This document shows positions 1 through 64,000 of a stretch of 64,000 nt of DNA, one piece after another. Under the pieces are notes generated by a model. That model was not told the origin of the DNA. It saw nothing but the letters and a program-made list of their open reading frames with translations, and made no database searches. The translations under genes were made by a program, and so were the position numbers. The DNA comes from an uncultured Chloroflexia bacterium. Its GTDB lineage: Bacteria > Chloroflexota > Dehalococcoidia > DSTF01 > JALHUB01. Each line of letters opens with the position of its first letter. Positions within the stretch are counted from its first letter, which is position 1. The DNA lies in NCBI GenBank assembly GCA_963703345.1, contig OY969814.1:608001-672000 (forward strand). The letters are read 5' to 3'.

Positions 1-840
1 CCCCGTCCCTGCGGAGGGGAGGCCGTTGCCCGGCGTCGCCTGCGCGCCTGCCGCGGCGCCGGCCGCCGTCGACTGTGGCTGCGACATTGGCGGCTTCGGC
101 GTCGCCGTCTCGCGCGGCGTAGCGGTGGGACGCGGCGTCGAAGTGGGATTCGGCGTTCGCGTCGCCGTGGGCGTCGCCGTCGGCCCGGCCGTTGACGTGG
201 CGGCGGGCGTTTGCGTCGTCGTCGTGGCCGTAGTAGGCGTCGGCTGCGGCGTGTCGGTATCCGTTGCCGTCGGCGCCGCTGGATCGTCAACCGTCAGCGA
301 GCCGTTTGAACTCGCCACCGGTATTGGCACTCCCGGCGTCGGTCCCCAGAGATTCGCCGTATCGAACGTCAGAGCGCTCGTTCCGGCGCCTATCGCGTGA
401 AAGCGTATCCGCGCCAGAGTGCCGCCGCCGTTCACGGACGTTGCTCCGTCTACGAGAGTGAAGTCATAGCTAATCGTTCCCAACTGGTTGTCCACGACGT
501 TCGATTGGACCGTCCCCGGCTGCTCCCACGGTCCCGGGAAATTGCCCGGGAATATCTGCACACCCTGGTGGTCGAGGTCAGCATCGATGACCTCTAGGAC
601 AGAAGGATCGAAGCCCAGATGGAACGACGCGCTGTAGAGGTTGCTGACGTTGGAGATGATGACGTTCACGTCCATCGTGCCATCGGAGGCAATCTCGGCG
701 GAGGCGGGATCGAGGACCATGGTTGCACCCTGCGCGTTCGTGTGCGTGCTAAACGGCGGGGACAGACTGAGGCCGGTCATCGCTGCCAATAGGGCGATGA
801 CTCCGGCCGCAATGACGGTCCGGTGTCCGCGGAGGGACAT
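1..840 (-). CDS. Secreted cohesin-domain protein with Pro/Thr-rich linker (3' end runs off the window)
   Basis: Manual translation from ATG at 840 (GGAGG RBS upstream): MSLRGHRTVIAAGVIALLAAM signal peptide, then cohesin-like MDVNVIISNVSNLYSASFHLGFDPSVLEVID...GGGTLARIRFHAIGAGTSALTF, then TPT-rich linker. Confidence 0.75.
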   Translation of the reverse strand, partial: MSLRGHRTVIAAGVIALLAAMTGLSLSPPFSTHTNAQGATMVLDPASAEIASDGTMDVNVIISNVSNLYSASFHLGFDPSVLEVIDADLDHQGVQIFPGNFPGPWEQPGTVQSNVVDNQLGTISYDFTLVDGATSVNGGGTLARIRFHAIGAGTSALTFDTANLWGPTPGVPIPVASSNGSLTVDDPAAPTATDTDTPQPTPTTATTTTQTPAATSTAGPTATPTATRTPNPTSTPRPTATPRETATPKPPMSQPQSTAAGAAAGAQATPGNGLPSAGTG

Positions 841-989
841 CGTATCAGCCTCCGGATAGATGCATCTAAACGTGTATCGGCAAACCGAGCCGATAGGCGT
901 AGGGCGCACAGCGGGCATCGTTCGGGGGATGAAGGTGACGGCGCCGCAATATGAGAGAGATGGAGGGCGACCGGGCTATCGGGAAATGG

Positions 990-1019
990 AATGAGGGCGG
1001 AGAAACCTCCGCCCTCATT
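990..1019 (-). terminator. Hairpin downstream of acs
   Basis: 13-bp perfect stem AATGAGGGCGGAG/CTCCGCCCTCATT with 4-nt loop, about 30 nt after the acs stop. Confidence 0.65.
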
Positions 1020-1046
1020 GGTTGTAGCGTTTTCCGGACGCCGGCG

Positions 1047-2960
1047 CTAGACCTGACCCTTCAGCTCCTCGTAGGCGGCCTGCACTTCTGCTATGGAGGC
1101 GCCGTCCTCCAGGGTGGTGGCGTCGCCGATGGGCGCTTCCATCGCGACCGCCTTCAGCAAGCGACGCATGATCTTGCCGCTGCGCGTCTTCGGCAGCTTC
1201 TTCACTAGCAGCACTCTGTCCGGCGTGGCGATGGGACCCATCGTGTTGCGGATGTGGTTCTTGATGTTCTTTTCCATCTCCGGCGACGGCTCGTAGCCCT
1301 CGCGAAGGATGACGAAGATGGTGATCGCCTCGCCCTTCACTTCGTCCGGCTTGGCGATGGCGGCTGCCTCCGCGACGGCCTCGTAGGAGACCGCAGCGTT
1401 CTCCAGCTCCAGCGTGCCCAGGCGGTGGCCGGCGACCTTGATGACCTCGTCGGCGCGGCCCAGCAGCCAGAAGTAGCCGTCCTCGTCCTGGATCGCGTAG
1501 TCGCCGGTCAGGTACTTGCCCGGGAAGCGGTTCCAGTACGCGTCCTTAAAGCGGTCGTCGTCCTTGTAGAGCGTCATCAGCATGCCCGGCCACGGCTTCG
1601 TGAGGATCAGCAGGCCGCGCTCGCCGGCGGGCACCGGCTGGCCCGAATCGTTGACGACCTGCGCCGCTACGCCGGGCAGCGGGAAGCTGGCGGAGCCGGG
1701 CTTCAGCGGCGGAATCTGGATTGCCGGCGCCTGCGAGATGAGGATGCCGCCGGTCTCCGTCTGCCACCACGTGTCGACGATCGGACAGCGGCCCTTGCCG
1801 ATGTGATCGTAGTACCACAGCCAGGTGTCGGGGTTAATCGGCTCGCCGACGGAGCCGAGTAGCTTCAGGCTGCTCAGATCAGACTTCTGCAGCCACTCCT
1901 CGCCGGCCTGCCTGAACATTCGGATGGCTGTGGGCGATGTGTAGAGGACGTTCACGCCGTACTTCTCGATGATCTGCCACCAGCGGCCGAGGTCCGGGAA
2001 GTTCGGTGCGCCCTCGTACATGACGCTCGTGGTGCCGGCGCAGAGCGGTCCGAAGGCGATGTAGCTGTGGCCGGTCACCCAGCCGATATCGGCGGTGCAC
2101 CAGAAGACGTCGTTCTCTTCGACGTTGAACACCCACTTGAAGGTGGAGTTCACAAAGACCATGTAGCCGCCCGTCGAGTGGACGACGCCCTTGGGCTTGC
2201 CGGTCGTGCCCGACGTGTAGAGAATGTACAGCGGGTGGCTGGATTCCAGCGCCTCCGGCTTCACGTAGGAATCGGCGTCCTTCATCAGGTCGTGCCACCA
2301 CAGGTCGCGACCCTCTGTCATGCTGACATCGATTCCGGTGCGCTTGACTACGATCTGCTTCTTCACTGTGGGAGCAAGGTTCATCGCCTCGTCGGCGACC
2401 TTCTTCAGCGGAAACGCCGATCCTCTGCGCCAGCCGCCGTCCGCGGTGACCAGCACCTTGGCCTCGAGGTCGTTCAGTCTGTCGGCCACGGCCTGGGCGG
2501 TGAACCCGGAGAAGACGGCGGTAAACGTGGCGCCCAGCCTGGCGCAGGCCAGCATGATGATCGGCAACTCAGGGATCATCGGCAGGTAGATGCCGACCTT
2601 GTCGCCCTTGCCGACGCCGAGCTTCTTCAGCATCGAGGCGGCCTTGTTAACCTCTTGATACAGTTCAGCGTAGGTGATGGTGCGGGTGTCGCCCGGCTCC
2701 CCTTCGAAGTAGTAGGCGACCCTGTTCCGCGTCGGCCCTGTGGCGTGGCGGTCGCAGCAGAGGTAGGAAGCATTGAGCTGGCCGCCGACGAACCACTTGG
2801 AGAACGGCGCGTTCCACTCCAGCACCTTGTCCCACGTCCTGAACCAGTCCAGCTTGCGGGCTTCCTCGGCCCAGAAGCCGTCCATGTCCTCAATCGACCT
2901 GTTGTAGACCTCGAGGTAGCGGTTCTTTGGCCAGTACGTCTTGTCATTAGAACTGGTCAT
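1047..2960 (-). CDS. acs: Acetyl-CoA synthetase (AMP-forming)
   Basis: YTSGTTGKPKG AMP-binding motif, WCTADIGWVTGHSY, DTWWQTETGG, PKTRSGKIMRR; start set at MTSSNDK after an AAGGAG RBS. Confidence 0.95.
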   Translation of the reverse strand: MTSSNDKTYWPKNRYLEVYNRSIEDMDGFWAEEARKLDWFRTWDKVLEWNAPFSKWFVGGQLNASYLCCDRHATGPTRNRVAYYFEGEPGDTRTITYAELYQEVNKAASMLKKLGVGKGDKVGIYLPMIPELPIIMLACARLGATFTAVFSGFTAQAVADRLNDLEAKVLVTADGGWRRGSAFPLKKVADEAMNLAPTVKKQIVVKRTGIDVSMTEGRDLWWHDLMKDADSYVKPEALESSHPLYILYTSGTTGKPKGVVHSTGGYMVFVNSTFKWVFNVEENDVFWCTADIGWVTGHSYIAFGPLCAGTTSVMYEGAPNFPDLGRWWQIIEKYGVNVLYTSPTAIRMFRQAGEEWLQKSDLSSLKLLGSVGEPINPDTWLWYYDHIGKGRCPIVDTWWQTETGGILISQAPAIQIPPLKPGSASFPLPGVAAQVVNDSGQPVPAGERGLLILTKPWPGMLMTLYKDDDRFKDAYWNRFPGKYLTGDYAIQDEDGYFWLLGRADEVIKVAGHRLGTLELENAAVSYEAVAEAAAIAKPDEVKGEAITIFVILREGYEPSPEMEKNIKNHIRNTMGPIATPDRVLLVKKLPKTRSGKIMRRLLKAVAMEAPIGDATTLEDGASIAEVQAAYEELKGQV

Positions 2961-3270
2961 GCAGCATCTCTCCTTTGGCTTTTGTAGTAGACCTGGTTCT
3001 CCTGCCGGGATCGCCCCCGGCGCCTCCTCCCAGGCCTGCCGCTCGGCGCGCAGACCGTTTGAAGTCGAGGGCGCTTGTGCAATCTGGCGCAAATTAGAGG
3101 TTATCCCTAGGTCTCATTTTAAGTCAACTGATTCCCCGCCGGTGTTGGCGTCCGCAGTGGCGCAGATTCGCCGCCCCGTTTTCGTTTCCCCGCGGCGGCT
3201 GTCAACGCACGCGTTCCGCGTGTGCTACATTCCCCTTCGTTGCGTACCCCGTTATGTGGAGATTACCGTC

Positions 3271-3915
3271 GTGAAAGCTGTTCTCTGGGACATGGACGGC
3301 GTACTCGTCGATACGGCGCCCTTCCATTTCCAGGCCTGGCGCGCGCTGTTCGCGTCGCTGGGTAGAGACGTCAGCGAAGAGGAGTTCCGGCGCACCTTCG
3401 GCCTGCGCAACGACGACATCCTGCGCGCCATCCTCGGCGACATGCCGCCCGAACGGCTGCGAGAGCTCGGTAACCGCAAGGAGGAGCTCTTCCGCGACGC
3501 GATTCGAGGGAAAGTCACGCCTTTGCCCGGCGTCGTCGATGTTGTCCGACGCCTGCGCGACAGGGGCGTCAAGCAGGCCGTCGTCTCGTCGGCGCCGCGG
3601 CGGAACGTGGAGACGATCCTCCATGCGCTCTCGCTGACCGGAGCTTTCGACGCTCTTGTGGCGGAGGAGGAGGTGCAGCGTGGCAAGCCGGACCCGCAGG
3701 GCTATCTGCTCGGCGCGGACCGTCTCGGCGTGGCGCCCGCGGCGTGTGTCGTCGTCGAGGACGCGCCTGCCGGCGTCGAGGCGGCGAAGCGGGCCGAAAT
3801 GCGCTGCATAGGCCTGGCCGCTGGACGGCGGCCGGAAGAGCTGGCGGCGGCGGACCTCGTCGTGGTAAGCCTGGCGGACGAAGCGGTATACTCTTTCCTG
3901 GGAATCCCGCGCTAA
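3271..3915 (+). CDS. HAD-superfamily phosphatase (beta-PGM/CbbY-like)
   Basis: Motif I WDMDGVLVDT, motif II VVSS, motifs III/IV GKPDP and VVVEDA; GTG start after GGAG. Confidence 0.9.
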   Translation: MKAVLWDMDGVLVDTAPFHFQAWRALFASLGRDVSEEEFRRTFGLRNDDILRAILGDMPPERLRELGNRKEELFRDAIRGKVTPLPGVVDVVRRLRDRGVKQAVVSSAPRRNVETILHALSLTGAFDALVAEEEVQRGKPDPQGYLLGADRLGVAPAACVVVEDAPAGVEAAKRAEMRCIGLAAGRRPEELAAADLVVVSLADEAVYSFLGIPR

Positions 3916-3927
3916 TGGAGGTCTTGT

Positions 3928-4851
3928 TTGCCGCTTCCTTCGTTCGATCATCCAACCACCTATGACGGCGCCAAGGGGAGCAATGCCACAGTCTACGACG
4001 GCTCCAAGGGGACCTACCTGGCGCCGGAGCTGCTGAAGGCCGGCAAAGAAGCGTCGGATGTCACCGAGTGGCTGAACCTGCTGGCGCCCGAAGCCGTCGC
4101 CGCCTGCCACCGCGATTACGTTAGTGCCGGCTCCGAGGTCATCGAGACGAACAGCTTCAACGGCAACCGCTTCCGATTGATGAAGTACGGCCTCGGCGAC
4201 CGCGTGCGCGAGGTGAACTTCGCCGCCGCGAACATCGCCCGCGAAGCCGCGGGCCCCGGCGTCTCGGTTGCCGGGACGATAGGTCCCAGCGGCAAGCTGA
4301 TCGTGATGGGTGAGGTGACCGCCGAGGAGCTACGGGATGCCTTTGCCGAGCAGGCGAAGGCGCTGGCGGCAGGCGGCGTCGATTTCTTCCACGTCGAGAC
4401 GATGGCCGACCTCGACGAAGCGGTGGCCGCGGTCGAGGGCGCGCGCGGCGTCTCCGACCTGCCTGTCGCGGTCACGATGTCGTTCGACACGGGCAAGCCG
4501 GAAGCCGGGCTGCGGACGATGATGGGCGTCACGGCGGCGCAGCTTGTAGAGAAGGGCCGCGAGATGGATCTTCTCGCCGTCGGTGCCAATTGCGGCCGCG
4601 GCCTTGAGGGCTACCAAGCGCTGTTCCAGCAGTTCATGGACGCCGGCCCGGCATCGCCCGTTATCGCCAAGCTGAACGCCGGCATCCCCGTCACAATCGG
4701 CGGCGAGACCGTCTACGATGGCACGCCGGAAAGGATGGCGGAGTACGCGGAATGGGTTGCGGGAATAGGCGTGAAGCTTATCGGCGTCTGCTGCGGCGGA
4801 ACCCCCCGCCACATCGAGGCGATTTCCCGCGCTCTGTCGCGCCGGCGCTAG
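3928..4851 (+). CDS. Homocysteine S-methyltransferase family protein (stand-alone MetH N-terminal-like domain)
   Basis: YDGSKGT, IETNSFNGN, VETMAD, GANCG and GVCCGG zinc-ligand motifs. Confidence 0.88.
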   Translation: MPLPSFDHPTTYDGAKGSNATVYDGSKGTYLAPELLKAGKEASDVTEWLNLLAPEAVAACHRDYVSAGSEVIETNSFNGNRFRLMKYGLGDRVREVNFAAANIAREAAGPGVSVAGTIGPSGKLIVMGEVTAEELRDAFAEQAKALAAGGVDFFHVETMADLDEAVAAVEGARGVSDLPVAVTMSFDTGKPEAGLRTMMGVTAAQLVEKGREMDLLAVGANCGRGLEGYQALFQQFMDAGPASPVIAKLNAGIPVTIGGETVYDGTPERMAEYAEWVAGIGVKLIGVCCGGTPRHIEAISRALSRRR

Positions 4852-4861
4852 ACGGACAGCG

Positions 4862-5971
4862 TTAGCTCCCGGCTCCTCGGAAGCGGATGCGCATTCGCAT
4901 CGATTCCGGCCGCGACTCCTCGAGCTGCAACTGCTGTCCCGTGGCCTCGGTCAGCGCCTCCAGCAACCGGTCGGCGGTGATCGGCTCACGCAGCATGAGC
5001 ACGATGCGCGCTTCGCCGTCGAAATAGCGCTCCACCGATGCCCCTTCGATTGCCGGCACGCGGCTGAGGGCGCGCTGCACCTCCATCAGCCCCTGGAAGC
5101 CGGGCACCGCCGATATCACGAGGACGAGCCCCTGGTCGCCCGGGATGAATGCGGGCTCGCCTTCTTCTGGGGCCTTCTCTTCCTCGACGGGTGCGGTCGC
5201 CGCGGCGCGCGATGTGAGAGCCATACGCGAGAAGTCATCGAGGCGGCGTTCCAGCCGCTCGAGGGCGGACGCCAGCGCCGCCACCTGCTCCGTCAGCAAG
5301 CGCCGGTCCTGCTCCAGGCGGTCCAGCGCCCGGTCCGTCTGCTCGCGGGCGGCGCGCGCCGACGACTGCACCTCGTCGATGAGGATGCGGCGTTCGTCGG
5401 CCATGCGATCGAGCGCGTGGTCGAAGTGGTCGGCGAGGATTCGCAGGACTTCCCGCGTCTCCTCGAGCGGGTCGGGCTTCGCTGGCGGTGTTTCGGCGAC
5501 CGCGGGCTCCGGCGCAACCCTGGCCGTAGGCTCGGTCGGCGGCTCCATTTCGGGCGCCGGCTCGGGTACCGCCTTGATCAGCACCGCTTCCGCCTCCGAT
5601 AGCGCCTTCGCCAGGATGTCGGCGGCGCGACGCGTCGCTTCGTTTGCCTGCGCAGGCGTGGCCGGCGTCTCCATCGACTCCTTGCTGCCGGCTATCTCCT
5701 CCACGTGAGGGGTCTCGTCCGGCCCCTCTGGTGGCGTCAGGTTCTCAGGCATCGTCTCTTCCACTTCTCGTTTGACGGCGGTCTCGGGCTGCGGGGGCTT
5801 CTTGGCCGGCGGGCGCTTCGCTCGTTTCGACGGTACGCCGAGCATGGCGCCGAGAAGCCGCACCAGGGCATTGGGCAGCGGCGTCCCGCGCCGATGAAGC
5901 TTCGCTTGAGGGTTCCCAGGGGCGCGTTCCCCCTGCTCACCACTGGGCCCCGAAGGGTTCTTCGGCTTCAT
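4862..5971 (-). CDS. Hypothetical protein (acidic/Pro-rich N-terminus, coiled coil, compact C-terminal domain)
   Basis: Long ORF with host-like codon usage; start uncertain (MKPKN at 5971 or the downstream MPENL). Confidence 0.6.
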   Translation of the reverse strand: MKPKNPSGPSGEQGERAPGNPQAKLHRRGTPLPNALVRLLGAMLGVPSKRAKRPPAKKPPQPETAVKREVEETMPENLTPPEGPDETPHVEEIAGSKESMETPATPAQANEATRRAADILAKALSEAEAVLIKAVPEPAPEMEPPTEPTARVAPEPAVAETPPAKPDPLEETREVLRILADHFDHALDRMADERRILIDEVQSSARAAREQTDRALDRLEQDRRLLTEQVAALASALERLERRLDDFSRMALTSRAAATAPVEEEKAPEEGEPAFIPGDQGLVLVISAVPGFQGLMEVQRALSRVPAIEGASVERYFDGEARIVLMLREPITADRLLEALTEATGQQLQLEESRPESMRMRIRFRGAGS

Positions 5972-6116
5972 ATCGTATTCACCGTGGCCGTGGACACCGG
6001 GCAACCGGGCCCACAAATCGTTTATCGGCAGGCGAAGTGAAGGCCGAAGGCGGGGGAGCCCTATCAGGGCATATTATACAGCAGAATCAGGGGCACGCAC
6101 CCCACGGAGCCTAAGA

Positions 6117-7157
6117 CTACGCGATCTCGGCGTGATGCCTCGCAAGTTGACGGAGTGAGCGGCTTTGGGCTAATGAGGGGAAAACTTCGTCGAGCGTCTT
6201 AGCCGCCTGTAGTTTCTCAAGAGACGTGTATCGGGGCGCCTGGGGAGCGGCGGCCTGAGTCTTGAGCCTGATTGGAACTATTTCCCTCGCTGGTTGAGCG
6301 AACTCGACGCAGTATTTCCCAGTGTCCTGCCAAGGCACGATCATGCTGACGGGCGCTACATGGGTAATGGCTGAAGTTGGGGCTTTGCGGTAAACGGCAA
6401 TGTCCTTGATCTGTGGGATCATGCTGCTGTTCATCCGAATCGCATACCATCTGTTTTCGCCGAGGAAGGTCTCTTGGAATCCGGCTTCACGAGCTGGGAC
6501 CACGATGGTATCCAATTCGGCAATGTCTGTGGTTGTCTGTGCGTCCGAGCCGACTGATTTCGCCACCTCCTCCAGGAAGGGGGTGAAGCTATAGGCATGC
6601 TCGCCCTTGTCGCTCCGAAACATCACGAACTCAATGACTTCGATTGGGAATGAGAACTGCTTTACCACTGAATCCAGTTCCTCCGTTCTCTCGTCGATTA
6701 TGACCACGGCCTGGAACGGAGTCTCGAACACGAGATAATCAAGAAGATGGTCAAGGCCTCTGTAGCCGTGCTGTTGTGCGTACTCGCGGCAGGCTCGGAT
6801 GGCCTTGGGCACCTTGGATACTTCATCCAGAAGGATGCTTCTTACTTGACGCTTGGCTTGCTGGTAGCTGTACGAGAACTCCAGCAATTGCTTTCCGATG
6901 TGCTTGAAGAGGTCATGTGTAGAAAGCTCGTTCTCGACGACAAACAGCCGAGGTTGATTCCTCTGAAGGTCGATTAGGTAGGCGTCAGGTACATTGACCT
7001 TCTTGCCCGCGACTCCGATGCGGTGTTTGCAGTCAATATAATAACGCCTCTTTCCGAAAATCGATTCGCTGTTGGCAATTACGGCTTCTTCGAAAACCTT
7101 CTCGCTGTCTGGGGATACCGCATCGTAGACAGTGGTTAGCGTAACAATCCGCGCCAT
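6117..7157 (-). CDS. Putative PD-(D/E)xK nuclease with a C-terminal accessory domain
   Basis: VPDAYLID...LFVVENEL catalytic-like motif; C-terminal DTIVVPARE...RWYAIRM...AITHVAPV domain; visibly lower GC than its neighbours. Confidence 0.6.
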   Translation of the reverse strand: MARIVTLTTVYDAVSPDSEKVFEEAVIANSESIFGKRRYYIDCKHRIGVAGKKVNVPDAYLIDLQRNQPRLFVVENELSTHDLFKHIGKQLLEFSYSYQQAKRQVRSILLDEVSKVPKAIRACREYAQQHGYRGLDHLLDYLVFETPFQAVVIIDERTEELDSVVKQFSFPIEVIEFVMFRSDKGEHAYSFTPFLEEVAKSVGSDAQTTTDIAELDTIVVPAREAGFQETFLGENRWYAIRMNSSMIPQIKDIAVYRKAPTSAITHVAPVSMIVPWQDTGKYCVEFAQPAREIVPIRLKTQAAAPQAPRYTSLEKLQAAKTLDEVFPSLAQSRSLRQLARHHAEIA

Positions 7158-7197
7158 CGCGCACCTCGAATTATTGTTACCTATTCCCCTGACGTGG

Positions 7198-8331
7198 TTA
7201 CCACTGGACGAACATGGGCATGACCACATGGACGTAGTTCTCAGTGCCCACCGGCCGCAGGACGCCCGGACTCGAGGGGTTCGTCGTCTCCAGCGCCACC
7301 TGGCCCTCCTCCAGAACCGCGAGCACGTCCTGGAGGTACTTGCCGTTGAAGGCGATCTTCGCTTCTTCGCCCTCGACCACGGCGTCGATCTCTCCCAGGT
7401 TGTCGCCGATCTCTTCGGCGCGGGCGGAGATCGCCATCTTGCCGGGCGTCAGCTCCTCGCCCGGTGTCATCACGAGGCGCACGATGCCGCTGCCGTCGCG
7501 CGCGAAGATAGACGCGATGCGCGTCTCGCGCAGGAAGTCGGCGACGCCCACAGTCGCGCGAGTGGTGTGGCTGGCGGGTATGAGCTGGCTGTAGTTGGGG
7601 AAAGTGCCCTGGATCAACTGCGCCACCATCTCCACGTTCTTCAGACGGAAAAGCGCCTGCGTGCGGTTGGCATTGAGCGTCATCTGCACCGGCTCTTCTT
7701 CGTCGGCGAGGAGGCGGTTGACCTCCGCGAGGGCGCGCGCTGGCACGATGACCTCGGTCCGGTCGGCCACCGGCTCGGCCAGCGGCAGGCGGTGCACGGA
7801 CAGCCGAAAGCCGTCGGCGGCGGCCAGCGTCAACTCCGGACCCTCCATCAGCGTGTGGATGCCGGTCAGCACGGGTCGCGAGTCGTCGGTAGCGGCCGCG
7901 AAGACGACCTGTGTTATCGCCGTGCGCAGCGCCTTGGGATCGAGCGCGAGTCCTTCGCCGCCCTCGACGCGCGGGATCGGCGGGAAGTCGTCGGCGTCCA
8001 TGCCGCCGATCGTCGCCTCGTTGCGCGCGCAAACGAGCCGCAGTTGCCGCGAGCGCGCCGGCAGCGTCATGTCGATGCGCTCGGGCGGCAGCGAGTTGAC
8101 GAAGTCGGTGAGCAAGCGGGCCGGAATCGTTATGGCGCCTTCCTCTTCGATCTGCGCGCCGATCCAGCAGGTGAGCGCGATCTCCAGGTTCGTGGCCGAC
8201 AGCTTGAGGCGGCCGCCGTCGCTGGCGATGAGGACGTGGCCGGTGATGGGTAGCGTGCTGCGTGTCGCCACAGCCCGTCCGACGATGCCGAGGCCGCGCG
8301 CGAGGTTCTCTTGAAGGCAGGATAGCTTCAT
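7198..8331 (-). CDS. dnaN: DNA polymerase III subunit beta (sliding clamp)
   Basis: MKLSCLQENL, LKLSATNLE, DDSRPVLTG, AAADGFRLS, GTFPNY, IAFNGKYL, VVMPM; 377 aa. Confidence 0.97.
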   Translation of the reverse strand: MKLSCLQENLARGLGIVGRAVATRSTLPITGHVLIASDGGRLKLSATNLEIALTCWIGAQIEEEGAITIPARLLTDFVNSLPPERIDMTLPARSRQLRLVCARNEATIGGMDADDFPPIPRVEGGEGLALDPKALRTAITQVVFAAATDDSRPVLTGIHTLMEGPELTLAAADGFRLSVHRLPLAEPVADRTEVIVPARALAEVNRLLADEEEPVQMTLNANRTQALFRLKNVEMVAQLIQGTFPNYSQLIPASHTTRATVGVADFLRETRIASIFARDGSGIVRLVMTPGEELTPGKMAISARAEEIGDNLGEIDAVVEGEEAKIAFNGKYLQDVLAVLEEGQVALETTNPSSPGVLRPVGTENYVHVVMPMFVQW

Positions 8332-8389
8332 AGCGATCACCTACTTAATCATTTAGATTTGTCGATGTCGGCAGTATATCGCAGCGCGG

Positions 8390-8632
8390 GTGGCTCGGCA
8401 AGAGGGAGGGCGTAAGGCCGCCATGGGAGCCCCAATAAGGATCGATGAGATGGGCAGCAACTCGATCAGCGGCATCTACTTCGACGACGGGGAATTGAGG
8501 GCAACATTGATGCTGGAGGCGTTGCGGCGTAGCTTGCGCCGGCTCCGGCCGCTTGTCGATGCGACGCAGGAGGCTGACGAAGCGGCGGCCGTCCCCGGCC
8601 CTGCGGTTCGGGTTGCCGAACCGCACGCCTAA
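8390..8632 (+). CDS. Small hypothetical protein
   Basis: 80-aa ORF filling the gap between dnaN and the holin-like gene; GGAGGG precedes the internal ATG of MGAPIR. Confidence 0.35.
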   Translation: MARQEGGRKAAMGAPIRIDEMGSNSISGIYFDDGELRATLMLEALRRSLRRLRPLVDATQEADEAAAVPGPAVRVAEPHA

Positions 8633-8819
8633 AATTCCGACGCGACGTTGCTGCGATTGTCCGCGCTAGTCTTCCCACACCGCCGGCACCGCGCCGACGC
8701 CTCCCCGCACAACCAACCCGCGCAGCGACTCGTTCTTCGGCACGTCCTGCTTTCGCAGCGACGGGATCGCGCCACCGGAAGGAGGGCGCGCGTTCGACGG
8801 CCCGGTCCGGCGCTTCGAC

Positions 8820-9140
8820 TCACTTCCCACCGGCGACCCCCTTGTCGTCACTCGGACGAAGATAGCTCTGGTAGAAATCGTGCACGTAGCTTGCGCCGCG
8901 GCCCAGCACAACGCCGCTCAGGATGACGCCCAGAGCGGCGGGCCGTGGCGACAGTCCCAGCACGTCGCGTGTCATGTCGACATTGTACGTCCAGGCCAGC
9001 AGCACGCCGACGGCCACCGCGACGTAACGAATAACGTCCGCCGGCAGTCGCGCGGCCGAAAGCGGCGCCGCGAAGAGGTACTCTGTCAGGCTCTCCGACA
9101 GAAATGCCAGCGCTGTGATTGCCAGAATCGGCTCAATCAT
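8820..9140 (-). CDS. Holin-like membrane protein
   Basis: Three hydrophobic segments, ESLTEYLF and SGVVLGRGASYVHDF pattern, last gene of the structural operon. Confidence 0.6.
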   Translation of the reverse strand: MIEPILAITALAFLSESLTEYLFAAPLSAARLPADVIRYVAVAVGVLLAWTYNVDMTRDVLGLSPRPAALGVILSGVVLGRGASYVHDFYQSYLRPSDDKGVAGGK

Positions 9141-9152
9141 TTCCTCCTCCCC

Positions 9153-9365
9153 CTAGCTGTAGACCGCCACGACCACCGCGTCCTTCGGATTGCCGTCATC
9201 GAAGAAGATGACCGCGCAGCTCCGTCCCGCCTGCATCTCCGACGCCGCGATGTTCCGCGCCACCGGCACGCCCGCCAGCCACACCGAGAGGCTTCCCGCC
9301 AGGCGAATCGTCGCGCTGTAGCTCCCGGCGTCGAACGACTTCACTTCTGCCTTACGCACCACCAT
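9153..9365 (-). CDS. Small tail/baseplate protein (OB-fold-like, resembles GpV/gp5 N-terminal domains)
   Basis: RKAEVKSFD...ATIRL...WLAGVPV...GRSCAVIFFDDGNPKDAVVVAV; directly follows the hub-like gene. Confidence 0.5.
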   Translation of the reverse strand: MVVRKAEVKSFDAGSYSATIRLAGSLSVWLAGVPVARNIAASEMQAGRSCAVIFFDDGNPKDAVVVAVYS

Positions 9366-9378
9366 TACGAAGGTCCTC

Positions 9379-11361
9379 CTACACCGCGCCCAGACGCAGT
9401 CGCATCGCGTACGTTGGGTCGGCGCTACTCCGTGAATAGCGAAGGCTAAGCCCTGTCACCCGTCGTGACGCCGCGTTCAGCCCCGCCCGAGCGTCGGTTA
9501 CCGTCACAACGTCGTACAGCTCCTGGCCGCAATTCGCCGGTACAACGATCTCCTCCGCCCGCGACGCCATCGTCGCCTCGCGGAGCAACGCGTCGGAGCG
9601 ACTCTGGGCGTCTGCCGCTGTCGTCAAGTTCAGATCCTGCACCTGCAGCAGCCGGTCGTACGTCACGTCGACGCTCGGCCAGTCGAACGCATCGACCATC
9701 ACTCCGCGGCCGAATACCTGTACCCGGTTCACCTCGCGGTCCGGGACGCCGTAGCGACCGCTCAGGACGGCGTGACCCGTCCCATACGCGTAAGTCGAGG
9801 CATCTCCGGCCAGAGGGTTGAGGATGAGGGCGGTCTCGCCGGTCATTCGCACAACGTCCGGCACCATCCCGAGGAGGCGCCGTACACTGGTCAGACCGTC
9901 CTCGCCCGGGTGAATGGCGAAAGACGGCTTCAGCGAGGTCAGCGCCGGGCTCGAGCTGAGGCTGCCCGACTCCAGTCCCGCGCGAGCGAAGATGAAGCTC
10001 AGTATCTGGAAGACGTTACTGTCACCGGCGTTCCAGGCGTACTGACGGCGGGCGCGCCAGTGTCGCAGCAGCCACCAGCCGTCTCGCGCCAGCAGCGTGA
10101 AGGTTGACGCGCCGTCGCGGCAATCGTATTCCCAGCCCTCCAGCCAGTAACGCGGCCCGATGGAGACGCAAATCCCCTGGCTCGTCACGAAGCCGGGGCT
10201 CACGTCGACCTGTGCCGACAGGCCGACAACCGAGTTTGCGCCCGCCGTCAGGTCTGAGTAGCGGCCGTCGTCGTTCCGCAGAACGATGCGGACCAGCCCG
10301 TCGAACGGAGCGACGTCCTCGCGCAGCTCCAGCACGTCTTCGCTCACGTCGAGCGCCGCCGCGCTCAGAGGCGCGCGCCATACGCCCGCGGGCGACGAGA
10401 GCCACGCGTAGCTGGGGCTGTGCGTCATCGCCATGCCGTATTCCGCGGACGTGTCGAACGGCACCGGCTCGCGCCAGGCGTTCGCAGCGAAATCACCGAA
10501 AATGGAGACGTGAGTCCAGACGGGCCGGGCGTATGCCTGGCTGCCCGTGTACTTCTCGACGAAGAACAGGCGCAGCAGATCGGCGCGATGAAGGCACGGA
10601 GCGCGAAAGGTCACGTTCGAGCCGGCGTCGGCCCGCGTCAGCTCGGCTAGCGCCGACCATGTGTCCAGCGGCTGATTGAAGCCGTCGCCGTAGACAGCCG
10701 TCCAGACCTTGGCAGCGCCGTTCGAATCGGTTCCTGTGACGACGACGTCGAAATCCAAATCGTAATAGCAGGCCAGGCCCGTCACGCCGGCGACGCTGTT
10801 GCTCCAGGCCGTCGCCGCGCCCCACGAGCCGCCGCTACGCTTGACGCGGAAGACGACGCCGCCGACGGAGTAGAACACCAGCGCTGTGCCGTTGCTCTTC
10901 AGCTCGCCGGCCAGGGCGGTCACCGCGCCGGAGGCCGTCGCCACCGTCACGGCCGTCCCGAACGATTGCCCGTAGTCGCTGCTGGCCCTCACCTTGACCG
11001 TCACGCCGTCCGTGTCGACGTAGAAGAGCAGCACGCTCGCCCCGCTGCTCGCCAGGGCGATGGCCGCGTTCAAGGACACGCTCGCAAGCGCCGACCAGGA
11101 CGCGAAGTTCGAGCCCGGCCCCGGCGAAGCGACGCGCTGTATTAGCAACTGCGCCGTCGAAGGGTCCACTCGCGCACGGATGAGACTTCCATCGCCGGGC
11201 ATGGTGACGGCGTGAAAGTAGTCAGCCTCGGTGCCGCTATACAGCCGCTCCCAGCTCAGCCGCGCGACGCCGCCGATCTGCCCGCGGATCTGCACCTGCA
11301 CGTAGGGGACGGCGCTCGAGCTCTTCTGAGCGGCCAGCAGGGCACTGTCGAGGTTTCGCAT
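9379..11361 (-). CDS. Large tail/hub-like structural protein, 660 aa
   Basis: Beta-rich, Trp-containing N-terminal half; C-terminal half resembles baseplate hubs (VNRVQVFG, QELYDVVTVTD); position in the structural operon. Confidence 0.6.
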   Translation of the reverse strand: MRNLDSALLAAQKSSSAVPYVQVQIRGQIGGVARLSWERLYSGTEADYFHAVTMPGDGSLIRARVDPSTAQLLIQRVASPGPGSNFASWSALASVSLNAAIALASSGASVLLFYVDTDGVTVKVRASSDYGQSFGTAVTVATASGAVTALAGELKSNGTALVFYSVGGVVFRVKRSGGSWGAATAWSNSVAGVTGLACYYDLDFDVVVTGTDSNGAAKVWTAVYGDGFNQPLDTWSALAELTRADAGSNVTFRAPCLHRADLLRLFFVEKYTGSQAYARPVWTHVSIFGDFAANAWREPVPFDTSAEYGMAMTHSPSYAWLSSPAGVWRAPLSAAALDVSEDVLELREDVAPFDGLVRIVLRNDDGRYSDLTAGANSVVGLSAQVDVSPGFVTSQGICVSIGPRYWLEGWEYDCRDGASTFTLLARDGWWLLRHWRARRQYAWNAGDSNVFQILSFIFARAGLESGSLSSSPALTSLKPSFAIHPGEDGLTSVRRLLGMVPDVVRMTGETALILNPLAGDASTYAYGTGHAVLSGRYGVPDREVNRVQVFGRGVMVDAFDWPSVDVTYDRLLQVQDLNLTTAADAQSRSDALLREATMASRAEEIVVPANCGQELYDVVTVTDARAGLNAASRRVTGLSLRYSRSSADPTYAMRLRLGAV

Positions 11362-11372
11362 GATCGTTGGCG

Positions 11373-12008
11373 CTACTGCTGGAGGTTGTCCGCCTGGTTA
11401 ACGGCGGGCTCGGCGGGCGCGTACAGTCTTCGCACGCGAACGGCGCTGCGGTGCCCCTGCCTCGCAAGCGCCGTTGTGAAGGAAGCGAGTCGCTGCTCAC
11501 CCCAGACCAGGTAGTCGCGCCAGGTGTCCTTGCCGCCGGCGTTGACGCGGTTCGTTGCGTAGCTTGCCCACTCCACCGCCGCGTAGCCCGCCGCGCCCGT
11601 CGCCACCACGTCCTCCAGCGACGCCGGCAGCGTCGAGCCGTTTTCGTCCAGCGTATGAAGCTTGCCGTAGTAGAGGTTGACGCTCGTCGCCGACACCGGC
11701 GCCGAGTCGACGAGCAGCGTCAGCGTGTCGCCCCAGATGCTGAAGGGAACGTAGGCCGGCGGATACAGCGCCGTTGGATACTCGACCGCCTCCACGACGA
11801 GCCGGTCCGTCAGCGATGCCAGCGACAGGTCGCGGCTCCCGGCCGTCGTCGTCAGCGCCGCTTTCGCGTCCAGCGGCGATGCCAGACTCGCCTCTCGCAC
11901 CGCGCGGTCTACGTGACGATTCAACTCGTCGTCCGACCATCGGTAACTCGAGGCGTCCTGGTCGTGAAGGTCTCGTCGCAGAAGGCTTCTCATCGCGGAA
12001 AGGTTCAT
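11373..12008 (-). CDS. Head-tail adaptor-like protein
   Basis: MNLSAMRSLLRRDLHD...YRWSDDELNRHVDRAV helical adaptor pattern; downstream of the capsid gene. Confidence 0.6.
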   Translation of the reverse strand: MNLSAMRSLLRRDLHDQDASSYRWSDDELNRHVDRAVREASLASPLDAKAALTTTAGSRDLSLASLTDRLVVEAVEYPTALYPPAYVPFSIWGDTLTLLVDSAPVSATSVNLYYGKLHTLDENGSTLPASLEDVVATGAAGYAAVEWASYATNRVNAGGKDTWRDYLVWGEQRLASFTTALARQGHRSAVRVRRLYAPAEPAVNQADNLQQ

Positions 12009-12397
12009 TGCTTCTCACTCCCCTGAATCGATGCCGTCAGCGCCGTCGCCTGCGCCTGCCCGCGCGTGACGAGGCCGGCCAGTGCCCGGACCGCCGTTTC
12101 TATGTCCTGCAGCCCCAGGCTCCCCTCTTTACTCGCCAGCAGCGCCGCCAGATCGAGTTCTTCCTTCGTCATGCCCCACTGCGGGTCCGGCGAGTGGCGC
12201 GCCACAGCCTCGCTCACTGCCTGCTCGACGTCCGGCGTTAGCGTCTTCTCGTCGACATGCACCGTAAGCGTCATCTCACCCTCCGGCGACGGGCCGCAGG
12301 CGCTGAGCCCCTGCAGCCCCGCCATTCCCGGCAACCCTCGTATCTCCTTCGTGAGCTGGTCGAGGCGAATTGCTTTGCCGCTGATCTTGATTTCCAC
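12005..12397 (-). CDS. Hypothetical protein of the particle cluster
   Basis: 130-aa ORF, GGAG RBS, stop overlaps the start of the adaptor gene. Confidence 0.6.
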   Translation of the reverse strand: MEIKISGKAIRLDQLTKEIRGLPGMAGLQGLSACGPSPEGEMTLTVHVDEKTLTPDVEQAVSEAVARHSPDPQWGMTKEELDLAALLASKEGSLGLQDIETAVRALAGLVTRGQAQATALTASIQGSEKQ

Positions 12398-12422
12398 GCT
12401 AGACTCCTGTTCGACGTCGCCT

Positions 12423-12824
12423 TTAGCTCGGCGTGGCGTAGATGTTCAGCAGCAGGCTTGTCGCCGTCGCCGAGATCACTTTGAGGAACACCGTCGCTCC
12501 CCGAACCTCCGCCTCGAGGGCGGGCTTCGGATTCAGCGCCAGGTCCTGCTGACTAAAATCGTGGTCGGCGCCGCGGAAGTACTTGCCGGCGCCGCTGTTC
12601 CAGTTCAGGACCTGCACCTTGAGCGCCGTCAGGCCGCTGCTGCCGCTCGTGTCGATGTCGAAGCGGATCCGGCGGTAGCCCGTGCAGTTCACCCCCACGG
12701 ACGCCGACGCCGGGTCGCTGCTGTCGACAGCGGTCAAGGCCGGACGGTGCAGGACCGTCGGCGCCTCTTCGTATACCGGCCCCTTGGGCACTCCGCGTGT
12801 GTCGATGCGAACGTCGGCCATCAT
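12423..12824 (-). CDS. Beta-rich hypothetical protein (possible head decoration or spike base)
   Basis: 133-aa ORF with GGAGG RBS, first gene after the internal promoter; function inferred from position only. Confidence 0.55.
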   Translation of the reverse strand: MMADVRIDTRGVPKGPVYEEAPTVLHRPALTAVDSSDPASASVGVNCTGYRRIRFDIDTSGSSGLTALKVQVLNWNSGAGKYFRGADHDFSQQDLALNPKPALEAEVRGATVFLKVISATATSLLLNIYATPS

Positions 12825-12869
12825 TCCTCCCTGCTCTTTCGAAGGCCTCTCCCTTCGAAAGCGAGAGCA

Positions 12870-12898
12870 AGAATAGAATATGTGTGCTATCCCGTCAA
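12870..12898 (-). promoter_or_regulatory. Sigma-70-type promoter with LexA-like operator (neck/tail operon)
   Basis: Minus strand TTGACG-N17-TATTCT; box AGCAC-ACAT-ATTCT at 12875-12888. Confidence 0.7.
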
Positions 12899-12964
12899 CG
12901 CTGAAATGTCACCCTCGGCCGGCTTTGCGACCGTGCACGTCTTCCGCCGGCCTCCCCGACGCAG

Positions 12965-12997
12965 ATAAGAAAGCAGAGGGGAGTCTTCCCCTCTGCT
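12965..12997 (-). terminator. Intrinsic terminator after the major capsid gene
   Basis: 11-bp stem AGCAGAGGGGA/TCCCCTCTGCT, 4-nt loop, followed by TTCTTAT on the minus strand. Confidence 0.75.
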
Positions 12998-13025
12998 CCT
13001 TGCCAGGACGGCCTTGCTGTTGAGG

Positions 13026-13913
13026 CTACGTGCGCACTCCGATCAGCTTCGCAAGCTTCAGGGTGTTGAACAGCGCGAGCGATACGTACCACTTCACCCG
13101 CGTCCGCGTCGCGTCCTTCGTCTCCAGGCTGCCCACGCGCTCCACCTGCAGCCCGCCCGGCGACGTCAGCCCCGCGACCGCGCCTTCGCCCAATCGCAGC
13201 GCGTACACCGTCGAGCAGTCACCGCTGGTTCCCACCGTCTTCGCATCCGAGATGTAGTCGCAGATGCCGATGGGCATGCCGTCGTAGAACTGCGTCATCT
13301 GCCCGAAATCATTGCGGTCCGCTTCGAGGAACGTTCCCGACGTGCGCGCCAGGTTGTTCATCGTTCGCCGCGTTCGCTTGCTCATAAGCAGCATATCCGG
13401 CTTGCCGCCCTTGATCAGGTCGATCACCTCGTCCAGCTTCGCCAGCGCAAGCGTGGCTCCGTTCGTGCCCATCGTCGCGATCTGACCGGCGTCGCACACC
13501 TTGTCGATCCCGTCGAATGACTTCGTATCGACGCTCGAGTCGCCGTTGACGAAAGTGTCCTCGAACTTCTGCTGCACCGCCTTCGCCTTGAGGTGGACGA
13601 CAGCCGCCTCCAGGTCCTGCACGCTGCTGCGGGTGGCGAGCAAGAAGTTATCGATGTCTGCGTCGCCGCCGACGATCTTCAGCACCGCAGTGATCTGCGC
13701 GAACGTCGGCGTGCTCTCCGTCCAGGTGTCGCCCACGTCGTAGAACGCCGCCGTCGCCGCCGCGTTCTCGCGATTGTACGTGAGCCCGTTTCCGACGATC
13801 TCGATGAACGGCAGCGATTGCAAGATCGGGCTGTCCTTGACGATCGTCTCTATGACGCCCGTAAGCAGGACGTCGTTCGACAGTTTCGATGCTTCGACCA
13901 GAGTTAGCGCCAC
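13026..13913 (-). CDS. Major capsid protein (HK97 fold)
   Basis: MALTLVEASKLS...VIETIVKDSPILQSLPF...YNRE, GGDADIDNFL, FVNGDS...FDGI, RTRVKWYVSLAL; strong GGAGGAG RBS; follows the scaffold gene. Confidence 0.88.
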   Translation of the reverse strand: MALTLVEASKLSNDVLLTGVIETIVKDSPILQSLPFIEIVGNGLTYNRENAAATAAFYDVGDTWTESTPTFAQITAVLKIVGGDADIDNFLLATRSSVQDLEAAVVHLKAKAVQQKFEDTFVNGDSSVDTKSFDGIDKVCDAGQIATMGTNGATLALAKLDEVIDLIKGGKPDMLLMSKRTRRTMNNLARTSGTFLEADRNDFGQMTQFYDGMPIGICDYISDAKTVGTSGDCSTVYALRLGEGAVAGLTSPGGLQVERVGSLETKDATRTRVKWYVSLALFNTLKLAKLIGVRT

Positions 13914-13996
13914 TCTTCTTCTCCTCCTCTACTCGAATGGGGAGGAATCCCTCCCTAACGATATTATTAGCTGAACCGACTGTCCGCCCCCGCTTT

Positions 13997-14533
13997 CTAC
14001 GACCGCTTCTGGCTCAGACCGAGGCGGATCTTCTCGACCGGGCTGAGCGCAGAGTAGTCCGGCGCACCGCGCGGCGGCGACCCCGTCGGGACACGGCCCA
14101 CCTGCGCCTGCGATTCCAGCCGCTCCCGCACCTGCCGGACGGTCTGCCGAGCCCGCTCTGCCGCTTCCTCCACCTCCTCTATCGACTCGCCGGACACCAG
14201 CTCCTCCGGCAGTTCAGGGGCAGCCGCCAGGAGCGCCTCGCGGTACTTCCCGGCGGCTGCCTGGAGGCGGGCCTGAAGCGTCTGGTTCTCCTCTTGCTTT
14301 GCCGTCAGGTCTTCTTCGAAGGCGGCTAGCTGCGCGCTCGATTCGTCGAGCCGCTGCCGCGCCGACGCAAGCTCGCCCTCCGTGGCCTCGAGCTGGCCGC
14401 GCAAGCCCTGGTTCAGCTCGTCTAGATGCAGAGCGCGCGCTTCGCTGTCGGCGGCCGCCACCTGGAGCCGCTCGCTCTCCGCCCGGGCTTCCGCCAACTG
14501 CTCTTGCAAGAGCGCGACTTCCTCGTCTGACAT
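13997..14533 (-). CDS. Capsid scaffolding protein
   Basis: Acidic coiled coil, Pro-rich linker, C-terminal LSPVEKIRLGLS helix; directly upstream of the capsid gene; ATG at 14533 follows GGAGGG. Confidence 0.7.
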   Translation of the reverse strand: MSDEEVALLQEQLAEARAESERLQVAAADSEARALHLDELNQGLRGQLEATEGELASARQRLDESSAQLAAFEEDLTAKQEENQTLQARLQAAAGKYREALLAAAPELPEELVSGESIEEVEEAAERARQTVRQVRERLESQAQVGRVPTGSPPRGAPDYSALSPVEKIRLGLSQKRS

Positions 14534-14567
14534 CTCGTTGCCCTCCACTCAGCGTTCGACGGCGGCA

Positions 14568-14597
14568 AGGATAGAAGATATGTTCTAAGGCGGTCAA
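14568..14597 (-). promoter_or_regulatory. Sigma-70-type promoter with LexA-like operator (scaffold-capsid operon)
   Basis: Minus strand TTGACC-N18-TATCCT; box AGAAC-ATAT-CTTCT at 14573-14586. Confidence 0.7.
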
Positions 14598-14642
14598 CAG
14601 CTTCGTGTCACAGTCGAAAGGAAAGCCACTGATGCGCTATCA

Positions 14643-16007
14643 TTGACGCCAGCCATGCCCGTTCAAGAGGATCCGCCGACGGTCGACGACCACCCGTCGC
14701 CCGCGTCAGTGATGCGCCGCCGCCGCTTTCCTTCGCACCTTGTCGCGGCCGCGCTCATCCTCGTCGTCGCCCTCGTCGCGCGCAGCGTCTGGGTCGCCTA
14801 CGCGCCCTCGAACCCCATGGACGGCCGCATCTTCAACGACACCGTCTTCTACTACTACTCAGCGGCCAACTTCGAAAAACTCGGTGGTTACGTGCAGCCG
14901 TACACGGGTGCTGCCACCGCCTCCTGGCCGCCCGGCTACACCTTTCTCCTCCTCGGCCTGTTCAAGGTGTTGCATCCGCACGTGTCTATAGCCTGGGGCG
15001 CGAACATCGTCCTGGGCGCGCTGACCTGCGTGGCGGTCTACTATCTGGGGCGGCTCGTCGCGGACCGGCGGACAGGCCTCATTGCGGGGCTGGTGCTCGC
15101 CCTGTTTCCCGGCCACATCTTCTTCTCGTCGCTTGTGCTTTCGGAGGTGACGTTCACCTTCCTTGTCACCATCGCTCTGCTGCTGGCCGCGCTGGCGGCT
15201 CGACGGCTCGAAAAGCGCGCCGTGTGGCTTCTGCTCCTGCTGGGGGTGACGATCGGCGCGGCGGCGCTCGTGCGAGGCCAGGGCCTCTACCTTCTGCCCC
15301 TGGCCGCGCTCTTGTGGTGGCTCCAGGCCGGCGGCTGGCGGCGCGCCCTGCGCTGGACAGCGATTACAGCCCTCGCGGCGCTCGTCCTCGTTGTGCCCTG
15401 GACCGTACGCAACTATGTCGTGATGGGCCACTTCGTCCTCATCAGCACGAACGTCGGGGGCAACCTGTACGTCGGCAACTTCGACGGCGCGACCGGCCAC
15501 ATGGTCTTTGGGGCCGGCGAATGGGCGAGGACTCGCTATTCGGACCTGTCGCCGGAAGACCAGGAAGTGGCCGTTGGCAACGCGCTTCTGAAGGAAGGGC
15601 TCAAGTTCATGTTCACGCACCCGGTCCGCGAGGTGCAGCTGACGGCGTCGAAGATACGCGGGCTGTACGAGGACGACGAAGAAGGGTTGCGCGGCATCCC
15701 GAATCACCAGGCCGGCGAGACCATCCCCCACGCCGACCGCATCGCAGACGTGGCGAACGTCTACTACTTCGCCGTGCTGGCGCTCTCCGGAATCGGCCTG
15801 GCCTTGTGGCGACGCCGATGGCGGACCCTGCTCCTGCCGCTCCTCGCCGTGGCGGTGTTCACGCTGGGACAAATCCCGTTCTTCACCGACCCGCGCTTCC
15901 ACTATCCGATGCTCCCCGCGTTCGCCCTCCTCGCCGCCGCCGGCATCGTCGCGTCGATCGACGTCGCGAAACGCCTCCTCGGCGCCCGTGTCGCCGACGC
16001 TTCCTGA
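14643..16007 (+). CDS. GT-C membrane glycosyltransferase (ArnT/PMT_2, GT39-like)
   Basis: Polytopic; DTVFYY, WPPGY, LVLSEVTFTF, PWTVRNY, STNVGGNLYVGN, DPRFHYP. Confidence 0.85.
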   Translation: MTPAMPVQEDPPTVDDHPSPASVMRRRRFPSHLVAAALILVVALVARSVWVAYAPSNPMDGRIFNDTVFYYYSAANFEKLGGYVQPYTGAATASWPPGYTFLLLGLFKVLHPHVSIAWGANIVLGALTCVAVYYLGRLVADRRTGLIAGLVLALFPGHIFFSSLVLSEVTFTFLVTIALLLAALAARRLEKRAVWLLLLLGVTIGAAALVRGQGLYLLPLAALLWWLQAGGWRRALRWTAITALAALVLVVPWTVRNYVVMGHFVLISTNVGGNLYVGNFDGATGHMVFGAGEWARTRYSDLSPEDQEVAVGNALLKEGLKFMFTHPVREVQLTASKIRGLYEDDEEGLRGIPNHQAGETIPHADRIADVANVYYFAVLALSGIGLALWRRRWRTLLLPLLAVAVFTLGQIPFFTDPRFHYPMLPAFALLAAAGIVASIDVAKRLLGARVADAS

Positions 16008-16137
16008 TCCGACCCTGTCCGCCGCCCGCTTCGTCACCGGCCAGTCACCCGCCAAATCGCGGGGCATTATCACGATTCCCGCACATCGTCGCCGCGGTTT
16101 CTCATGGAGCGTGCATAAATAACGTGTAAAGTGATGG

Positions 16138-16728
16138 ATGGTGGTGGGAAAGGAGAAGGGAGAGATGTTGAGGAGAAGAGGAACAACAACAATCGAACAG
16201 AAGGCCCCCTCAGAGGGGACCGGAACTTCCCGTGGCGGGACGCTGCGGGAGGGACCTGGCGGGGATGAGCCCGGCCGATACAGTGGCGACGTCCGGCAAG
16301 AGTCGTCTGTTGCTGCGCCGCCCCGGGGCGACGGGCACGCTGTCCGCGAGGAAGAGCGGATGGCCGGCAGAGAAGCGATGATGGAACCGCGTCCGATGGG
16401 ACTCGGGCAGTACCTGGCGAACTGGTTTACCCTGCTCGTCGGTATCCCGCTGGTGGCGGCCGAGGCTGTGCTGGGCTTGAGGCTGTTCTTCAAGCTGGCG
16501 TCCGCGGACAACACCAACTGGATCGTCAAGTTCACCTACCACTTGAGTAGTGTGTTGATCAGGCCGTTCACCGACGTCATCACGAATCACGAGCTCGCCG
16601 GCGGCATCTTCGAGCCGGCGGTTGTGATCGCCATGGTGCTCTTCCTGATCGGCTCGGTTCTGGCGATTTGGGTAGTGCGGTCTCTGGCGACGCTGAAGTC
16701 ATTGGGTAGTGGACTGATCTGGCGGTAA
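16138..16728 (+). CDS. YggT-like membrane protein
   Basis: LGLRLFFKL...WIVKFTYHLSSVLIRPF...FEPAVVIAMV; start uncertain. Confidence 0.65.
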   Translation: MVVGKEKGEMLRRRGTTTIEQKAPSEGTGTSRGGTLREGPGGDEPGRYSGDVRQESSVAAPPRGDGHAVREEERMAGREAMMEPRPMGLGQYLANWFTLLVGIPLVAAEAVLGLRLFFKLASADNTNWIVKFTYHLSSVLIRPFTDVITNHELAGGIFEPAVVIAMVLFLIGSVLAIWVVRSLATLKSLGSGLIWR

Positions 16729-16914
16729 CAGCGCCGTCAGCGGCCGCGCCTGAAAGCGGATAGGAGAAGAAGATACCGCCTGCAGAACAAGAACGACGTC
16801 GATCTTCTTCCCTGAGCAGCGGTTGATGAAGCCGCTGCTCACCTTTATGCGCCGGTCCCGGCGTCGGGTGAGCGGCGGCTTCCGCTGGCCTGACGCGTCG
16901 TCGATAATGGGCGC

Positions 16915-17451
16915 ATGGCAATCGCCTTCGTCACGGCCGTGCGCGTCCTCGGCTCGCTGCCCGTGCTGCGATGGGCCTTCGTCGGCGCCATCATCGCCCT
17001 CCTCGCCGACGCCAGCGACGTCCTTCTCCTCAACCTGCTCGACATGTCGGCGATGGGCCACTACCAGCAGTTCGACAAGTGGGCCGACCAGGTCTACATG
17101 CTGACGTTCCTCATCGTCGCGCTGCGCTGGCAGGGGCTGACGCGCAACGTCGCCGTCGGGCTGTACGCCTATCGACTCGTCGGCGTCGTCGCCTTCGAGG
17201 TCACCGGCGTGCGCATCCTGCTGATGGTGTTCCCCAACCTGTTCGAGTTCTGGTTCATCTTCGTCGCCAGCCTGCCGCACTGGCGGCCGCGCTACAGCCT
17301 CTCGACGGCGGGCGCGCTCTCCGTGTTGCCGCTGCTGCTGGTGGCGAAGGAGGGACAGGAGTTCGTGCTGCACGGGGCACGCTGGCTGGACAGCTTCACC
17401 GCGCTCGACGCCCTGCACGCCATCTGGGGGTGGGTCAAGTACCCCTTCTAG
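16915..17451 (+). CDS. Hypothetical membrane protein
   Basis: Hydrophobic 178-aa ORF, host-like codon usage, YQQFDKWAD and FPNLFEFWF motifs. Confidence 0.7.
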   Translation: MAIAFVTAVRVLGSLPVLRWAFVGAIIALLADASDVLLLNLLDMSAMGHYQQFDKWADQVYMLTFLIVALRWQGLTRNVAVGLYAYRLVGVVAFEVTGVRILLMVFPNLFEFWFIFVASLPHWRPRYSLSTAGALSVLPLLLVAKEGQEFVLHGARWLDSFTALDALHAIWGWVKYPF

Positions 17452-17601
17452 CCGGGCGGTTGCCGTCTGATTGTATTTGTTTGGAAAAAAGCTGCGTTTT
17501 GCGAATCTGTTTGTGGCCGTTTGCGTGATTGACCGTCGTAGAGGCCGGCCAGCCGACCCAGACGGGCGGGGGGGCGAAACGGGTAAGGCCGGCAGCGCTG
17601 C

Positions 17602-17632
17602 TTGACGGAAGCCCCGTCAGCATATATGTTCT
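17602..17632 (+). promoter_or_regulatory. Candidate promoter with LexA-like box upstream of the RM genes
   Basis: TTGACG-N17-TATGTT; overlapping AGCAT-ATAT-GTTCT at 17619-17632. Confidence 0.45.
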
Positions 17633-17808
17633 CAGAAGCGGTATCGGATGGCAAGAGGAAGATGACACTTCAGCTTCGGGAGAGGAAGTCTCCCTTCATC
17701 CACGTCAACGACTCGACGCGGCCCGGTCTCGTCTGCCGTCTCGGGGCGCCCTGTTGCTACCCCGAGGGCAACCCTTGCCTAGCACCTGTTACTCCGCCTG
17801 TGGTATGA

Positions 17809-19476
17809 ATGCACCGTGGAGAGATGATCACCGAAGCGATACCGAGCCCGATGTCGGTCAACGTCCTGCGCCCTCTCCCAGTAATCGCTGAGAGCGAGGC
17901 TGACCTTATCCGGCTGGCGCTGTCGCTCGGGGCGGCGGATACGGGTGGCCCGCTTTCTGCGGCGGAAACGACGCTCATACAAAGCGCAGGACTCGAAAAG
18001 CGCAGCGTTCCCGAATCAATGGCGTCCCTCGCGCGCGACGCGATTCTAGCTGGAGAAGACCCTCTTGGAGACTGCTTCTGTCGTCTTCGCCCGCCAGCGA
18101 CGCGTCGGCAATTGGGAGCGGTGTTCACGCCAAAAGAGTTGATCGCTCCAATGCTGGACTGGGCGCTCCTTCTCAAGCCCCAGCGGCTGATTGATGCCGG
18201 CGCGGGAAGCGGTCGTTTCGCTGGTGCGGCGGCCCGCGCCGACTCACGGCTCGCGATAGTCGCCGTTGACGTTGACCCTCTCGCCTGCGTTCTTACCCGC
18301 GCGACTCTTGCTGCGGTGGGGCACCGTAGGAGCCGCGTCATCAACGAAGACTACACTCGTTGTGCGCTACCCCCCTCCGAAGGCATGACCGCATTCGTTG
18401 GTAATCCGCCGTACGTGCGGCATCATGATCTGACTCCGGCGCTCAAGGCATGGGCGCAGAGTGCAGCGCGACAGATTGGGCGTAGCATGTCTGGCCTCGC
18501 TGGATTGCACGCGTACTTCTTTCTCGCCACAGCTTTGAAAGGGCAGACGGGAGACATTGGTTGCTTCGTCACAAGTTCTGAATGGCTTGACGTCAACTAC
18601 GGGAGCGTTATACGGGAGCTTCTGCTGAATGATCTTGGCGGCATATCCATTCATGTATTGGAGCCGACTGCCCTGCCTTTCGAGAAGACAGCGACAACAG
18701 CCGCGATCACGTGTTTTCGAATAGGCAACCGGCCTGGAACCGTCAGGTTGCGCCAACTAAAAACAGTGGATGAACTGAAAACACTATCGGACGGAGAACC
18801 GATAGCGCGCCAGCGGCTAGAAGAGGCTAAGCGCTGGACACCTCTGATAAGAGCAAGGCGGGAATTGCCTGAGGGCCACGTGGAGCTTGGCGAGTTGTGT
18901 CGAGTTCACAGAGGCGCCGTCACAGGCGCGAATTCCACTTGGATTACGCAGGCTGCCAAGACTGACCTGCCTACGGAAGTTCTGTTCCGTTCCGTGACAA
19001 AAGCCCGTGAGCTATTTGACGCGGGCTTTGCCATGACGGAACTCGACCATCTTCGTTGCGTAATAGATCTCCCAGAAGATCTAGACGCACTGGATCCTGA
19101 AGATCGCCGACTCGTCGAACGATTCCTTCAGCAGGCGAAACGGCTCGGAGCCGCCGACGGATACGTGGCTCGCTACCGTCGGAGATGGTGGTCAGTGGGC
19201 CTCAGGGAGCCGGCTCCGATACTTACGACATATATGGCTAGACGCCCACCTGCATTTGTTCGAAATCCGGCGGGAGCGCGGCACATAAATATCGCTCACG
19301 GCATTTATCCGCGTGAATCGCTGCCCGAGCGTGCCTTGGATCGCATCGCTGCCGCACTCCGCAATCTAGTTTCCGTTCAGGATGGACGGACGTATGCCGG
19401 AGGACTGACGAAGTTCGAACCTAAAGAGGTCGAACGTTTGCCTATACCCGGCTTGCCCGTTCTTCTGGCGCCATGA
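17809..19476 (+). CDS. N6-adenine DNA methyltransferase (gamma class)
   Basis: Motif I IDAGAGSGRF precedes motif IV GNPPYVRH; C-terminal GRTYAGGLTKFEPKE. Confidence 0.9.
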   Translation: MHRGEMITEAIPSPMSVNVLRPLPVIAESEADLIRLALSLGAADTGGPLSAAETTLIQSAGLEKRSVPESMASLARDAILAGEDPLGDCFCRLRPPATRRQLGAVFTPKELIAPMLDWALLLKPQRLIDAGAGSGRFAGAAARADSRLAIVAVDVDPLACVLTRATLAAVGHRRSRVINEDYTRCALPPSEGMTAFVGNPPYVRHHDLTPALKAWAQSAARQIGRSMSGLAGLHAYFFLATALKGQTGDIGCFVTSSEWLDVNYGSVIRELLLNDLGGISIHVLEPTALPFEKTATTAAITCFRIGNRPGTVRLRQLKTVDELKTLSDGEPIARQRLEEAKRWTPLIRARRELPEGHVELGELCRVHRGAVTGANSTWITQAAKTDLPTEVLFRSVTKARELFDAGFAMTELDHLRCVIDLPEDLDALDPEDRRLVERFLQQAKRLGAADGYVARYRRRWWSVGLREPAPILTTYMARRPPAFVRNPAGARHINIAHGIYPRESLPERALDRIAAALRNLVSVQDGRTYAGGLTKFEPKEVERLPIPGLPVLLAP

Positions 19477-20393
19477 CCGCAATTCAACCTCCTCGGTGGA
19501 CAGCAGACCAATTGGAGGGATCTCGAAAGAAGGCGATAGCGCTCTTCCGGAAAAGCCGCATGGAGGAGCCGCTGGAAGCTTATCTTGACGCGTTCGACAA
19601 ATACAGAGATGCCATGGAGGACCTGTTTGAGAAGACGGTCGACCTGACGCAGCTGGAGAGCGTCGCCAGCGAGGTCTTGTCCGACCCGAGCCATCTTGAG
19701 GCTGTCCGATACCTCCCTGGCCCGCCCATATCCGCCGACGATCTTAAGATTCTTAGTGAGGCGAGTCTGGCGCCGGGGCGTCTGCTGAGAGATACGGAAA
19801 TGGCGCGGAGGGTAATGGGTACCATACTTCTCGGCGTTGATCGGGCCCGATTTCCGTGGCTTTCTGAGAACCGCGAACCGAACGAGGACGAACGCTCCGC
19901 CGCCACACTTGCCTCGGCCGTTCTCATGGCGTATCGGCGAGTGATGACCGCTCGCGCCAACGAGTCGAAGGGGCAGCAAGAGGAGGCCGTGTCTAAAGCC
20001 CTTTGTGAGGCGGGCTTGGAGAAAGTCCACACACGCACGATACATACGCTCACTGATTCCCCAGAGCCGGGCCACTTCTGCGGCGAATGCCTCTTCGGTG
20101 AGCGCAAGGCCGATCTGGTGGTGCGCTTATGGGATGGGCGAGCAATGCCCATCGAATGCAAGGTAAGCAACTCCTACACGAACTCGGTAAAGCGTCTCAA
20201 CAACGACGCTCAGGCCAAGGCGAGATACTGGCTTCAAGCGTTCGGCACTGCTCAAGTCGTACCCTCGGCGGTTCTGACCGGAGTCTACAAACGCCACAAT
20301 CTGGAACAGGCGCAGGACGGGGGATTGACGCTCTTCTGGTCCCATGCTCCCGCTGATCTGACGGACTTCATCGCTCGCGCGACGCGCAAGTAA
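19473..20393 (+). CDS. Type II restriction endonuclease, XamI family-like
   Basis: RKADLVV...MPIECKVSNSYTNSVKRLNNDA PD-(D/E)xK motif; ATGA overlap with the methyltransferase. Confidence 0.8.
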   Translation: MTAIQPPRWTADQLEGSRKKAIALFRKSRMEEPLEAYLDAFDKYRDAMEDLFEKTVDLTQLESVASEVLSDPSHLEAVRYLPGPPISADDLKILSEASLAPGRLLRDTEMARRVMGTILLGVDRARFPWLSENREPNEDERSAATLASAVLMAYRRVMTARANESKGQQEEAVSKALCEAGLEKVHTRTIHTLTDSPEPGHFCGECLFGERKADLVVRLWDGRAMPIECKVSNSYTNSVKRLNNDAQAKARYWLQAFGTAQVVPSAVLTGVYKRHNLEQAQDGGLTLFWSHAPADLTDFIARATRK

Positions 20394-20409
20394 AGAGTGG
20401 CCACGAGCT

Positions 20410-21054
20410 TTAGCGGTGCTGCGCCAGCTGAGTAGCTTCCTCCTCGCACAGCCGCAGCTCCTCCTCCGGGTCCTCCACGCCGACCTCCGTCGCCGCTCGA
20501 CGCCGCGAGTGGATCCCCGCCGTCACCAGTCGCACCTCGTCGTCGACCAGCGCGCTGCGGTCCTCCGGCAGCACCGACCCCCAGATCACCCGCGCTCGAT
20601 ACGGCGCGTAAGAGACGCCCGTGAACTGCTCCAGCAACCTCAGCACCATCTCGCAGCGCTTGCGATAGGCGTTGCTCCGGATCAGACGCTTTCGCTGCAC
20701 CTTCTTCAGCAGCGGGTCCATCTCCACGTTCAGCGCCACGCCCGATAGCCCCTGACGGTTCTCTCCGAACGCCGTCCGCGGCGACTCGCCCAGGTCGTGC
20801 AGCGTGCGGTAGATCAGGTCGACGTAGTCGACGTGCAGCTTCACGCCGCCGCCCTGCAAGAGGTCCAGCAGGTAGGCCCGCGCCCGCTCCGGCAGCTCCC
20901 ATACCGCGCCCGGCCGCACCGCAATGTCCTGCGACTCGCCCACGTTCTCCAGCACCGCAATCGGATTGCCCGAAAGCTCCAGTATCATCGAGAGCTGCGA
21001 CAGCGCCCGGTTCAGCTCCCGCACCGACTCGCTGATCGCCGGCACGTCGGACAC
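20410..21054 (-). pseudogene. Portal protein, 3' fragment (214 codons) of a split gene
   Basis: VSDVPAISESVRELNRALS...LSGVALNVEM...VIWGSVLPED...HSRRRAATEVGVEDPEEE, SPP1-type portal pattern; begins exactly at the att core. Confidence 0.88.
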
Positions 21055-21064
21055 GCCCCAGAAC
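21055..21064 (+). repeat. att core, left copy (GCCCCAGAAC)
   Basis: Identical to 35314-35323; flanking bases differ; coincides with the portal breakpoint. Confidence 0.92.
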
Positions 21065-21249
21065 GTCTAGGGTCAATCCCCCCGTACCATTTGCCATAGC
21101 TATCGAGGAGGCGCGGTAGGCGAGTAGGCGTCAGGCGTAGCCCCCGCGGGGGAAGGGGCTGAGATGAATGGTGTCCTCCGAGAAGTCCGTACCCGTAGCT
21201 GACACAGCCGCCGCGTTGAATCGTTTATACATGTGAAAGAACAGAGGGT

Positions 21250-21471
21250 GTGATGGCCCACAGTAAGTGCGCCTGCGGCAGTGACTTGGTCGCGGTCTGG
21301 GATCCGGTTGACGAGATCTGGCGGATCAAGTGCGACAGCCCGTGGCATAGCAGTCGAGCGCGGGATTCTCTTGAGTCCTTACTGGTGGGGGAGCGGCCAG
21401 GCACCTCCCCTATAACTCCTTCCGAGTACGCAGAGGCTTTGTGTATGGCAGATGAGGAGGACGGCGAGTAG
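21250..21471 (+). CDS. Small Cys/His protein (zinc-ribbon-like)
   Basis: CACG...C-x4-H in 73 aa; GAGGG RBS. Confidence 0.45.
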   Translation: MMAHSKCACGSDLVAVWDPVDEIWRIKCDSPWHSSRARDSLESLLVGERPGTSPITPSEYAEALCMADEEDGE

Positions 21472-21563
21472 GCCCGAAGCCGCTCGACACGGGGCCGGCC
21501 GCGAGGTCGGCCTTCTTGTTGTGCTCGTATGGCCGATAATGCTGTTAGGAGGGAGACAGAGAG

Positions 21564-21881
21564 ATGACGAACGCGGCCAGGGATGAAAAGGACTTCAGGC
21601 CGCTCTCGGAGGCTGGACAAGTCCGCAACGACATGGTTTCTTGGGTCGTGGACTTGGCGCAGTGGCATAGAAAGTGCCCGGTGGAGATCCGGGGCCGAGA
21701 CCCCCGCTCCCACACCCCCGAGTGGCATGTGATCCAGGCCTCCCGATTGGGGGACTTGGCGGACTTCCTCGAAGCCCTGCCAGACGACGACCCGCTCATC
21801 CAGTCAGAGACACGGCAGGCCATGCGAGAGTGGCACGATCAACGGATCGAGGAGTGGTTCGACTATATGGCCAAGTTTTGA
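21564..21881 (+). CDS. Hypothetical protein
   Basis: 105-aa ORF with strong AGGAGGGAG RBS and a downstream hairpin at about 21936-21960. Confidence 0.6.
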   Translation: MTNAARDEKDFRPLSEAGQVRNDMVSWVVDLAQWHRKCPVEIRGRDPRSHTPEWHVIQASRLGDLADFLEALPDDDPLIQSETRQAMREWHDQRIEEWFDYMAKF

Positions 21882-21965
21882 GCGGGGGAGAGCGGAGACG
21901 GCAGCGATTGAGCAGGCACAGAGACGAATCGCACAGGGCCGGCCCCTGCAGGCCGGCCTTTGCGT

Positions 21966-22139
21966 CTATAGGCCGCTGAGGGAACCGGTCAGAGCCCACG
22001 CGATGATCGCGAGCGCGGGCACGACAACTCCCAGGACGTACACTCCCAGGACTGCCGGCGGCACGAAGATGCACCATATCGCCAGGAACGCTATCACGAG
22101 CACGATGAGGGCTATGATCGACAACGCGGCGGGCTTCAT
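21966..22139 (-). CDS. 57-aa two-helix membrane peptide (absent from the ORF track)
   Basis: Manual translation MKPAALSIIALIVLVIAFLAIWCIFVPPAVLGVYVLGVVVPALAIIAWALTGSLSGL; GGAGG RBS. Confidence 0.6.
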   Translation of the reverse strand: MKPAALSIIALIVLVIAFLAIWCIFVPPAVLGVYVLGVVVPALAIIAWALTGSLSGL

Positions 22140-22461
22140 CCTTCGCCTCCCCGCAACGCAGACTGCTCACATCACGTGCACTGGCCGTCTGCAAGATGGG
22201 TTGTCTGGGGCTATAGGATCTTTCCTCCCCCTTTATTAATCGACGCGTGGCCCCAAAAAGGTTGGCTCTCCCCCATAACTTCCATGACTCGGCCTTTTCC
22301 ACGGATGCTGAAGGCCCGCCTGCCCCCCAATTTTCAAACTTCCTGGCCGGCGGGCCCGTCGCCTGTCCTCCGGCGCGACATAAGGGCGTTACGAACTATT
22401 CTCTGCGTCGTTAATGTATGTGAGAGAGCAATTCAGGTGGGGCTATGCGCCAAGAGTATCT

Positions 22462-22517
22462 GAGAGATCCGGCCCAGGGTCTGCCAAGTCCCCACTTGAG
22501 CCCTGGGCCGATCTCTC
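22462..22517 (+). promoter_or_regulatory. Long hairpin immediately upstream of the rep gene
   Basis: GAGAGATCCGGCCCAGGG pairs with CCCTGGGCCGATCTCTC (one bulge); inner CAAGT/ACTTG stem; ends 9 nt before the ATG. Confidence 0.6.
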
Positions 22518-22526
22518 TTAGGTAGC

Positions 22527-23096
22527 ATGACGAAACAGAAGACACGCGACGACGGCTACAACTTCAGCGGCATGCCGATTGTTGGCGTAGGCTGGCGGGC
22601 TATCCCTAATCACTTTTTCGATATCTACCAGCCGATCATGGACGGGGAGTGCCCCGGCATGTTCTCGGTCTTCCTTCACATCTGGCGGCTGACCGTAGGC
22701 CGAGACCAGAAAGACGTCGCGATGAGTATCCGCTGGCTCGCCCATGCCACGAGCATGAGTAGAACGAGGGCCGACGTCTGCATTAGGTGGCTAGTCGCCT
22801 ATGCGTTCTTGAAGTCCACACCTCAGCCCATCAAGGTCGGCCGAGGCCGGAACCTGCAGGCGACAACGTTCCGCTACCGACCGGTCGGGCAGATACTGGA
22901 CGATATCTACACGTTGCCGGATCCGGATGACCCGCGGCCACGGCCATGGCTGTCGCCGAAGTTGCGGAAGATGCTGGCCGCGGAGGCACAGATCGATGCC
23001 CGTGACGGCGTCCCGCCGGGAGCCACCCCTGGCTGCGGGCGGGACGCCGTCGCCCCTGACGGTGGCTGCGGGCGGGACAATAACGTGACACCATGA
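22527..23096 (+). CDS. Phage-type replication initiator (lambda O-like N-terminal winged HTH)
   Basis: WRAIPNHFFD...VFLHIWRLTVG...MSIRWLAHATSMSRTRADVCIRWLV; iteron-like repeats inside the 3' part. Confidence 0.65.
   Translation: MTKQKTRDDGYNFSGMPIVGVGWRAIPNHFFDIYQPIMDGECPGMFSVFLHIWRLTVGRDQKDVAMSIRWLAHATSMSRTRADVCIRWLVAYAFLKSTPQPIKVGRGRNLQATTFRYRPVGQILDDIYTLPDPDDPRPRPWLSPKLRKMLAAEAQIDARDGVPPGATPGCGRDAVAPDGGCGRDNNVTP
23004..23078 (+). repeat. Iteron-like repeats, candidate replication origin
   Basis: TGGCTGCGGGCGGGAC at 23030-23045 and 23063-23078 (33-bp period); inverted copy at 23004-23025 matches 23030-23051 at 20 of 22 positions. Confidence 0.65.
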
Positions 23097-23097
23097 C

Positions 23098-23469
23098 GTG
23101 GACACCCTTGTTGGACTTCTACAACTCTTCTGGCGAGAGACGATGATGAAGCCTATCCGAGTCAAGCACAGCAGCCTAACAGCTCAGGAATTCAGGGATC
23201 GCAACAACACGGGTGAGTCTCCTGCAGACATCCAAGCTGATACTCCTGCCGACCTATCCGTCAAGGCTCTACCGTCCCGGTGGTATGGCTCCCCGCAGTT
23301 CTACCTATCCCCAGCGGCCCGGCAGGTCTATCTATCCCTGCGTCAGCAGCCTGACGTTCTGCTGGATCCGACCCGCTGGGCCCTATCCCTAGGGCTCACG
23401 GAGAATCAGCTAGCCACCGCGCTCCAGGAACTTGAGAACCATGGTTTTGTGTGCTTGTCCAACGACTAG
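23098..23469 (+). CDS. Winged-HTH protein
   Basis: LSPAARQVYLSL...WALSLGLTENQLATALQELENHGFV; likely start at the internal MMKPIR. Confidence 0.6.
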   Translation: MDTLVGLLQLFWRETMMKPIRVKHSSLTAQEFRDRNNTGESPADIQADTPADLSVKALPSRWYGSPQFYLSPAARQVYLSLRQQPDVLLDPTRWALSLGLTENQLATALQELENHGFVCLSND

Positions 23470-23532
23470 CCCCTACCGCCCCGCCCGCGCCGGCGTCAAC
23501 TTCCGCCGGGGTAGGCCGAATCTAGGGATGAG

Positions 23533-23562
23533 AATCTACACACAACTAGTTGTGTGTAGATT
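23533..23562. repeat. Perfect 30-bp palindrome
   Basis: AATCTACACACAACTAGTTGTGTGTAGATT equals its own reverse complement; no spacer. Confidence 0.95.
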
Positions 23563-23573
23563 AGAGGTGTGAA

Positions 23574-24701
23574 ATGGTCAAACGCTATAAGAGCCGTGTT
23601 ACGATAGAGGGGGGCCGCCTCCAAGGGTTTCACCTTGTGAAGCCGACGAAGCCGCGCGTCATCGCGACCTTGCAGGCGACACAAGATATGCTGGCCCAAT
23701 ATGCGGCCCAAGGTGACACGCCCGTTACCTGCCGCCAGATCTTCTATCGATTAGTCTCGCAGCCCGAACTCGGAATCCCAAAGTCGAAGACAGGCAGTAA
23801 CCGTGTCGGGAATCTACTCATCGAGTGGAGGCACGCCGGCTATGTGCGTTGGGGGGATATCCGAGACGATACTGACATCCAACCTGCCCTCCCGCAGACC
23901 TGGGACGACCCCGAGGAATTCCTTCGCGCCTATCTGCCCGATCCGTATAGGTTCCAGCCCTGCCTGCTAGACACGCAGCCTTGGTATATGGAGGTCTATT
24001 GCGAGGCCGGCGGAATGGCGCACCAGTTGGCGCGGGTTGCCCGGCCGAAGGGGATCCTGACTACGGGCTCCGGTGGCTACAACGCCATCACGGGCAAGTG
24101 GCAACTCGTCAGGCGGCTTCGCCGTGAGACTCGTGGCCGGCCAGCCGTCGTGTTTCACCTAGGAGACGCCGATAGCGACGGCGAGTGTATCTACGACTCT
24201 CTGCGCAAGGATGTGTATCTGATCCGCGCACAGGAGACGATGCGGGATGACCACTGGCGGGCGATTGAGGCTCTGGACTACGGAGAAGCCCATTGTGAAA
24301 AGGCTATGAAGGACGCGGCGACCGACGAATTCCGAGAATGGATCAGGCAATTCTATGACGGCGAAGCCGACGATGACGGCCGTTGTTGGGCTTACGATGT
24401 TGAGTTCGTCCGGGTAGCCGTGACCGACGATCAAATCGAGCACTACCACTTGCCAGAAGAGCCGCGCAAGAAGGGCAAGAAGGAACGGAAAGCGTTGACC
24501 TATCACGCAAAGGAAACGCAACTTGAGGCGATGAATCCGACCGACATCCGCACGGAGTTGGCCGCAGCCATCAACGAGTATTGGGATCCCGACGCCGAAA
24601 AAGCGGCAAAGGCAGATGCTGCCGGGCACCGGGAGGTGATCTCGGATATGCGCGGCGAATTTACGAAAGCGCTTGACCTCCACTTCGGCGACCATAGATA
24701 G
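23574..24701 (+). CDS. TOPRIM-domain protein (Topo VI-A/Spo11-like family of mobile elements)
   Basis: N-terminal TCRQIFYRLVS winged helix with Tyr, MEVYCEAGG (conserved Glu), SGGY, HLGDADSDG (DxD), RVAVTDDQIEHYHLP, QLEAM. Confidence 0.75.
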   Translation: MVKRYKSRVTIEGGRLQGFHLVKPTKPRVIATLQATQDMLAQYAAQGDTPVTCRQIFYRLVSQPELGIPKSKTGSNRVGNLLIEWRHAGYVRWGDIRDDTDIQPALPQTWDDPEEFLRAYLPDPYRFQPCLLDTQPWYMEVYCEAGGMAHQLARVARPKGILTTGSGGYNAITGKWQLVRRLRRETRGRPAVVFHLGDADSDGECIYDSLRKDVYLIRAQETMRDDHWRAIEALDYGEAHCEKAMKDAATDEFREWIRQFYDGEADDDGRCWAYDVEFVRVAVTDDQIEHYHLPEEPRKKGKKERKALTYHAKETQLEAMNPTDIRTELAAAINEYWDPDAEKAAKADAAGHREVISDMRGEFTKALDLHFGDHR

Positions 24702-24782
24702 CCTTCGCCCCCCAGCGCCAACGCTCTAGCAAGCGGAATCCAATTTTGGGATTCCGCTTTGCCTCTCATACAGGTTGACTTC

Positions 24783-24811
24783 TTGAGATTGACGCGCCTG
24801 TGTCGTATAAT
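24783..24811 (+). promoter_or_regulatory. Sigma-70 promoter for the HTH-RRM operon
   Basis: TTGAGA-N17-TATAAT, followed by GGGAGG RBS and ATG at 24836. Confidence 0.65.
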
Positions 24812-24835
24812 GAACTTGACAGGGAGGATCGCCTT

Positions 24836-25072
24836 ATGCCCGCCACCGAATTCAGTGTCGCTTCCGCCTACACCGCGCCTCCAACGCCTTCCCCGGGGGT
24901 CTTGCGCAGGATGTGCCAACTAGCGCGTATCCGCCAGAAGGACATCGCCCAAGAACTCGGCGTGACCGAATCTCGCATCTCGTTGCTCTTCGAGCAGAAG
25001 GCTTGCACCCCGCGAGTGGCCCAAGCCGTAATGAAGGCCATCATCAAATTGCAGTCTGAGAAGAGGGGCTAG
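24836..25072 (+). CDS. XRE/Cro-like HTH regulator
   Basis: LRRMCQLARIRQKDIAQELGVTESRISLLFE. Confidence 0.75.
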   Translation: MPATEFSVASAYTAPPTPSPGVLRRMCQLARIRQKDIAQELGVTESRISLLFEQKACTPRVAQAVMKAIIKLQSEKRG

Positions 25073-25074
25073 CT

Positions 25075-25590
25075 ATGGCTCAAACCGATGCCGCCACCCG
25101 TGCCAAACTTTTGGCTGATCTCCGAAGCGCAAACGATTTTCTCGAATCCTTGGGCCCCTGTTCGCTGACCGAAAAACAGTGCCTCGGCTGGGAGAAGGAG
25201 TTCGCCAGCGTCGTCGAAGGGTGCAAGGAACTCGATCACGATTGGATGGCCAAATTGCCTGCCCGCGGATCCGCCGAATTACTCGCCTTTCAAACGCGTT
25301 GGAGCATCTTGTTTACGCGCTTCAGCCATACTTTCGACGCCATTGAAGCCGCCTGCAAAGGCCCGGCAGACTTTTTTGTAGTCGATTCGAGGCTACTCGG
25401 GGACAGCCTCGACGTAGTGGCAAAGGCACTTTCCGGGCTTTTCGACCTGCCGCTAGCCCTGATCACGACCCGCGTATATGGCGCGGCCCCGGTCGAGAAA
25501 TTCCCCGATATGGCCCCGAGCATCCGCGCCGCCCTTCTAGCCGAAGCCGCCAAGCAACCTGAGAAAAAGCCAGAGGGAGATCAGTCGTAG
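25075..25590 (+). CDS. Hypothetical protein
   Basis: 171-aa ORF tightly packed between the HTH and RRM genes. Confidence 0.6.
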   Translation: MAQTDAATRAKLLADLRSANDFLESLGPCSLTEKQCLGWEKEFASVVEGCKELDHDWMAKLPARGSAELLAFQTRWSILFTRFSHTFDAIEAACKGPADFFVVDSRLLGDSLDVVAKALSGLFDLPLALITTRVYGAAPVEKFPDMAPSIRAALLAEAAKQPEKKPEGDQS

Positions 25591-26250
25591 ATGCTGACCA
25601 GGCTCATCCATTGCAGTCCTGTAGCAGCTCCGGCCGAGGTCGCTCTACGCCAGTATTTGGAAGGCTACGGCCCACTAGACAGGTTCACCTCAGTGGCCTG
25701 GCAAACGCCGCCATTTGTCCTTGCCCAATACTCCTCGTTAGAGGCAGCTAACAAACTACTCGCCGGCCCGCCGCTCGTTATAGACGGAGTCCTCATCCTG
25801 ATGGCTCCCGGCCACGCCCGCAATGAGTGCCGACTGTTTCTGGCGAACATTGAGCGGGAGACAGGCGAACAGGAACTATGGGACATCATCGCCGAACGGT
25901 GCGCCGGCCTACTCGATGTCAAGATACTGTCCGGGAAGGGTGTCGGCTTCGTAAGTTTCGAGACGGCGGGGCAGGCAACTGAAGCCCTACAGACCCTGAA
26001 CGGATTGGCGCATCGTGGCCGACCAATCTCCGCCCGTGAATACAGGGACGATCCACCGCCGGCAAGGGATAGACAACAGGGGGCCAGACCGGATCATCTG
26101 GCCAGCAGGGACAGCGCGCCAGTGAACCGACTCGTCTATTCAACGCCTGCGGTCAGCCCAATGCCATCCCGTATACATACAGCACCAGCGCCCCCGAGTA
26201 ACTACCAGCCACGTAAAGGAAGTCGTCGTCGTAAAGATCGTCGAGGGTAG
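25591..26250 (+). CDS. RNA-recognition-motif (RRM) protein, probably two RRMs plus a basic disordered tail
   Basis: RNP2 LFLANI, RNP1 KGVGFVSF, ALQTLNG...GRPI; degenerate first RRM (YLEGYGPL...FVLAQYSSLEAANKLL...IDG). Confidence 0.8.
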   Translation: MLTRLIHCSPVAAPAEVALRQYLEGYGPLDRFTSVAWQTPPFVLAQYSSLEAANKLLAGPPLVIDGVLILMAPGHARNECRLFLANIERETGEQELWDIIAERCAGLLDVKILSGKGVGFVSFETAGQATEALQTLNGLAHRGRPISAREYRDDPPPARDRQQGARPDHLASRDSAPVNRLVYSTPAVSPMPSRIHTAPAPPSNYQPRKGSRRRKDRRG

Positions 26251-26924
26251 GAGGTCAGTCATAGACCTGCGCCTACACATACACAGGCGCGCACCTTACA
26301 AGACGTATACGTATACAGCACACCATCTGCCCGAGAGGACAAGTAGGCAGTGCGTATTAGTCATCACGATCACTACCTATCCGCCGTCAGAGGACGGATA
26401 GTCGCACCACCATTCGGGCAGTGCGTATAGCGAAACGTGCAGGTTAATATCGTCTACGACGTGCGCCGCCTCGTGCGCCACCTGCCTGCCGAAAGGGTTG
26501 CGCCGCCAATCGCGCCACCTTGAGAGCGGGACACCCTAGACGCCCTCGAACGGTCAGCCATTCGTATACAGAACGCCCCGGCAGAGAACGCGTGGGTTGC
26601 GACGAAGGTGCGCAAAATAGGTAGCGGGAAGCGGGATAGGATCCGGCGGCCCCGGGTAGGCGATCTAGCAGGCAAACAGCTACGAATTCGGGCCCGGGCG
26701 GCAGGCAGGAGGCCCCTAGGTCATCGCTTAAGCGCTTCTTTCGGGAACGATCCTGACAACGCTCCCTATCGCGCACGGCAGTGATAATCAAAAAGTAGAG
26801 GAGGAATCAAAAACGCGGCCAGATGACCCGCGCCGGTATAGGCACAGGCGGCAGAATTAATAGCTATAAGGCCTCCACAGGCCGCCTACTGACCGCCTAC
26901 TGGCCTTGAACAAGGAGACTCAAA

Positions 26925-27602
26925 ATGGCCAAATCGCCCAAGACGAAATCGGAACCCGAGACGGATCCGCTAACCGCGCGCCTACAACAGCAACGCACCT
27001 CGCTAATCGCCCAGATCGACACCTGCGAGAAGGCCATCGAAAGCGCCATTTTGGAGAGCGGCACCCGTGTGCTCGGTGCTCGCGGCAACCCGCGGGTCGA
27101 AGACAGCGCTCTCCAGCCCGTCGTCCTTCTGGAGGCGAAGGCGAAGGTGCTGAAGGCGGCCCTGGTAGAACTTGATCGCAAAATCGCCTGTGCGCCACAA
27201 CGCGCCGCGGAATTCGAAGCGGCCATCGCACCACTCGAGCCGGCAATAGCGAAGCGCGACCGCATCCTTGCCGAGGCCACGAAAATGCTCCGAGACCTGC
27301 ACGCCAAACTGCTCGACCTACGGGCCAGCAACAGCGAGGCCGTGATGCTTCTAGGGGCCAGTTATAAGGCTTGGGGCCGTATCGGAAGACCCCCTGAGTT
27401 GGAGCCCCGGTTCACGCCGGTCGCCTTCCCGGCAGACCTACATACGGCGTTTTTCCGAGACACGCCGTTCATCGGCAGCGTAAGTTTGCGCGGCGACAGT
27501 AGCCAGCCGGTGCTCCGAATGCGCGCATCCGCCTTTGACGGCGACGAAGCCGAGGCTTGGGCTCTAGCAGACCCGGAGACGGGCCGGCCATACGGCCTAT
27601 AG
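26925..27602 (+). CDS. Coiled-coil hypothetical protein
   Basis: 225 aa, heptad-rich, AAGGAG RBS, directly upstream of the protease. Confidence 0.65.
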   Translation: MAKSPKTKSEPETDPLTARLQQQRTSLIAQIDTCEKAIESAILESGTRVLGARGNPRVEDSALQPVVLLEAKAKVLKAALVELDRKIACAPQRAAEFEAAIAPLEPAIAKRDRILAEATKMLRDLHAKLLDLRASNSEAVMLLGASYKAWGRIGRPPELEPRFTPVAFPADLHTAFFRDTPFIGSVSLRGDSSQPVLRMRASAFDGDEAEAWALADPETGRPYGL

Positions 27603-27615
27603 GAGAATAGCTATT

Positions 27616-28329
27616 ATGAAGAACGATCCAGACAGTTTTCTGGCCCAACGCGCCATCATTTCCTTGATCGATCAGGTATACGGTCTCGGCCCCTGGAAGA
27701 CGAAGACGCCCCCGGAGGCAGACATCATAATCGCCCGGTTCAAAGCGGCCACGCCCGACCGGCGCAACCTGATGTGTAAGGCGCTCCGCGGTATGCCCGA
27801 CATACCCCGGTTTGAGATCGGCGGCGTGCTACGGAAGGCCTCGGCAGGGGATAGCCCCGCCCGGCCTATCGTCGAAGCCGTTCTATCGACCTCGCTGGTC
27901 GATCTCGACGGCGACCGTATGTCCGAGAACGCCCTCCGCCAGATGGCCGCGGGCTTCAAGGGCCTCACGATTTTCCTGAACCACAGGTATTCGTGGCCCG
28001 AGGATGTCTTCGGCTCCTGCGGAGGCACCTCGCTAACAAAGAACCAAGCGACGAGTGTTCTTACCGGCACCATCGCGGTCGAGACCGCAAACCCGCGGGC
28101 CCTCCAGTCCTACGCGATGATGAAGAACGGCACGCGCGCCGGCGTATCGGTGGGCGTGATTGTCCTGAGTCATCACCTGGAGAACGCGGCGAAACCGGGT
28201 GGCCCGCAAGTATTCGTCATAGACGATGTTCTCCCGCTGGAGGCGAGCGTCTGCGGCATACCGAGCAACCCGGGTTCGTGGGTCAGTCAGGCAAAATCCG
28301 CGGTCAAGAGCGCATCACAACGGCGCTAG
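27616..28329 (+). CDS. HK97-type prohead protease
   Basis: STSLVDLDGDRM, IFLNH (catalytic His), GVSVG (catalytic Ser), LEASVCGIPSNP. Confidence 0.8.
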   Translation: MKNDPDSFLAQRAIISLIDQVYGLGPWKTKTPPEADIIIARFKAATPDRRNLMCKALRGMPDIPRFEIGGVLRKASAGDSPARPIVEAVLSTSLVDLDGDRMSENALRQMAAGFKGLTIFLNHRYSWPEDVFGSCGGTSLTKNQATSVLTGTIAVETANPRALQSYAMMKNGTRAGVSVGVIVLSHHLENAAKPGGPQVFVIDDVLPLEASVCGIPSNPGSWVSQAKSAVKSASQRR

Positions 28330-28951
28330 CGTAAGCGCCGCTTCGTTCCTCCTCGGGGCCGCTATCGTATCGTCTCCTACAGGCTTGCGGCCCCACAAAA
28401 ACTGAATATGACGCTGCTTTTCCATTAGCAGTAGTCCTTCAAAGGGTGCAAAGGGCAGAATAGTCACTGCTTGAAGGGGCCGGCAACCTGCTCTCCTTTT
28501 TGCCGGCCCCGCGCGCCCGTCCCTAAGCAAGATCTGAAAGCACGCCGCTCCTAGCGTGCTCTGTTGCCCCTGACCCCTGCTGGTGTTCTTGGCATTTGCC
28601 CCAGCAGGGGCCGTTACGTCTGGCGGCAGTAGCACACAGCGCCTCAGCAAACTAGCCCTCCGGTCACTACCACCACCCCCTCGAATCTCTGCGCCCCGTT
28701 GTAGAACAATCGGCCCCACAGCGCCAACGTGGGGCCAATTCGCGCCTATCCCGCCCCTCCCTAGTAGACGGACGCCTTTGCGCCCATCTCGCGTAGATTT
28801 GGCCCTGTAGGGCTCACGTGGCGCTATAGGACGTAACAGAGCTACGCTACGGCCGTTCGGTCATGTAGAGATAGCACGCAGGCGTCAGAATTCCCAACAA
28901 GAGCCGAATGAATGGACTGAAGCCAGATTCAAAGCTAGGAGGACAAGAGAA

Positions 28952-29227
28952 ATGGCATCACTATCGAACCCCTACGCCTCGCTGGCCGCCGCGCAGAAGG
29001 CGCTACGGGAGATCGGAAAGGACGAAGAGGCCCAGCAGATGCAACGCGAGGTCTTTGCCGCGCCCAGCACGCAAGAGATGGAGCAGGTCATCCGCCGCCA
29101 CCTAGAAGCGGCCCAAGCCGAGCAAGATGCGGCCTTCGGGCGACTCGTCGCTGACGTCTTGGGTCACCGGCCTAGTTCGCCGCCTATCTTCCCCCGTGAG
29201 CCTACGCCAATCGATTCACCACGCTAG
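28952..29227 (+). CDS. Small helical hypothetical protein
   Basis: 91-aa ORF with AGGAGG RBS. Confidence 0.6.
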   Translation: MASLSNPYASLAAAQKALREIGKDEEAQQMQREVFAAPSTQEMEQVIRRHLEAAQAEQDAAFGRLVADVLGHRPSSPPIFPREPTPIDSPR

Positions 29228-29306
29228 CCACCAGGAGGCTTCGGCCTCTTGGCCCGCTGACCCGTGGGGGCCGGCGGACGAAGCAGCCGAAGGAGGCAGA
29301 ACGAAA

Positions 29307-29852
29307 ATGGCACGCTACGAAGTAACGAAACACCTGAAGGCGGTCTACCAAGTGGACGCCGAGACCCCAGAAGCGGCGCTGGAAGTGCCGTGGCCGCGCG
29401 AGGATCCGGACGCGGTCAGTATCTTGCGGGAGAGGGCCCGCGACTTGGACAGGAAACCAGCCGCCGGCCCGAAGGTCATCCATGATCGCACGATGCGCGC
29501 TGGCAGAACCTTCGAACGCACCTTCGACGGCACGATCCACCAAGCGGTCGTGCTGCCCGGCGGCCGAATCAAACTCGACGGGCTGGAGGTCTTCAAGAAT
29601 CTGGCCCAGGCGACAGCGGCTATCCGGCCGGGCGTTAGCCTGAACGCATGGGCATGGTGGCGCGAAGTGGAGCCGGCCGCCCCAGCGCCTACGAAACCAT
29701 CGAAGAAGCCGACGAAGGCGGAGCCCGTGACGGCGAAGAAGGTTGACCCAGCCGACCTACGCGCCAGCCTTCCCGCCGAAGATGCGGCGACGCTGGCCAA
29801 GATGGAGAACGGCGAGCCCGAGTCGGCCGAGGAGCAGGAGGGGCAGGCGTAA
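29307..29852 (+). CDS. RAMA/DUF2924-like DNA-binding domain protein
   Basis: GRTFERTFDGTIHQAVVLPGGRIKLDG...FKNLAQATAAI...NAWAWWR; AAGGAGG RBS. Confidence 0.65.
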   Translation: MARYEVTKHLKAVYQVDAETPEAALEVPWPREDPDAVSILRERARDLDRKPAAGPKVIHDRTMRAGRTFERTFDGTIHQAVVLPGGRIKLDGLEVFKNLAQATAAIRPGVSLNAWAWWREVEPAAPAPTKPSKKPTKAEPVTAKKVDPADLRASLPAEDAATLAKMENGEPESAEEQEGQA

Positions 29853-30196
29853 TGGCCGGCGGATACACCTTGAGCACGCAGCACAAGAAGCCTGCGGAGC
29901 GCTGTAAATGCTGCCGGCATCCACACATCGGCTACCACGCCTCCGAGCGTTGCGAGGGGCTCTCGGAAGGGGGATCGCACCTTTGTATGGTAGTGAGCAT
30001 CTCGGAGAAGGGAGTCGCCAGATGCCACGGGCTCAGGACACACAGCTTGAGCTATCGCCTAAGCCGATCTGGGGCGCGTCTCTACGAGGCTATCCCCGCC
30101 CGCAGGCAAGACGACGCTCCCTTATACTGCCCCGAGCACGCGACCCAGTTGGCGATCACCCTGACGATTCAAAGCAGGCAGGAACGGGCCGCCTGA
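29852..30196 (+). CDS. Cys/His-rich hypothetical protein
   Basis: CKCCRHPH, further Cys residues and YCPEH; start overlaps the preceding stop. Confidence 0.55.
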   Translation: MAGGYTLSTQHKKPAERCKCCRHPHIGYHASERCEGLSEGGSHLCMVVSISEKGVARCHGLRTHSLSYRLSRSGARLYEAIPARRQDDAPLYCPEHATQLAITLTIQSRQERAA

Positions 30197-30265
30197 CCGC
30201 CCCGCTGGTGAACCGCCGAGGGCAGGCCGCGAGGCCTGCTTCTCGTCCAGGGTGCGCGCACGCTC

Positions 30266-30811
30266 TTACGTGGACGGATCCACAGCGGCTGCGTAACGCT
30301 CAAGCCGTGTGTGGAGATCGGCAATCTTGTGAAGCCTGTCAGCATCAGTGAGATCCGCGTCGATCACTCCGAGAGCTAGCTCCAAGAGGTCGCGGCGAAT
30401 GCCTTCATCGTCGATTCTGAGGCGGACAACCGCAGCGCGTGCTGCGAGCTTCGGATGGGGTGCGGGAATCTCCTCACCCAGCCGCTTTAGCATTTCGACC
30501 GACATGCCATCCGGCAGACGGTCAATGATCGTTAACGCGCCCTCTCTTTCCGCTTGGTCAACCAGAGCCTTCCATCTGCGGTGAGCATACCCTTCTTCTA
30601 GTTCCGCCAAGACGTCAAACACGGGCTGGAGCTGCACACTCCTCGTTGCCCTGATAGCCTCGTCCTTCCTGCTTTGGCGCTCTGCCTCGAGACGCTGCTG
30701 CTGCATTGCGAGTTCGTCCGCCTGCCGCCAGCGCTGCGCTATCCAAGTAACCGCTAGCGTACCCGCGGCACTGGCTGGGATTAGCAAGAGAGCTTGCCCC
30801 CACGCAATCAT
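30266..30811 (-). CDS. Membrane-anchored hypothetical cargo protein
   Basis: N-terminal TM helix followed by coiled-coil/helical domain. Confidence 0.6.
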   Translation of the reverse strand: MIAWGQALLLIPASAAGTLAVTWIAQRWRQADELAMQQQRLEAERQSRKDEAIRATRSVQLQPVFDVLAELEEGYAHRRWKALVDQAEREGALTIIDRLPDGMSVEMLKRLGEEIPAPHPKLAARAAVVRLRIDDEGIRRDLLELALGVIDADLTDADRLHKIADLHTRLERYAAAVDPST

Positions 30812-30845
30812 CGCGTTTTACTCACACCCCCAACCGTGAGAAACA

Positions 30846-31361
30846 CTAGCCCTCTGTAGGCGGCTCGCGCCAAGGTTCTATCGCCTTCGCTGCAACCGGA
30901 GGGCGCATGGCGTACCAGGACAGAGGCCAAGCCATTATCGCTGTCGACTTCACCCCCTCTGAGTCATCGAGAATGAGGGCAACAAGCGCAAAGGCGATTA
31001 TCACGGTGAGCAGGCCCGGCAGGAATAGCAGGGGGCGGAGGGGCCACACTCGAATCCACAGCCAACTCGTCGCCATGAGTAGACCGGCAAGCGGCATCCA
31101 TAGTAGCTGAGCCAGAATCCCAAAGATGCCCAACGTCAAAACGAGCAAACAACCGGTCGCGGCTTTGGTGAGGTACCCGACCGGAATGAGAACGAAAGTG
31201 AGCACTGAGCAGATGCCTATTGAACAGCGTAGGGCGAAGCGCGTGACGACATCCGCCTCGTCAATGATGGGGTCTAAGCTGGCCAGAATAGTTCCGCTAC
31301 CGCGCACGCGGGTATTCTGCGCTTCCGCCGGAGGCGCGTCAAGGGGCGGGCCCACCTTCAC
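30846..31361 (-). CDS. Multi-pass membrane protein (paralog A); start uncertain
   Basis: Hydrophobic; TSWLWIRVWPLRPLL...AWP. Confidence 0.55.
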   Translation of the reverse strand: MKVGPPLDAPPAEAQNTRVRGSGTILASLDPIIDEADVVTRFALRCSIGICSVLTFVLIPVGYLTKAATGCLLVLTLGIFGILAQLLWMPLAGLLMATSWLWIRVWPLRPLLFLPGLLTVIIAFALVALILDDSEGVKSTAIMAWPLSWYAMRPPVAAKAIEPWREPPTEG

Positions 31362-31437
31362 CTTGACGGAGCCCTCGGCACGACGCACAATGGCCGCATT
31401 CCCCTGCGAATCATGCGGGTGAGGGACGGGAGTATGG

Positions 31438-31929
31438 GTGACGTTAGGCACCGCGCGGGATTGGAGGGAACTAGGGGTGCAGTTGATCAGGATAGGAAAC
31501 TCTATCGTCGAGGAGTATGATCTCACCGGTCTTGCGGCCGTGTCCAGTCGCATTATTATCGGGGGCTTCATGATTGTGATGTGGCCCTTCTTGCTGGTGG
31601 GGATAGTGCTGGGCATCCCTCTCGCGGTCGCCAAGGGTTGCTTGCCATGTCTCTTCGCAATTCCTTTACTGTTGTTCAACGTGGTTCACCTGGTGCTTCT
31701 GGCCCCTCTTTTGGGCACGAGCTATCTATGGGGTAGGGCACCGCTGTTGCGCCCCGTGCTCATGATCGTGTCTATTCCCATCGCTCTGATTGACGCAGCA
31801 TTTCTGCTAACAATGCACGGGATGCTGGAGAACCCAGGAACGATCATCACGGTGCCGCTCTCATGGCCAGCTACGGTCAGAGCTTTCGAAAGAAGACAGA
31901 TCAGAACGAATCCAGGGCTCCCTTTCTGA
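31438..31929 (+). CDS. Multi-pass membrane protein (paralog B)
   Basis: Hydrophobic; TSYLWGRAPLLRPVL...SWP. Confidence 0.55.
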   Translation: MTLGTARDWRELGVQLIRIGNSIVEEYDLTGLAAVSSRIIIGGFMIVMWPFLLVGIVLGIPLAVAKGCLPCLFAIPLLLFNVVHLVLLAPLLGTSYLWGRAPLLRPVLMIVSIPIALIDAAFLLTMHGMLENPGTIITVPLSWPATVRAFERRQIRTNPGLPF

Positions 31930-31976
31930 TGCCGAGGCATTCGATGCCGCGCCGCCGCAAGGTAGGGGCTGACTCG

Positions 31977-32771
31977 TCAGCCGGCTTGTGGGGGCAGTTT
32001 CGGCAAGTGGGGGAGGTCACTCATGGTCACCCACGGCCACTCACGCTTCGGATCGTATGCGTACTGACCCATCCTGAGAATCAGCACGTTGACCGCTGCC
32101 TTGATCCACTCAATTTCCTCTGGGGTGTGATCACGAGGCACGAGTGGCATCTTGCGTGCTGTTTGCTCGTTTCCGACTTCGGTACTAAGGTGGCCCAGCT
32201 TGCTAAGTACGTGCAATGCCACAGAATAGCGATTCGACGCCGCAGACCGGCCCCCTGCTCTTCTTTGGAGAACTGTCAGGCAGAAATAGGCCATGTCGGT
32301 CAGCCGCACCCGGTGATCTAGATAGCTGCGAAACAGAAACCACATGGTCTCGACGTCCGGAGAGATGTCGAAGTCGACAGGCGGATCTGGATACTTCCTG
32401 CTGGTGACGCTGAGTGTGGGGGGCAAGGCAACGGCCACCGCGACGGCCACAGGAACATGCACGATTTGGGGACTTCCCGGCGGTGGCGGGTCGCGATCAA
32501 TAATTTTCGCCGACTCGAACTCAAAGTGGAAGCCAGAGGTGCCCGACCGAAGGGCCGTTCCCATCTCCCACCTGTCCAAATACGTCTTGACGCCTTGTCG
32601 TGCGTCTTCTTCGGACGGGTAATGCGTCTGCATTTCGAAGGTCGCGATGTCGTCGCGCAGGGTCAGGCGGAAGTCATTGGTGTTCCACTGGACTGGCGGT
32701 GGATTGTCAAAAATAATGCCTGCTGCGGCGATGGCTCGATAGCGCAGCAACTGGACGTGTGGATCTCTCAT
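31977..32771 (-). CDS. Hypothetical cargo protein
   Basis: 264-aa ORF from MRDPHV with GGAAGGG RBS; beta-rich N-terminus and helical C-terminus. Confidence 0.65.
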   Translation of the reverse strand: MRDPHVQLLRYRAIAAAGIIFDNPPPVQWNTNDFRLTLRDDIATFEMQTHYPSEEDARQGVKTYLDRWEMGTALRSGTSGFHFEFESAKIIDRDPPPPGSPQIVHVPVAVAVAVALPPTLSVTSRKYPDPPVDFDISPDVETMWFLFRSYLDHRVRLTDMAYFCLTVLQRRAGGRSAASNRYSVALHVLSKLGHLSTEVGNEQTARKMPLVPRDHTPEEIEWIKAAVNVLILRMGQYAYDPKREWPWVTMSDLPHLPKLPPQAG

Positions 32772-32818
32772 CGAATTGCATCCCTTCCGCGCTATTCTGC
32801 GCTTCCGCTCTAGGCGCG

Positions 32819-33451
32819 TCAAGGGGCTGTAACGCTTAGGCCGGCCGAAAGCTCCTTGTCGCCCGCAAGCGCTAGCGCCTTGTGGCGGCGCAGGTGACAG
32901 GGCCGACATCTAAGTTCAAAACCTTCAGGCCAGCAGCCGTTCTCGTCGTGGTAGCGCACCATAGCCCGGTAGAGGCGGGTTCCGACACCATCGCGTAGAG
33001 GCCCAGCAGGATATCGGATGTCGCCCCGACCATAGATGTGATCTAGGTGGTCGCCCCGTGGCCCGCATCCGTTCTGGCCGACCGGAACACCACAGTCGAC
33101 GCATTTGCCCCCGTAGCCGGCGAGCACCTTAGAGCGGACGGCCGCGTTGCGCGCCCGATCCCGCTCCCGCGCGCCCTCCAGATCAGCAGTGCGGTGGGCC
33201 CGGTTCAGTGCGTTCCTATGCGTCGGCTGACATTCTGGGCAGTGTAAGGGAGGCCGGGTCGTCGATATCATACGAGCGCCGCAACCAACGCATTCGGTGA
33301 GTAGGTTGGCCCCGTAGCGCTTGCGCTTCAGTGTGTTGTCTCGCTTCCGCTGACACTCTGGACAGCGCCACCGGACGCCCGTTGCTGGCTGGACGATAGG
33401 CACGCCGCAATCTAGGCAATGAGTAGGGCGGGCGACCTTCTTGTAAGACAT
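32819..33451 (-). CDS. Zinc-finger plus HNH-like endonuclease
   Basis: Four N-terminal CxxC motifs (two zinc fingers), then CVDCG...LDHIYG...GFELRCRPCH. Confidence 0.7.
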   Translation of the reverse strand: MSYKKVARPTHCLDCGVPIVQPATGVRWRCPECQRKRDNTLKRKRYGANLLTECVGCGARMISTTRPPLHCPECQPTHRNALNRAHRTADLEGARERDRARNAAVRSKVLAGYGGKCVDCGVPVGQNGCGPRGDHLDHIYGRGDIRYPAGPLRDGVGTRLYRAMVRYHDENGCWPEGFELRCRPCHLRRHKALALAGDKELSAGLSVTAP

Positions 33452-33644
33452 CTTCTCATAGTGAGTAACGAACGAGTGGCCCCAATGTGTCGAAGAAAAG
33501 GGGCAGATTGCTAGGGGGTAGGTTGCGCCTAGCGATAGACCGAGTAATAAGTGGCACCGACCGGCGTTGTTGTAGGTGATCGCGCATCCGAGACGCCCTT
33601 CAGAGCTGCTAGGTTGTGCCGATGATAGAGGTGAGGGAATCAGG

Positions 33645-35366
33645 ATGAAGAAGGCATTGGGCATCGCGAGGGTTTCGACTGAACGGCAGTCGGCAAATGA
33701 TAGAGTATCGCACGCCGAACAAGCCGCCAAGATTCGCGCGTGGGCAGAGGCCAACGGCTACACTTGCGTCGGCGTGCTAGAAGAGACCGTCAGCCGTAAC
33801 AAGGAACTCGACCCGGACGATCACGATAGCCGTCCGATATTCTGGCAGGCCTGGGATCGCTTGAAGTCCGGCGAGGTCGATGCGCTGGTGTTCTGGGTGC
33901 CCGACCGATTCTGCGCTGGCCAAGGCGGGGCCGACTTCGTCTACTGGCTCGCCCAGAGCCGCAAGTACGGCGACGGGATCCGATTCACGGAGAATGAGCC
34001 GCCACGCGACGGCGCTTACGCGACCATCATGAACGCCGTCGCCGGCTCTCAGGCCCATGCTAGCTGGGATCGGCTGATCGAGATTATGAAGGCCGGGAGG
34101 GAAGGCCACGCCAAGCGCGGCGAGTTCGCCGGCGGCGCATTGCCCTTCTGGATTAAATGGGTAAAGCCGGTCAAGAACGACGATGGCTCGGTGACAAGAG
34201 GCTACTTCGAACTCAAAGCCGAAGAGTCTGCCTTGATGCACCGAATTATCGACCTGTTTGAGGGCGGCCTCGGTAGCGAGAAAATTGCGAACATCCTGAC
34301 CGATGAGCGTGTTCCTACGCCGTCCAGCCGCAGTCCCCAGTGGCGCGAGCACAGCAAGAAGCGCCGGGCGAATGTCTGGGACGGTGCTACCATCCTGTCC
34401 TGCCTCCACAATCGGGCCCTCTGCGGCGAATACATCTTCGGGGGCCGGCCCCGCGGCAAGCTCGACACGCGGGCCCAAGAGCCGGTCATCGTCCCGGTGC
34501 CTCCACTGATCACTAGTGAGCGCTTTGACGCCGTCCAGCAACAAATGATGCGCAATAAGAAGTCTGGAACGGCGCGCCAATCGAGCGGCTGGCCGCTACA
34601 GGGGCTGATACTGAGCGAGGCGTGCGGATACCTCTACTCGGCGCGCACGGATGGCCGCACACAGCGCCGTGTTTACCGCTGTCCCGGCAGACAGGCCAGG
34701 CGGCACCGTGTGGACGGGAATACGTGTCACTGCCCGCCTTTGCCCGCTGACGGGCTTGAGCGGGCGGTTGTAGCGGCCGTGCGCCGGCTACTACAGGATC
34801 CAGACGCACGCCGCAAGGCCGTGGGTGACTACATCGCCAGCCTAGAAAGCCGGAAGGCGGTGCTGGCGGGCCAGTTGGGGCCGCTCGATACTGACCTCGA
34901 CCGGATCCAGACGGCCATCGATGACATGACAGTTGCGGTATCCCTAGGCCGGTTGTCGCGGGATAGGTACGACGCGGAAGTGGCTAAGCTGGAGGCCGAA
35001 CGGATAATGCTGCAGCACCGGCGGGAGAATTTCGGAGCCGTCGAGCGCGAGCTTCGGCAAGTCGAGGAATCGCTGGCCGATATCAACAGCGCGATTGATG
35101 ATGGGCTACTCCACATCAGCGTCGTAGCGCACGGCGGGCACGGGAAGCCTAGCGCCATTGCGTGGCTGGACACCGACTCGGACGATTTCGTGCTGCGGCA
35201 AGAATCCTTTGCCGACCTAGTGCGCCGGCTACGTCTTCGGGTCGTGGTGCGCAGCGATGGCCGCATCGAGATCACCGGGCTACTCCAGCCCCTCGCGGTC
35301 ACGCTTCCTGATGGCCCCAGAACTGCTTCGGCTCCCGCAGGTTCGGATAGACGACGAAGGGGATGA
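33645..35366 (+). CDS. Large serine recombinase (integrase)
   Basis: ARVSTERQS catalytic motif, PDRF, recombinase domain, zinc ribbon (LQGLILSEACG...YRCPG...CHC), coiled coil; ORF reads through the att core. Confidence 0.95.
   Translation: MKKALGIARVSTERQSANDRVSHAEQAAKIRAWAEANGYTCVGVLEETVSRNKELDPDDHDSRPIFWQAWDRLKSGEVDALVFWVPDRFCAGQGGADFVYWLAQSRKYGDGIRFTENEPPRDGAYATIMNAVAGSQAHASWDRLIEIMKAGREGHAKRGEFAGGALPFWIKWVKPVKNDDGSVTRGYFELKAEESALMHRIIDLFEGGLGSEKIANILTDERVPTPSSRSPQWREHSKKRRANVWDGATILSCLHNRALCGEYIFGGRPRGKLDTRAQEPVIVPVPPLITSERFDAVQQQMMRNKKSGTARQSSGWPLQGLILSEACGYLYSARTDGRTQRRVYRCPGRQARRHRVDGNTCHCPPLPADGLERAVVAAVRRLLQDPDARRKAVGDYIASLESRKAVLAGQLGPLDTDLDRIQTAIDDMTVAVSLGRLSRDRYDAEVAKLEAERIMLQHRRENFGAVERELRQVEESLADINSAIDDGLLHISVVAHGGHGKPSAIAWLDTDSDDFVLRQESFADLVRRLRLRVVVRSDGRIEITGLLQPLAVTLPDGPRTASAPAGSDRRRRG
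35314..35323 (+). repeat. att core, right copy (GCCCCAGAAC)
   Basis: Identical to 21055-21064; encodes portal (Q)FWG on the minus strand and recombinase GPRT on the plus strand. Confidence 0.92.
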
Positions 35367-35991
35367 AGCCGTACGGGTTCGCCTTCTGGTCGAGGCGGAT
35401 GTTGTCGACCCACAGCTCGAACTCCTGCTCCGTCCAGACCTCGACGACCTCCGACCCATTCGACCTCGCCTTCGCCGGCGTGACGCCGTACAGCATCTCC
35501 GCCTCTTCCGGCAGCAGCGTGTAGCGACTGGCGACGCGCCACACCCGCGACGTGTCGTCGCCCAGCCACCAGACGAAGATGCCCTGCACGTCCGGCGCCG
35601 ACACGCGCACCCGCCGCTCCGCCGTGTCCCAGGTCACCTTGAAGACGCCGTCGCCGAGGACCGACGCGTCGAGCTCCGTCTCCAGGTCGAGCTGCGCGAG
35701 CTGGTTCGCCTCGTAGACGTCCCGCAGCGCCTTCTCCGCCCGACGCGCGGCGTCCTGCGCCTCCGCCGACTCGTCCAGCGGGTCGACGGCGAAGCTCAGC
35801 CCCGACATCATGTATGACACCGTCTTCTCGATGAGCGCCTTCGCGTAGTTGAAGACGAGCCGCCGCTCACGACGGTTCCGCTGGTTGTCGGGCCACTGCT
35901 CGCCCTGGTAGAAGGCGAGGTTGTCGGCATACGCCCGCAGCCGCGTCTTGTCGAGGCTGGCGAGCTGTTGGGGAAGCGTGAGTCCGGTCAT
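35314..35991 (-). pseudogene. Portal protein, 5' fragment (226 codons) of a split gene
   Basis: LAFYQGEQW, LVFNYAKALIEKTVSYM, ASVLGDGVFKVTWD, NPYGFIPFVVYPN...QFWG, then an element-derived HQEA-stop tail. Confidence 0.88.
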
Positions 35992-36017
35992 TTCTAAGCT
36001 CCTTTAGTCTGATGACG

Positions 36018-36320
36018 TTACCCACAACGTCTGAGAATGCGGAAAACCGTCCGCCGTGACAGCGCGAATCGCCGCGCCAGGGCGTCGATGGGCAGGCGCT
36101 CGCAGCGTCGCAGTCGCGCAATCTCCTCGTCGCGGGGCAGCGTGCGCAGGCGTCGCGTGCCGCCCGGCAGGTCGTAGCGACACAGCGGCAGGCGGCAGTT
36201 GAGGCAGGAGGGCGATAGGTCGCAGCCCTCGTCGCGATAGCGCACCTGCTCCGGCAGCGCATCGACGACCGACTGCGCTTCATCGCCAGCTTGGGGCAGG
36301 TCATCCAGTTGCGCCGTCAT
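36018..36320 (-). CDS. Cys-cluster plus HTH DNA-binding protein
   Basis: YRDEGCDLSPSCLNCRLPLCRYD followed by IDALARRFALSRRTVFRIL; lies between terminase and portal. Confidence 0.7.
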   Translation of the reverse strand: MTAQLDDLPQAGDEAQSVVDALPEQVRYRDEGCDLSPSCLNCRLPLCRYDLPGGTRRLRTLPRDEEIARLRRCERLPIDALARRFALSRRTVFRILRRCG

Positions 36321-37737
36321 CTCGAGCGTCCCTCCCCCGCCTCGCGAAGGCGACCCCGCGCCGTCCGCGGCCTGCTGTCCGCCGCCGCCTCCACGGTGAG
36401 CGCCGCGCTCATCAGGTAGTCGTCGTGTCCCTCCGTCGGGTCGACGAAGAAGTTCATCGTTTGATTGGCGCGATAGGCGACGCGCGCCGCCTCCGCCTGC
36501 CGCCGGAACTCGCCGTATTCGTCCGAGGCGTCGCCGGCGTACATGCGCAGCCGGCCGCCGTTCACCGCCGCCAGCAGCGCGTAGCCCAGCCGCGACTTGC
36601 TTTCGCCCGTGAAGCGGAACGGCCGCACGACCTCCTGCCCCAGCGCCGCCGCCAGAAGCCGCGACAGCGTCTCGCCCAGGCCCGTCGCGTCCACCGCGAC
36701 CCGCCGGACGCGCCACGCGCGCCCCAGCACGTTCGACAAGACGCGCCAGCAGCGCGTCGTGTGGCTCGTCCGTCCAGGCGTAGTGCTCGACGATCTCGAT
36801 GCTCGGCTCCTGCACGAGGGCGGCGCGCGACGGATGCGACACGCGGGCAATCGTCAGCACCGTTGCGTCGCGACGCGGGGAGGCCGCCGCCGACGGGTCC
36901 AGCGCCGCGCCGGCGATGTCCAGCCCCGCGACGTACGTCTCCCCCGGCGCCGGCGTCGATTGCCGTCCGTGCGTACCCTGGAGTTGAGCGCGTTGCTGCC
37001 GGTCGAAAAGCCGCCCGCCGCCGTGCAGCGGCCGCAGGCAGTATTGCGTCAGAAAGAGCGGATGGCTCTCGCCCAGGCGCAGTCGCTCCGCCTCCACGAA
37101 CCGTCCGTAGGCCGCGTTGTGCTTCGCGACGCGCTGCCAATCGAATTCGAAGTGGCGGCGGACGCCGTCGCGACGCTCCGCTTCCAGGTTGGCCTGCTTC
37201 GTCCGCTCCAGCAGCGTGCGGTCATCCCAGGCAGTGCCAGAGAACCGTCGTCGCGCCGGTCGAGGCTGCCATGGGACGGAACTCCTTGTCGAACTTCTCC
37301 GCGTCGACGTCCTGCGCCTCGTCCACCTCCAGCAGCACCTGCGCCGTGTGCCCGACGACGTTGCTCTCGCGCTCCGCCGACAGGAAGAGCTGCCGCGCCT
37401 TGCCGACGCTGATCACCCGTCCCTGCTGCCGCGTCGAGATCGACGCCAGACCAAGCTCGCCGAGGCGCGCCCAGAGGCGTCGCATGCTTATGCGGCACTG
37501 CGGCTCGAACGTGGGCGCGCACTTCACGGAGTCGACGTCGCGCAGCATGTTCGCTACCAGCAGAAACGCCTCCAGTTGCGCCGAAAGCTCGTTCTTGCCG
37601 CCCTGTCGTGCCATCTCCACCGAGATCGTCAGCCCTTTGCGATTGAAGACGCTGTTCAGCACCGCGCGCGCCACTTCGACCTGGTAGGGGCGCAGGCGGC
37701 ATCGGACCAACGCTGTCGGCTCGGCTGTCGCGACCAT
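36317..37737 (-). pseudogene. Terminase large subunit with two frameshifts
   Basis: LRPYQ, Walker A MARQGGKNE, Walker B LLEVDEAQD, nuclease YVAGLDIAG / VAVDATGLG / GHDDY spread over three frames; shifts at about 37239 and 36732. Confidence 0.85.
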
Positions 37738-37955
37738 CAGCGCACCAGCCCCAGCACGAACTGCGTGATTACGACGCCGATGATCAGGAAGATGAGGCCG
37801 TTCACGCGCCCCTTCACCTCGTCGAGCTGCTTCTCCAGGTTGCGCAGCCGCTCCTCGACGACGGCGTGGAAGGCGGCGCTTGGAGACGCGCCCCGACGCA
37901 CGGTCCGTCGCTGCGGCCGCGCCTGCCCGCTAGTCTTCGCTTCCGGCGATGTCAC
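37737..37955 (-). CDS. Small coiled-coil protein with C-terminal TM helix
   Basis: EERLRNLEKQLDEVKGRVNG followed by LIFLIIGVVITQFVLGLV; overlaps both neighbours. Confidence 0.6.
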   Translation of the reverse strand: MTSPEAKTSGQARPQRRTVRRGASPSAAFHAVVEERLRNLEKQLDEVKGRVNGLIFLIIGVVITQFVLGLVR

Positions 37956-38298
37956 CTTCTCCCTCCGGGCTCATCATCCTGCCGTATTCCTCGATCGTCG
38001 CCCTGACGCTCTCGGAAAGTTCGGCTTTCGCGTCCTTCGACAGCCGGTAGCTGGCGGAAAGCGCCTTCACCAGCATCTCGACCCCCTTCAGCATCAGCGT
38101 CATGTTTTCCGGATGCTCCTCCAGCGCCCGTCGCAGCCGCAGTCGCAGCACCGCGATCTCCTGGTCGAGGCCCTGCACTTCGCGCGCGACCGCCAGTGCG
38201 ACCTTGTCGCCCTCCGGCACCGCCGAGTCGTAGAAGCCTTCGACGTCCGACGGCCGCCGGCAGCGACGTCGCGGGCGCTTCTTGCTAGCGCCGGTCAC
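37930..38298 (-). CDS. Putative terminase small subunit
   Basis: Helical 122 aa (GFYDS...GLDQEIAVLRLRL) just upstream of the large terminase; call is positional. Confidence 0.5.
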   Translation of the reverse strand: MTGASKKRPRRRCRRPSDVEGFYDSAVPEGDKVALAVAREVQGLDQEIAVLRLRLRRALEEHPENMTLMLKGVEMLVKALSASYRLSKDAKAELSESVRATIEEYGRMMSPEGEGDIAGSED

Positions 38299-38440
38299 GC
38301 GGCAAGCCTTCCAGCACTTCCAGCAGGCCGGTCAGCGCGTCCGGCGGCAGCTTCGCCGTCACCTCGGCCAGGCCAAGCAGCAGGTACAGCGCCACGACGT
38401 TCCACTCCCGCCTCTCAACCGCAATCGCCAATCGAGACAT
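38285..38440 (-). CDS. 51-aa hypothetical protein (absent from the ORF track)
   Basis: Manual translation MSRLAIAVERREWNVVALYLLLGLAEVTAKLPPDALTGLLEVLEGLPRDRR; GGAG RBS; fills the operon gap. Confidence 0.6.
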   Translation of the reverse strand: MSRLAIAVERREWNVVALYLLLGLAEVTAKLPPDALTGLLEVLEGLPRDRR

Positions 38441-38452
38441 ATCTCCGCTCCT

Positions 38453-38770
38453 CTAGCGCCGTCTTTCCTGACGCAGGATCAGCGCTGAAATGAATGCCGT
38501 GCCTGCCAGCAGCGCCAGTCGCGCCGAAAGCCAGGCCGGCGGCCAGAAGAATCCCTCAAGCGAGCCCTGCCAGCGATAGGTCCAGTACAGCGCCAGCGAG
38601 AAGCCGCCTTCGACGGCGATGGCCGCGTTCAGCAGAGCCAACGCCGCGCTCCCGACGCGATGCGACGCCCGCGAGCCCCGCGTGGCCCATCGCTTCGAGA
38701 AGTAGGCGGCGTTGAAACCGGCGCAGAAAATGGTGGCAAAGTCCTGTAGCAGGACGAGAACGTCCGCCAT
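38453..38770 (-). CDS. Three-helix membrane protein, first gene of the packaging operon
   Basis: Hydrophobic segments with basic C-terminus; downstream of the shared promoter. Confidence 0.6.
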   Translation of the reverse strand: MADVLVLLQDFATIFCAGFNAAYFSKRWATRGSRASHRVGSAALALLNAAIAVEGGFSLALYWTYRWQGSLEGFFWPPAWLSARLALLAGTAFISALILRQERRR

Positions 38771-38864
38771 AAAAATCCGTCCGTGTCGAGCGAGTGTTTA
38801 GGAGACCCTCATCAGTGTGGTTTCGCCGTTCCCTCGGAGGTTCTCAGGAGGAGGGATGGAAGGA

Positions 38865-38893
38865 AGAATAGAACACCCGTGCTATTCCGTCAA
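38865..38893 (-). promoter_or_regulatory. Sigma-70-type promoter with LexA-like operator (packaging operon)
   Basis: Minus strand TTGACG-N17-TATTCT; box AGCAC-GGGT-GTTCT at 38870-38883. Confidence 0.72.
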
Positions 38894-39124
38894 TCGGGGA
38901 ATGTCACTATTCTTGGCCGCATGGGGGATAACCGCCTCGTCAGGCGCGTTTTCACCGGCGGTGGTAAGATGGCGTACAGGGTCAACCGACGAAGAGGGGA
39001 GGAGAAGGTGGTTGCGGCTACCGCGTCCGGCTGACCGACTTGTTGCAGTGCGATGCCTCCCTATCGCTGATACAGTGGGATTCCCTGGGAATTGCGGTGC
39101 TGATATGGAGGCAACAAAACAATT

Positions 39125-39574
39125 ATGAAAAAGAATCCAGTGTTATCCGTGATGGCACTAGTAGTAGTCGCCGCCTTGGCCGAGGGTTCTTGTGCATCAT
39201 CCACGAAGCAAGGAGACGGGGGATCTAGTTCGAATACGCCAACTCCGTCAGCTACGTCAGCAGGCGATTCAGACATAGACAGTATCATTCGGAATTTGGT
39301 CCTAAGCGAAGCCGGTCCAAGTATCAAAGACGTGAGAGTCGAGCACAAAACCTATTACACCGACTCATCTGGTACCGACTGGATACGATTCATCGTGTAC
39401 CCCATACCCGCAGGGGTAACGGACCCTGCTTCCGGAATCCTAACAAAAGTCTCGGCGGGAAAGTGGGAGCTAGTCAACCTTGGAACGGGTCGTGTTGAGT
39501 GTGGTCTTCCACCGGATGTCCAGACGGGCCTGGGATTTACCATTTGCACGCCGGTGCCTAAGCGAGGGCCATGA
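39125..39574 (+). CDS. Secreted or lipoprotein-like hypothetical protein
   Basis: MKKN plus hydrophobic signal, Cys, Ser/Thr linker; GGAGG RBS; lower GC. Confidence 0.65.
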   Translation: MKKNPVLSVMALVVVAALAEGSCASSTKQGDGGSSSNTPTPSATSAGDSDIDSIIRNLVLSEAGPSIKDVRVEHKTYYTDSSGTDWIRFIVYPIPAGVTDPASGILTKVSAGKWELVNLGTGRVECGLPPDVQTGLGFTICTPVPKRGP

Positions 39575-39692
39575 TGATCGTTGACAACAGTGCCACCTTC
39601 ACCCACAACGGCTACAACCAGCTCGTCCAGCACGTCATCGGCGGCAGTGCTGCAACGGGCACGGCAGGAAGCGGGCGCATCGCGGCGCGCCC

Positions 39693-40292
39693 CTAGACGT
39701 TGCGATTGCGTGAAATGTCGTAGTACTCCCGCGCCGCGAGCACGTCCGGATGCACCGTCCACCCCTCGCGACGCGCCCGCTGGAGGTACAGGTCCAGTGC
39801 CCTGACCATCGCCGCGTCCAGGTCCTCCTGCGCCAGGTCGCGCACCTCACGCCACTCCGGATAGTGCGCCAGCTCGTCCGGCTCCGTCTTGTCCGCCAGG
39901 AAGACGACCTTCTCGATGTCCGACATCCCGGCGCGACCCGTCGTGTGATAGCGCACCGCGTCCAGCACCGCCGCGTCGTGGATGCCGAAGCGCTGGGCAA
40001 GCATCCGGGCCGCCATCGCGCCATGCAGTAGCAGCGGCTCCGCCCGCTCCGCCTCGTTCGGCTCGATGCCCGCATCGTGCGCCAGCCGCAGCAGCTCTTC
40101 GCGCGGGGTCACTCGCAGCAGGTCGTGGCCGAGCACCGCCAGCCGCACCCTGGCCTCATCGACGCCATGGAGCCGCGCCAGCCGTTCGCCCACGTCCTCC
40201 ACGCGTTTGACGTGGCTTCGCAGCGGCTCCGGCAGCCGCTCGACCTCACGACGCAGCGACTCCTCGACGTCGGACGCGTCAGCCTTCGGCAT
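39693..40292 (-). CDS. yqeK: HD-domain Ap4A hydrolase (YqeK family)
   Basis: SHVKRV, LGHDL, LLHG, VRYHTTG, VFLADKTEP. Confidence 0.85.
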   Translation of the reverse strand: MPKADASDVEESLRREVERLPEPLRSHVKRVEDVGERLARLHGVDEARVRLAVLGHDLLRVTPREELLRLAHDAGIEPNEAERAEPLLLHGAMAARMLAQRFGIHDAAVLDAVRYHTTGRAGMSDIEKVVFLADKTEPDELAHYPEWREVRDLAQEDLDAAMVRALDLYLQRARREGWTVHPDVLAAREYYDISRNRNV

Positions 40293-40620
40293 GCAGGACC
40301 CGACCGCCCAACACGTGCATGTGGAGGTGCATGATCACCTGCCCGCCCTCTAGCCCGACGTTCATCGCCACGCGATAGCCGCTCTCCGCGACGCCCTTCC
40401 TGACGGCCAGCTCCTTCGCGACCTGGATCATGTGGAAGAGGAGCGGCATGTGCGCCTCCGTCACGTCCACCAGCGAGCGTATGTGCTCCCTGGGGATGAC
40501 CATGAAGTGCACCGGCGCCCGCGGGTTGATGTCGTCGATGGCGAACAGCGAGCCGTTCTCGTACAGCTTCTCGACCTGCATCTCGCCGGACGCCATTCGA
40601 CAGAAGAGGCAATCGTCCAT
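40279..40620 (-). CDS. Histidine triad nucleotide-binding protein (HinT-like)
   Basis: MDDCLFC, DINPRAPVHFMVIP, GQVIMHLHMHVLGG. Confidence 0.92.
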   Translation of the reverse strand: MDDCLFCRMASGEMQVEKLYENGSLFAIDDINPRAPVHFMVIPREHIRSLVDVTEAHMPLLFHMIQVAKELAVRKGVAESGYRVAMNVGLEGGQVIMHLHMHVLGGRVLHAEG

Positions 40621-40746
40621 GGCTCCATCCTTTCGCGACGACTTGCACCTCAATATAGCTCATCGCTCGCGCGACGGCGCAACAAGAAGGGACCGACGCC
40701 TTGCGGCGCCGGCCCGTATGTCTGTCTTGACGGTTTTGGAGGGCTT

Positions 40747-41214
40747 CTACTGCGTTAGCTTGTCGACGCAGGCCATGACGGCGTCCATCAGCTTCTGGTC
40801 GATCTCCGGCGGAAGCGTCGAGTCGCCGGATAGGCCTGCCTCACCGATCTGCCTCAGCTCGTCGGTGGTAACGTTCTTCAGGAGCTCATCGATAGCGCAC
40901 GTGCAATACTCCTGCGCCATCTCCGGCGAAACGTCCTGGCCTTGCGCCTCGTCCAGGCACGACTTGACGGCGATTTCACGGAATACTTCCGTGTCCGGCT
41001 CGCTCTTCGGCGGGTTCGCCTGCCACGTTGCGACCTTCTGCGGAGTCGACTGCGCGCTCGTTGTCGTCGTCGCCGCCGTCGTCGCCGCCGTCGCCGCCGC
41101 CGTCGCCCAGATCGACGGGTCTGCTATTTTGCTGCCGCCGCCGCAACCGGCCGCGAGCAGCGCCCCAGCCAGCGAAACGGCCAGCACAATGACCAACAGA
41201 GCTTTCTGTCTCAA
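40747..41214 (-). CDS. Lipoprotein
   Basis: Lipobox LAAGC, Ala/Thr linker, helical domain with YCTC. Confidence 0.7.
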   Translation of the reverse strand: MRQKALLVIVLAVSLAGALLAAGCGGGSKIADPSIWATAAATAATTAATTTTSAQSTPQKVATWQANPPKSEPDTEVFREIAVKSCLDEAQGQDVSPEMAQEYCTCAIDELLKNVTTDELRQIGEAGLSGDSTLPPEIDQKLMDAVMACVDKLTQ

Positions 41215-41310
41215 GACATACCCCTTTCTGCTCTGCTGGTATCATCGGCAAACCCCTGTCGTCCTCCATCGACCGTTTGGCGTACGCCCCGTCGTCCTTT
41301 CGAGCACGCG

Positions 41311-41340
41311 AAAAGGCCGGCACCCAAACGATGCCGGCCC
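41311..41340 (-). terminator. Intrinsic terminator after htpX
   Basis: GGCCGGCA/TGCCGGCC stem followed by TTTT on the minus strand. Confidence 0.65.
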
Positions 41341-41363
41341 TTGCCATTCAAAACGTGTCTTTG

Positions 41364-42230
41364 CTAGCTATAGGCCAGTCCCGCCATCGAGTACAGCCGC
41401 CTCACCCTCTCCTCGATCGGCGGGTGCGTGCTGAAGAGGTTCGTCATGCCTTGAGCCTTGAACGGGTTGACAATGTACAGGTGCGCCGTCGCCTGCGTTA
41501 CGCCCGTCTCCGGCATCGGCCGCATCTGCACGCCCTGGTGCAGCTTCATCAGAGCGCTGGCCAGCGCCTCCGGATCGTGCACCATCCGAGCGCCCGTCGC
41601 GTCGGCCTGGAACTCCCGCGAGCGCGAGATCGCCATTCGGATCAGCGTCGCCGCAATCGGCGCTAGGATGACCGTCGCCAGGAGCGCGACGATACCGAGT
41701 GGATTGTCGCGGCCGCCGCGCCGTCCGCCGCCGAAGAGGAGGCTCCACTGCAGCATCCAGGCGATCATCGTGATCGCGCCCGCGACCGTCGCCACGACTG
41801 TCGAGATGAGGATGTCGTGGTTGCGGATGTGTCCCAGCTCATGCCCGAGGACGCCGCGCAGCTCCCGCTCGTCGAGGATGCGCGCGATGCCCGTCGTCAC
41901 GGCGACCGCGGCGTGATTGGCGTTGCGGCCGGTGGCGAAGGCGTTCGGCGTATCGGTGTTGATGATGTAGACGCGCGGCTTGGGGATCATCGCCAGGTGC
42001 GCCACCTCGTCGACGATGGCGTGCAATCGCGGCTCCTGCTCCGCCGTCACCTCCTTCGCGCCGGACGCCTTCAGCGCCAGCTTGTCGGAGAACCAGTACG
42101 ACGAGAAGTTGAGCACCGCGGCCAGCACCAGGAAGACGACCATGCCCGAGTAGCCGCCGATGGCCCAGCCGACGGCGACGAGTATCGACGTCAGCAGGGC
42201 GAACAAGAAGAAAGTCTTCAGATTATTCAT
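41364..42230 (-). CDS. htpX: Zinc metalloprotease HtpX (M48)
   Basis: PNAFATGR, HELGH, SRSREFQAD, LFSTHPP. Confidence 0.93.
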   Translation of the reverse strand: MNNLKTFFLFALLTSILVAVGWAIGGYSGMVVFLVLAAVLNFSSYWFSDKLALKASGAKEVTAEQEPRLHAIVDEVAHLAMIPKPRVYIINTDTPNAFATGRNANHAAVAVTTGIARILDERELRGVLGHELGHIRNHDILISTVVATVAGAITMIAWMLQWSLLFGGGRRGGRDNPLGIVALLATVILAPIAATLIRMAISRSREFQADATGARMVHDPEALASALMKLHQGVQMRPMPETGVTQATAHLYIVNPFKAQGMTNLFSTHPPIEERVRRLYSMAGLAYS

Positions 42231-42379
42231 TGTCTCCTCCACCCCGTTGGCCGGCCTGTTCACCTGCCTCTGGAGGGCTGTCAGGTGGGCCCAATCGGGG
42301 CAATCCTATCCGCATCTATTATACAGCACCTCGGCCGTACAGCCGCGAACCTGAAGCCGTGCCCGCGGTCGAACAGAAT

Positions 42380-42411
42380 GGGGCTGCCCCGTCAATCGAC
42401 GGGACAGCCCC
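42380..42411 (-). terminator. Hairpin after the acyl-CoA dehydrogenase operon
   Basis: GGGGCTGCCCCGTC/GACGGGACAGCCCC near-perfect stem. Confidence 0.55.
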
Positions 42412-42438
42412 AAAGCTTCGTCTCCTGTCGATGCCGGG

Positions 42439-43575
42439 CTACACGCCCAGCGACTGCGCGACCATCTCCCGGTGGAAATCGGCGTCGCCCCACATCAGGT
42501 CCGCCATCTTCTGACGACGGAAGTAGAGCTGGATCTTGTAGTCCTTCGTAAAGCCGATACCGCCGTGGATCTGCTGGCCGTGCGCCACCACGCGTCGCGT
42601 CGCGTCGTTGGCCCACGCCTTCGCCATGTGCACTGCCTGCACCGCGTCCGGCTCGTCCTCCGCCAGCGACCAGGCCGCGCGGTAGACCATGAAGCGCGCG
42701 CCGTCGCAGTCCGTCACCATGTCCGCGCACTTGTGCTGGATCGCCTGGAAGCTGCCGATCGGCCGGCCGAACTGCACGCGCTCCTTCGCGTAGTTCACCG
42801 TGATCTCGAAGTCCATCTGCGCCAGGCCGACGAGGTAGGCGCTCTCCAGGATAGCCGCCTTCAGCAGCAGCTTGCTGAGGATCGGCCAGCCCTTGTCGAT
42901 CTCGCCGAGGACGTTCGACTTCGGCACCGAAACGTTCTCGAACTTCACCTCGCGCTGCTTGTCGCTGCCGATGGTCAGCAGGGGGATCGTGAGGATGCCG
43001 GGGCTCGTGGAGTCGACGATGACCAGCGTGATGCCGTCCTCGGCGCTGCCGCCCGTCTTCGTCCGCACGGCAACCGTCATGAAGTCGGCGACGTGCGCGT
43101 CGCGGACGAAGAGCTTCGTGCCGTTCAGCACCAGCTTGTCGCCCTCGACTTTCGCCTCCATCTGCACGCCCTCGGCGTCGAAGCGCGCCGACGGCTCCGT
43201 CACCGCCAGCGTCCACATCTCTTCGCCGGCCGCAATCTTGGCCAGGTGCGCCTGCTTCTGCGCGTCCGTGCCCCATCCGAGCAGCGGGATCGCGCCGCCC
43301 ACCTGCGTCGAGAGGAAGGGTCCCGGCACCAGCGCCCGACCGAACTCCTCGGTCAGGACCGCCAGGTCCATGAAGCCCATGCCGCTGCCTCCCTGCTCCG
43401 GCGGGATGATGAGCCCGCACCAGCCCTGGTCGGCCATGCCCCTCCACAATTGCGGCGAATAGCCCTTTTCGTCCTCCTCCATCTCCCGGACGAGGTTCTC
43501 CGTGCACTCCTTCTCCAGGAAGTCGCGCGCAAAGTTCTTGAGCAGCTCTTGCTCTTCGCTAAGACCCAGGTCCAT
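42439..43575 (-). CDS. Acyl-CoA dehydrogenase family protein (partner-subunit type)
   Basis: LAVTEP, RVQFGRPIGSFQAIQH, QIHGGIGFT. Confidence 0.9.
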   Translation of the reverse strand: MDLGLSEEQELLKNFARDFLEKECTENLVREMEEDEKGYSPQLWRGMADQGWCGLIIPPEQGGSGMGFMDLAVLTEEFGRALVPGPFLSTQVGGAIPLLGWGTDAQKQAHLAKIAAGEEMWTLAVTEPSARFDAEGVQMEAKVEGDKLVLNGTKLFVRDAHVADFMTVAVRTKTGGSAEDGITLVIVDSTSPGILTIPLLTIGSDKQREVKFENVSVPKSNVLGEIDKGWPILSKLLLKAAILESAYLVGLAQMDFEITVNYAKERVQFGRPIGSFQAIQHKCADMVTDCDGARFMVYRAAWSLAEDEPDAVQAVHMAKAWANDATRRVVAHGQQIHGGIGFTKDYKIQLYFRRQKMADLMWGDADFHREMVAQSLGV

Positions 43576-43675
43576 TCTTGGCTCCTTTCCTACTCCGGCT
43601 CTCCCGAGCCGTTCTGCTTCGATTGCGTCTATGTCCGCGGCCGCGACGCCGCAGCGGCGACCGTCTATCCCGTTA

Positions 43676-44206
43676 TCAGACGCCGGCGTCTATCTTTTTC
43701 GCCGGCCAGTCAAATCGAAAGGAAATCTCGCAGCTCCCGTTGCAGGTGTCGCACTCGCCCGTGCCGATGACTTCGGCGGGAATGCCAAGTCCCTCCATCC
43801 AGCCGCGAAAGCGGGTCGGAGCGGCGCAACGGTAGGTGGACAGTCCGCCTGATTTGCGGACGTTATCCCACACGTAGCAATGCAGTATGCGTCCGACCAT
43901 CAGGTCATCCGCGGCGATCTCGATTTCCGTCTTGTGCTGTTCAAGCCAGTAGAGCGGGCCGGCCATCTCGATGAACTCCTTGAAGTCTCGCGCGCTCGCG
44001 ATCTCCGTGCCGGTCCGGTCCATCAGCTCTCTAGCCTCTTTCTTTCCCATCGATTTGACCACGATCATGTTCATCTTGTTGGCGATTTCGAATCCGAACT
44101 CCTCGGCCGTCTTCAGGAACCACCGCCCGTCGTGGGCGACCCACAAGTCCCGCAACAGCGCTTCTTTTTCCGTGGGTGAGAGCTCCGCTCTCATGGAAGA
44201 CATCAT
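43676..44206 (-). CDS. DUF6125-like / V4R-related hypothetical protein
   Basis: LWVAHDGRWF N-terminal motif and a Cys set ending in CEISF; within the operon. Confidence 0.55.
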   Translation of the reverse strand: MMSSMRAELSPTEKEALLRDLWVAHDGRWFLKTAEEFGFEIANKMNMIVVKSMGKKEARELMDRTGTEIASARDFKEFIEMAGPLYWLEQHKTEIEIAADDLMVGRILHCYVWDNVRKSGGLSTYRCAAPTRFRGWMEGLGIPAEVIGTGECDTCNGSCEISFRFDWPAKKIDAGV

Positions 44207-44224
44207 GTCGTTCCGCCTTCGCGC

Positions 44225-45400
44225 TCAGTCCCTCGAAAGGCCGAGGCCCCTCTGCGCGATGATGTTGCGCTGTATTTCCGACGTGCCCGCCTCGATGGTG
44301 TACCCGACCGACCGCAGGTACTGGTGCGACCAGGCGCCCATGTGCGGCGCCTTCTCGTCGCCCGACATGAGCTGCGCGTACATCCCCATGACGTTCATCT
44401 TCGTGCGGGCGATACGCTGGTGCAGCTCCGCCGAGAACACCTTCACCACCGACGCCTCGTAGTTGGGGATAAGGCCGCGGTTCTGCATGCTGGCGATGCG
44501 GTAGGAAAGCATGCGCCCCACCTCCGCCTCGATCAGGCGGTCCGCCAGCTCCAGCCGCAACAGCGGGTTCATGTCCAGCACGGAGATCAGGAGCTTGCGG
44601 TACTGTACCGCGTAGTCGATCAGGTCCTCCACCTCTTGCCGCATGCCAACCGCTGAGCCAACGCTGGAGCGCTCAAAGTCGAGCGTCGTCATGCCGACGT
44701 ACCAGCCGCGGTTCTCCTGCCCGACGATGTTCTCCTTCGGAACGCGGACGTTGTCGAAGAACACCTCGTTGAACTCGCGAGTGTCCGCCATGTTGGTGAG
44801 GCCGCGGACTTCGATGCCCGGCGACTTCATGTCCACGACGAAGTACGTTATCCCCTTGTGCTTCGGCGCGTCCGGGTCCGTGCGCGCCAGGCAGATCATC
44901 CACCTCGCCATGTGGGCGATGGTGCTCCAGATCTTCTGGCCGTTCAGCACGTAGTCGTCTCCGTCCTTCACCGCCCGCGTTCGCAGGGAAGCGAGGTCGG
45001 AGCCCGCCTCCGGCTCGGAGTAGCCCTGGCACCAGATGTCGGTGCCGGCGAGAACGCCGGGCAGCCAGCGCTTCTTCTGCTCCTCGTTCCCGTGGACGAT
45101 GATGGTCGGTCCCGCCAGTCCCAGGCCGATGACCAGGTGAGCGGGGCGCGGCGCCCGATGGCTTGCCATCTCCTCGTTGAAGATAAACTGCTCGATCTGG
45201 CTCATGCCGGCGCCGCCGTACTCCTTCGGCCAGGCCGGAGCGATCCAGCCGCGCTCAGCCAGTTTCTTGAACCAGCTCTGTCCTTTTTCTGCCAGCATCT
45301 CATACGACATTCCCGGCTGGGCGCGCGGCGCTTCCTTCTCAATGAAGTCCACAACCGCTTTCCGAAACGCCGCCTCTTCCGGTGAATCTCTAAGGTCCAC
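44225..45400 (-). CDS. Acyl-CoA dehydrogenase
   Basis: WCQGYSEPEAGSDLASL, NGQKIWS, FNEVFFDNVRVP, GTSEIQRNII. Confidence 0.93.
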   Translation of the reverse strand: MDLRDSPEEAAFRKAVVDFIEKEAPRAQPGMSYEMLAEKGQSWFKKLAERGWIAPAWPKEYGGAGMSQIEQFIFNEEMASHRAPRPAHLVIGLGLAGPTIIVHGNEEQKKRWLPGVLAGTDIWCQGYSEPEAGSDLASLRTRAVKDGDDYVLNGQKIWSTIAHMARWMICLARTDPDAPKHKGITYFVVDMKSPGIEVRGLTNMADTREFNEVFFDNVRVPKENIVGQENRGWYVGMTTLDFERSSVGSAVGMRQEVEDLIDYAVQYRKLLISVLDMNPLLRLELADRLIEAEVGRMLSYRIASMQNRGLIPNYEASVVKVFSAELHQRIARTKMNVMGMYAQLMSGDEKAPHMGAWSHQYLRSVGYTIEAGTSEIQRNIIAQRGLGLSRD

Positions 45401-45414
45401 TGCGGTTCTCCTCG

Positions 45415-46209
45415 CTAGTCCTGACGGTGGAAGTCAGGCTCGCGACGTTCCATGAACGCCCGGATCCCCTCGCGGTGCTCAGCCGTCAACATGCACTCGG
45501 CGAAGGCCGCTGTCTCGCGCTCGAGGGCATCGGCGTAGTCGCCGTCGAGGTTCCGGTAGATGATCTCCTTCGCCTTTCTCAACGCGAAAGGAGGCCTCTT
45601 AGCGATGATGGAGGCGACATTCATCGCTTCCTCCATCAGGCGGTCGTCCGGCACGACGCGGTTGACCAGTCCCATCTCCAGCGCCTCTTGCGCGCCGAAC
45701 GTTCGCGGCATGTAGACGAGCTCGCACGCCTTCGCCAGCCCTATCATCCGTGGCAACAGATATGAGGAGCCGAACTCCGGCGTCAGGCCGACGTTCAGGA
45801 ACTGGGTGTTGAGACGCGCGCCCTCGGCGGCGATGCGCATGTCGCAGTTCATCGGCAGGGTGACGCCGATGCCCATGGCATAGCCGTGAACCGCGGCAAT
45901 GCTGGGCTTGCCAAAATGAAGCAGCTCGATGAGCGATGGGAAGTCGCTGGCAACGCGCTCGGTCTGAATTCCGGCATCCTGGGCATCCGCGCGTAGCTTG
46001 AACTCGCCGATATCCGCGCCGGCGCAGAAAGCACGGCCCGCGCCCTTGAACAGCACAACGCCGACGCCCTTGTCCTCATTGGCGTCGACCAGCGCCTGCG
46101 CCACCTCGACGGCCATCTGCTGCGTCCAGGCGTTCAGCTTCTCCGGCCGGTTCAGCGTAACGACGGCGATGCGGTCCCGTTTCTCGTACAGAATTGCGCC
46201 GTAAGCCAC
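45415..46209 (-). CDS. Enoyl-CoA hydratase/isomerase
   Basis: LNRPEKLNA, FCAGAD, AAVHGYAMGIG, CDMRIA, GLTPEFG; GTG start. Confidence 0.9.
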   Translation of the reverse strand: MAYGAILYEKRDRIAVVTLNRPEKLNAWTQQMAVEVAQALVDANEDKGVGVVLFKGAGRAFCAGADIGEFKLRADAQDAGIQTERVASDFPSLIELLHFGKPSIAAVHGYAMGIGVTLPMNCDMRIAAEGARLNTQFLNVGLTPEFGSSYLLPRMIGLAKACELVYMPRTFGAQEALEMGLVNRVVPDDRLMEEAMNVASIIAKRPPFALRKAKEIIYRNLDGDYADALERETAAFAECMLTAEHREGIRAFMERREPDFHRQD

Positions 46210-46223
46210 AGCATTCCCCTCTT

Positions 46224-47390
46224 CTACTCGCGGGGAAGCCCCAGGCCGCGCTGCGCCATAAGGTTCCGCTGGATCTCGTTGCTGCCCGCGTAGATCGTCT
46301 CGCCGATGGTCCACAGGTAGAGGTACTTGATCCGTCCCCCGATCTGCGACCACGGGGACTTCGCGTCCAGGCCGCCGTACAGGCCCATGATGTCCATACC
46401 CGTGCGGGCCAGCCTCTGGTGCAGCTCAGTTCCGAAGGTCTTTGCCATCGACGCCTGGTAGGCGGGGATCAGCCCCTTCGTCTGCATGTAGGCGACGTTG
46501 TAGTTGATCAGCGTCGCAACCTCGATCTCGATAGCCATCTCAGCCAGCTTGTGCTTGACTACGGGGTCGTCGGCGATGGGCTTTCCGTTCCGCTTCGTCA
46601 CCTTCGCCCACTTCACCAGCTCCTCCAGCGTCTTCGCCGACTCGGCGGCAAAGCTGATCGAGGACCTCTCGAAGTCCAGCGTCGTCATGGCCACGTACCA
46701 GCCGCGGTTCTCTTCGCCAATCATCTGGTCCTTGGGCACGCGGACGTTGTCAAAGTAGGTGTCCGTGAAGCCGGAGAAGCCGGCCATGTTGACGATGGGC
46801 ATGACTGTGATGCCCGGCGATTTCATATCGCAGACGAAGTAGGAGATGCCGCGGTGCTTCGGCGAGTTGACGTCCGTCCGCGCCATCACGTGGATCCAGT
46901 CACCGACCGTGCCGGCCGAAGTCCACGTCTTCTGGCCGTTGAGGATGTAGTCGTCCCCGTCCTTCACCGCGCGAAGCTGCAGGCTCGCCAGGTCGGAGCC
47001 GGCGTTCGGCTCGCTGAAGCCCTGCGCCCAGATGACCTCGCACTTGGCAATCGGCGGCAAGAAGCGCTTCTTCTGCTCCTCGGTCCCGTGGACCATGATG
47101 CAGGGGCCGATCATGTGCACGCCCTGCCCGTCGAGGATGCGGGCGCCGACGTAGGACATCTCCTCGCGCAGGATGATCTGCTTCATATGCGTGGAGCCGC
47201 CGCCGCCGTACTCCTTTGGCCAGTGCATTGTGCGCCAGCCCTTGTCGGCCATCTTCTTCTCGAAGGCGCGCGCCTGTTCGAACACCTCCGGGTCTTCAAC
47301 GTCGATGTAGCCGAGCGTCCACTCCTTGCGCAGGAACGCCCGTACCTCCTGTCGAAAGGCTTCTTCTTCTTCCGTGAACTTGAAGTCCAT
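46224..47390 (-). CDS. Acyl-CoA dehydrogenase
   Basis: WAQGFSEPNAGSDLASL, NGQKTWTS, GSNEIQRN. Confidence 0.93.
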   Translation of the reverse strand: MDFKFTEEEEAFRQEVRAFLRKEWTLGYIDVEDPEVFEQARAFEKKMADKGWRTMHWPKEYGGGGSTHMKQIILREEMSYVGARILDGQGVHMIGPCIMVHGTEEQKKRFLPPIAKCEVIWAQGFSEPNAGSDLASLQLRAVKDGDDYILNGQKTWTSAGTVGDWIHVMARTDVNSPKHRGISYFVCDMKSPGITVMPIVNMAGFSGFTDTYFDNVRVPKDQMIGEENRGWYVAMTTLDFERSSISFAAESAKTLEELVKWAKVTKRNGKPIADDPVVKHKLAEMAIEIEVATLINYNVAYMQTKGLIPAYQASMAKTFGTELHQRLARTGMDIMGLYGGLDAKSPWSQIGGRIKYLYLWTIGETIYAGSNEIQRNLMAQRGLGLPRE

Positions 47391-47499
47391 ACTTAAGCCC
47401 CCTCTTCACTAGGACCAACTGATGGGTTGGCGTGACTCAATGGGATATCGCTTCTCCTTTCCCGAGGGATTGATGCCCCCGCTATGGCAAATTGCCGCT

Positions 47500-48195
47500 T
47501 CATGTCGCTATCCCTTCCATTGAGGAGGGGACGATTGGCAGATGGTCGTAAGGCAACGTTGCGGTGATCGATCGGAGCCGTCCCTCCGGCAAGTCGGCGC
47601 GTATAGCGTCGATAAGCATATGCACCCACGCCTCCACCTTCTGACGCGTGAGATCGCTGTCGAAGCCAAGGAGGTGCCTCGCGTCCAGCATCAATCCCAT
47701 CCCCAGGAAATGCCAGGCAAATGCGCGGGCGTCGACATTGGCTCGCACCAGGCCGCGCTTCTTGCCGTCCTCCACCAGTTCAGCAAAGAGCTCGACAAAC
47801 GAGGAGTAGTTCTCCCGTAGGGCCAGCCGGATCTCCGCGTCGTCCGCCTCGACGAGCGCCTGGAACTGGAGCTTCATGACTGCCGAGTGGCTCTTCAGGT
47901 GGTCGTAGTAACTCACGCCGATGCTCCAGAGCGTCTCCAGCGGGTCGTCCACCTCCGAGGCGATGCGATTCCAGCTTTCGATTAGCCTGGGCGCGGTGGT
48001 CCTGAGCGTGGAGAGGAAGAGCGCCTTCTTACTGGGGAAATAGCGGTAGAGGGCGGGCTCCGAGATGCCGGCGGCCCTGGCGAGGTCCGCGGTGCTCACC
48101 TTCCAATAGTTCGACGCAGCGAAAGCGACCCTGGCGCTCTCGATGATGAGCTTCTTGCGTTCGACGGCGGGTAGCCTTCTTGCTCGCGTTGTCAT
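47500..48195 (-). CDS. TetR/AcrR transcriptional regulator
   Basis: STADLARAAGISEPALYRYFPSK. Confidence 0.92.
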   Translation of the reverse strand: MTTRARRLPAVERKKLIIESARVAFAASNYWKVSTADLARAAGISEPALYRYFPSKKALFLSTLRTTAPRLIESWNRIASEVDDPLETLWSIGVSYYDHLKSHSAVMKLQFQALVEADDAEIRLALRENYSSFVELFAELVEDGKKRGLVRANVDARAFAWHFLGMGLMLDARHLLGFDSDLTRQKVEAWVHMLIDAIRADLPEGRLRSITATLPYDHLPIVPSSMEGIAT

Positions 48196-48199
48196 TTGT

Positions 48200-48264
48200 T
48201 AGTGAACACTCACTACTAAGACTGAGAGCGCAGAAAAGCTACCACCAAGGCCGTTTATCGTCAA
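48200..48264 (-). promoter_or_regulatory. tetR promoter and palindromic operator
   Basis: TAGTGA-N4-TCACTA at 48200-48215 just before the ATG; minus strand TTGACG-N17-TAGCTT. Confidence 0.7.
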
Positions 48265-48517
48265 GCGGTCTGAGGACGCCGAGCGGGGGGCTGTCTCAAG
48301 CTATGCCCTGAACGGGGCTAGGTAACGACTTCCATAGATGGTCGGACACAACGACGACCCCCCACTTGGACTCGGAACCCGAGAGTGGATGTAACCGCAA
48401 TCATACGCGGTCGCCCGGCTTCAAATTCCTGAACTCCCGCTACCATTCGGCCCATAGACCTGCCAGCCCTCCTCTATAGGTTCCCCTTACAAACCGCGCT
48501 CCGGCCACCTTTCCGCG

Positions 48518-48545
48518 TTGACAACACTTTACCTAGTGCTATAAT
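48518..48545 (+). promoter_or_regulatory. Consensus sigma-70 promoter
   Basis: TTGACA-N16-TATAAT with extended -10 TG. Confidence 0.8.
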
Positions 48546-48677
48546 CGCTGCATTCGCGACTTGACATCGACCGAAGAAACACAAACATAGGCGGCAGAGC
48601 GACCAGCCGTACTACCTCGTTACATCGGTGCGCTTAAACGGGCGCAATTCTGAACAACCATCCAGGGCAAGATAAGC

Positions 48678-50267
48678 GTGAGCAGTCAATTGCAGCTGAA
48701 TGATTCTCGGATAGACAAACTGACCAGCCTAATCAAGGACAGCTTTCGGGTTCGTCCGAATCAAGACCCATTGTACGTGCCTATAAGCGACCACCTAGAA
48801 CGTCTGAAGGCCAAACAGCATCAGATAATCTTCGGCAGGCGGGGGTCTGGAAAGTCCTGCCTGCTCGTCCATTACCACAGAAGTGAGAAGAAGAGTGAGG
48901 GAGTCCTCTCGCTCTACATCGAAGCGGACGAAATAAAGACGCTGCCTTATCCTGATCTCTTGATAAGGCTATTGCTCTCCATCGGTGAGCAATTTCGTTC
49001 CGCTTCTCATGGTGCCATCGCCCGATTGTTCAGGCTTGAGTCCGGACGGTTGAGAAGGGAGCTACGGGCGCTGCGTGCGCTTCTTGATGAAGCGGAAGTT
49101 GCCGAAGTTTCGCGCGAAGTGGGCGGGAAATCATCTTCTTCAACAGGGCTGCGTGTCGGAGCTGGTGGAGCGGTTCTTGACGCAGGCCACTCGGCCGAGG
49201 AGGCTACTCACAAGACGACGGCATTCACAGAGAGAAAGATTGAGAACCTCGAACGCCATTTGCAGGATTACAAGGCGGCACTTGTCAACGCTTTGAGAAA
49301 GTCACGATTCCGACATGTCGCCATAATCATCGACGACTTCTATCTAATAGAGTCGCGCCGGCAACCGGACGTAATTGACTACTTGCACCGCCTCTTGCGG
49401 GGAACCGAGTTCTACCTAAAAGTGGGTACGGTGCGCCATCGGACCTCTCTCGTTCGTCACGATGGGTCACAGACTATCGGTGTCGAGCTTGCCCAAGACG
49501 TGGAAGAAATCAGCTTGGACAAGACATTTGAGGACCTAGACGAAACCAGACGGTACTTGGCGAGGATGCTGGATTTGATGGCAGCTAAGGTCGGTCTGCA
49601 GAACCTCACGCAGAGCGATATCATAAGCGAGGATGGGCTCTTGGCGCTCACACTCGCGTCTGGAGGTGTCCCTCGTGACTTCCTTACTATATTCGTGGAG
49701 GCAGTCGGTGCGGCGAGAGACAGGGGCTGGCCCCGCATAACGCCAACGAGCGTCTACAGAGGCGCAGGTCGGGTGTCCTACAGAACCAAGCTCACAAGTC
49801 TGCGAAGTGATGCGGGAACCGAGGCAACCGGACTGGAGAGGGTATTCACAGACCTCACAACCTATTGTCTAAGAGAGAAACGAAAGACCGCGTTCCTAGT
49901 GTCGCAAGATGACGCCGGAACGTACAAAGATGTTCATGAACTCATCCAGCAATTGATGGACTTCAAGCTTATTCACGTAATAGAGCCTGACACTTCTGCA
50001 GCGTCTGGAAGGTCAGGTCGCTATGAAGCTTACACCCTCGATTGGTCGCTCTTCATGGAGCCTCGGCTTCGAAACATCGAACATGTCGAATTCTGGCTGA
50101 CCGATGAGCAGCGTCGGAGACGAGGCCTTAGGGAAGCGCCCGTGTATTCACTTCGGCGCGCCAGCGATGTCCTCGTAGCTCAGGATGTACAGAGTCCCGA
50201 GCAGACAATGTCGGATATCCAAGCTGGGGAGGCTGTCGCGGACGACGTAGAATCCGATGAGGTGTAG
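48678..50267 (+). CDS. Solo P-loop NTPase (STAND/ORC-CDC6-like) with probable winged-helix C-terminus
   Basis: Walker A GRRGSGKS, Walker B IIIDDFY, ASGGVPRDFL; lower GC than the host. Confidence 0.75.
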   Translation: MSSQLQLNDSRIDKLTSLIKDSFRVRPNQDPLYVPISDHLERLKAKQHQIIFGRRGSGKSCLLVHYHRSEKKSEGVLSLYIEADEIKTLPYPDLLIRLLLSIGEQFRSASHGAIARLFRLESGRLRRELRALRALLDEAEVAEVSREVGGKSSSSTGLRVGAGGAVLDAGHSAEEATHKTTAFTERKIENLERHLQDYKAALVNALRKSRFRHVAIIIDDFYLIESRRQPDVIDYLHRLLRGTEFYLKVGTVRHRTSLVRHDGSQTIGVELAQDVEEISLDKTFEDLDETRRYLARMLDLMAAKVGLQNLTQSDIISEDGLLALTLASGGVPRDFLTIFVEAVGAARDRGWPRITPTSVYRGAGRVSYRTKLTSLRSDAGTEATGLERVFTDLTTYCLREKRKTAFLVSQDDAGTYKDVHELIQQLMDFKLIHVIEPDTSAASGRSGRYEAYTLDWSLFMEPRLRNIEHVEFWLTDEQRRRRGLREAPVYSLRRASDVLVAQDVQSPEQTMSDIQAGEAVADDVESDEV

Positions 50268-50415
50268 GCTACCACTTACAAGAAGGCGTTGGCCAGGCTA
50301 ACTCGCCCCGCTTGCGATATCGCTCGAGACCCCCTACAATCCTGTCGTCAGATGCCACGCGGGCAAGACCGCAGGATTCGCCCTCGCAGAGCGACATCTG
50401 ACCTGCGCTGACTCC

Positions 50416-51069
50416 TCATCCCTCTTCCGACTCCCGACGCCGCTCCTCGTCCTCCCGCGCCGCCTCCACCTCCGCCTCGAACGCCTCCTCCGGCGACTTG
50501 TCCGGCGCCTCCGGCTTCGGCATTCGCGCCTTCAGCCGCGACCCCAGCAGCGCGTAGAAGTTCACCCCCAGATAGTGCAGCGGCTTCGCGTCGTCGTCGT
50601 TCAAGAGCCACGTCCCGTCGAACGCCTCCGCTTCCGCCGACGCCGCCAGCACCTGTCCGACGAACAGCATGTGGTCGCCCGTGCGCAGCGTGTCCTCCAC
50701 GCCGCACTCTACGTACGCCACGCAGCCTTCGATGAGCGGCGCCTCCACCCGCGTCGCCTTGAACGTCGGCAGCTTCGTCAGCTCCAGCTTGTCGACATCC
50801 GCGCCGCTCACGCTGCCCAGGTACTGGACGTGATGCAGCAGGCGGCGACCGGGGATATTGAGCGCGAACTGCTCGCTGTAGCGGATCATATCGTAGCTGT
50901 GCCGGGTAGGGCTTATCGCCACGCCCACCAGGGGAGGATCGAAGCTCAGTGGGGTGACGAACGCCGCCGGCATCACGTTGCTCTTGCCGTGCCAGCTACT
51001 CGTCACCAGCGTCACCGGTCCGCCGCCCAGCAGGCGACGGGCGTCCGTTTCCGCGACCGGCCGTCTCAT
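50416..51069 (-). CDS. Flavin reductase-like FMN-binding protein
   Basis: PVTLVTS, SFDPPLV, FALNIP, APLIEGCVAYVEC, GDHMLFVGQV. Confidence 0.88.
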   Translation of the reverse strand: MRRPVAETDARRLLGGGPVTLVTSSWHGKSNVMPAAFVTPLSFDPPLVGVAISPTRHSYDMIRYSEQFALNIPGRRLLHHVQYLGSVSGADVDKLELTKLPTFKATRVEAPLIEGCVAYVECGVEDTLRTGDHMLFVGQVLAASAEAEAFDGTWLLNDDDAKPLHYLGVNFYALLGSRLKARMPKPEAPDKSPEEAFEAEVEAAREDEERRRESEEG

Positions 51070-51566
51070 AGTCCTCCTCCCTCCGTCGCTTCGCCAAGCC
51101 CCTCCACCGCCTGCCGGTCCGACGCCGAGAACGCGCAGAGTGTGCATTCGACGTCCGGGTACTCCGCCATGGCCCGCGCCATCGCCCGCGCCACCTCTCG
51201 CGCCGGCACGCCGACGATCCCGGCGCCGAGAAGCGGAAAAGCGACGCTCTTGAGCCCCAACTCCCGGCAGAGCTCCAGCGCCGACCGCGTTCCCGCGTAG
51301 ATGTCGTCAATGCTGGCCCCCCGTCCGTGCGCGTAGTCGATCGTAGGGACGTGAATGACGTAGCGCGCCTGCAGCTTTCCCGCCGTCGTCGCGACCGCCT
51401 TCCCCAGGTCGCACCAGCCGATGCGGTCGCTCTCCTCCTGGATCACGCGACCGCCCGCTCGCACGATCGCCGCCGCCACGCCGCCGCCGTGCCGGAGCTG
51501 CGTGTTTGCCGCGTTCACAATCGCGTCCGCCGCCGTCTCCGTGACCGGCCCGTAGTAGATGCGCAT
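51066..51566 (-). CDS. Macro domain protein (ADP-ribose binding/hydrolase)
   Basis: DAIVNAAN, HGGGVAAAI, YVIH, SVAFPLLGAGIVG. Confidence 0.9.
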   Translation of the reverse strand: MRIYYGPVTETAADAIVNAANTQLRHGGGVAAAIVRAGGRVIQEESDRIGWCDLGKAVATTAGKLQARYVIHVPTIDYAHGRGASIDDIYAGTRSALELCRELGLKSVAFPLLGAGIVGVPAREVARAMARAMAEYPDVECTLCAFSASDRQAVEGLGEATEGGGL

Positions 51567-51660
51567 TCGCGACCGCCTCCTTCGGAAGAAAGCTACCCTC
51601 GCCACAGGCTCGTTCAAATGATAACATCTCTTACAACGAACATAGCCAGGGAGTCCGACC

Positions 51661-52311
51661 ATGGCCGTCAAAACCAGAACCTGCTTACTTCTCGGAGTCG
51701 TTCTCGGCGCCGCCGCGTTGCTCGGTGTCGCCTGCGGAGGAGGCTCCAGCGGTGGCGACTCGTCGCAGAGCACCAGCACGCCCCTCACCACCTGCAAGCC
51801 GGCAAGCTCACCGGTCTTTGCTGCTCCCACCGGTGTCCCCACCGACAAACAGGTATACCAGTCCACGGACCTGGGCTACAGCATCATCTATCCCGCCGAC
51901 TGGCAGGCCAAGCCCAATCAGGCGACCTACCAGAACGTCTCCGGCGATACCTTCTTCTCGCCGGGCTTGCTCGGCGAAGTCCACCCCAACATCACCATCA
52001 CCTGCGAGACGATTCCCGTCGGCACCGACACCAACGTTTACGCCGACTCCCGACGCGCTCTCCTGCAGCAACTGCTCGGCTCGAGTCCTACCTCAGCAGC
52101 CAACGTGAAAGTCAACGGCAAAGACGCATTTTTCTGGCACTACAAACTAACCAGCAACAAAACCCCTCAGCCTGCCGTCATTGACAAGATAGAAGTCCTC
52201 TTCGCCGACGACCGCGGTGGTTGGGTGATCTCGCTTGTCGCCCCGGAAGGGCATCTCGGCGACTACAAGTCCGTCCTCGACGACGTCCTCGCCTCGTTCC
52301 ACGAGCAATGA
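51661..52311 (+). CDS. Lipoprotein with PsbP-like fold
   Basis: Lipobox GVAC, YSIIYPADW, VNGKDA, C-terminal VLASF. Confidence 0.7.
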   Translation: MAVKTRTCLLLGVVLGAAALLGVACGGGSSGGDSSQSTSTPLTTCKPASSPVFAAPTGVPTDKQVYQSTDLGYSIIYPADWQAKPNQATYQNVSGDTFFSPGLLGEVHPNITITCETIPVGTDTNVYADSRRALLQQLLGSSPTSAANVKVNGKDAFFWHYKLTSNKTPQPAVIDKIEVLFADDRGGWVISLVAPEGHLGDYKSVLDDVLASFHEQ

Positions 52312-52634
52312 CGGCGACGGCTGCCTGATGGGATTCGCGCGGGTATAAGGGGGAGCGGCGCGAGCATCTCAGGCAGGCTGTTGGTTGACTGGTGACTGCT
52401 GTATAAGTGGATTGGATGCCTTTGCCCGCGCCGCTCGAATCACCTTCCGCTATAGTAGGGGTAGTAGTCGGCCGGCCCACCATGCCGAAAAGCAGACCGG
52501 TCGACAGAAGGCTGGTTGCTGTCGCGAAAGGTGAACAAGCAGAGCTTAGGCCTTGCGCCAGCCCTGTGGCATCGGGAATATCCCTCGATCGCCATCGGCG
52601 CAGCGCCTAAAGAAATCGCCCGGGCTTCGACCAA

Positions 52635-53534
52635 ATGAGTGCGCGCATCCTCGTCGGCACCTGCTCCTGGGCTGACAAGAGCCTTATCGACTGCAACTGC
52701 TTCTACCCGCCGGAAGCGAAAACGCCGGAAGCCCGCCTCCGCTACTACGCCTCCCGCTTCCCCATCGTCGAAGTCGATAGCACGTACTATGGCCTCCCGA
52801 CCGAAGCCAACGCCGGCCTGTGGGTCGAACGCACGCCGCCGGAGTTCGTCTTCGACATCAAGGCCTTCCGCCTCCTCACCAACCATCCGACGCCGCCTCA
52901 GGCGCTGACGAAGGAACTGCGCGAGAGCCTCGGCAGCCTCGCCCATGAGAAGCGAAACCTGTACTATCGGGATGTCCCGCCGCCACTGCGCGATGAAGTC
53001 TGGCGCCTCTTCGCCGACGCCCTCCTGCCTCTGGACAGTGCGGGCAAGCTGGGCGTCGTCCTCTTCCAGTTCCCGCCCTGGTTCCTGCCGGGTCGGGAAA
53101 GCGCCGACTACATCGTCGAAGCCAAGCAGCGCCTACCCCAGTACCGCGTCGCCGTCGAGTTCCGTAACGCTCGCTGGCTGTCCGAGACGAACCGAAAGCG
53201 CACCCTGGACCTCATGCGAAGCAATAGCATCTCCCTCGTTTCCGTCGACGAGCCGCAGGGCTTCGCCTCCAGTCTCCCGCCCGTCGCCGAAGCTACCGCC
53301 GCTGTCGCAATTGTCCGCTTCCACGGTCGCAACGCCGAAATGTGGGAGCGCAAAGGCGCGACCGTCTCCGACCGATTCGATTATCTCTATTCAGAAGATG
53401 AGTTGCGCGAATGGGTCTCGCCCGTCGAGCGGTTGGCCGCAGCGGCGCGGGAAGTCCACGTCCTCATGAACAACTGCGTCAGCGACAAGGCTATCGTGAA
53501 TGCAGCGCAAATGCGGACTTTGCTCCGAGCGTAA
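52635..53534 (+). CDS. DUF72 (YecE-like) protein
   Basis: VGTCSW, VEVDSTYY, LFQFPP, AVEFR, VRFHGRN, YLYS, MNNC. Confidence 0.9.
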   Translation: MSARILVGTCSWADKSLIDCNCFYPPEAKTPEARLRYYASRFPIVEVDSTYYGLPTEANAGLWVERTPPEFVFDIKAFRLLTNHPTPPQALTKELRESLGSLAHEKRNLYYRDVPPPLRDEVWRLFADALLPLDSAGKLGVVLFQFPPWFLPGRESADYIVEAKQRLPQYRVAVEFRNARWLSETNRKRTLDLMRSNSISLVSVDEPQGFASSLPPVAEATAAVAIVRFHGRNAEMWERKGATVSDRFDYLYSEDELREWVSPVERLAAAAREVHVLMNNCVSDKAIVNAAQMRTLLRA

Positions 53535-53553
53535 GCCGATCGAAGGTAGAGTG

Positions 53554-55002
53554 TTAGCTGCCGGGCGTGGGAGTGGCGCCCGAAGCGCCGCTGGCAGCAG
53601 TCGTGGCTTGCGGCGTGACCGTCGGCTGCGGCGTCAACGTGGGTGTCGCCGTCGGCGGCGGAGAAAGGACGATGCTGTTTACGATGTGGAATATGATGTC
53701 CGCATTCGCCGGGCTGAACGCCACAAGCTCATCTCTCGTCGCTTGCCAGAGGATCGGCCCGTCCGACCGCCTGACAACCGATTCCTGGAACACGCCGTTG
53801 ACGTCCTGGTCCCAGTAAGTGTCGCCATTCTGGGTGTTGACGACGACTATTGTTGAAAAGTCCGCGTTCGCCAGCCGCAGCAAGAACGGCGCCGACGCTA
53901 TCCCGTACGGATCGACCTCCAGCCCCAGCATCTTCCAGCCACTGCTTTGCGCCGGGACCTGCAGCGAAAGCCGCCCGATCACGACCAGGTTCCATGTCAC
54001 GCCGGCCGCATTCTCGTTCTCCACGGGTGCGACTATCAGGGCGCCGGGAATCGGCGTTATCTCTGGCACTACGGGCCTGGGCGTTGCCGTGTCACCTGGA
54101 GGTGCGCTCGTCGGCGTGCCTGCCATCGGCGTAGACGTCGGCGTGCCTGCCGTTGCTTCCGTCGGTTCTGGCGAAGGCAGAGCGGGTAGCGGCTCGTGCG
54201 CCACCACGATCGATGCCGCTGCGACGTACGCCTTCGTTGACGTCGTCTTCGCTTCCTGCAGCTCGTCCGTGGCCTTTGGATCGACGAGCGGCGCCACGTT
54301 TTGAAGGACCTGTTGCTGCTCCAGCGCCAGCGCGGAAACCTTCTCGGCGTCCTTGAGGTTGAGGTTGGCCGTCACTAAGGAGTTCGTCTGGCTCGCGAGG
54401 TCATCGAGCGGCCCCTCGCCGACGTGTCCTTGCTGCTCCGCCAGCTTCTGTACCTCATCCAGCCGCTTCTGTGTGAATTCAATGTCGAGCTGCCGGCGCC
54501 CGCCGTCGTCGAAAGTCAAATTGTAGCGAATGTCTTCCATCGTGCGCTTGACCGGATAGCGCCAATCACCCGGCAGAGTGTCGGCAGACGTTGTGACCGC
54601 GAAGCTACCCAGGCCCAGGAAGGCCAGCAGCAAAGCGGCGGCCGCGCTCGCGGCAAACCGGAATGCCGGCTGCCATCGCGACTGACGCTGGCTCGAAAGC
54701 ACTTCCTGCGCCGCCGTCAGGAACCGCCGGCGCGCTGCCATCACGAACGACCGCCGTGGCTCGACGGCTAGCTCTCGCCTCAAGCGGGGCTCGGTCATTC
54801 TCAGGAAGCGCTCTCGCGCTTTCGCCGCGAACTCCGGTCGCGGCGCTGCGTCAAACGCCTCGCCGAGCACAACAGCCGTTCTCAGCAGCGGTTCCAGGCG
54901 CGCCGCGTCCTCAGGGTAGAGCGAAAGACACTCCTCCAGCGACTTTCCGCTGGAAAGCGCTTGCAGGCACTCGCTCAACCGCTGTTCGAATTGATTGCTC
55001 AA
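53554..55002 (-). CDS. Membrane anti-sigma factor with DUF5667-like domain
   Basis: LEECLSLYP...LEPLLRTA, TM helix, LPGDWRYPVKR; overlaps the ECF sigma stop. Confidence 0.75.
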   Translation of the reverse strand: MSNQFEQRLSECLQALSSGKSLEECLSLYPEDAARLEPLLRTAVVLGEAFDAAPRPEFAAKARERFLRMTEPRLRRELAVEPRRSFVMAARRRFLTAAQEVLSSQRQSRWQPAFRFAASAAAALLLAFLGLGSFAVTTSADTLPGDWRYPVKRTMEDIRYNLTFDDGGRRQLDIEFTQKRLDEVQKLAEQQGHVGEGPLDDLASQTNSLVTANLNLKDAEKVSALALEQQQVLQNVAPLVDPKATDELQEAKTTSTKAYVAAASIVVAHEPLPALPSPEPTEATAGTPTSTPMAGTPTSAPPGDTATPRPVVPEITPIPGALIVAPVENENAAGVTWNLVVIGRLSLQVPAQSSGWKMLGLEVDPYGIASAPFLLRLANADFSTIVVVNTQNGDTYWDQDVNGVFQESVVRRSDGPILWQATRDELVAFSPANADIIFHIVNSIVLSPPPTATPTLTPQPTVTPQATTAASGASGATPTPGS

Positions 55003-55640
55003 ATCTGCCCCTCAGCCGTTATTGGCTTCGTCTCCGTCCGCAGCATCTTCTGCAGCTTCAAGACCGCCTTGTGTTGCAGCGTCTTCACATTTCCCTGGCG
55101 CTTGCCCAGGACCTGGGCCGTCTCCGCTATCGATAGTCCGCCGGCAAAACGGAGAGCGATTACGTCCCGCTGCGCCTCCGGCAAGTTCTGCACCGCCTCA
55201 GCCACTTCGCCGATCATCATCTGCGTCTCGACGATTGCCGCCGGGTCTTGCCTGCTATCCGCCATCCGCTCGTCAAGTACCTCCTGACCCTTCCTGACGC
55301 CGTTCTTGCGATAATGGCTGATCAGGTGGTTCCGGGCGATGCGAAAGAGCCAGGCTGAGAAAGGAACGCCTGTCTTCTTATAGTCGCCAATCGCTCCCAG
55401 CATTCGCAGGAAAACATCCTCCGTCAGGTCCTCGGCCTCCGTCACATTCCCAACGCGGGAAAGGACGTATCGGTAGACGCGGGGCAGGTACCAGTCGTAG
55501 ACTGCTCCCAGCGCCTGGGGCTCGCCCGCCTTGGCCCGTTCAATCGTTCCCTCCTCGATTTCCTGAGGAAGGGGAGCGGCAGCGGCCTCCAACTCCAAGC
55601 CTCGGACTCCTATCTTGTAAGAATCGTTGACTAATAACAT
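54999..55640 (-). CDS. ECF RNA polymerase sigma factor
   Basis: Region 2 AEDLTEDVF...AWLFRIARN; region 4 LPEAQRDVIALRF...SIAETAQVLG; start may lie slightly downstream. Confidence 0.92.
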   Translation of the reverse strand: MLLVNDSYKIGVRGLELEAAAAPLPQEIEEGTIERAKAGEPQALGAVYDWYLPRVYRYVLSRVGNVTEAEDLTEDVFLRMLGAIGDYKKTGVPFSAWLFRIARNHLISHYRKNGVRKGQEVLDERMADSRQDPAAIVETQMMIGEVAEAVQNLPEAQRDVIALRFAGGLSIAETAQVLGKRQGNVKTLQHKAVLKLQKMLRTETKPITAEGQI

Positions 55641-55813
55641 AACATAGTCGTCCGAACGCGTCCATTAGAGTCGAGGGCCGAGCTTCCCACGAAGATCAAA
55701 ACGCTTGGGGCGGGGAAAAGTTAACGGCGACAGGGCACGTAGATCAACGAGCCCCTCGCGCCAGTCTGAAGAAACTGGTATGAGGGTGCGTCTGCTCGAC
55801 CATCCAGCCTCTG

Positions 55814-56278
55814 CTAGCCCAGCTCGACCACAGCGAACACCAGGGGCGTGAACTGACTGCTCGCTCGAAGGTAACAGGTGACGCCGTTTGCGCGCCACTG
55901 GGGCCTGAAAACGTGGCTTCCCGCCGCCACTTGCGCCAGCCAGACAATCTGGAGGTCCTGGAGATAGTAGGGCTGAGTATACTGCACACCGTAGTCGTTG
56001 CCCTGGCGCACCCCGTCAATCGTGAAGTCGAAGCACTCGTACTGAACGCCGATTGTGTAGCCGGAACCGAAGAGCAACAGCATCACCCAGCTAGCGCCGG
56101 TAGTCATGTTGATGACAAGGTTGTTGCTGTCAATGTCGACGAAAGACGCGCTCGTCGTCTGATAATCGCTGGCCAGCCGCACGACCCGTGCGACCTGCAA
56201 CCCGCCGCCACCGGTGCCGCCGCCTTCGACAGCGCCGCCCGCTTCGACCAGTTCGCCGAACATTCGCAGTCTTCCCAT
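55814..56278 (-). CDS. Orphan phage fibre/spike-tip-like protein
   Basis: Gly-rich linker, then TTSASFVDID...beta-sandwich...AGSHVFRPQWR...VVELG; GGAGAGG RBS; shares the particle-cluster promoter. Confidence 0.55.
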   Translation of the reverse strand: MGRLRMFGELVEAGGAVEGGGTGGGGLQVARVVRLASDYQTTSASFVDIDSNNLVINMTTGASWVMLLLFGSGYTIGVQYECFDFTIDGVRQGNDYGVQYTQPYYLQDLQIVWLAQVAAGSHVFRPQWRANGVTCYLRASSQFTPLVFAVVELG

Positions 56279-56339
56279 CGACCTCTCCTCGCCATCGTTC
56301 GCCAGAAAACTACCGGAAGTTGCGCATGGAAGCCGAAAT

Positions 56340-56367
56340 AGAATAGCACAAACGTGCTTCGCGTCAA
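56340..56367 (-). promoter_or_regulatory. Sigma-70-type promoter with LexA-like operator (orphan fibre gene)
   Basis: Minus strand TTGACG-N16-TATTCT; box AGCAC-GTTT-GTGCT at 56345-56358. Confidence 0.65.
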
Positions 56368-56523
56368 GGACGACGCGTCACCGGGAACAAGCGTCTCTCA
56401 GTGGAAAGAACGGAAGACTCGTCAACAAAGTAGCCGTGTTCTCTTGCCGGAGTGCTTGACTGAGGCCGACCAACGTCCTATTCTGCAGCTACCCTCAAAT
56501 ATACATAATATTGGAGGCAGAGA

Positions 56524-57612
56524 ATGAGGATCCGGAAACCCCTGTGTTGTCTTGGCCTGGGCGCGCTTGCTCTCGCCGCCACCGCCCTCGTGGTCACGAC
56601 CCTGTTATGCCAGGACCTGGCAAGACCGGCGCAGGCACAGGCTGAAGCCTCAGTCCGACTGGACATGAACCCGAACAACGGTAGTGGCCCCTGCAATCCC
56701 ATCGACGACTCCGTGGATGTTAGCCAGGGTTCTGAATACACTGTCGCGATCTGCCTCACTGGGTCCGATACCCCTCCTAACTCATTCGAGGCCCATATCA
56801 ATCACGATGATTCTATTGGCCAGTGTGTTCCTGTCGATTGCCCCGACAACCAATGCCTCGACGGTAACCCGGACGCCAATGCCGGCAATACTACTTTCAG
56901 CACACCCAGTCTGGGGAACGGCTGGGATTGCTTTGTGGCGGATATCTCGCCTCCTAGCTGTAAGGATGTCGCCGGCCAGATCTCCATCGCCTGCATAAAC
57001 CCCAACGAACCAGGAACTTTGCCGGTAGGTCAGGGCGTATCATCCCCTGTGGCCGTTATCCATTTCAAAGCCGCTTCCCAGGGCACGGACAGCTTGTCGA
57101 TCTTCAGCGCAACGGCCGCTGCCCACGATCTGTCGACCATATTTGTATGCGATGAAGAAGGTGGTTCTTGCCGGGGCGGCACAGTAGTCGTCGGTCCCCC
57201 TGCTCCCGAATCGCCCACGCCTGTAGAGACGGCCGTAGAAACGCCCGCCCCGGGCATAACGCCGCCCACGGTCGGTCCGGTCGATTCCACGGCTACCGCC
57301 GCTGCCGCCGCGCCCGCGGCTACCGCTGCCGCCGCCGCTGCGGCAACCGCTGTCGCGCAAGGAACGCCCATGGCTGCCATCAACCAGGCGGCTACAGCCA
57401 CCTCAGCCGCTGCCGCTACCAAGGCGGCGATTGCGACCAAGGCGACCGTTGTTGCCACGTCTACCCCCAAACAATCGGCCGGTCAGCAGAAGAGCGGTGG
57501 CTCTTCCGGGCCGAACGGCGGACTGATCGCGGGCATCGTCGTCGCGGTCCTCGTAGTCGGCGGCGGCGCGGGCTGGTTTACCTTCCGGAAGCTACGGTCT
57601 CGCGGGAGATAG
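56524..57612 (+). CDS. Cys-rich cohesin-like surface protein with C-terminal TM anchor
   Basis: Signal peptide, YTVAICL...FEAHINHD...VAVIHFKA, Ala/Thr linker, TM plus basic tail. Confidence 0.65.
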   Translation: MRIRKPLCCLGLGALALAATALVVTTLLCQDLARPAQAQAEASVRLDMNPNNGSGPCNPIDDSVDVSQGSEYTVAICLTGSDTPPNSFEAHINHDDSIGQCVPVDCPDNQCLDGNPDANAGNTTFSTPSLGNGWDCFVADISPPSCKDVAGQISIACINPNEPGTLPVGQGVSSPVAVIHFKAASQGTDSLSIFSATAAAHDLSTIFVCDEEGGSCRGGTVVVGPPAPESPTPVETAVETPAPGITPPTVGPVDSTATAAAAAPAATAAAAAAATAVAQGTPMAAINQAATATSAAAATKAAIATKATVVATSTPKQSAGQQKSGGSSGPNGGLIAGIVVAVLVVGGGAGWFTFRKLRSRGR

Positions 57613-57802
57613 CCATACTCTCGACGAATTCTGGGAGAGCCCTCGTCTATCGGCAGAGGGCTCTTCTGCTGCCCGGCCGCAGTCTGACCTCGTCGCCGGA
57701 TGCAGCGCAACGGGGCTATGCCCGGCGCGATCGTGGCAGAGGACATGAAGAAGCGGCGCCCGGGAATCCCGAACGCCGCTGTAAGAATCGAAAGCGAAGT
57801 CG

Positions 57803-58471
57803 TCAGGAGCGACGACGCTTCACGACGACTGCCCCACCACCGCCAATCGCGCCTACGACCACCACCGCTCCGATGGCGAAGATGATGAGCTTGGGAAAGC
57901 CGCTGCCGGTGCCTAAGACATGAAGGGAGGCGTTCTCCAAGGAAGCTGTCTCTTCCAGAGGCATGCCGGCTTGATCTATCTCAGCGCTAACGAGTTTCAC
58001 GTCTGAGAGATCAAGAGCAGAATCGCCCCCACCGCTGGGAGAAAACCTCACGACCGCCAGCTTTCCTGATCCATCCGGTCCGGCCTTGCCGCCCATCGAA
58101 ACGGGCGGGCTCATGGTGACGCAGATCAACTGAACAAGGCCATTGTTGCCGCTCTTCGTCGGGCAGGTTACCTGCCGCCCGCTGCTGCCGAGGAATGGAT
58201 CTTCCTGGACGTCCACAAACTTCAAGACCGAACCGTTGTATTGCAGGCTGAACTGAAAGCCGGCCAGATTGTGGACGTCCGAGGCGAGGATGTTCACCTC
58301 AATGTCCGGCCCCCCCTCCTTGATCGGCTGATCTGAAGAAGGCGCCTGTACCGTTAGCTTGGCAGCGTTCCCCTGGGCCCGCGCACTCCCCGCGAAACCG
58401 GCAAACCCTAGTGCCAGCCCCAGCATTCCTATCATCGTATAGCGGCAAATGCGCGCGTGCTTACTTCTCAT
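57803..58471 (-). CDS. Single-cohesin membrane-anchored protein
   Basis: Signal peptide, VNILASDVHNLAGFQFSLQYNGSVLK...GSGKLAVVRF, C-terminal TM plus KRRR. Confidence 0.8.
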   Translation of the reverse strand: MRSKHARICRYTMIGMLGLALGFAGFAGSARAQGNAAKLTVQAPSSDQPIKEGGPDIEVNILASDVHNLAGFQFSLQYNGSVLKFVDVQEDPFLGSSGRQVTCPTKSGNNGLVQLICVTMSPPVSMGGKAGPDGSGKLAVVRFSPSGGGDSALDLSDVKLVSAEIDQAGMPLEETASLENASLHVLGTGSGFPKLIIFAIGAVVVVGAIGGGGAVVVKRRRS

Positions 58472-58589
58472 CGCTCCAGGTCACCTCTTTCGCTGCCGAC
58501 TCTGCTGGTCGGAACCTCCGCTGCAGGATAACGCAGCATTCCTTATATATATAATATCGGTTCAGCCCCGATCGCTTTCAAGACCGACT

Positions 58590-60161
58590 TCAATGCCGAG
58601 ACCGCCACGGGCCTCGCGCTCTTGATCTTAACCCTTCCAGCACGTCTCTGGCGAGCCCCCGCGTTGATCCTGGTCCGGCGATCCCCACCCAGCCCGCTGT
58701 CGCGAGCAGCGCCGCCAGCAGCAACACGAACATCCCGCCCGAACCGCCGCCCGAACTCCCACCGCTGCCGCTTCCCGGTAAGGCCGTCGCAGCCCGGGTG
58801 ATCTCCGCCGGCAAGACGCTGGTCTTGGTCGGAGCGCGTTCCATCGGCGATATGTGGCTTTGCGGCGTTGGCGTAGCGGTCAGCGCTACCGGCGAAGGTG
58901 TCGCGCTTCCGAGGGGCGTTCGCGTCTTCGTCGGGACCGGTGAGGCCTTCGGCGTCGACGTCCGCGAGGGCGTAATCACCGCTGTCGCCGTCGCCGTGGC
59001 CGTTGGACTCCCTGTCGCGGTGGCCGTTGGACTTGCTGTCGCGGTGGCCGTTGGACTTGCTGTCGCGGTGGCCGTTGGACTTGCTGTCGCGGTGGCCGTA
59101 GCTGTCGCCGTCGGTGCCATAGGAGTAGAGGTCGCCGCTGTTGCCGTGGGGCTAGCCGTTGACGTAACGGTCGGCGTGACCGGCGTAGACGTGGGCGTTT
59201 GCGTTGCCGGAAGTGGCGTGGGCGTCACGGTAGGCGTGTTCGTCGGGAGCGGTGTAAAAGTGGGCGTTGAAGTCAGTTCGGGTGGAGGCTGGGAGCCGTG
59301 ACAAGTGGTGTAGTCCCGCCCGTAAACGAACTGCAGATCCTTGATGTCGATGTCATAGTCGCCGGTCGGCGGCTCCAGATCGAACCACATGTCGTAGGGC
59401 CACAGGCCCAGGACCGAGCCATAGCGCCCGGACTCTGCTTGCTCATCTATTACGTTGACCCGGCAATCCTTGTTTACGTCGCCTTCCAGAGCCCGAACCA
59501 GAATAGTCGCCCCGCTGACCTGAGCGAGAGGAATGGGATTACCTAGCTCGCCGGTCAGATTCGTGCTGCTGCCGTCCTGGAAAAGATATGTCCATATCCC
59601 GTTCCCCAGCGTTGGCCGAATAATAACCTCGGGCGTGAGCGTCACGTAGGCGAGCACGCCCGACCCCGTGGGCCCCGGCTGGCTGCCCGTGGATGTGCAG
59701 GCCATACGCAGGAAGTTCTCCGTTTGGATTTGCTGGCACTGCGTCTGACGCCCAGTGCTGCTCAAGAACGGGCCTTCAGTTGCGCTTACGCTAACGATAT
59801 TCCTGTCGAAATAGACGGTGAAGTCAAAGCCGCCGACACGTGTGCCTGCGGGCACGTTCGCGACCTCCTCGGTCACGACTAACTTCCCTTCACCATTGTA
59901 CGTGCAATCTCCCGGTCCTCCACTGCAGATCCACAGATTCGGGCTGCTCGGATGAATCGACAGAACGATGGGGTTCGCAGCGGTAGCGACAGGAGGAGTC
60001 TGGATCCGAGCAGCAAAGATGAGCCATAGGCCGAACACGCCGATCAGCAGCAGAGGGAACGCGAGCGGCAATCGCGTCCATCGCCGTCGTTTTGCAGCGA
60101 CGCCGCTGACATTGGTGTCACAGCCGCTCGGCAGTTGTCTGAAGCCCGTCTTCAGGCGCAT
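58590..60161 (-). CDS. Cohesin plus dockerin-like protein with sortase-like anchor
   Basis: Cohesin [10 protein letters not shown]...GSGVLA; dockerin-like [13 protein letters not shown] and [10 protein letters not shown]; PT linker; LPGSG-TM-basic tail. Confidence 0.75.
59000..59100. repeat. 24-bp coding tandem repeat (TATA(S/G)PTA)
   Basis: GTTGGACTTGCTGTCGCGGTGGCC repeated about four times. Confidence 0.8.
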
Positions 60162-63100
60162 AATCGCGTCCTTCGCAAAAGCGATCTCACCCGTCGCAGC
60201 ACGCGTCGGCCTCGGACTACGTCCCTCAGCCGTTTCCGACCCTTCACACGCACACCCGCCGGACCGACGAAGAGTCCGACCATTCCTGTCAGCAGCACGG
60301 CATTAGCCGCGTAGCGCGGCGCGGCGTCCGACAGCGAGGCAGCCGCTTCGGGAGCAGACACATAAACCGCTCCGCCCGCTGTCCCCGCGTTGATCGCCTT
60401 GCCGAAAGGATCGACCAGCGCTGACGCTGAGAAGTCGAGGGAGCTTGTGCCCACCCCCGAGGCCTGAAAAGTGATTTCCGCCAGCAGGCCCGTGCCACTG
60501 GCTCCGGGCGCGCCGCCGCTGCTCAAGCAACCGAAGCGGACCTGCCCGACGTCAACCGTTGGAGCTGGGCAGAACACGGGACGCCCCGTGCTTCCAAGGA
60601 AAGTACCATTGCTGATTCCCGAAAGCACCAGGACGTTCGGATCGAACTGAAGCGTAAACTCATATGCTCCAACGTTTGCAACCCCGTTTGCCACCACGTC
60701 CACCGTGAAATAGTCGCCCACCGTTACGTTCTGCGCCGCCGGATCGATCAGAACGGCTCCCGGGCCCAGCGCTTGCGGTGCGAGGACCAGCCCAAGAAGA
60801 GGGTCTTGGGAATTCTGGGTCTGGGCCGAGCCGGACCCCAACGCCGCGTTGTAGAACGTGGCGATCTGCCCGCGCCAGGCACCGGATGTGCCGACGGTCG
60901 CAGCTGTGGAGTATGTTCCTGTCGAGGTCACCCGGCGGTCCGCGCCGGCATAGGTGAGAACGGAGGTGGTCCCGGCCTGGAAGTCGGCCTCTTCAGTGAA
61001 CGAATTGGTCCAGCTACCAAAGCTGGTGGCGGCGCGGATGTCCATTCCCACAACCAGCAACTCATTTGCATGCGTGGTGGTGACGCTCCCCGAGGACGGG
61101 GTTGTGCCAGTGCCGTTCGCCGAGCTCGTCCGATCGAGCGTGTCCACACCCCTGTACTCGTAGATCTGCAGTCCAACGACCGAGCTGCTGTTCGCCAGAG
61201 TCACCGTCACCGTTCTGGACTCGCCGCTGCCGGCTATCTTGTAGAAGATGGCCTGGCACGGCACAGTGCAACTGCCCCCGCTTTGGTTGATGGCGGTTGA
61301 CCAGCCGCTTGGCTGATTGATGGTGCTGGTCGTGCTGGCACCCACGATGGCGACCAGCAGGTTGCCGGCGACTGGCGTGTTGGTGAAAGTGGCTGAGACC
61401 GTGTTCGTATGGTTTCCGCTGCCAGTGGCCTTCTGGACAAGCGTTGCAGTCGGCGTAGGCGTGAACGTGCTGGTCGGCGTTGGCGTAGGCGTCCAGGTGT
61501 TTGTCGCCGTCGGCGTCCACGTGTTGGTCGCAGTCGGCGTGTTGGTGTTCGTTGGCGTCGGCGGTATCGGCGTGTTGGTGGGCGTTGGCGTAGGCGTCCA
61601 GGTGTTTGTCGCCGTCGGCGTCCACGTGTTGGTCGCAGTCGGCGTGTTGGTGTTCGTTGGCGTCGGCGGGACCGGCGTGTTCGTCGGTGTGTCCGTCGGC
61701 GACGGCGTGTAAGTGGGGGTCTCCGTCGGAGTGCCCGTAGCCGTCGGGGTCTCCGTCGGCGTTTCCGTGGGCGTATCCGTAGCCGTTGGGGTCTCGGTCG
61801 GAGTCTCTGTCGGCGTCTCTGTAGCCGTGGGAGTCTCCGTCGGGGTGTCCGTCGGCGACGGCGTGTAAGTGGGGGTCTCCGTTGGAGTATCCGTAGCCGT
61901 CGGGGTCTCCGTCGGCGTTTCCGTGGGCGTATCCGTAGCCGTTGGGGTCTCGGTCGGAGTCTCCGTGGGCACCGGTGTGGCCGTCGGGGTGTCCGTCGGC
62001 GTCTCTGTAGGAGTCTCTGTCGGCGTCTCTGTAGCCGTGGGAGTCTCCGTCGGGGTGTCCGTCGGCGACGGCGTGTAAGTGGGAGTCTCCGTTGGAGTAT
62101 CCGTAGCCGTCGGGGTCTCGGTCGGAGTCTCGGTAGGCGTGTCCGTGACCGTCGGCGTCTCAGTTGGCGTCTCTGTAGGAGTCTCTGTGGGCACCGGCGT
62201 GGCCGTCGGGGTGTCCGTCGGCGTCGGCGTGTAAGTGGGAGTCTCCGTTGGAGTATCCGTAGCCGTTGGGGTCTCGGTCGGAGTCTCCGTCGGCGTTTCG
62301 GTGGGCACCGGCGTCGCGGTGGGCGTGTCCGTAGGTGTCTCCGGCGGCGTCTCCGTCGGCGTCTCAGTGGGCGTATCTGTCGCCGTAGGGGTGTCCGTCG
62401 GCGTCTCAGTGGGCGTATCTGTCGCCGTAGGGGTGTCCGTCGGCGTCTCAGTGGGCGTATCTGTCGCTGTGGGCGTGTCCGTCGGCGTTTCGGTGGGCAC
62501 CGGCGTCGCAGTGGGCGTGTCCGTAGGTGTCTCAGTCGGCGTATCTGTCGCTGTGGGCGTGTCCGTCGGTGTTTCGGTGGGCACCGGCGTCGCAGTGGGC
62601 GTGTCCGTAGGTGTCTCAGTCGGCGTATCTGTCGCTGTGGGCGTGTCCGTCGGCGTCTCAGTTGGCGTGTCTGTGACCGTGGGCGTGTCCGTCGGCGTCT
62701 CTGTCGGCGTATCTGTCGGCGTCGGCGTATCGGTTGGCGTGGCAGTCGGCGTACGGGTCGATGTCGCCGTTGGCGTGGGCGTATCGATCGGCTTGACGAA
62801 TACCGTTCCGCTCCCGACCGCGGCGTTGACCGCCCTGCCCAAAGGATCGGCCAGCGCGAACGCTGAGAAACCAAGAGAGGTTGTTCCCGCGCCGGACGCC
62901 TGGAAAGTGATTTCCGCCAGCAAGCCTGTGCCACTGGCACCCGGCGCAGTGCCGCTGCTTACGCAACCGAAGCGGATGTTTCTATCGGTAACCGTTGGAG
63001 CCGGGCAGAAAACAGGACGTCCTGTGCTTCCAAGGAAAGTACCATTGCTTATACCCGAAATCACCAGGACGCCAGGGTCGAATTCAAGCGTAAACTCATA

Positions 63101-64000
63101 AGCTGCGACATTCGCGACGTTGCGTGCCATCACGTCTACAGTGAAGTAGTCGCCAACCGTCACATTCTGTGCCGGCGGATCGATGAGGGCCGCCGAAACG
63201 TCCGGAGCAAACGTCGGCGTCGGAGTAGGCGGCTCGTTGCCGGCCGTCGCCGTGCTCGTCGGCGTTTGACTGGGCCCGGGCGTGTACGTCTCCGTCGGAA
63301 GAGGCGTGTCCGTCGGCGTCGGCGCCGGTCCAATCGTTACGGACGCCTGTCCACCGATGCTGACCGCAATGGTTCCTGCCATTGGATTGGTCAAAATGGC
63401 CTTCTCTACGGTGACCTGCGTGTCTCCAGTCTGGAGCGGGACGAAAGTGAGAATGGCCAGGACGCCGCTGCCGCTTGCTCCTGCCGGTTCGGGCCCGAGC
63501 GTGAGGCAGACCGTCCGTACTGTCGGGCCAATAAGATCCCAAGGCAGGCAGCTTGCGCTCCGCCCGCTGCTACCCAGGAAAGGACCGTTCTGCACGCTTA
63601 CGACTTGGAGAAACGCTGGATCAAAGCCGAGCGTCAACTCATATGCCCCAAGGTTCGTTGCGTTGTCCACCGTGACACTGACGCTAAACGGAACGCTTAC
63701 ATTTGCTTGCTGCCAAGCCGGCGCCATGCCTATCGTGACCGCGCCGCCCGGCGGCGTATTCGTCGGAGTCGGCCCTACAGTCGGAGTCGGCCCCGGCGTC
63801 CAGGTTGGTCTTGGCGTAAGTGTCGCCGTTGGCGTTAGGCTCGGCCCAACCGTGAAAGTCGCGGTGGGCGAAGGTGTGACGGTTTGCGTCGGCGTGTCGG
63901 TCGGCGTCGGCGATGGCCCGGACGTCGGCGTCGGCGCCGGCTGGACAACGACCGATGCGCCGAGGAGCGCATTCGTCGGAATGACAGTGGCCTGAATGTC
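60152..64000 (-). CDS. Multi-cohesin scaffoldin-like surface protein (5' end outside the window)
   Basis: Frame open to base 64000; three complete cohesin-like domains, a roughly 450-aa Pro/Thr linker, one other beta domain, C-terminal hydrophobic segment plus Arg-rich tail. Confidence 0.8.
61450..62790. repeat. Coding low-complexity tandem repeats ([12 protein letters not shown])
   Basis: Nested short repeat units plus larger duplicated blocks, e.g. copies starting at 61476 and 61581. Confidence 0.9.

Follow-up and report, generated by a model that had tools for sequence, protein, structure and literature searches.

A putative SOS-gated, gene-transfer-agent-like particle from an old phage-derived gene kit on many Dehalococcoidia chromosomes

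RcGTA-like gene sets, whose hosts are Alphaproteobacteria, include a tail tube and a tape measure. The gene transfer agents (GTAs) treated as viriforms (RcGTA-type Rhodogtaviriformidae, BaGTA and VSH-1/BhGTA) are, according to the accessible parts of their description (PMC9662315), endogenised sets of caudovirus-derived head and packaging genes that often occupy several loci, are inherited mostly vertically and are regulated by the host, and the locus reported here resembles them in gene origin and dispersal and probably also in host control and descent; the string 'Chloroflex' does not occur in that paper. A further likeness, as far as the accessible text of two studies goes, is the control of RcGTA by an SOS repressor together with a dedicated, positively autoregulated activator, GafA (PMC6363796, PMC6473078). 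Likewise, helper-embedded PICIs are, in the accessible portion of their description (PMC10111431), satellites of 10-20 kb that insert precisely into late genes of the helper (capsid, portal) at several sites and restore the reading frame on excision, and the accessible part of a preprint on Dehalococcoides IME1 (bioRxiv 10.64898/2026.09.15.751708) presents a particle-forming mobile element from the same bacterial class. Our literature search, which covered few subscription papers and no supplements, yielded no account of the kit described here, fragments of which are catalogued as viruses in IMG/VR. Judging from sequence, we hold it to be fairly probable that this old phage-derived kit, kept on many Dehalococcoidia chromosomes, encodes a putative SOS-gated, GTA-like particle.

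Genes of the kit and their distribution

In the window, i.e. the whole 64-kb stretch of DNA that was analysed, all phage genes lie on the minus strand in phage order, and the terminase pieces, portal, scaffold-like gene, capsid and adaptor named in the first-pass annotation are borne out. The packaging operon opens with a 105-aa membrane protein (38453..38770) for which three helices are predicted, followed by a small terminase candidate (37930..38298), assigned by position and by a homologue in contig L269 that matches small-terminase PHROGs, a 72-aa protein (37737..37955) that has a single membrane helix at its C-terminus and the large terminase gene terL (36317..37737), which is disrupted by an uncompensated indel near 37238 and another near 36732. 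In relatives terL is intact, with about 450-470 aa, and its ATPase and nuclease motifs are present in 35 of 37 sequences; no relative of it was found in the PDB. The operon also contains a conserved Cys4-HTH gene (36018..36320), weakly like Mor/late activators; the cluster, described at first as having no repressor gene, does contain a putative regulator of its own. The SPP1 gp6-like portal gene is divided into codons 1-226 (35314..35991) and codons 227 to the end (20410..21054).

The structural genes begin with a scaffold-like coiled-coil protein (13997..14548), recognised by position and conservation, and an intact HK97-type major capsid protein (13026..13913; PHROG 212, 3.5e-70; Pfam Phage_capsid), whose closest cultured-phage matches, at about 41%, are in Pseudomonas Ab18-like and Clostridium phages. 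A reading of the capsid protein as a bacterial toxin component was rejected, since it came from chance PDB sequence matches (E 7e-4 or worse) as opposed to the PHROG match. There follow a conserved 133-aa protein (12423..12824) for which no family was found, our guess being a decoration protein or fibre base, a 130-aa protein in a variable fibre slot (12005..12397) and a SU10-type head-tail adaptor (11373..12008; PF24175, 6.1e-7). The hub-like gene of the first-pass annotation encodes a 660-aa protein (9379..11361) in which the predicted fold joins an N-terminal beta-propeller-like half to a gp27/Mu gp44/VgrG-like baseplate hub (pLDDT 91; Foldseek matches to Mu gp44 at E 1e-15 and to contractile-system hubs at 1e-16), and no relatives of it were found in cultured phages or among PDB sequences. 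Directly behind it lies a conserved 70-aa protein (9153..9365) without solved relative, whose position alone suggests the OB-fold of a spike; searches with this and the 133-aa protein gave no relatives. The 106-aa hydrophobic protein at the end of the row (8820..9140) had been called holin-like, a label that is weak and unproven: the protein has one marginal membrane segment, falls in a PHROG of unknown function, occurs in close relatives only and is present in 5 of 80 loci. A dispersed member of the kit, a 154-aa fibre-slot protein (55814..56278, minus strand), stands within the operon in relatives of the same family, and fibre-slot genes vary strongly among relatives.

Between portal and scaffold a variable slot holds three host-type genes on the plus strand (14643..17451), comprising the PMT-like glycosyltransferase already noted inside the cluster (14643-16007) and two uncharacterised genes; a supposed YggT-like gene (16138-16728) had no Pfam match. 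A type II restriction-modification pair with 59% GC (Eco57I-like methylase, XamI-like nuclease; 17809..20393, plus strand) also occupies this variable slot, outside the inserted element. The host-like composition reported earlier holds for the structural block (65.9% GC against 64.4% for the genome; 75th percentile of tetranucleotide distance), is borderline for the packaging block (68.4% GC; 94th percentile) and does not extend to the element (60.7% GC; 96th-99th percentile). No tRNA was found in the window. Profile searches revealed no tail tube among the kit ORFs, and the tape measure PF10145 was not found in the genome, which counts against the GTA-like reading; together with the Chloroflexota host these absences place the kit, judged by gene content, outside the RcGTA-type family. 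No endolysin was seen, though Mur ligases are present in the genome, which leaves particle release without an account.

The capsid gene occurs in 34 of 41 relatives and in 183 of 301 genomes of the class, where the portal (192 of 301) shows a nearly identical family pattern and the genes are mostly single copy. The 118 class genomes without a capsid match include all members of three families (f21, f22 and f26) and, at close range, four of the eight other genomes of the same genus were negative. The loci are dispersed: of 29 single-contig genomes, 16 have a capsid-portal distance above 40 kb and 9 have one above 100 kb, and compact copies spanning ~10 kb stand beside genomes with kit genes hundreds of kb apart. 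In the latter a particle would presumably be unable to take up the whole set of kit genes. The kit has decayed in two genomes (G026, G042), carries internal deletions in two more (G077, G141) and is reduced to the regulator or the terminase in some lineages. The gene dnaN (7198..8340, minus strand) lies 480 bp downstream of the kit. Its role, or that of the origin, as a general anchor had to be abandoned, however: linkage was found for 3 of 80 capsid loci and, among the 41 relatives, in four genomes of the genus of the window genome (G000, G002, G007, G008), the distance being ~180 kb in G010. In the window genome dnaA and dnaN are 207 kb apart, and HD/HIT genes adjoining the terminase operon are more widely shared neighbours than dnaN.

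Defective prophages, too, reportedly show short-range purifying selection, which limits its weight as a sign of domestication. Such selection, which the first-pass annotation had suggested checking by dN/dS, was found for the capsid (0.13-0.19), hub (0.16-0.31), portal (0.12-0.34) and terL (0.11-0.27). Relaxed selection on the branch of the window genome was not seen, packaging N/S (with the terL C-terminal row left out on account of its frame) being 0.55 versus 0.61 in G002. Capsid proteins are conserved to the same degree as RpoB (mean identity 68% versus 66%, 435 pairs), and the two trees have 9 of 27 splits in common (random mean 0.24, maximum 2; Mantel r 0.36, p 0.0006). The expected congruence of capsid and species trees was thus obtained in part, as among 17 well-supported capsid splits 6 are shared with RpoB, 4 compatible and 7 conflicting (e.g. 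at G137). Two integrase-adjacent phage-like contigs (L262, L269) carry the same head module, a third (L261) has a different gene set, and the capsids of all three, 61-66% identical, are nested among host capsids. Phage homologues and incongruent trees, named beforehand as observations that would speak against domestication, are therefore partly present. Taken together, the comparisons lean towards a mostly vertical inheritance of the kit.

Promoters and proposed control

Each block has its own promoter, as had been claimed, and these are composite promoters on the minus strand. The first (38861..38907) consists of a GTGACA hexamer, 8 nt, TTGAC (-35), a LexA-type box (38869-38884) and a -10 box, with a PWM score of 52.2 versus -0.7 for the best shuffled sequence; the others are found at 14567..14611 (LexA-type box 14572-14587), 12866..12912 (12874-12889) and, before the dispersed 154-aa gene, 56338..56381 (score 40.5). 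Hexamer, -35 box and LexA-type box are common to all four, which take the top ranks genome-wide with a matrix built from relatives. Across 80 loci the pattern had 42 matches, compared with 0-3 in shuffled sequence, and the hexamer, which lay outside the search pattern, was present at 46 of 58 sites. The boxes were called LexA-type against what we take to be the Chloroflexota LexA consensus. In the window genome similar boxes precede lexA (two) and an IMS/DinP-family gene, while recA has no LexA-type box; the predicted sites in the four kit promoters place the lexA/IMS-type palindrome between -35 and -10, as in a LexA regulon. The kit promoters are, as these predicted sites indicate, likely under DNA-damage control through LexA. 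In addition, we infer that the Cys4-HTH protein is the activator of the kit. In families negative for the HTH gene, 5 of 5 boxes in four genomes have no hexamer; one genome (G055) is an exception, with a hexamer and no HTH match, and families f26 and f29 have kept the HTH gene in the absence of the portal.

According to the mechanism that we envisage, DNA damage would lead to cleavage of LexA and uncover the box between -35 and -10, upon which the Cys4-HTH protein would bind the hexamer, which precedes -35 at a distance of 8 nt, and boost all operons, including its own, with the outcome that particle production would be limited to few cells. The head would be assembled on the scaffold and then filled by the terminase, and its cargo would be chromosomal DNA because the kit, often scattered, lacks an integrase, replication genes and fixed ends. 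The adaptor would seal the head and bear the propeller-hub, the spike and variable fibres without a tail tube, and the product would probably be a short-tailed gene-transfer particle, likely loaded with host DNA.

In summary, the kit of terminase, portal, scaffold, capsid, adaptor and hub looks domesticated, given its class-wide single copy, chromosomal dispersal, purifying selection, partial co-phylogeny and common LexA-type promoter. The independent domesticated Chloroflexota lineage proposed at first is supported as far as domestication goes, mostly by evidence that the first-pass annotation lacked; the class-wide dnaN anchor and the integrase-free locus are not, and the window copy is damaged.

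The element in the portal gene and rival explanations

About half of the 30 kb first assigned to the cluster consists of the restriction-modification pair and a satellite-like element of 14,259 bp (21055..35313, plus strand), which splits the portal at codon 226/227 and has most of its genes antisense to it. A 10-bp core repeat marks the junctions with the portal N-half (35314..35323) and C-half (21055..21064), both on the minus strand. The element encodes, on its plus strand, a large serine recombinase with Resolvase, Recombinase and Zn-ribbon domains (33576..35366; likely start 33648), overlooked when the cluster was said to have no integrase, whose 3' end crosses the element junction. Other plus-strand genes are a topoisomerase-like gene (23574..24701; PHROG 6247), a 225-aa gene (26925..27602; 35% to the sister element L309) for which a Psu-like match (score 0.89) is a lead only, an HK97-type prohead protease-like gene (27616..28329; 41%) and a gene with a weak RAMA domain (29127..29852; 38%). 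Profile searches gave no match for AlpA or a primase in the element, and no relatives were found for its recombinase in metagenome contigs or for its protease in viral contigs.

The element is inserted precisely, and excision would restore the portal reading frame, as in late-gene insertions of helper-embedded PICIs. Assembly error was ruled out as its source by a 350-bp contig that bridges one junction without differences (run X1, which may be the source sample). Empty-site contigs occur in three sequencing runs, that of X1 having many substitutions and belonging to another strain; among the contigs searched, neither an empty site of the same strain nor a circle joint was seen. Sequencing error is also unlikely to underlie the terL indels: in the roughly 20 kb of coding DNA that was compared with three covering relatives, no other uncompensated indel was seen against all of them. 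One of the two recurs in an X1 contig, while the position of the second was not covered. The indels suggest that decay started after insertion. With the portal split by the element and two frameshifts in terL, the kit copy of the window genome is probably silent. Portal or capsid is split by unrelated serine-recombinase elements in 7 sampled class genomes. The element described here is most likely a parasite for which a conserved piece of coding sequence serves as attachment site.

Skin elements in sporulation genes are a precedent for programmed excision. An analogous explanation, that the element is a switch whose damage-triggered excision reunites the portal halves and controls, on behalf of the host, when particles are made, would suit the precise, frame-restorable insertion, the sister element L309, which sits in the same portal codon in reverse orientation (co-oriented with the portal) in an otherwise intact-looking kit, and the delay of late-gene expression by excision reported in the accessible parts of PMC10111431. 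We nevertheless consider it improbable, since the element is rare, with a recombinase match in the window genome alone among 301, sites and recombinases differ across hosts (21-25% identity), both uncompensated frameshifts fall in terL, capsid and portal C-half were not found in G003 despite an identical insertion site, and the X1 empty site is that of a different strain.

The remaining rivals concern the kit itself. Even if the kit is domesticated and SOS-linked, its particle could instead deliver proteins or a toxin through hub and spike, act as a phage decoy or store DNA; the structural similarity of the hub, greatest to contractile injection systems and VgrG, the absence of tail tube and endolysin, the strongly varying fibre slots and the lineages with regulator or terminase alone agree with such a role. 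Conserved terminase motifs and portal, co-occurring with the capsid, point to DNA filling, however, and no sheath or tube able to power injection was seen, which makes this alternative rather unlikely. That the module is a pool of small temperate phages re-entering Dehalococcoidia, with long-lived but selfish or neutral chromosomal remnants, appears very doubtful. Integrase-linked relatives nested in the capsid tree, tree conflicts, frequent loss and decay and the damaged window copy would fit; on the other side, most carriers have a single copy, its pieces, each equipped with a copy of the promoter, are spread across hundreds of kb, the kit has no replication or tail-tube genes, its conservation equals that of RpoB with congruence at family level, and 77 of the 80 IMG/VR contigs fall below 16 kb (those fetched have a median of 6.3 kb), most showing the kit alone. 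Dispersal has in our view largely refuted this reading already. Nor was there a unit with the attributes of a functional prophage, in which an integrase and att ends go together with genes for replication and tail: the sole recombinase is that of the element, relatives have none at that place and the modules are scattered.

Comparison with known systems

A more specific form of the domesticated, GTA-like reading can be offered tentatively, as a possibility that we rate well short of probable: an independently domesticated Dehalococcoidia GTA, switched directly by LexA and its own small activator, with a tubeless head bearing a propeller-hub tip, and parasitised by serine-recombinase satellites that block the portal or capsid gene until DNA damage makes them excise, upon which the gene is whole again and they depart inside the particle. 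Should host DNA be its cargo, the particle would represent a gene-exchange route, not found described, for an entire class of abundant and largely uncultured bacteria with lineages in soil, sediment, groundwater and the deep sea, which is also the class of dechlorinators, and GTAs would gain an independent origin and a simple, testable switch. GTAs reportedly supply templates for DNA repair, an idea on which direct SOS control would bear. Moreover, a tip that lacks a tail tube would make the particle unusual in design, and the repeated landing of elements in portal and capsid genes would carry the concept of helper-embedded satellites over from prophages to a particle that belongs to the host.

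The 660-aa protein can be superposed over about 340 residues on the baseplate hubs of Mu gp44 (1wru), T4 gp27 (1k28), VgrG and contractile injection systems (7aef, 7b5h). The kit hub differs from these in that a propeller-like half precedes it in the same protein, that its gene comes straight after the one for a podophage-type adaptor, and that a tube or sheath gene is absent. The kit is also different from the IME1 system, which in the accessible part of its description forms particles of a filamentous or budding type and has a tyrosine recombinase, and where 'terminase' and 'portal' do not occur (bioRxiv 10.64898/2026.09.15.751708). In contrast to helper-embedded PICIs, the window element and the other inserted elements have unrelated serine recombinases, lie in both orientations and interrupt a host gene in a non-excisable chromosomal kit. 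As regards control, LexA in R. capsulatus acts indirectly via cckA, according to the accessible text (PMC6363796, PMC6473078), whereas LexA-type boxes stand directly in each structural promoter of the kit, and the candidate activator, a 100-aa Cys4-HTH protein encoded inside the packaging operon, is likewise unlike RcGTA control. Taken against the definition of GTAs (PMC9662315), the kit contains caudovirus-derived proteins (capsid, portal, adaptor, terminase and hub) and is endogenised at several loci, with scattered capsid and portal and a dispersed gene under its own promoter; as a putative GTA it differs from those described in its phylum and in that no tail tube or tape measure was found.

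Organization of the kit and of the element in its portal gene

The studied genome (G000) is a single contig of 2.28 Mb with 64% GC, of which the window covers G000:C1:608001-672000, and the nearest named relatives of its capsid are MAGs of Dehalococcoidia or Chloroflexota. The kit, the phage-derived terminase, portal, scaffold, capsid, adaptor and hub genes kept by many Dehalococcoidia together with a Cys4-HTH regulator, begins here with a packaging side that runs on the minus strand from 38770 downward and comprises a 105-aa membrane gene, a small-terminase candidate, a 72-aa gene, terL, the Cys4-HTH gene and portal codons 1-226. Foreign DNA of 14,259 bp lies between the portal halves, which form a single ORF in relatives, and is followed by portal codons 227 to the end, a type II restriction-modification pair, three host-type genes and then the structural side, consisting of scaffold, HK97-type capsid, a 133-aa gene, a 130-aa gene, SU10-type adaptor, a 660-aa gene, a 70-aa gene and a holin-like gene, beyond which lies dnaN. 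The 660-aa protein was modeled with a pLDDT of 91 and has an all-beta N-terminal half; in structure comparison of this model about 340 residues matched Mu gp44, T4 gp27, VgrG and hubs of contractile systems, with E values as low as 8e-17, and propeller lectins ranked lower among the matches. Within the kit no tube, sheath or endolysin genes were recognised, and the G000 genome gave no match to PF10145. Compared with three relatives, terL has lost two bases at one place and gained a single base at another, the sole such cases in the approximately 20 kb compared, and the kit copy in G000 is probably disabled.

The first-pass annotation described the cluster as having no integrase of its own, a statement that has to be corrected, since the span contains a large serine recombinase, which ends at the portal junction and is part of an element flanked on either side by direct repeats of 10 bp (21055-21064 and 35314-35323). 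Empty-site contigs joining 21054 to 35314 were found in three sequencing runs; in one run (X1) the empty-site contig represents a different strain, and another X1 contig spans the occupied junction without differences. The element carries HTH, RRM, HNH, topoisomerase-like, prohead-protease-like and RAMA genes, the RNA-recognition-motif protein being encoded at 25591-26250. A sister element in the IMG/VR contig L309 occupies the same portal codon in opposite orientation (recombinase 55%) and has three genes in common with the window element, in the same order; it additionally encodes a TIR protein and a large terminase (1e-37). From the two orientations, crossover would be predicted at the one self-complementary dinucleotide that the common core contains. 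Likewise, a recombinase with 82% identity is located at the same junction in genome G003.

Serine-recombinase insertions were also found elsewhere in the class when genomes with several or weak matches were surveyed (33 genome handles for capsid, 37 for portal). The portal is split in G021 (14 kb), G163 (30 kb) and G227 (31 kb, partial recombinase), and the capsid in G021, G029, G065 and G165, in the latter two across contig breaks, which amounts, with G000 included, to at least eight insertion events in seven of the 301 class genomes. Portal insertion sites concentrate at codons 211-227, and a short shared word is present at every junction; the recombinases, except for the codon-226 family, are only 21-35% alike. 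Defence genes are among the cargo, PifA and methylases for example; the insert in G163 (L125-L126) is a prophage of 30 kb that brings a portal, a terminase and a tape measure of its own, and that in G227 (L127-L128) encodes a YcaO-TfuA-radical SAM cluster together with an RHS-repeat protein. At L105 5804-5878, L118 9303-9446 and L227 13362-13571, the 3' end of capsid or portal occurs a second time, either 1-6 kb further downstream or on a separate contig, a pattern that suggests rebuilding of the gene end by insertions. In addition, close relatives carry another serine recombinase just downstream of dnaN (L114 2744-4114, L023 10503-11873), which marks a second spot of integration next to the kit.

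Distribution and inheritance

The capsid is present in 34 of 41 relatives, in 412 GTDB stretches and, at E 1e-10, in 183 of 301 class genomes, a few of these being weak matches of 25-38% identity that probably belong to other phages. Loci with the capsid include L074 and L089, from MAGs labelled Tepidiformales. Portal and HTH were found in 192 and 207 of the same 301 genomes, the unpublished G224 being counted as one row in all three tallies and entering no other result, and families f21 (0/21) and f22 (0/11) had no match to capsid, portal or HTH. A phylum sample of 301 gave 40 matches, of which 20 lie outside the class; eight out-of-class loci contained portal, adaptor, scaffold and capsid in differing subsets, with neither hub nor HTH within the 14-20 kb read. 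The proposed anchoring at dnaN holds, among the 41 relatives, only for four genomes of this genus, and dnaN adjoins the kit at three of 80 named loci (these counts are not additive, as named loci and genome handles may overlap in genomes covered). For the 29 single-contig genomes that have a listed position for both genes, the distance between capsid and portal ranges from 0.6 to 685 kb, and the kit therefore cannot be one excisable prophage. Two small closed genomes, G077 (L131 8733-13203) and G141 (L221 7126-11615), have internal deletions that removed scaffold, capsid and adaptor and set the portal start against the hub end; HTH and terminase remain, with LexA-type boxes in L221. Loci L355-L362 (families f26, f29, f48, f17 and f15) retain the HTH gene, often next to a terminase fragment, in lineages that gave no match to capsid or portal.

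Capsid and RpoB trees of 30 genomes (G048, which has no RpoB, was left out) had 9 of 27 splits in common versus 0.24 at random (Mantel r 0.36, p 0.0006), a test limited by single short genes and pieced RpoB sequences. The anticipated congruence of capsid and host trees was borne out in part: among the 17 capsid splits with support of at least 0.9, six are common to the RpoB tree and four compatible, but seven conflict. With one mis-framed row dropped, dN/dS against close relatives ranged over 0.08-0.56 in kit genes; the capsid gave 0.13-0.19, dnaN 0.02 and three neighbouring host genes 0.11-0.53. Most of the IMG/VR contigs show the kit only. However, L262 and L269 carry the head module beside a tyrosine integrase, and L261 a capsid of 61% identity among different genes; all three are placed among host capsids in the tree, and these contigs count against one clean domestication.

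Promoters and regulation

Two upstream regions came out as a pair in a search for repeats, and a third matches them; the common layout is hexamer (GTGACA at 38861-38907), 8 nt, TTGAC, 3-6 nt, a 16-bp palindrome and a -10. Searched without the hexamer, the pattern gave 42 matches in 80 loci versus 0-3 in five shuffles, and of 58 sites, not mutually independent, 46 proved to have the hexamer. With a matrix built from relatives, the three cluster promoters and a site at 56381 scored 58-40 compared to a maximum of -0.7 in the shuffled genome; the next two sites in the ranking have the palindrome and lack the hexamer. This fourth promoter fronts a dispersed kit gene (together 55814-56381) 17 kb outside the span first annotated; in same-family relatives the gene lies within the kit operon. 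The window also encodes large cohesin-domain proteins (56524-63727), among them a protein of 1191 aa that has three cohesin domains.

The palindrome, which we take to be the Chloroflexota LexA box, occurs in two copies before lexA and one before an IMS-family gene, with none upstream of recA in G000; a literature search found no paper on such a box. In four genomes of HTH-negative families all five boxes lack the hexamer, and three additional genomes of this kind, as well as one other region, showed no box; G055 is an exception with a hexamer and no HTH match. We infer that the Cys4-HTH protein binds the hexamer. Upstream of the restriction-modification methylase, a TTGAC word is followed by a weak LexA-type box (17618-17633), and further boxes occur at G000:C1:1960419, 1188878 and 2018924, one of them before a small, presumably KTSC-like gene followed by a 652-aa ATPase. 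Near-identical sites at G000:C1:1618241 and 1619307, before uncharacterised genes, have the hexamer and a -35-like word without a LexA-type box.

Proposed mechanism and comparison with known systems

Gene content, promoters, distribution and fold of the kit were observed directly. In the mechanism that we consider likely, DNA damage would lift LexA repression from the kit promoters and the HTH protein would amplify all kit operons. The terminase would then pack chromosomal DNA into the scaffolded head; propeller-hub, spike and variable fibres would sit on the adaptor of a particle that might be released and transfer this cargo. We regard the kit as a GTA candidate rather than a demonstrated GTA; of the six features in the viriform definition (PMC9662315), caudovirus-derived proteins and endogenisation over several loci are evident. 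The Dehalococcoidia kit is not of the RcGTA type. As for the insertions in kit genes, integrase type and gene content set them apart from the helper-embedded satellites described in PMC10111431, although their working arrangement is similar.

Follow-up and report, generated by a model that had tools for sequence, protein, structure and literature searches.

A large serine recombinase element splits the portal gene of a phage-head cluster in a Dehalococcoidia bacterium

The split portal gene and its host cluster

We analyzed a window of 64,000 nucleotides (the whole stretch of DNA under study) from the genome of an uncultured Dehalococcoidia bacterium (G000), in which a portal gene on the minus strand lies in two separate halves. 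The 5′ half (codons 1–226; 35314–35991) matched PF05133, the SPP1-type portal family (E 1.7e-10), and phrog_64, and the 3′ half (214 codons; 20410–21054, minus strand) matched PF05133 (E 3.6e-7) and phrog_64 (E 4.8e-15). Between them lies an inserted element of 14,259 bp, including one core, at 21065–35323 (plus strand). The core GCCCCAGAAC occurs in the window as two exact copies spaced by 14,259 bp, one at the junction of the element with the portal 3′ half (21055–21064) and the other at the junction of the portal 5′ half with the element (35314–35323). Comparison of the copies showed that identity extends over 10 bp, with the flanks diverging on both sides. The same 10-mer is present in 12 copies genome-wide (2.28 Mb) and is thus not rare, so the evidential weight lies on the outcome of removal. 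In silico deletion with one core kept yielded a 1,323-nt frame encoding 440 aa plus a stop, without an internal stop; in the integrated state, the 5′ half carries four extra codons and stops at 35299. The insertion therefore breaks the portal gene, and its removal restores the frame exactly.

The two halves matched complementary positions of both profiles, namely 10–197 and 280–415 of PF05133 and 88–283 and 292–499 of phrog_64. Over residues 1–435, the rejoined portal showed 89.9% and 91.7% identity to the intact portals of G008 and G002, respectively, which belong to the same genus, and the 24 residues at the junction were identical in four other intact portals (L002, L003, L006, and L024). 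The original prediction, that 226 and 214 codons rejoin across a 14,259-bp element into a 440-aa portal, was thus borne out, with no misalignment at the junction. The left junction in its integrated form (20924–21273) was spanned by a contig of run X1 with 0 differences at a depth of 4.2, which counts against misassembly. A separate genome, G003, matched the right junction exactly over 56 bp, and L099 mirrored it.

The portal gene belongs to a phage-head cluster on the minus strand. At the operon head lie three small genes conserved in relatives (37737–38770), one of which, without a family match, could encode the small terminase judging from its location. These are followed by a large terminase gene (36317–37737), recognized by the terminase matches of its last piece, and by an HTH regulator (36018–36320; phrog_836, E 4.6e-5) that is conserved in relatives and located between terminase and portal. 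The remainder of the cluster (8820–14548), assigned with Pfam, PHROGs, and relatives, comprises a scaffold-like gene, the major capsid gene (13026–13913), two unknown genes, an SU10-type adaptor gene (11373–12008), a gene for a 660-aa tail-like protein, and two small genes. A palindromic AGAAC-N4-GTTCT-type box was found upstream of the terminase–portal operon (38867–38886), and the same box recurs at 14570–14589 and 12872–12891; recA was not located by a motif scan. The only PF05065 capsid match in the genome belongs to this cluster.

In G000, G002, and G008, the cluster is flanked by HIT/HD genes and dnaN. It is mostly single-copy and conserved across the lineage; a portal match was obtained in 241 of 401 genomes of the class. 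Pfam and PHROGs scans detected no integrase or replication genes in it. In comparisons with G002 and G008, all cluster genes tested, including the terminase pieces, had dN/dS values of 0.10–0.30, which give no hint of prolonged relaxation. Parts of the cluster were not found in three of eight other genomes of the genus (G003, G005, and G006; 90–95% complete). The best reading is that this cluster, known here from its genes, is domesticated and GTA-like; the conservation, purifying selection, and shared promoter box agree with this part of the original prediction.

The large terminase gene contains two frameshifts relative to three same-genus genomes: two nucleotides are missing at ~37238, and one extra nucleotide is present at ~36733. 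At the background rate, two such events have P ~0.001 for the gene and 0.05 for the cluster, and the first was matched by an X1 contig without a gap. A carB-like gene in the same assembly carries two single-base insertions, indicating that indel errors exist in this single-contig assembly; in the X1 control, neither of these insertions was bridged among the pieces listed. The terminase frameshifts are possibly errors.

The integrase, its att sites, and the element family

The element encodes an uninterrupted large serine recombinase (LSR) of 573 aa (33645–35366, plus strand; PF00239, PF07508, and PF13408). Its gene runs through the right core, such that antisense DNA of the portal gene encodes the final ~14 residues of the enzyme in the integrated state. 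The LSR clade comprises 12 proteins with 48–100% identity, of which P0002 has the same read-through tail. In-silico circles predicted a circle-only C-terminal tail (21065–21119, plus strand) with a P-F-[AS]-I motif common to G436 and G008; attP of the element family would thus lie inside the 3′ end of the integrase gene. A symmetry scan of the G000 attP singled out no centre, and the att centre was taken from the comparison of G436, G437, and L099. The core overlaps that of G436 (11 bp), and from this overlap together with a half-site alignment we infer crossover at the TG in codon Trp-226. A search of genome contigs with the LSR returned a G003 contig only, and a class-wide profile found the LSR in two of 401 genomes at E ≤ 1e-60, with three candidates scored per listed genome.

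Most genes of the element are antisense to the host operon. On the plus strand, a 189-aa ORF without a family match (22527–23096) is possibly a replication initiator, a guess from its position and look. It is followed by a gene for a topoisomerase-like protein of 375 aa (23574–24701; phrog_6247, E 4e-24). Behind a predicted strong sigma-70-like promoter (24783–24811), genes for an HTH protein (90 aa), a 171-aa unknown protein, and an RRM-domain protein (219 aa) occupy 24800–26250 (Pfam; relatives), each with a homologue in the G008 element. A coiled-coil-like protein of 225 aa (26925–27602) has conserved counterparts in the elements of G436 and G008; its assignment as Psu-like, an atlas lead (0.89), was supported neither by Pfam scans of 17 homologues nor by a PDB profile search. 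The adjacent gene (27616–28329) encodes a prohead-protease-like protein whose PF04586 match (E 8.5e-5) passes the cut-off and is weaker than in most family members. It has homologues in G436 (41%) and G008 (43%), and no capsid gene follows it. A RAMA-like domain protein (29307–29852; PF18755, E 7.8e-4, a weak match under the cut-off) has homologues in G436 and L100.

Pfam and PHROGs scans of the ORFs detected no capsid, portal, or terminase gene in the G000 element, and its 18 ORFs besides the LSR, several of them without a family, gave no match to alpA or primase. Neither a directionality factor nor a packaging site was identified in the element, and PADLOC gave no strong match to defence genes among the 10 ORFs tried. 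The promoter box of the cluster is also absent from it, the best score being 8.6 bits versus 26.7–28.8 bits for the cluster boxes.

Three members of the family were fully mapped, with lengths of 14,259, 15,120, and 14,450 bp. All three share the coiled-coil-like and protease-like genes, and no capsid gene was found among their ORFs read or scanned. The G436 element additionally carries a large terminase gene (phrog_9, E 1e-37), and the G008 element a gene for a Mu-F minor head protein. Insertions at the same portal codon, sought in other genomes as the prediction had proposed, were found in G003, L099, G436, and G437. The element is antisense to the portal in G000, G003, and L099 and co-oriented with it in G436 and G437, indicating that read-through coupling cannot be general. 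The G003 copy has lost the catalytic domain of its LSR, and searches of that genome found no portal 3′ half and no capsid gene. Other members lie elsewhere: one sister element is inserted in an M23 peptidase gene unrelated to the cluster, and the L100 and L101 members adjoin another gene rather than the portal.

The portal as a target, evidence on excision, and rival explanations

Within the order, 81 of 93 genomes have the portal, which is split by an element in three of the 81. Unrelated LSR elements split the portal in G021, G229, G330, and G470; the LSR insertions in this gene use four sites and bring very different cargo. The capsid gene of G021 is also split by an LSR element (10,287 bp), giving two insertions in one genome. 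The G229 portal insert is a full prophage that itself encodes head genes; because a self-sufficient prophage occupies the same gene, targeting does not imply dependence. By eye, the G470 insert is similar to the G229 prophage. Among 26 intact portals, the 45-nt segment starting at codon 213 was the most conserved of 419, and the one centred on Trp-226 ranked only 122nd. The insertion target falls within this best-conserved part of the gene. Frameshifts near codon 226 in G026, G445, and G438 were considered as excision scars; they are one-base homopolymer gains within or next to the TGGGG or TTT run and are likely sequencing errors.

The search for attB and attP was made among the X1 contigs, where at depths of 2–5 no same-strain excision was seen and the contigs listed held no circle joint. 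One X1 contig (depth 3.67) joins 21054 to 35314. Because 12 substitutions lie within ~160 bp next to the joint, this contig was rejected as a product of excision, being instead a ~92%-identical relative with an empty site. The window was nearly absent from runs X2 and X3.

On balance, we favor the reading that the element is selfish, of a satellite type lacking a capsid, with the portal gene as its landing site, and that it is not a switch operated by the host; it is best read as a serine-integrase counterpart of helper-embedded PICIs residing in a domesticated GTA-like cluster. The integrase would recombine attP of the circle, at the 3′ end of its own gene, with the Trp-226 codon. Integration would swap the integrase tail and turn off the portal but leave the capsid and tail genes under promoters of their own. 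Excision by the integrase and a directionality factor would then rebuild the portal, and the freed circle would replicate. Packaging of this circle in cluster heads, helped by the protease-like and other head-related genes, is a possibility to which we give less than even credence. Just as tentatively, we propose that satellites of 14–15 kb with serine integrases parasitize a Dehalococcoidia-type GTA-like system from within its portal gene, such that excision would free the satellite and restart packaging, the particles would carry the satellite, and the circle-only integrase tail would act as built-in directionality control. Against the satellite reading stand the frameshifted terminase of the host and the lack of a terminase in the G000 element, along with the family members at other sites, the variable orientation, the missing cluster box, and the negative search for an excised circle or same-strain empty site in the X1 contigs.

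The portal might alternatively be a plain integration hot spot, conserved, single-copy, and dispensable, with the insertion a simple knockout, the element mobilized by other phages without any link to the cluster, and the cluster decaying in this lineage. The four sites used by several unrelated LSRs with very different cargo, the family members at non-cluster sites, the cluster parts not found in G003, G005, and G006, and the improbability of two chance terminase frameshifts, the first matched by an X1 contig, are all consistent with this explanation. However, the low dN/dS of the cluster shows no long relaxation, the carB-like gene insertions demonstrate assembly indel errors, and the narrow size range together with head-related genes lacking a capsid gene points to a packaging relationship; we consider a plain hot spot rather unlikely. 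Mobile elements are also found interrupting competence genes, and the elements here might similarly profit from inactivating the particle system, which would spare them host lysis or being cured by incoming DNA. The repeated, independent hits on portal and capsid genes, including two in G021, and the use of the portal by a self-sufficient prophage would fit such disarming, but sequence conservation alone can explain the targeting, and we regard it as very improbable. Misassembly is even harder to credit: the assembly does contain some indel errors, but an identical contig bridges the left junction, and the right junction recurs in G003 and, mirrored, in L099.

The original prediction had favored a recombination switch on a GTA-like system, and what stands of it is a precise, in-principle reversible LSR insertion. 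A host-domesticated switch like skin or SPbeta, in which the host times excision and thereby confines DNA-filled particles to a state of its choosing, could draw on the precise restoration, the intact LSR, the regulatory box shared within the host cluster, and the precedent of spsM (PMC4191935). Nevertheless, the portal of the great majority of relatives is uninterrupted, and a transcriptional box is already in place in them, so such a switch is unneeded; the element has not been reduced to a recombinase cassette and lacks the cluster box; and the degraded LSR of G003, the split in only three of 81 portals, the unrelated LSRs and full prophage at four sites, and the M23 peptidase site further argue against service to the host. 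A host-serving switch is thus very improbable. That no DNA-filled particle forms before excision holds in logic only: the portal would be off while the element is integrated, and this gating would serve the element.

If the element rides in cluster particles, satellite biology would extend from phages to host-domesticated gene transfer agents, with a host gene cluster rather than a phage as the helper, and attB and attP would provide a PCR-level handle on whether this widespread, uncharacterized Chloroflexota cluster makes particles. Even on the duller reading, a hot spot for several unrelated LSRs with exact att sites and both orientations, and an integrase gene containing attP, would be useful for integrase biology.

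Comparison with known systems

Among the listings covered, our literature search returned no paper that describes the cluster, a GTA portal carrying an inserted element, or an LSR gene that contains attP. The words phage, capsid, virus, and GTA are absent from PMC10284905. The cluster resembles the RcGTA and Caulobacter GTA clusters in combining head, packaging, and tail-like genes while lacking those for replication or integration, in its conservation in many genomes under purifying selection, and in its single type of promoter box. It differs from them in its matches to an SPP1/P22-like portal and to an SU10-like adaptor and capsid, and in being characterized at the level of genes.

The element itself is closest to the helper-embedded PICIs (HE-PICIs), which split phage late genes, including portal and capsid sites, with regulation that serves the satellite and with off-target insertions as well (PMC10111431). 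The original prediction did not name these late-gene-splitting elements among its precedents. Both are elements of 10–20 kb (14,259 bp here) in a head or packaging gene, without a replacement sequence, such that the gene works only after excision, and the portal and capsid insertions seen here parallel the repeated late-gene tropism of HE-PICIs (PMC10111431). In contrast, the integrase here is an LSR (PF00239, PF07508, and PF13408) outside the PICI/11capE integrase clade. PICI integrases are of the tyrosine type. The word "serine" is absent from PMC10111431. Further differences are that AlpA and primase gave no match here, that the G000 element is not co-oriented with the interrupted late gene (those of G436 and G437 are), that the split gene is part of a cluster kept by the host and devoid of integrase and replication genes, instead of an inducible prophage, and that the host is a member of Chloroflexota rather than Enterobacteriaceae.

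Precise excision of skin from sigK by a site-specific recombinase similarly rebuilds a host gene. SPbeta in spsM (SprA/SprB) is alike in its site-specific recombinase and in that precise excision here would also rebuild the gene, whereas excision there was demonstrated, is developmentally timed, and has a known accessory factor (PMC4191935). Unlike in SPbeta and skin, the target here is phage-derived and is used by many unrelated elements. The PLE of Vibrio cholerae is likewise a satellite with an LSR needing a directionality factor, which is supplied by the helper phage; it differs in parasitizing the lytic phage ICP1, and the abstract of PMC6002521 does not describe it as residing inside a helper gene. 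By analogy, PLE could serve as a model for how the element might sense induction of the cluster.

The split portal gene and its repair on paper

The core 10-mer GCCCCAGAAC occurs in two exact copies in the window (21055-21064 and 35314-35323), spaced by 14,259 bp, and identity between the copies stops at 10 bp on either side. When the interval was deleted in silico with one core kept, a 440-aa portal frame with no internal stops was obtained, which upheld the original prediction that excision restores the gene in frame. The two portal halves match complementary stretches of the SPP1-type portal profile, and the rejoined protein was collinear across the junction with the intact portals of the same-genus genomes G008 (89.9%) and G002 (91.7%) over residues 1-435. 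The junction motif was present in 27 of the 29 relative loci scanned; 26 continue as portal, including four whose junction is the same as that of the rejoined gene in the source genome G000, and one (same-genus G003) is split as in the window. A misassembly of the split portal is very improbable; one contig of X1, a sequencing run with low-depth contigs matching the window, crosses the left junction with no differences. The precise insertion in the portal gene is thus real. As regards excision, the sole empty-site contig of X1 belongs to a ~92%-identical relative.

The insert terminates in a gene (33645-35366) that encodes, without interruption, a large serine recombinase (LSR) of 573 aa, in which the catalytic, recombinase, and zinc-ribbon domains are all present. 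The core of the G000 element and that of the element in G436 overlap in seven bases. Half-sites of four elements align if each is oriented towards the TG of the Trp codon, and the inverted repeats match at 7/8 positions in G436 and 8/8 in G437, from which we infer that crossover takes place at this TG. In serine integrases, a flipped central dinucleotide leads to insertion in the opposite orientation, which would explain the two element orientations at codon 226. In the G000, G436, and G008 elements, the integrase reading frame extends through the att site, and the predicted circle would give each integrase another C-terminal tail with P-F-[AS]-I; the motif sits 26, 32, and 17 nt away from the crossover and in frame every time. 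PFAI turns up three times when two elements are translated in six frames (58,690 residues). The G008 boundary was located via this motif and is therefore only partly independent; it does rejoin the host frame as well.

The element family and its insertion sites

The LSR clade comprises 12 proteins with 48-100% identity. The G436 element (15,120 bp, 11-bp core) occupies the same codon as that of G000 in reverse orientation, and without it the portal rejoins to 470 aa. In G008 the portal is unbroken, and a 14,450-bp family member lies within an M23 peptidase gene (524 aa when rejoined). A 225-aa protein and a protease-like gene are common to family members; HTH, 171-aa, and RRM genes are common to the G000 and G008 elements. 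The G436 element additionally carries a large terminase and a tyrosine recombinase, and the G008 element a Mu-F protein; no capsid gene was found in these three elements. In the G000 element, a perfect 30-bp palindrome, possibly an operator or origin, lies immediately before a topoisomerase-like gene (23533-23562), and a 35-bp direct repeat (91%) with promoter-like hexamers, a possible cassette border, flanks two cargo genes (31313-31347 and 32793-32827). The cargo slot of the G436 element holds a TIR-like candidate defence gene (L103, 7473-8318; PADLOC PDC-S35, E 3e-68). Two clade LSRs (L100, L101) adjoin an apparent methyltransferase gene, as judged by eye, and the site used there is similar to the portal core.

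Insertions at the QFWG codons of other genomes were found at codon 226 in G003, L099, G436, and G437, alongside G000. Among 81 portal-bearing order genomes, three (G000, G003, G021) have an element-split portal. Re-searching 54 genomes of the class with multiple or partial portal matches added G229 and G330; G436, G437, L099, and G470 came from IMG/VR and metagenome records. Four sites in the gene are used. Besides codon 226, codons ~212-214 hold a 14,476-bp element in G021 (LSR 24% identical) and 30,647 bp in G229 (LSR 21%), a complete prophage that brings along a terminase, portal, capsid, and tape measure of its own; codon ~223 holds 31,336 bp in G330, with an integrase remnant and a cargo island; and codon ~252 holds about 37.7 kb in G470, with an LSR and ORFs that look phage-like by eye. 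In G282, G072, and G459, contigs stop within two bases of the codon ~223 site, a hint only of mixed alleles. A 10,287-bp LSR element (L125, G021:C4, 5495-15782) interrupts the capsid gene of G021 as well, and taking it out restores 295 aa. Across 26 intact portals, the most conserved of 419 45-nt windows spans codons 213 to 227, and that centred on Trp-226 ranks 122nd. The portal gene is an insertion hot spot, repeatedly targeted, and the split state is the exception.

Other features were also noted around the gene. A radical-SAM (SPL-like) gene and a partner directly follow the portal 3' half in G021 (L032, 4518-6231) and G436 (L103, 12425-14189), in opposite orientations. A XamI-family type II restriction-modification pair lies just beyond the portal 3' end of G000 (17809-20393); it was not seen at that place in G002 or G008, and other genomes have different extra genes there. 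In the 1.5-Mb genome G188 (L098, G188:C1:330001-350000), portal residues 1-277 are fused directly to a tail-like gene from residue 246 (7471-9530), with terminase genes inverted nearby and the capsid block apparently deleted at the locus.

The host cluster and its state in G000 and relatives

The G000 assembly is one 2.28-Mb contig, 95.85% complete. Its gene content points to Dehalococcoidia as the class, and an atlas search assigns the tail-like protein to Chloroflexota. Portal, large terminase, and an HTH gene share an operon; beyond it come 5.9 kb of genes on the other strand and then the scaffold-like, capsid, adaptor, and tail-like genes. Neither integrase nor replication genes were found within the cluster, and its gene anatomy can fairly be called GTA-like. 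The HIT/HD and dnaN flanks are common to G000, G002, and G008. Portal matches occur in 54/61 relatives, 81/93 order genomes, and 241/401 class genomes, mostly one per genome (G045 entered these tallies only), and pairwise dN/dS was 0.10-0.30 in every host-cluster gene tested.

A palindromic box, modelled on nine sites taken from relatives, stands at the head of each of the three cluster promoters (38867-38886, 14570-14589, and 12872-12891), which rank 1-3 in a whole-genome scan of G000; it is kept in five other genomes or records. Lower-scoring matches lie upstream of a DinB-like ORF (named by eye) and of lexA (11.1 bits). The box resembles the Gram-positive-type LexA box, and this likeness suggests DNA-damage (SOS) control of the particle genes. 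The capsid genes appear to own separate promoters, so element insertion should abolish the portal alone.

The G000 terminase differs from that of three relatives by two frameshifts, a deletion of 2 nt and an insertion of 1 nt. Background frameshifts between G000 and G008 numbered eight in 187 orthologues (71,030 aa, some being shadow frames), two of them in a carB-like gene; at this rate, the probability of two frameshifts is about 0.0014 in the terminase gene and 0.05 anywhere in the cluster. An X1 contig (37025-37522, depth 5.4) agrees with the deletion site without a gap, X1 possibly being source data of the assembly. At least one frameshift is probably real, in which case excision alone would be insufficient for filled particles unless the terminase-like gene at G000:C1:2264442-2266418 helps. 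That gene (658 aa) belongs to a second island (G000:C1:2261317-2266418), which also holds a tyrosine recombinase and one ParB-like ORF but lacks a capsid.

The right junction of the G003 element is identical to that of G000 over 56 bp. The LSR of this copy is missing its first ~157 residues and now begins (L035, 8244-9620) with a stretch similar to the N-terminus encoded by the RAMA-like gene of the element, which suggests that an internal deletion fused the two; a phosphate-transport operon follows. Neither the portal 3' half nor the capsid gene was found in G003 (95% complete). Within the genus, G006 has a portal remnant only, and G005 gave no portal match.

Explanations for the insert and known systems

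We lean towards the G000 insert being a selfish satellite-type element, and it may, more tentatively, be a satellite of a domesticated particle system. A satellite is favored because of the narrow size range, the head-related genes without a capsid, and the single capsid match of G000 (PF05065, the cluster's own). In such a cycle, SOS control would act on the cluster, excision with a directionality factor would rebuild the portal, the freed circle would replicate, and the element would be packaged in heads of the host cluster. A plain integration hot spot with knockout of the gene is the rather unlikely alternative; the self-sufficient prophage of G229 uses the same portal gene and family members occupy other sites, so targeting does not require dependence on the cluster. 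The host-run recombination switch gating particles, as originally predicted, was not borne out and is now highly improbable: the portal is split in only 3/81 portal-bearing order genomes, four sites in the gene are used across all genomes with a split, the G003 copy has lost the LSR start, and the G000 terminase is probably frameshifted. Active disarming of the particle system by the elements is likewise highly improbable.

Gene interruption is also known from skin and comK. In the open-access literature searched, we found no paper describing the host cluster, nor one describing an element inserted in the portal gene of a GTA, and PMC10284905 and passages of PMC13626063 gave nothing on either cluster or element. 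SPbeta in spsM (PMC4191935) and the Vibrio cholerae satellite PLE, with its LSR (PMC6002521), are further comparisons. The nearest known system is the helper-embedded PICIs (PMC10111431), which occupy 14 sites spread over nine late genes, some of them in the portal gene, under regulation that serves the satellite. The G000 element works like one of these, but differs from them in integrase type, orientation, alpA/primase, and helper type.

Follow-up and report, generated by a model that had tools for sequence, protein, structure and literature searches.

A capsid-less serine-recombinase element with a prohead-protease module in the portal gene of a Chloroflexota phage-head cluster

The 64,000-nucleotide stretch of Chloroflexota DNA analysed here (the window) carries an inherited phage-head gene cluster whose portal gene is split by an insert, which raises the question of whether the insert is a satellite and, if so, of which particle. 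A 10 bp direct repeat, GCCCCAGAAC, is present at 21055 and 35314, and the insert between the copies measures 14,259 bp. The first copy (21055..21064) forms the att core beside the C-terminal half of the portal gene (20410..21054, minus strand; PF05133) and has an empty counterpart in the relatives G002 and G008. The second (35314..35323), assigned from the repeat match and the empty site in relatives, lies on the side of the N-terminal half (35299..35991, minus strand; PF05133). The uninterrupted portal site is found in several relatives, including these two, and deletion of the insert in silico fuses the halves into one frame of 440 residues. The portal gene is confirmed to be split, with exact boundaries, by a 14,259 bp element of the large serine recombinase (LSR) type. 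The LSR and the 10 bp repeats together provide the integrase with intact att sites that is expected of a PICI.

An earlier reading of the sequence alone had listed an integrase, a rep gene with iterons, HTH regulators, an HNH nuclease, a coiled-coil protein and an HK97-type prohead protease. The recombinase (33645..35366, plus strand; Pfam PF00239, PF07508 and PF13408), the protease (27616..28329, plus strand; PF04586, E 8.5e-5, over the cut-off), the coiled-coil protein (26925..27602, plus strand) and a zinc-finger/HNH-like nuclease (32819..33460, minus strand; phrog_1271, E 5e-6; akin to two G008 ORFs) stand, and the remainder of the list needs qualification. The putative replication initiator (22527..23096, plus strand) has no family match and is assigned by position and appearance; its 'iterons' are two direct 16 bp copies (23030 and 23063) and one inverted 14 bp copy (23004), the repeat length of 16 comparing with at most 13 in 200 shuffles. 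The HTH regulator (24800..25072, plus strand), common to G006 and G008, is a weak match (E 0.002), and a check for an AlpA-type regulator returned only weak generic HTH matches below the cut-off (Pfam and PHROGs). A small ORF after the putative initiator (23098..23469, plus strand) has no family match in Pfam or PHROGs and is followed by a perfect 28 bp palindrome (23534..23561), single in the genome and possibly an operator or origin, and by a TOPRIM/DNA topoisomerase-like protein (23574..24701, plus strand; phrog_6247, E 4e-24). Shared with G006 and G008 are an RRM protein (25591..26250, plus strand; PF00076, E 1.6e-10) and an all-helical ORF (25075..25590, plus strand), the latter also found in one metagenome protein. 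This ORF was considered as a terS and rejected; its predicted model has a pLDDT of 72 and Foldseek returned no match. Downstream of the protease, comparison identifies a small ORF (28952..29227, plus strand) and a Cys-rich ORF (29852..30196, plus strand), both common to G008, and a RAMA-like DNA-binding protein (29307..29852, plus strand; weak Pfam match) common to G006 and G468. Variable cargo ORFs (30266..32909) have no convincing family match in Pfam or PHROGs.

As the sequence-only reading had held, no capsid, portal, terL or convincing tail gene is present among the 21 ORFs of the element (Pfam and PHROGs). The sole tail-class match is a weak 'tail assembly chaperone' (phrog_1326, E 5e-4; ORF 30266-30811), and one cargo ORF has a weak spanin match (E 0.018); tail and holin genes are absent, as in PICIs. 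The primase or replicase of PICIs has no Pfam or PHROG primase counterpart here, and terS and capsid-morphogenesis families likewise gave no match in either collection.

The coiled-coil protein, encoded upstream of the protease, is a candidate scaffold or size-redirection factor. Its AlphaFold model has a pLDDT of 88. Among named ESM-Atlas clusters Psu lies nearest (0.89), which is a lead only: HHalign against Sid and Psu gave probabilities of 0.2-1.0%, equal to an unrelated coiled-coil control, and so does not support homology to either; neither is among the structural matches listed. Foldseek and VIA-align returned generic coiled coils (best Z of 10.4, not significant for helical bundles), and no specific fold match emerged from the structural searches. 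The protease has a family-specific N-terminal extension, and its catalytic residues His123 and Ser178 are invariant across the alignments. Its nearest viral relatives sit in phage contigs, the closest (L055, 47%) in a portal-protease-capsid operon to which the host capsid has no tblastn match; HK97-type phage heads have the proteases that resemble it most closely. Neither protein has a match in the GenBank phage collection.

Four complete members of this kind were found, of 14,259 bp (this genome, G000), 14,465 bp (G008), 14,573 bp (G006) and 15,120 bp (G468). Any two of them have just 17-31% of their length in common. The coiled-coil and protease genes occur in every one, side by side except in G008, where an HNH-like ORF lies between them, and they are kept together at 30-58% identity. 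The G468 element adds a terL (phrog_9, E 1e-37) which tblastn does not match to that of the host cluster and which is preceded by a terS-like ORF with no PHROG match; the G008 element adds a Mu-F head protein (PF04233, E 5e-17). None of the four has a capsid or portal gene. These elements are a new Chloroflexota family of 14-15 kb, capsid-less, with a coiled-coil and prohead-protease module. Class-wide searches found the LSR (single-protein query) in two of 401 genomes and the coiled-coil protein (profile) in three of 401, all in the genus of the host. The absence of capsid, portal and head-tail adaptor from every complete member leaves the family unable to build its own head. The constancy of size despite the low shared length, and despite an unrelated LSR in G006 (25% identity), points to a packaging size limit; the similarity in size could also be partly inherited.

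The reading that we prefer, with a probability of about one half, is that the element resembles PICIs in being a satellite that rides an incoming tailed phage of HK97 type, with the host portal gene as attB and conserved landing site. That it is likely to be a packaged satellite follows from the size and head module of the family, together with an LSR clade at one portal codon. Upon induction, the LSR would excise the element and restore the portal frame, and the putative rep/iteron module would replicate the excised circle. Acting on the procapsids of the helper, the coiled-coil protein and the protease would favour heads that fit about 15 kb. The helper terminase or, in G468, a terS-terL pair encoded by the element would load the DNA. 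As long as the element stays integrated, the split portal would silence the host particle.

The sequence-only reading had proposed instead that the element parasitises the host's own gene-transfer-agent-like (GTA-like) particle, the portal insertion tying particle formation to excision and replication. Applied to the family, this would have the coiled-coil protein, the protease and (in G468) the terminase redirect cluster heads to DNA of 14-15 kb. We regard this as possible but doubtful. In a variant to which we give the same probability, the family lives off a domesticated GTA-like particle whose portal is locked by integration and unlocked by excision, and the copy here has become a dead end through later decay of terL. 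The choice of target speaks for a parasite of the cluster. The same portal codon (FWG|V) is occupied in G000, G003, G468 and G469, four of the seven LSR clade members seen, in two host lineages, as would be expected of such a parasite; the suggestion that protease-bearing LSR elements recur in portal genes was borne out by G468 and G469, which belong to another host lineage. The LSR of the element is 82% identical to that of G003, 68% to that of G013, 55-58% to that of G008 and about 55% to those of G468 and G469. In the LSR tree, which left out G013 and G428, G468/G469 are sister to (G008,(G000,G003)), and the G008 insertion site, TCTGAGGC, resembles the portal core, TCTGGGGC; portal targeting may therefore be ancestral, as the GTA-like reading would favour. 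The supposition that the family depends on the portal site is not supported. The G008 element lies in an M23-peptidase gene and the G013 clade LSR outside the portal, with the portal site uninterrupted in both, and the G006 element lies in an unrelated gene of a genome with a portal fragment and no matches to the cluster terL or capsid. The proposal had named relatives in unrelated genes of cluster-less hosts as evidence against it, and this is partly what G008 and G006 provide, one of the two hosts being without the cluster. For the LSR of G428, the contig ends at the locus and has no portal match.

The state of the host cluster bears on the same question. Portal, terL and capsid genes are present in 81, 82 and 80 of the 93 genomes of the order (46, 46 and 43 of the 48 high-quality genomes), and the phage head genes are kept mostly as single copies across the host clade, as is expected of a GTA. 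This genome has no source of capsid other than the cluster (major capsid protein, 13026..13913, minus strand; the only PF05065 gene; Pfam and PHROGs), and a conserved coiled-coil protein before the capsid gene (13997..14548, minus strand) is probably its scaffold, from comparison with relatives. The 'tail' of the host cluster reduces to an SU10-type adaptor and a 660-residue protein without assignment, which with a small membrane protein occupy 8820..12824 (minus strand; Pfam, PHROGs and comparison). The sequence-only reading had overlooked two frameshifts, near 37237 and 36730, that break the large terminase (36317..37737, minus strand). The first break is matched by a run contig, and read coverage at the second is thin (bin depth 0.43). 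Of 238 relative ORFs, 111 match this genome, and among these terL alone of the sense-strand genes shows frame changes. With the portal split and terL frameshifted twice, the packaging genes here are not those of an intact GTA, and since terL is broken, excision alone could not restore packaging. The G003 element is a remnant in a 95%-complete genome without a capsid match, a further point against the GTA-like reading. The G468 host favours it, having an open terL frame, a capsid gene and a portal that regains 470 codons without the insert, while its element brings terL without portal or capsid. Some GTAs package about 14 kb, which would suit these elements. The host cluster carries no protease of its own, as previously noted: across 80 cluster-type viral loci and stretches from seven relatives, the single protease match lies inside an inserted element. 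The idea that the element protease is the missing part of the cluster was rejected, because clusters elsewhere also have none; their heads should therefore not need one, which again argues against the GTA-like particle as helper.

A third and rather unlikely explanation is that the element is not packaged at all and is either an integrative element or what remains of a decaying phage. It would take a conserved, dispensable gene as its attB and benefit from the silencing of a lytic host particle, its head genes being relics or interference factors. Searches for a packaged form are consistent with this and, like the lack of terS, primase and capsid-morphogenesis matches and of a specific fold match for the coiled-coil protein, count against the preferred reading. 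No helper phage is seen in this genome, its one capsid gene and one protease both lying in the window; the genome-wide protease search used a custom profile because the PF04586 profile missed even the protease of the window. A look for 14.26 kb circles in viromes had been suggested. In IMG/VR, scans with the LSR, the coiled-coil protein and the junction yielded a single distant LSR, no match, or, for the junction, only two records, both proviral, and so neither a circle nor a virion form. None of the 80 cluster-type IMG/VR loci has terminal repeats, and a metagenome scan returned three distant LSRs (19-25% identity). Excision could not be read from the sequencing data, since the only empty-site contig (run X1) differs at 14 letters and six gaps and is therefore from another strain. 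Decay, seen in the G003 and G428 elements, also fits this explanation, as does the general use of the cluster as an LSR target. Unrelated LSR islands occupy the portal in G021 and G466 and the capsid gene in G021 and G029 (the latter islands of about 9-10 kb), and islands without the coiled-coil/protease head module also target both genes, which weakens the GTA-like reading. Large same-contig splits affect the portal in 4 of 81 genomes versus none of 82 for terL; of 80 capsid genes, two are hit by LSR islands and one further genome has a pair of non-LSR inserts. These counts are given without a statistic as kin genomes are not independent. LSR elements lie in portal or capsid in 5 of the 93 genomes of the order. 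A portal-specific hotspot was rejected, since the capsid gene is also struck, and the effect is a cluster-wide one. Against a non-packaged element stand lengths that stay within a narrow range although 69-83% of the sequence is unshared, the intact catalytic residues, the joint retention of the coiled-coil and protease genes, head genes that vary (terL, Mu-F) yet never include a capsid, and the lack of any recognised relaxase or conjugation gene (Pfam and PHROGs).

Origin by truncation from a full prophage with a capsid of its own is largely refuted and very improbable: the gene order of the G468 element (terS-like, terL, coiled-coil, protease) resembles a phage head operon minus portal and capsid, but both att ends are intact, and the four independent complete members, alike in size and content, all lack capsid and portal instead of showing a missing end or variable loss of structural modules, which upholds the earlier view of the element as satellite-like.

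Serine-recombinase elements have entered the inherited head cluster repeatedly, as they have competence genes elsewhere, and this recurrence hints that mobile elements gain from blocking or using the cluster. If the helper were the host's own particle, the element would be a satellite of a GTA-like system, of which no case surfaced in the titles and abstract openings of the literature; the function of the cluster would then be testable, as the circle of the element would mark its particles.

Compared with known systems, the family is satellite-like and its head module (coiled coil and prohead protease, an optional terL or Mu-F protein, no capsid or portal) fits neither PICIs nor cfPICIs. Like the PICIs and SaPIs described in the consulted portions of PMC10085698, the element is about 15 kb long, with an integrase at one end, a regulator and putative rep region, and no tail or holin genes; HNH and serine protease genes are occasional there too. 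It differs in lacking AlpA, primase, capsid-morphogenesis and terS family matches, in having a serine recombinase, an RRM protein, a topoisomerase-like gene and a new coiled-coil family, and in its Chloroflexota host, a term absent from the main text of that paper. The protease and HNH genes, and terL in G468, recall cfPICIs, which unlike any of the four complete members have their own capsid, portal, terL and head-tail connectors. A helical candidate size-determining protein of 200-240 residues is reminiscent of satellite P4, with its Sid/Psu external scaffold (PMC7552001, in excerpt), but the HHalign scores are at control level. Dehalococcoides IME1 (bioRxiv 10.64898/2026.09.15.751708) is also integrative, has a Chloroflexota host and was once proposed to comprise satellites or PICIs; in the part of that text consulted, the present view is that they are viruses of filamentous type that have a pI-like ATPase, and 'portal' and 'protease' do not occur. 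Distant LSRs are known to converge on a single conserved gene, as described in the excerpted text of PMC10083194 for a Mg-chelatase/competence gene, where several unrelated LSRs likewise meet at a conserved dispensable target. In contrast to those elements, the one studied here targets a gene for virion assembly within an inherited cluster of phage origin and has head-assembly genes of its own.

A 10-bp direct repeat, present at 21055 and 35314, bounds the element exactly. The insert is 14,259 bp long; with it removed, the portal halves join into a single 440-aa frame. Pfam and PHROG scans identified a large serine recombinase (LSR), an S78 protease, an RRM protein, a topoisomerase-like protein and an HNH-like protein, together with weak HTH and RAMA matches, and found no capsid, portal or terminase gene within the element. 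These results agree with the capsid-less element in the portal gene described by the sequence-only reading; of the genes that it named, the integrase, protease and HNH nuclease were recovered by family match and the HTH regulators weakly. Its rep gene with iterons fared unevenly: the putative rep has no family match, but the two 16-bp direct repeats nearby are longer than those in all 200 shuffles (maximum 13). A unique 28-bp palindrome lies 3' of these repeats. Among all element genes, one small ORF only has a second match within the 2.28-Mb genome. Two 35-bp repeats that are 91% alike (31313-31347 and 32793-32827) lie on either side of a 1.5-kb cargo block, which suggests a cassette or small recombination site.

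In the order, the coiled-coil profile matched three of 93 genomes, and in the class sample three of 401, all within this genus. Four complete members of the family are available: this element, G468 (15,120 bp, which shares the portal codon but is inverted relative to this element and has an 11-bp core), G008 (14,465 bp, inside an M23-peptidase paralogue, with the core set by alignment to the intact paralogue) and G006 (14,573 bp, with an unrelated LSR and in an unrelated gene, of which this genome has an intact copy). All four have the coiled-coil and protease genes. The HTH gene, the ORF at 25075 and the RRM gene are common to three, G468 lacking the latter two. The RRM protein (25591-26250), unusual in a satellite-like element, has a family-specific N-terminal domain. 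The G008 element encodes a Mu-F head protein, and G468 a 618-aa terL (phrog_9) immediately upstream of its coiled-coil gene. In the G006 element (L068 457-3128) an ATPase of 466 aa, which weakly matches topoisomerase II, adjoins a 422-aa ORF; the two may be a topoisomerase VI-like pair, matching the lone TOPRIM-like gene here. Because member pairs share just 17-31% of their length, the remainder appears to have been filled independently to near-equal size, which we infer to be a packaging limit.

Of the seven LSRs seen in this clade, four occupy the portal codon (this genome; the G003 remnant, 82% identical; G468; and G469, 91% like G468 over this region) and two are elsewhere (G008, and G013 at 68% identity); the seventh is in G428, where no portal match was found. 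In a ten-row LSR tree made without G013 and G428, which came to light later, G468 and G469 are sister to (G008,(G000,G003)), G000 being this genome, and the G008 core matches the portal core at all but one base. Portal targeting is therefore a real preference and, as read from these sequences, possibly ancestral. It is not obligatory: protease-bearing elements recur at the portal codon in G468, but those of G006 and G008 lie elsewhere.

Other islands with unrelated LSRs also split the cluster. The portal of G021 is interrupted by 14,476 bp (L032/L033 9267-23743) about 15 codons upstream of the shared codon, and that of G466 by 23,114 bp; the capsid genes of G021 and G029 are split by about 10 kb (L074 2494-12770) and 9 kb (L075 3437-12052), so that G021 has both genes split, by different islands. 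The coiled-coil, protease, RRM and ORF-25075 profiles matched none of the four islands. The G021 portal island, a second portal element type of ~14.5 kb with a short ORF that is terS-like by eye and has no PHROG match, shares only a tyrosine-recombinase-like gene with the family (G006 and G468). No large same-contig split of terL was found in 82 genomes. In the G026 capsid gene (L076; C6 82675-88494) there are two interruptions; the inserts, each ~2.3-2.6 kb, gave no match to a recombinase. The available part of PMC10083194 documents that distant LSRs can converge on the same conserved gene.

With unpublished genome G260 included, on which nothing else here depends, the cluster portal, terL and capsid were matched in 81, 82 and 80 of the order's 93 genomes; among the 48 of high quality the counts are 46, 46 and 43. 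Since these matches are widespread and mostly single-copy, the gene spread fits an inherited, GTA-like module. Second copies of terL, portal or capsid at lower or similar identity (G460 C171, G434 C33/C348) may represent mobile relatives of this domesticated cluster. Compared with three relatives, terL here lacks 2 bp near 37237 and carries one additional base near 36730. A contig from sequencing run X1, probably the source sample of this genome, covers the first break with zero differences; X1 coverage at the second is too thin. As a control for assembly error, 238 long ORFs of relatives were used, of which 111 matched this genome at >70% identity. Frame changes occurred in nine rows, five over terL and four that we read as antisense shadow ORFs across gene borders, so the cluster is likely broken twice in this genome. 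A restriction-modification pair of lower GC (17809-20393; Eco57I-type methylase and XamI endonuclease) lies between the portal and scaffold genes, where relatives have different inserts (in G008, for example, an HTH-IrrE gene). In G002 (L040 9892-10772, 2744-4114) a frame change falls close to codon 248 of the capsid gene, and immediately beyond the last cluster gene there is a distant LSR.

The coiled-coil profile gave 19 matches among 1.84 billion representatives; four of these, two long proteins of low complexity and two fragments, were left out before alignment. The model of the protein (17 sequences, pLDDT 88) consists of three long helices and a short C-terminal segment. In the ESM Atlas the protein lies near unnamed, largely viral clusters (0.93), the nearest named family being Psu (0.89, low recognition score). 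This was an attractive lead because Sid and Psu have the same fold and attach to the outer face of capsids, as described in the accessible text of PMC7552001. HHalign probabilities of 0.2-1.0%, however, equalled the control, and fold searches gave no support. Gene position and shape suggest a scaffold.

We consider it about even odds (roughly 0.5) that the element is a satellite of an incoming HK97-type phage. Locus L055 contains a phage head operon (6405-12272; portal-like, protease and, by eye, capsid-like genes) with a protease 47% identical to that of the element, and its phage is a candidate helper lineage. Parasitism of the host's own GTA-like particle is a less likely alternative. It would account for the use of the same portal codon across members and the restored portal frame upon excision, and this genome has no capsid gene other than that of the cluster. 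Also in its favour is G468, where the element brings a terL of its own to a host whose cluster terL frame is open. The protease argues against it. An IMG/VR search with the cluster capsid returned 80 loci, in two of which an LSR of this clade adjoins the portal C-half; across these and seven cluster stretches from relatives, the sole protease-profile match is inside the G468 element. Cluster heads therefore appear, from gene content, to mature without a protease of their own; the earlier reading, too, recognised no protease in the cluster. The closest viral relative of the element's protease is the L055 one, from an operon of portal, protease and capsid genes, and the host capsid shows no match to the capsid encoded there. 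The terL of the G468 element does not match cluster terL, and the terL of the present host is broken. Relatives in unrelated genes of hosts without the cluster had been expected to count against parasitism of the particle; G006 is one such host, with no match to cluster terL or capsid, and G003 has no capsid match, although an element produced elsewhere could meet a dead end in any host that lacks a working cluster. That the element is unpackaged or a relic is unlikely. The element is, overall, not a truncated prophage, an origin that we regard as highly improbable.

In the literature covered, mostly titles and abstract openings, we found no description of this family and no satellite of a GTA. 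By the defining features in the available part of PMC10085698, the element differs from PICIs in having no primase match and from cfPICIs in having no capsid or portal; for the PICI regulator, terS and capsid-morphogenesis genes, it shows weak HTH matches and no family match to a terminase or capsid-morphogenesis gene. The element nevertheless likely works like a PICI-type satellite.
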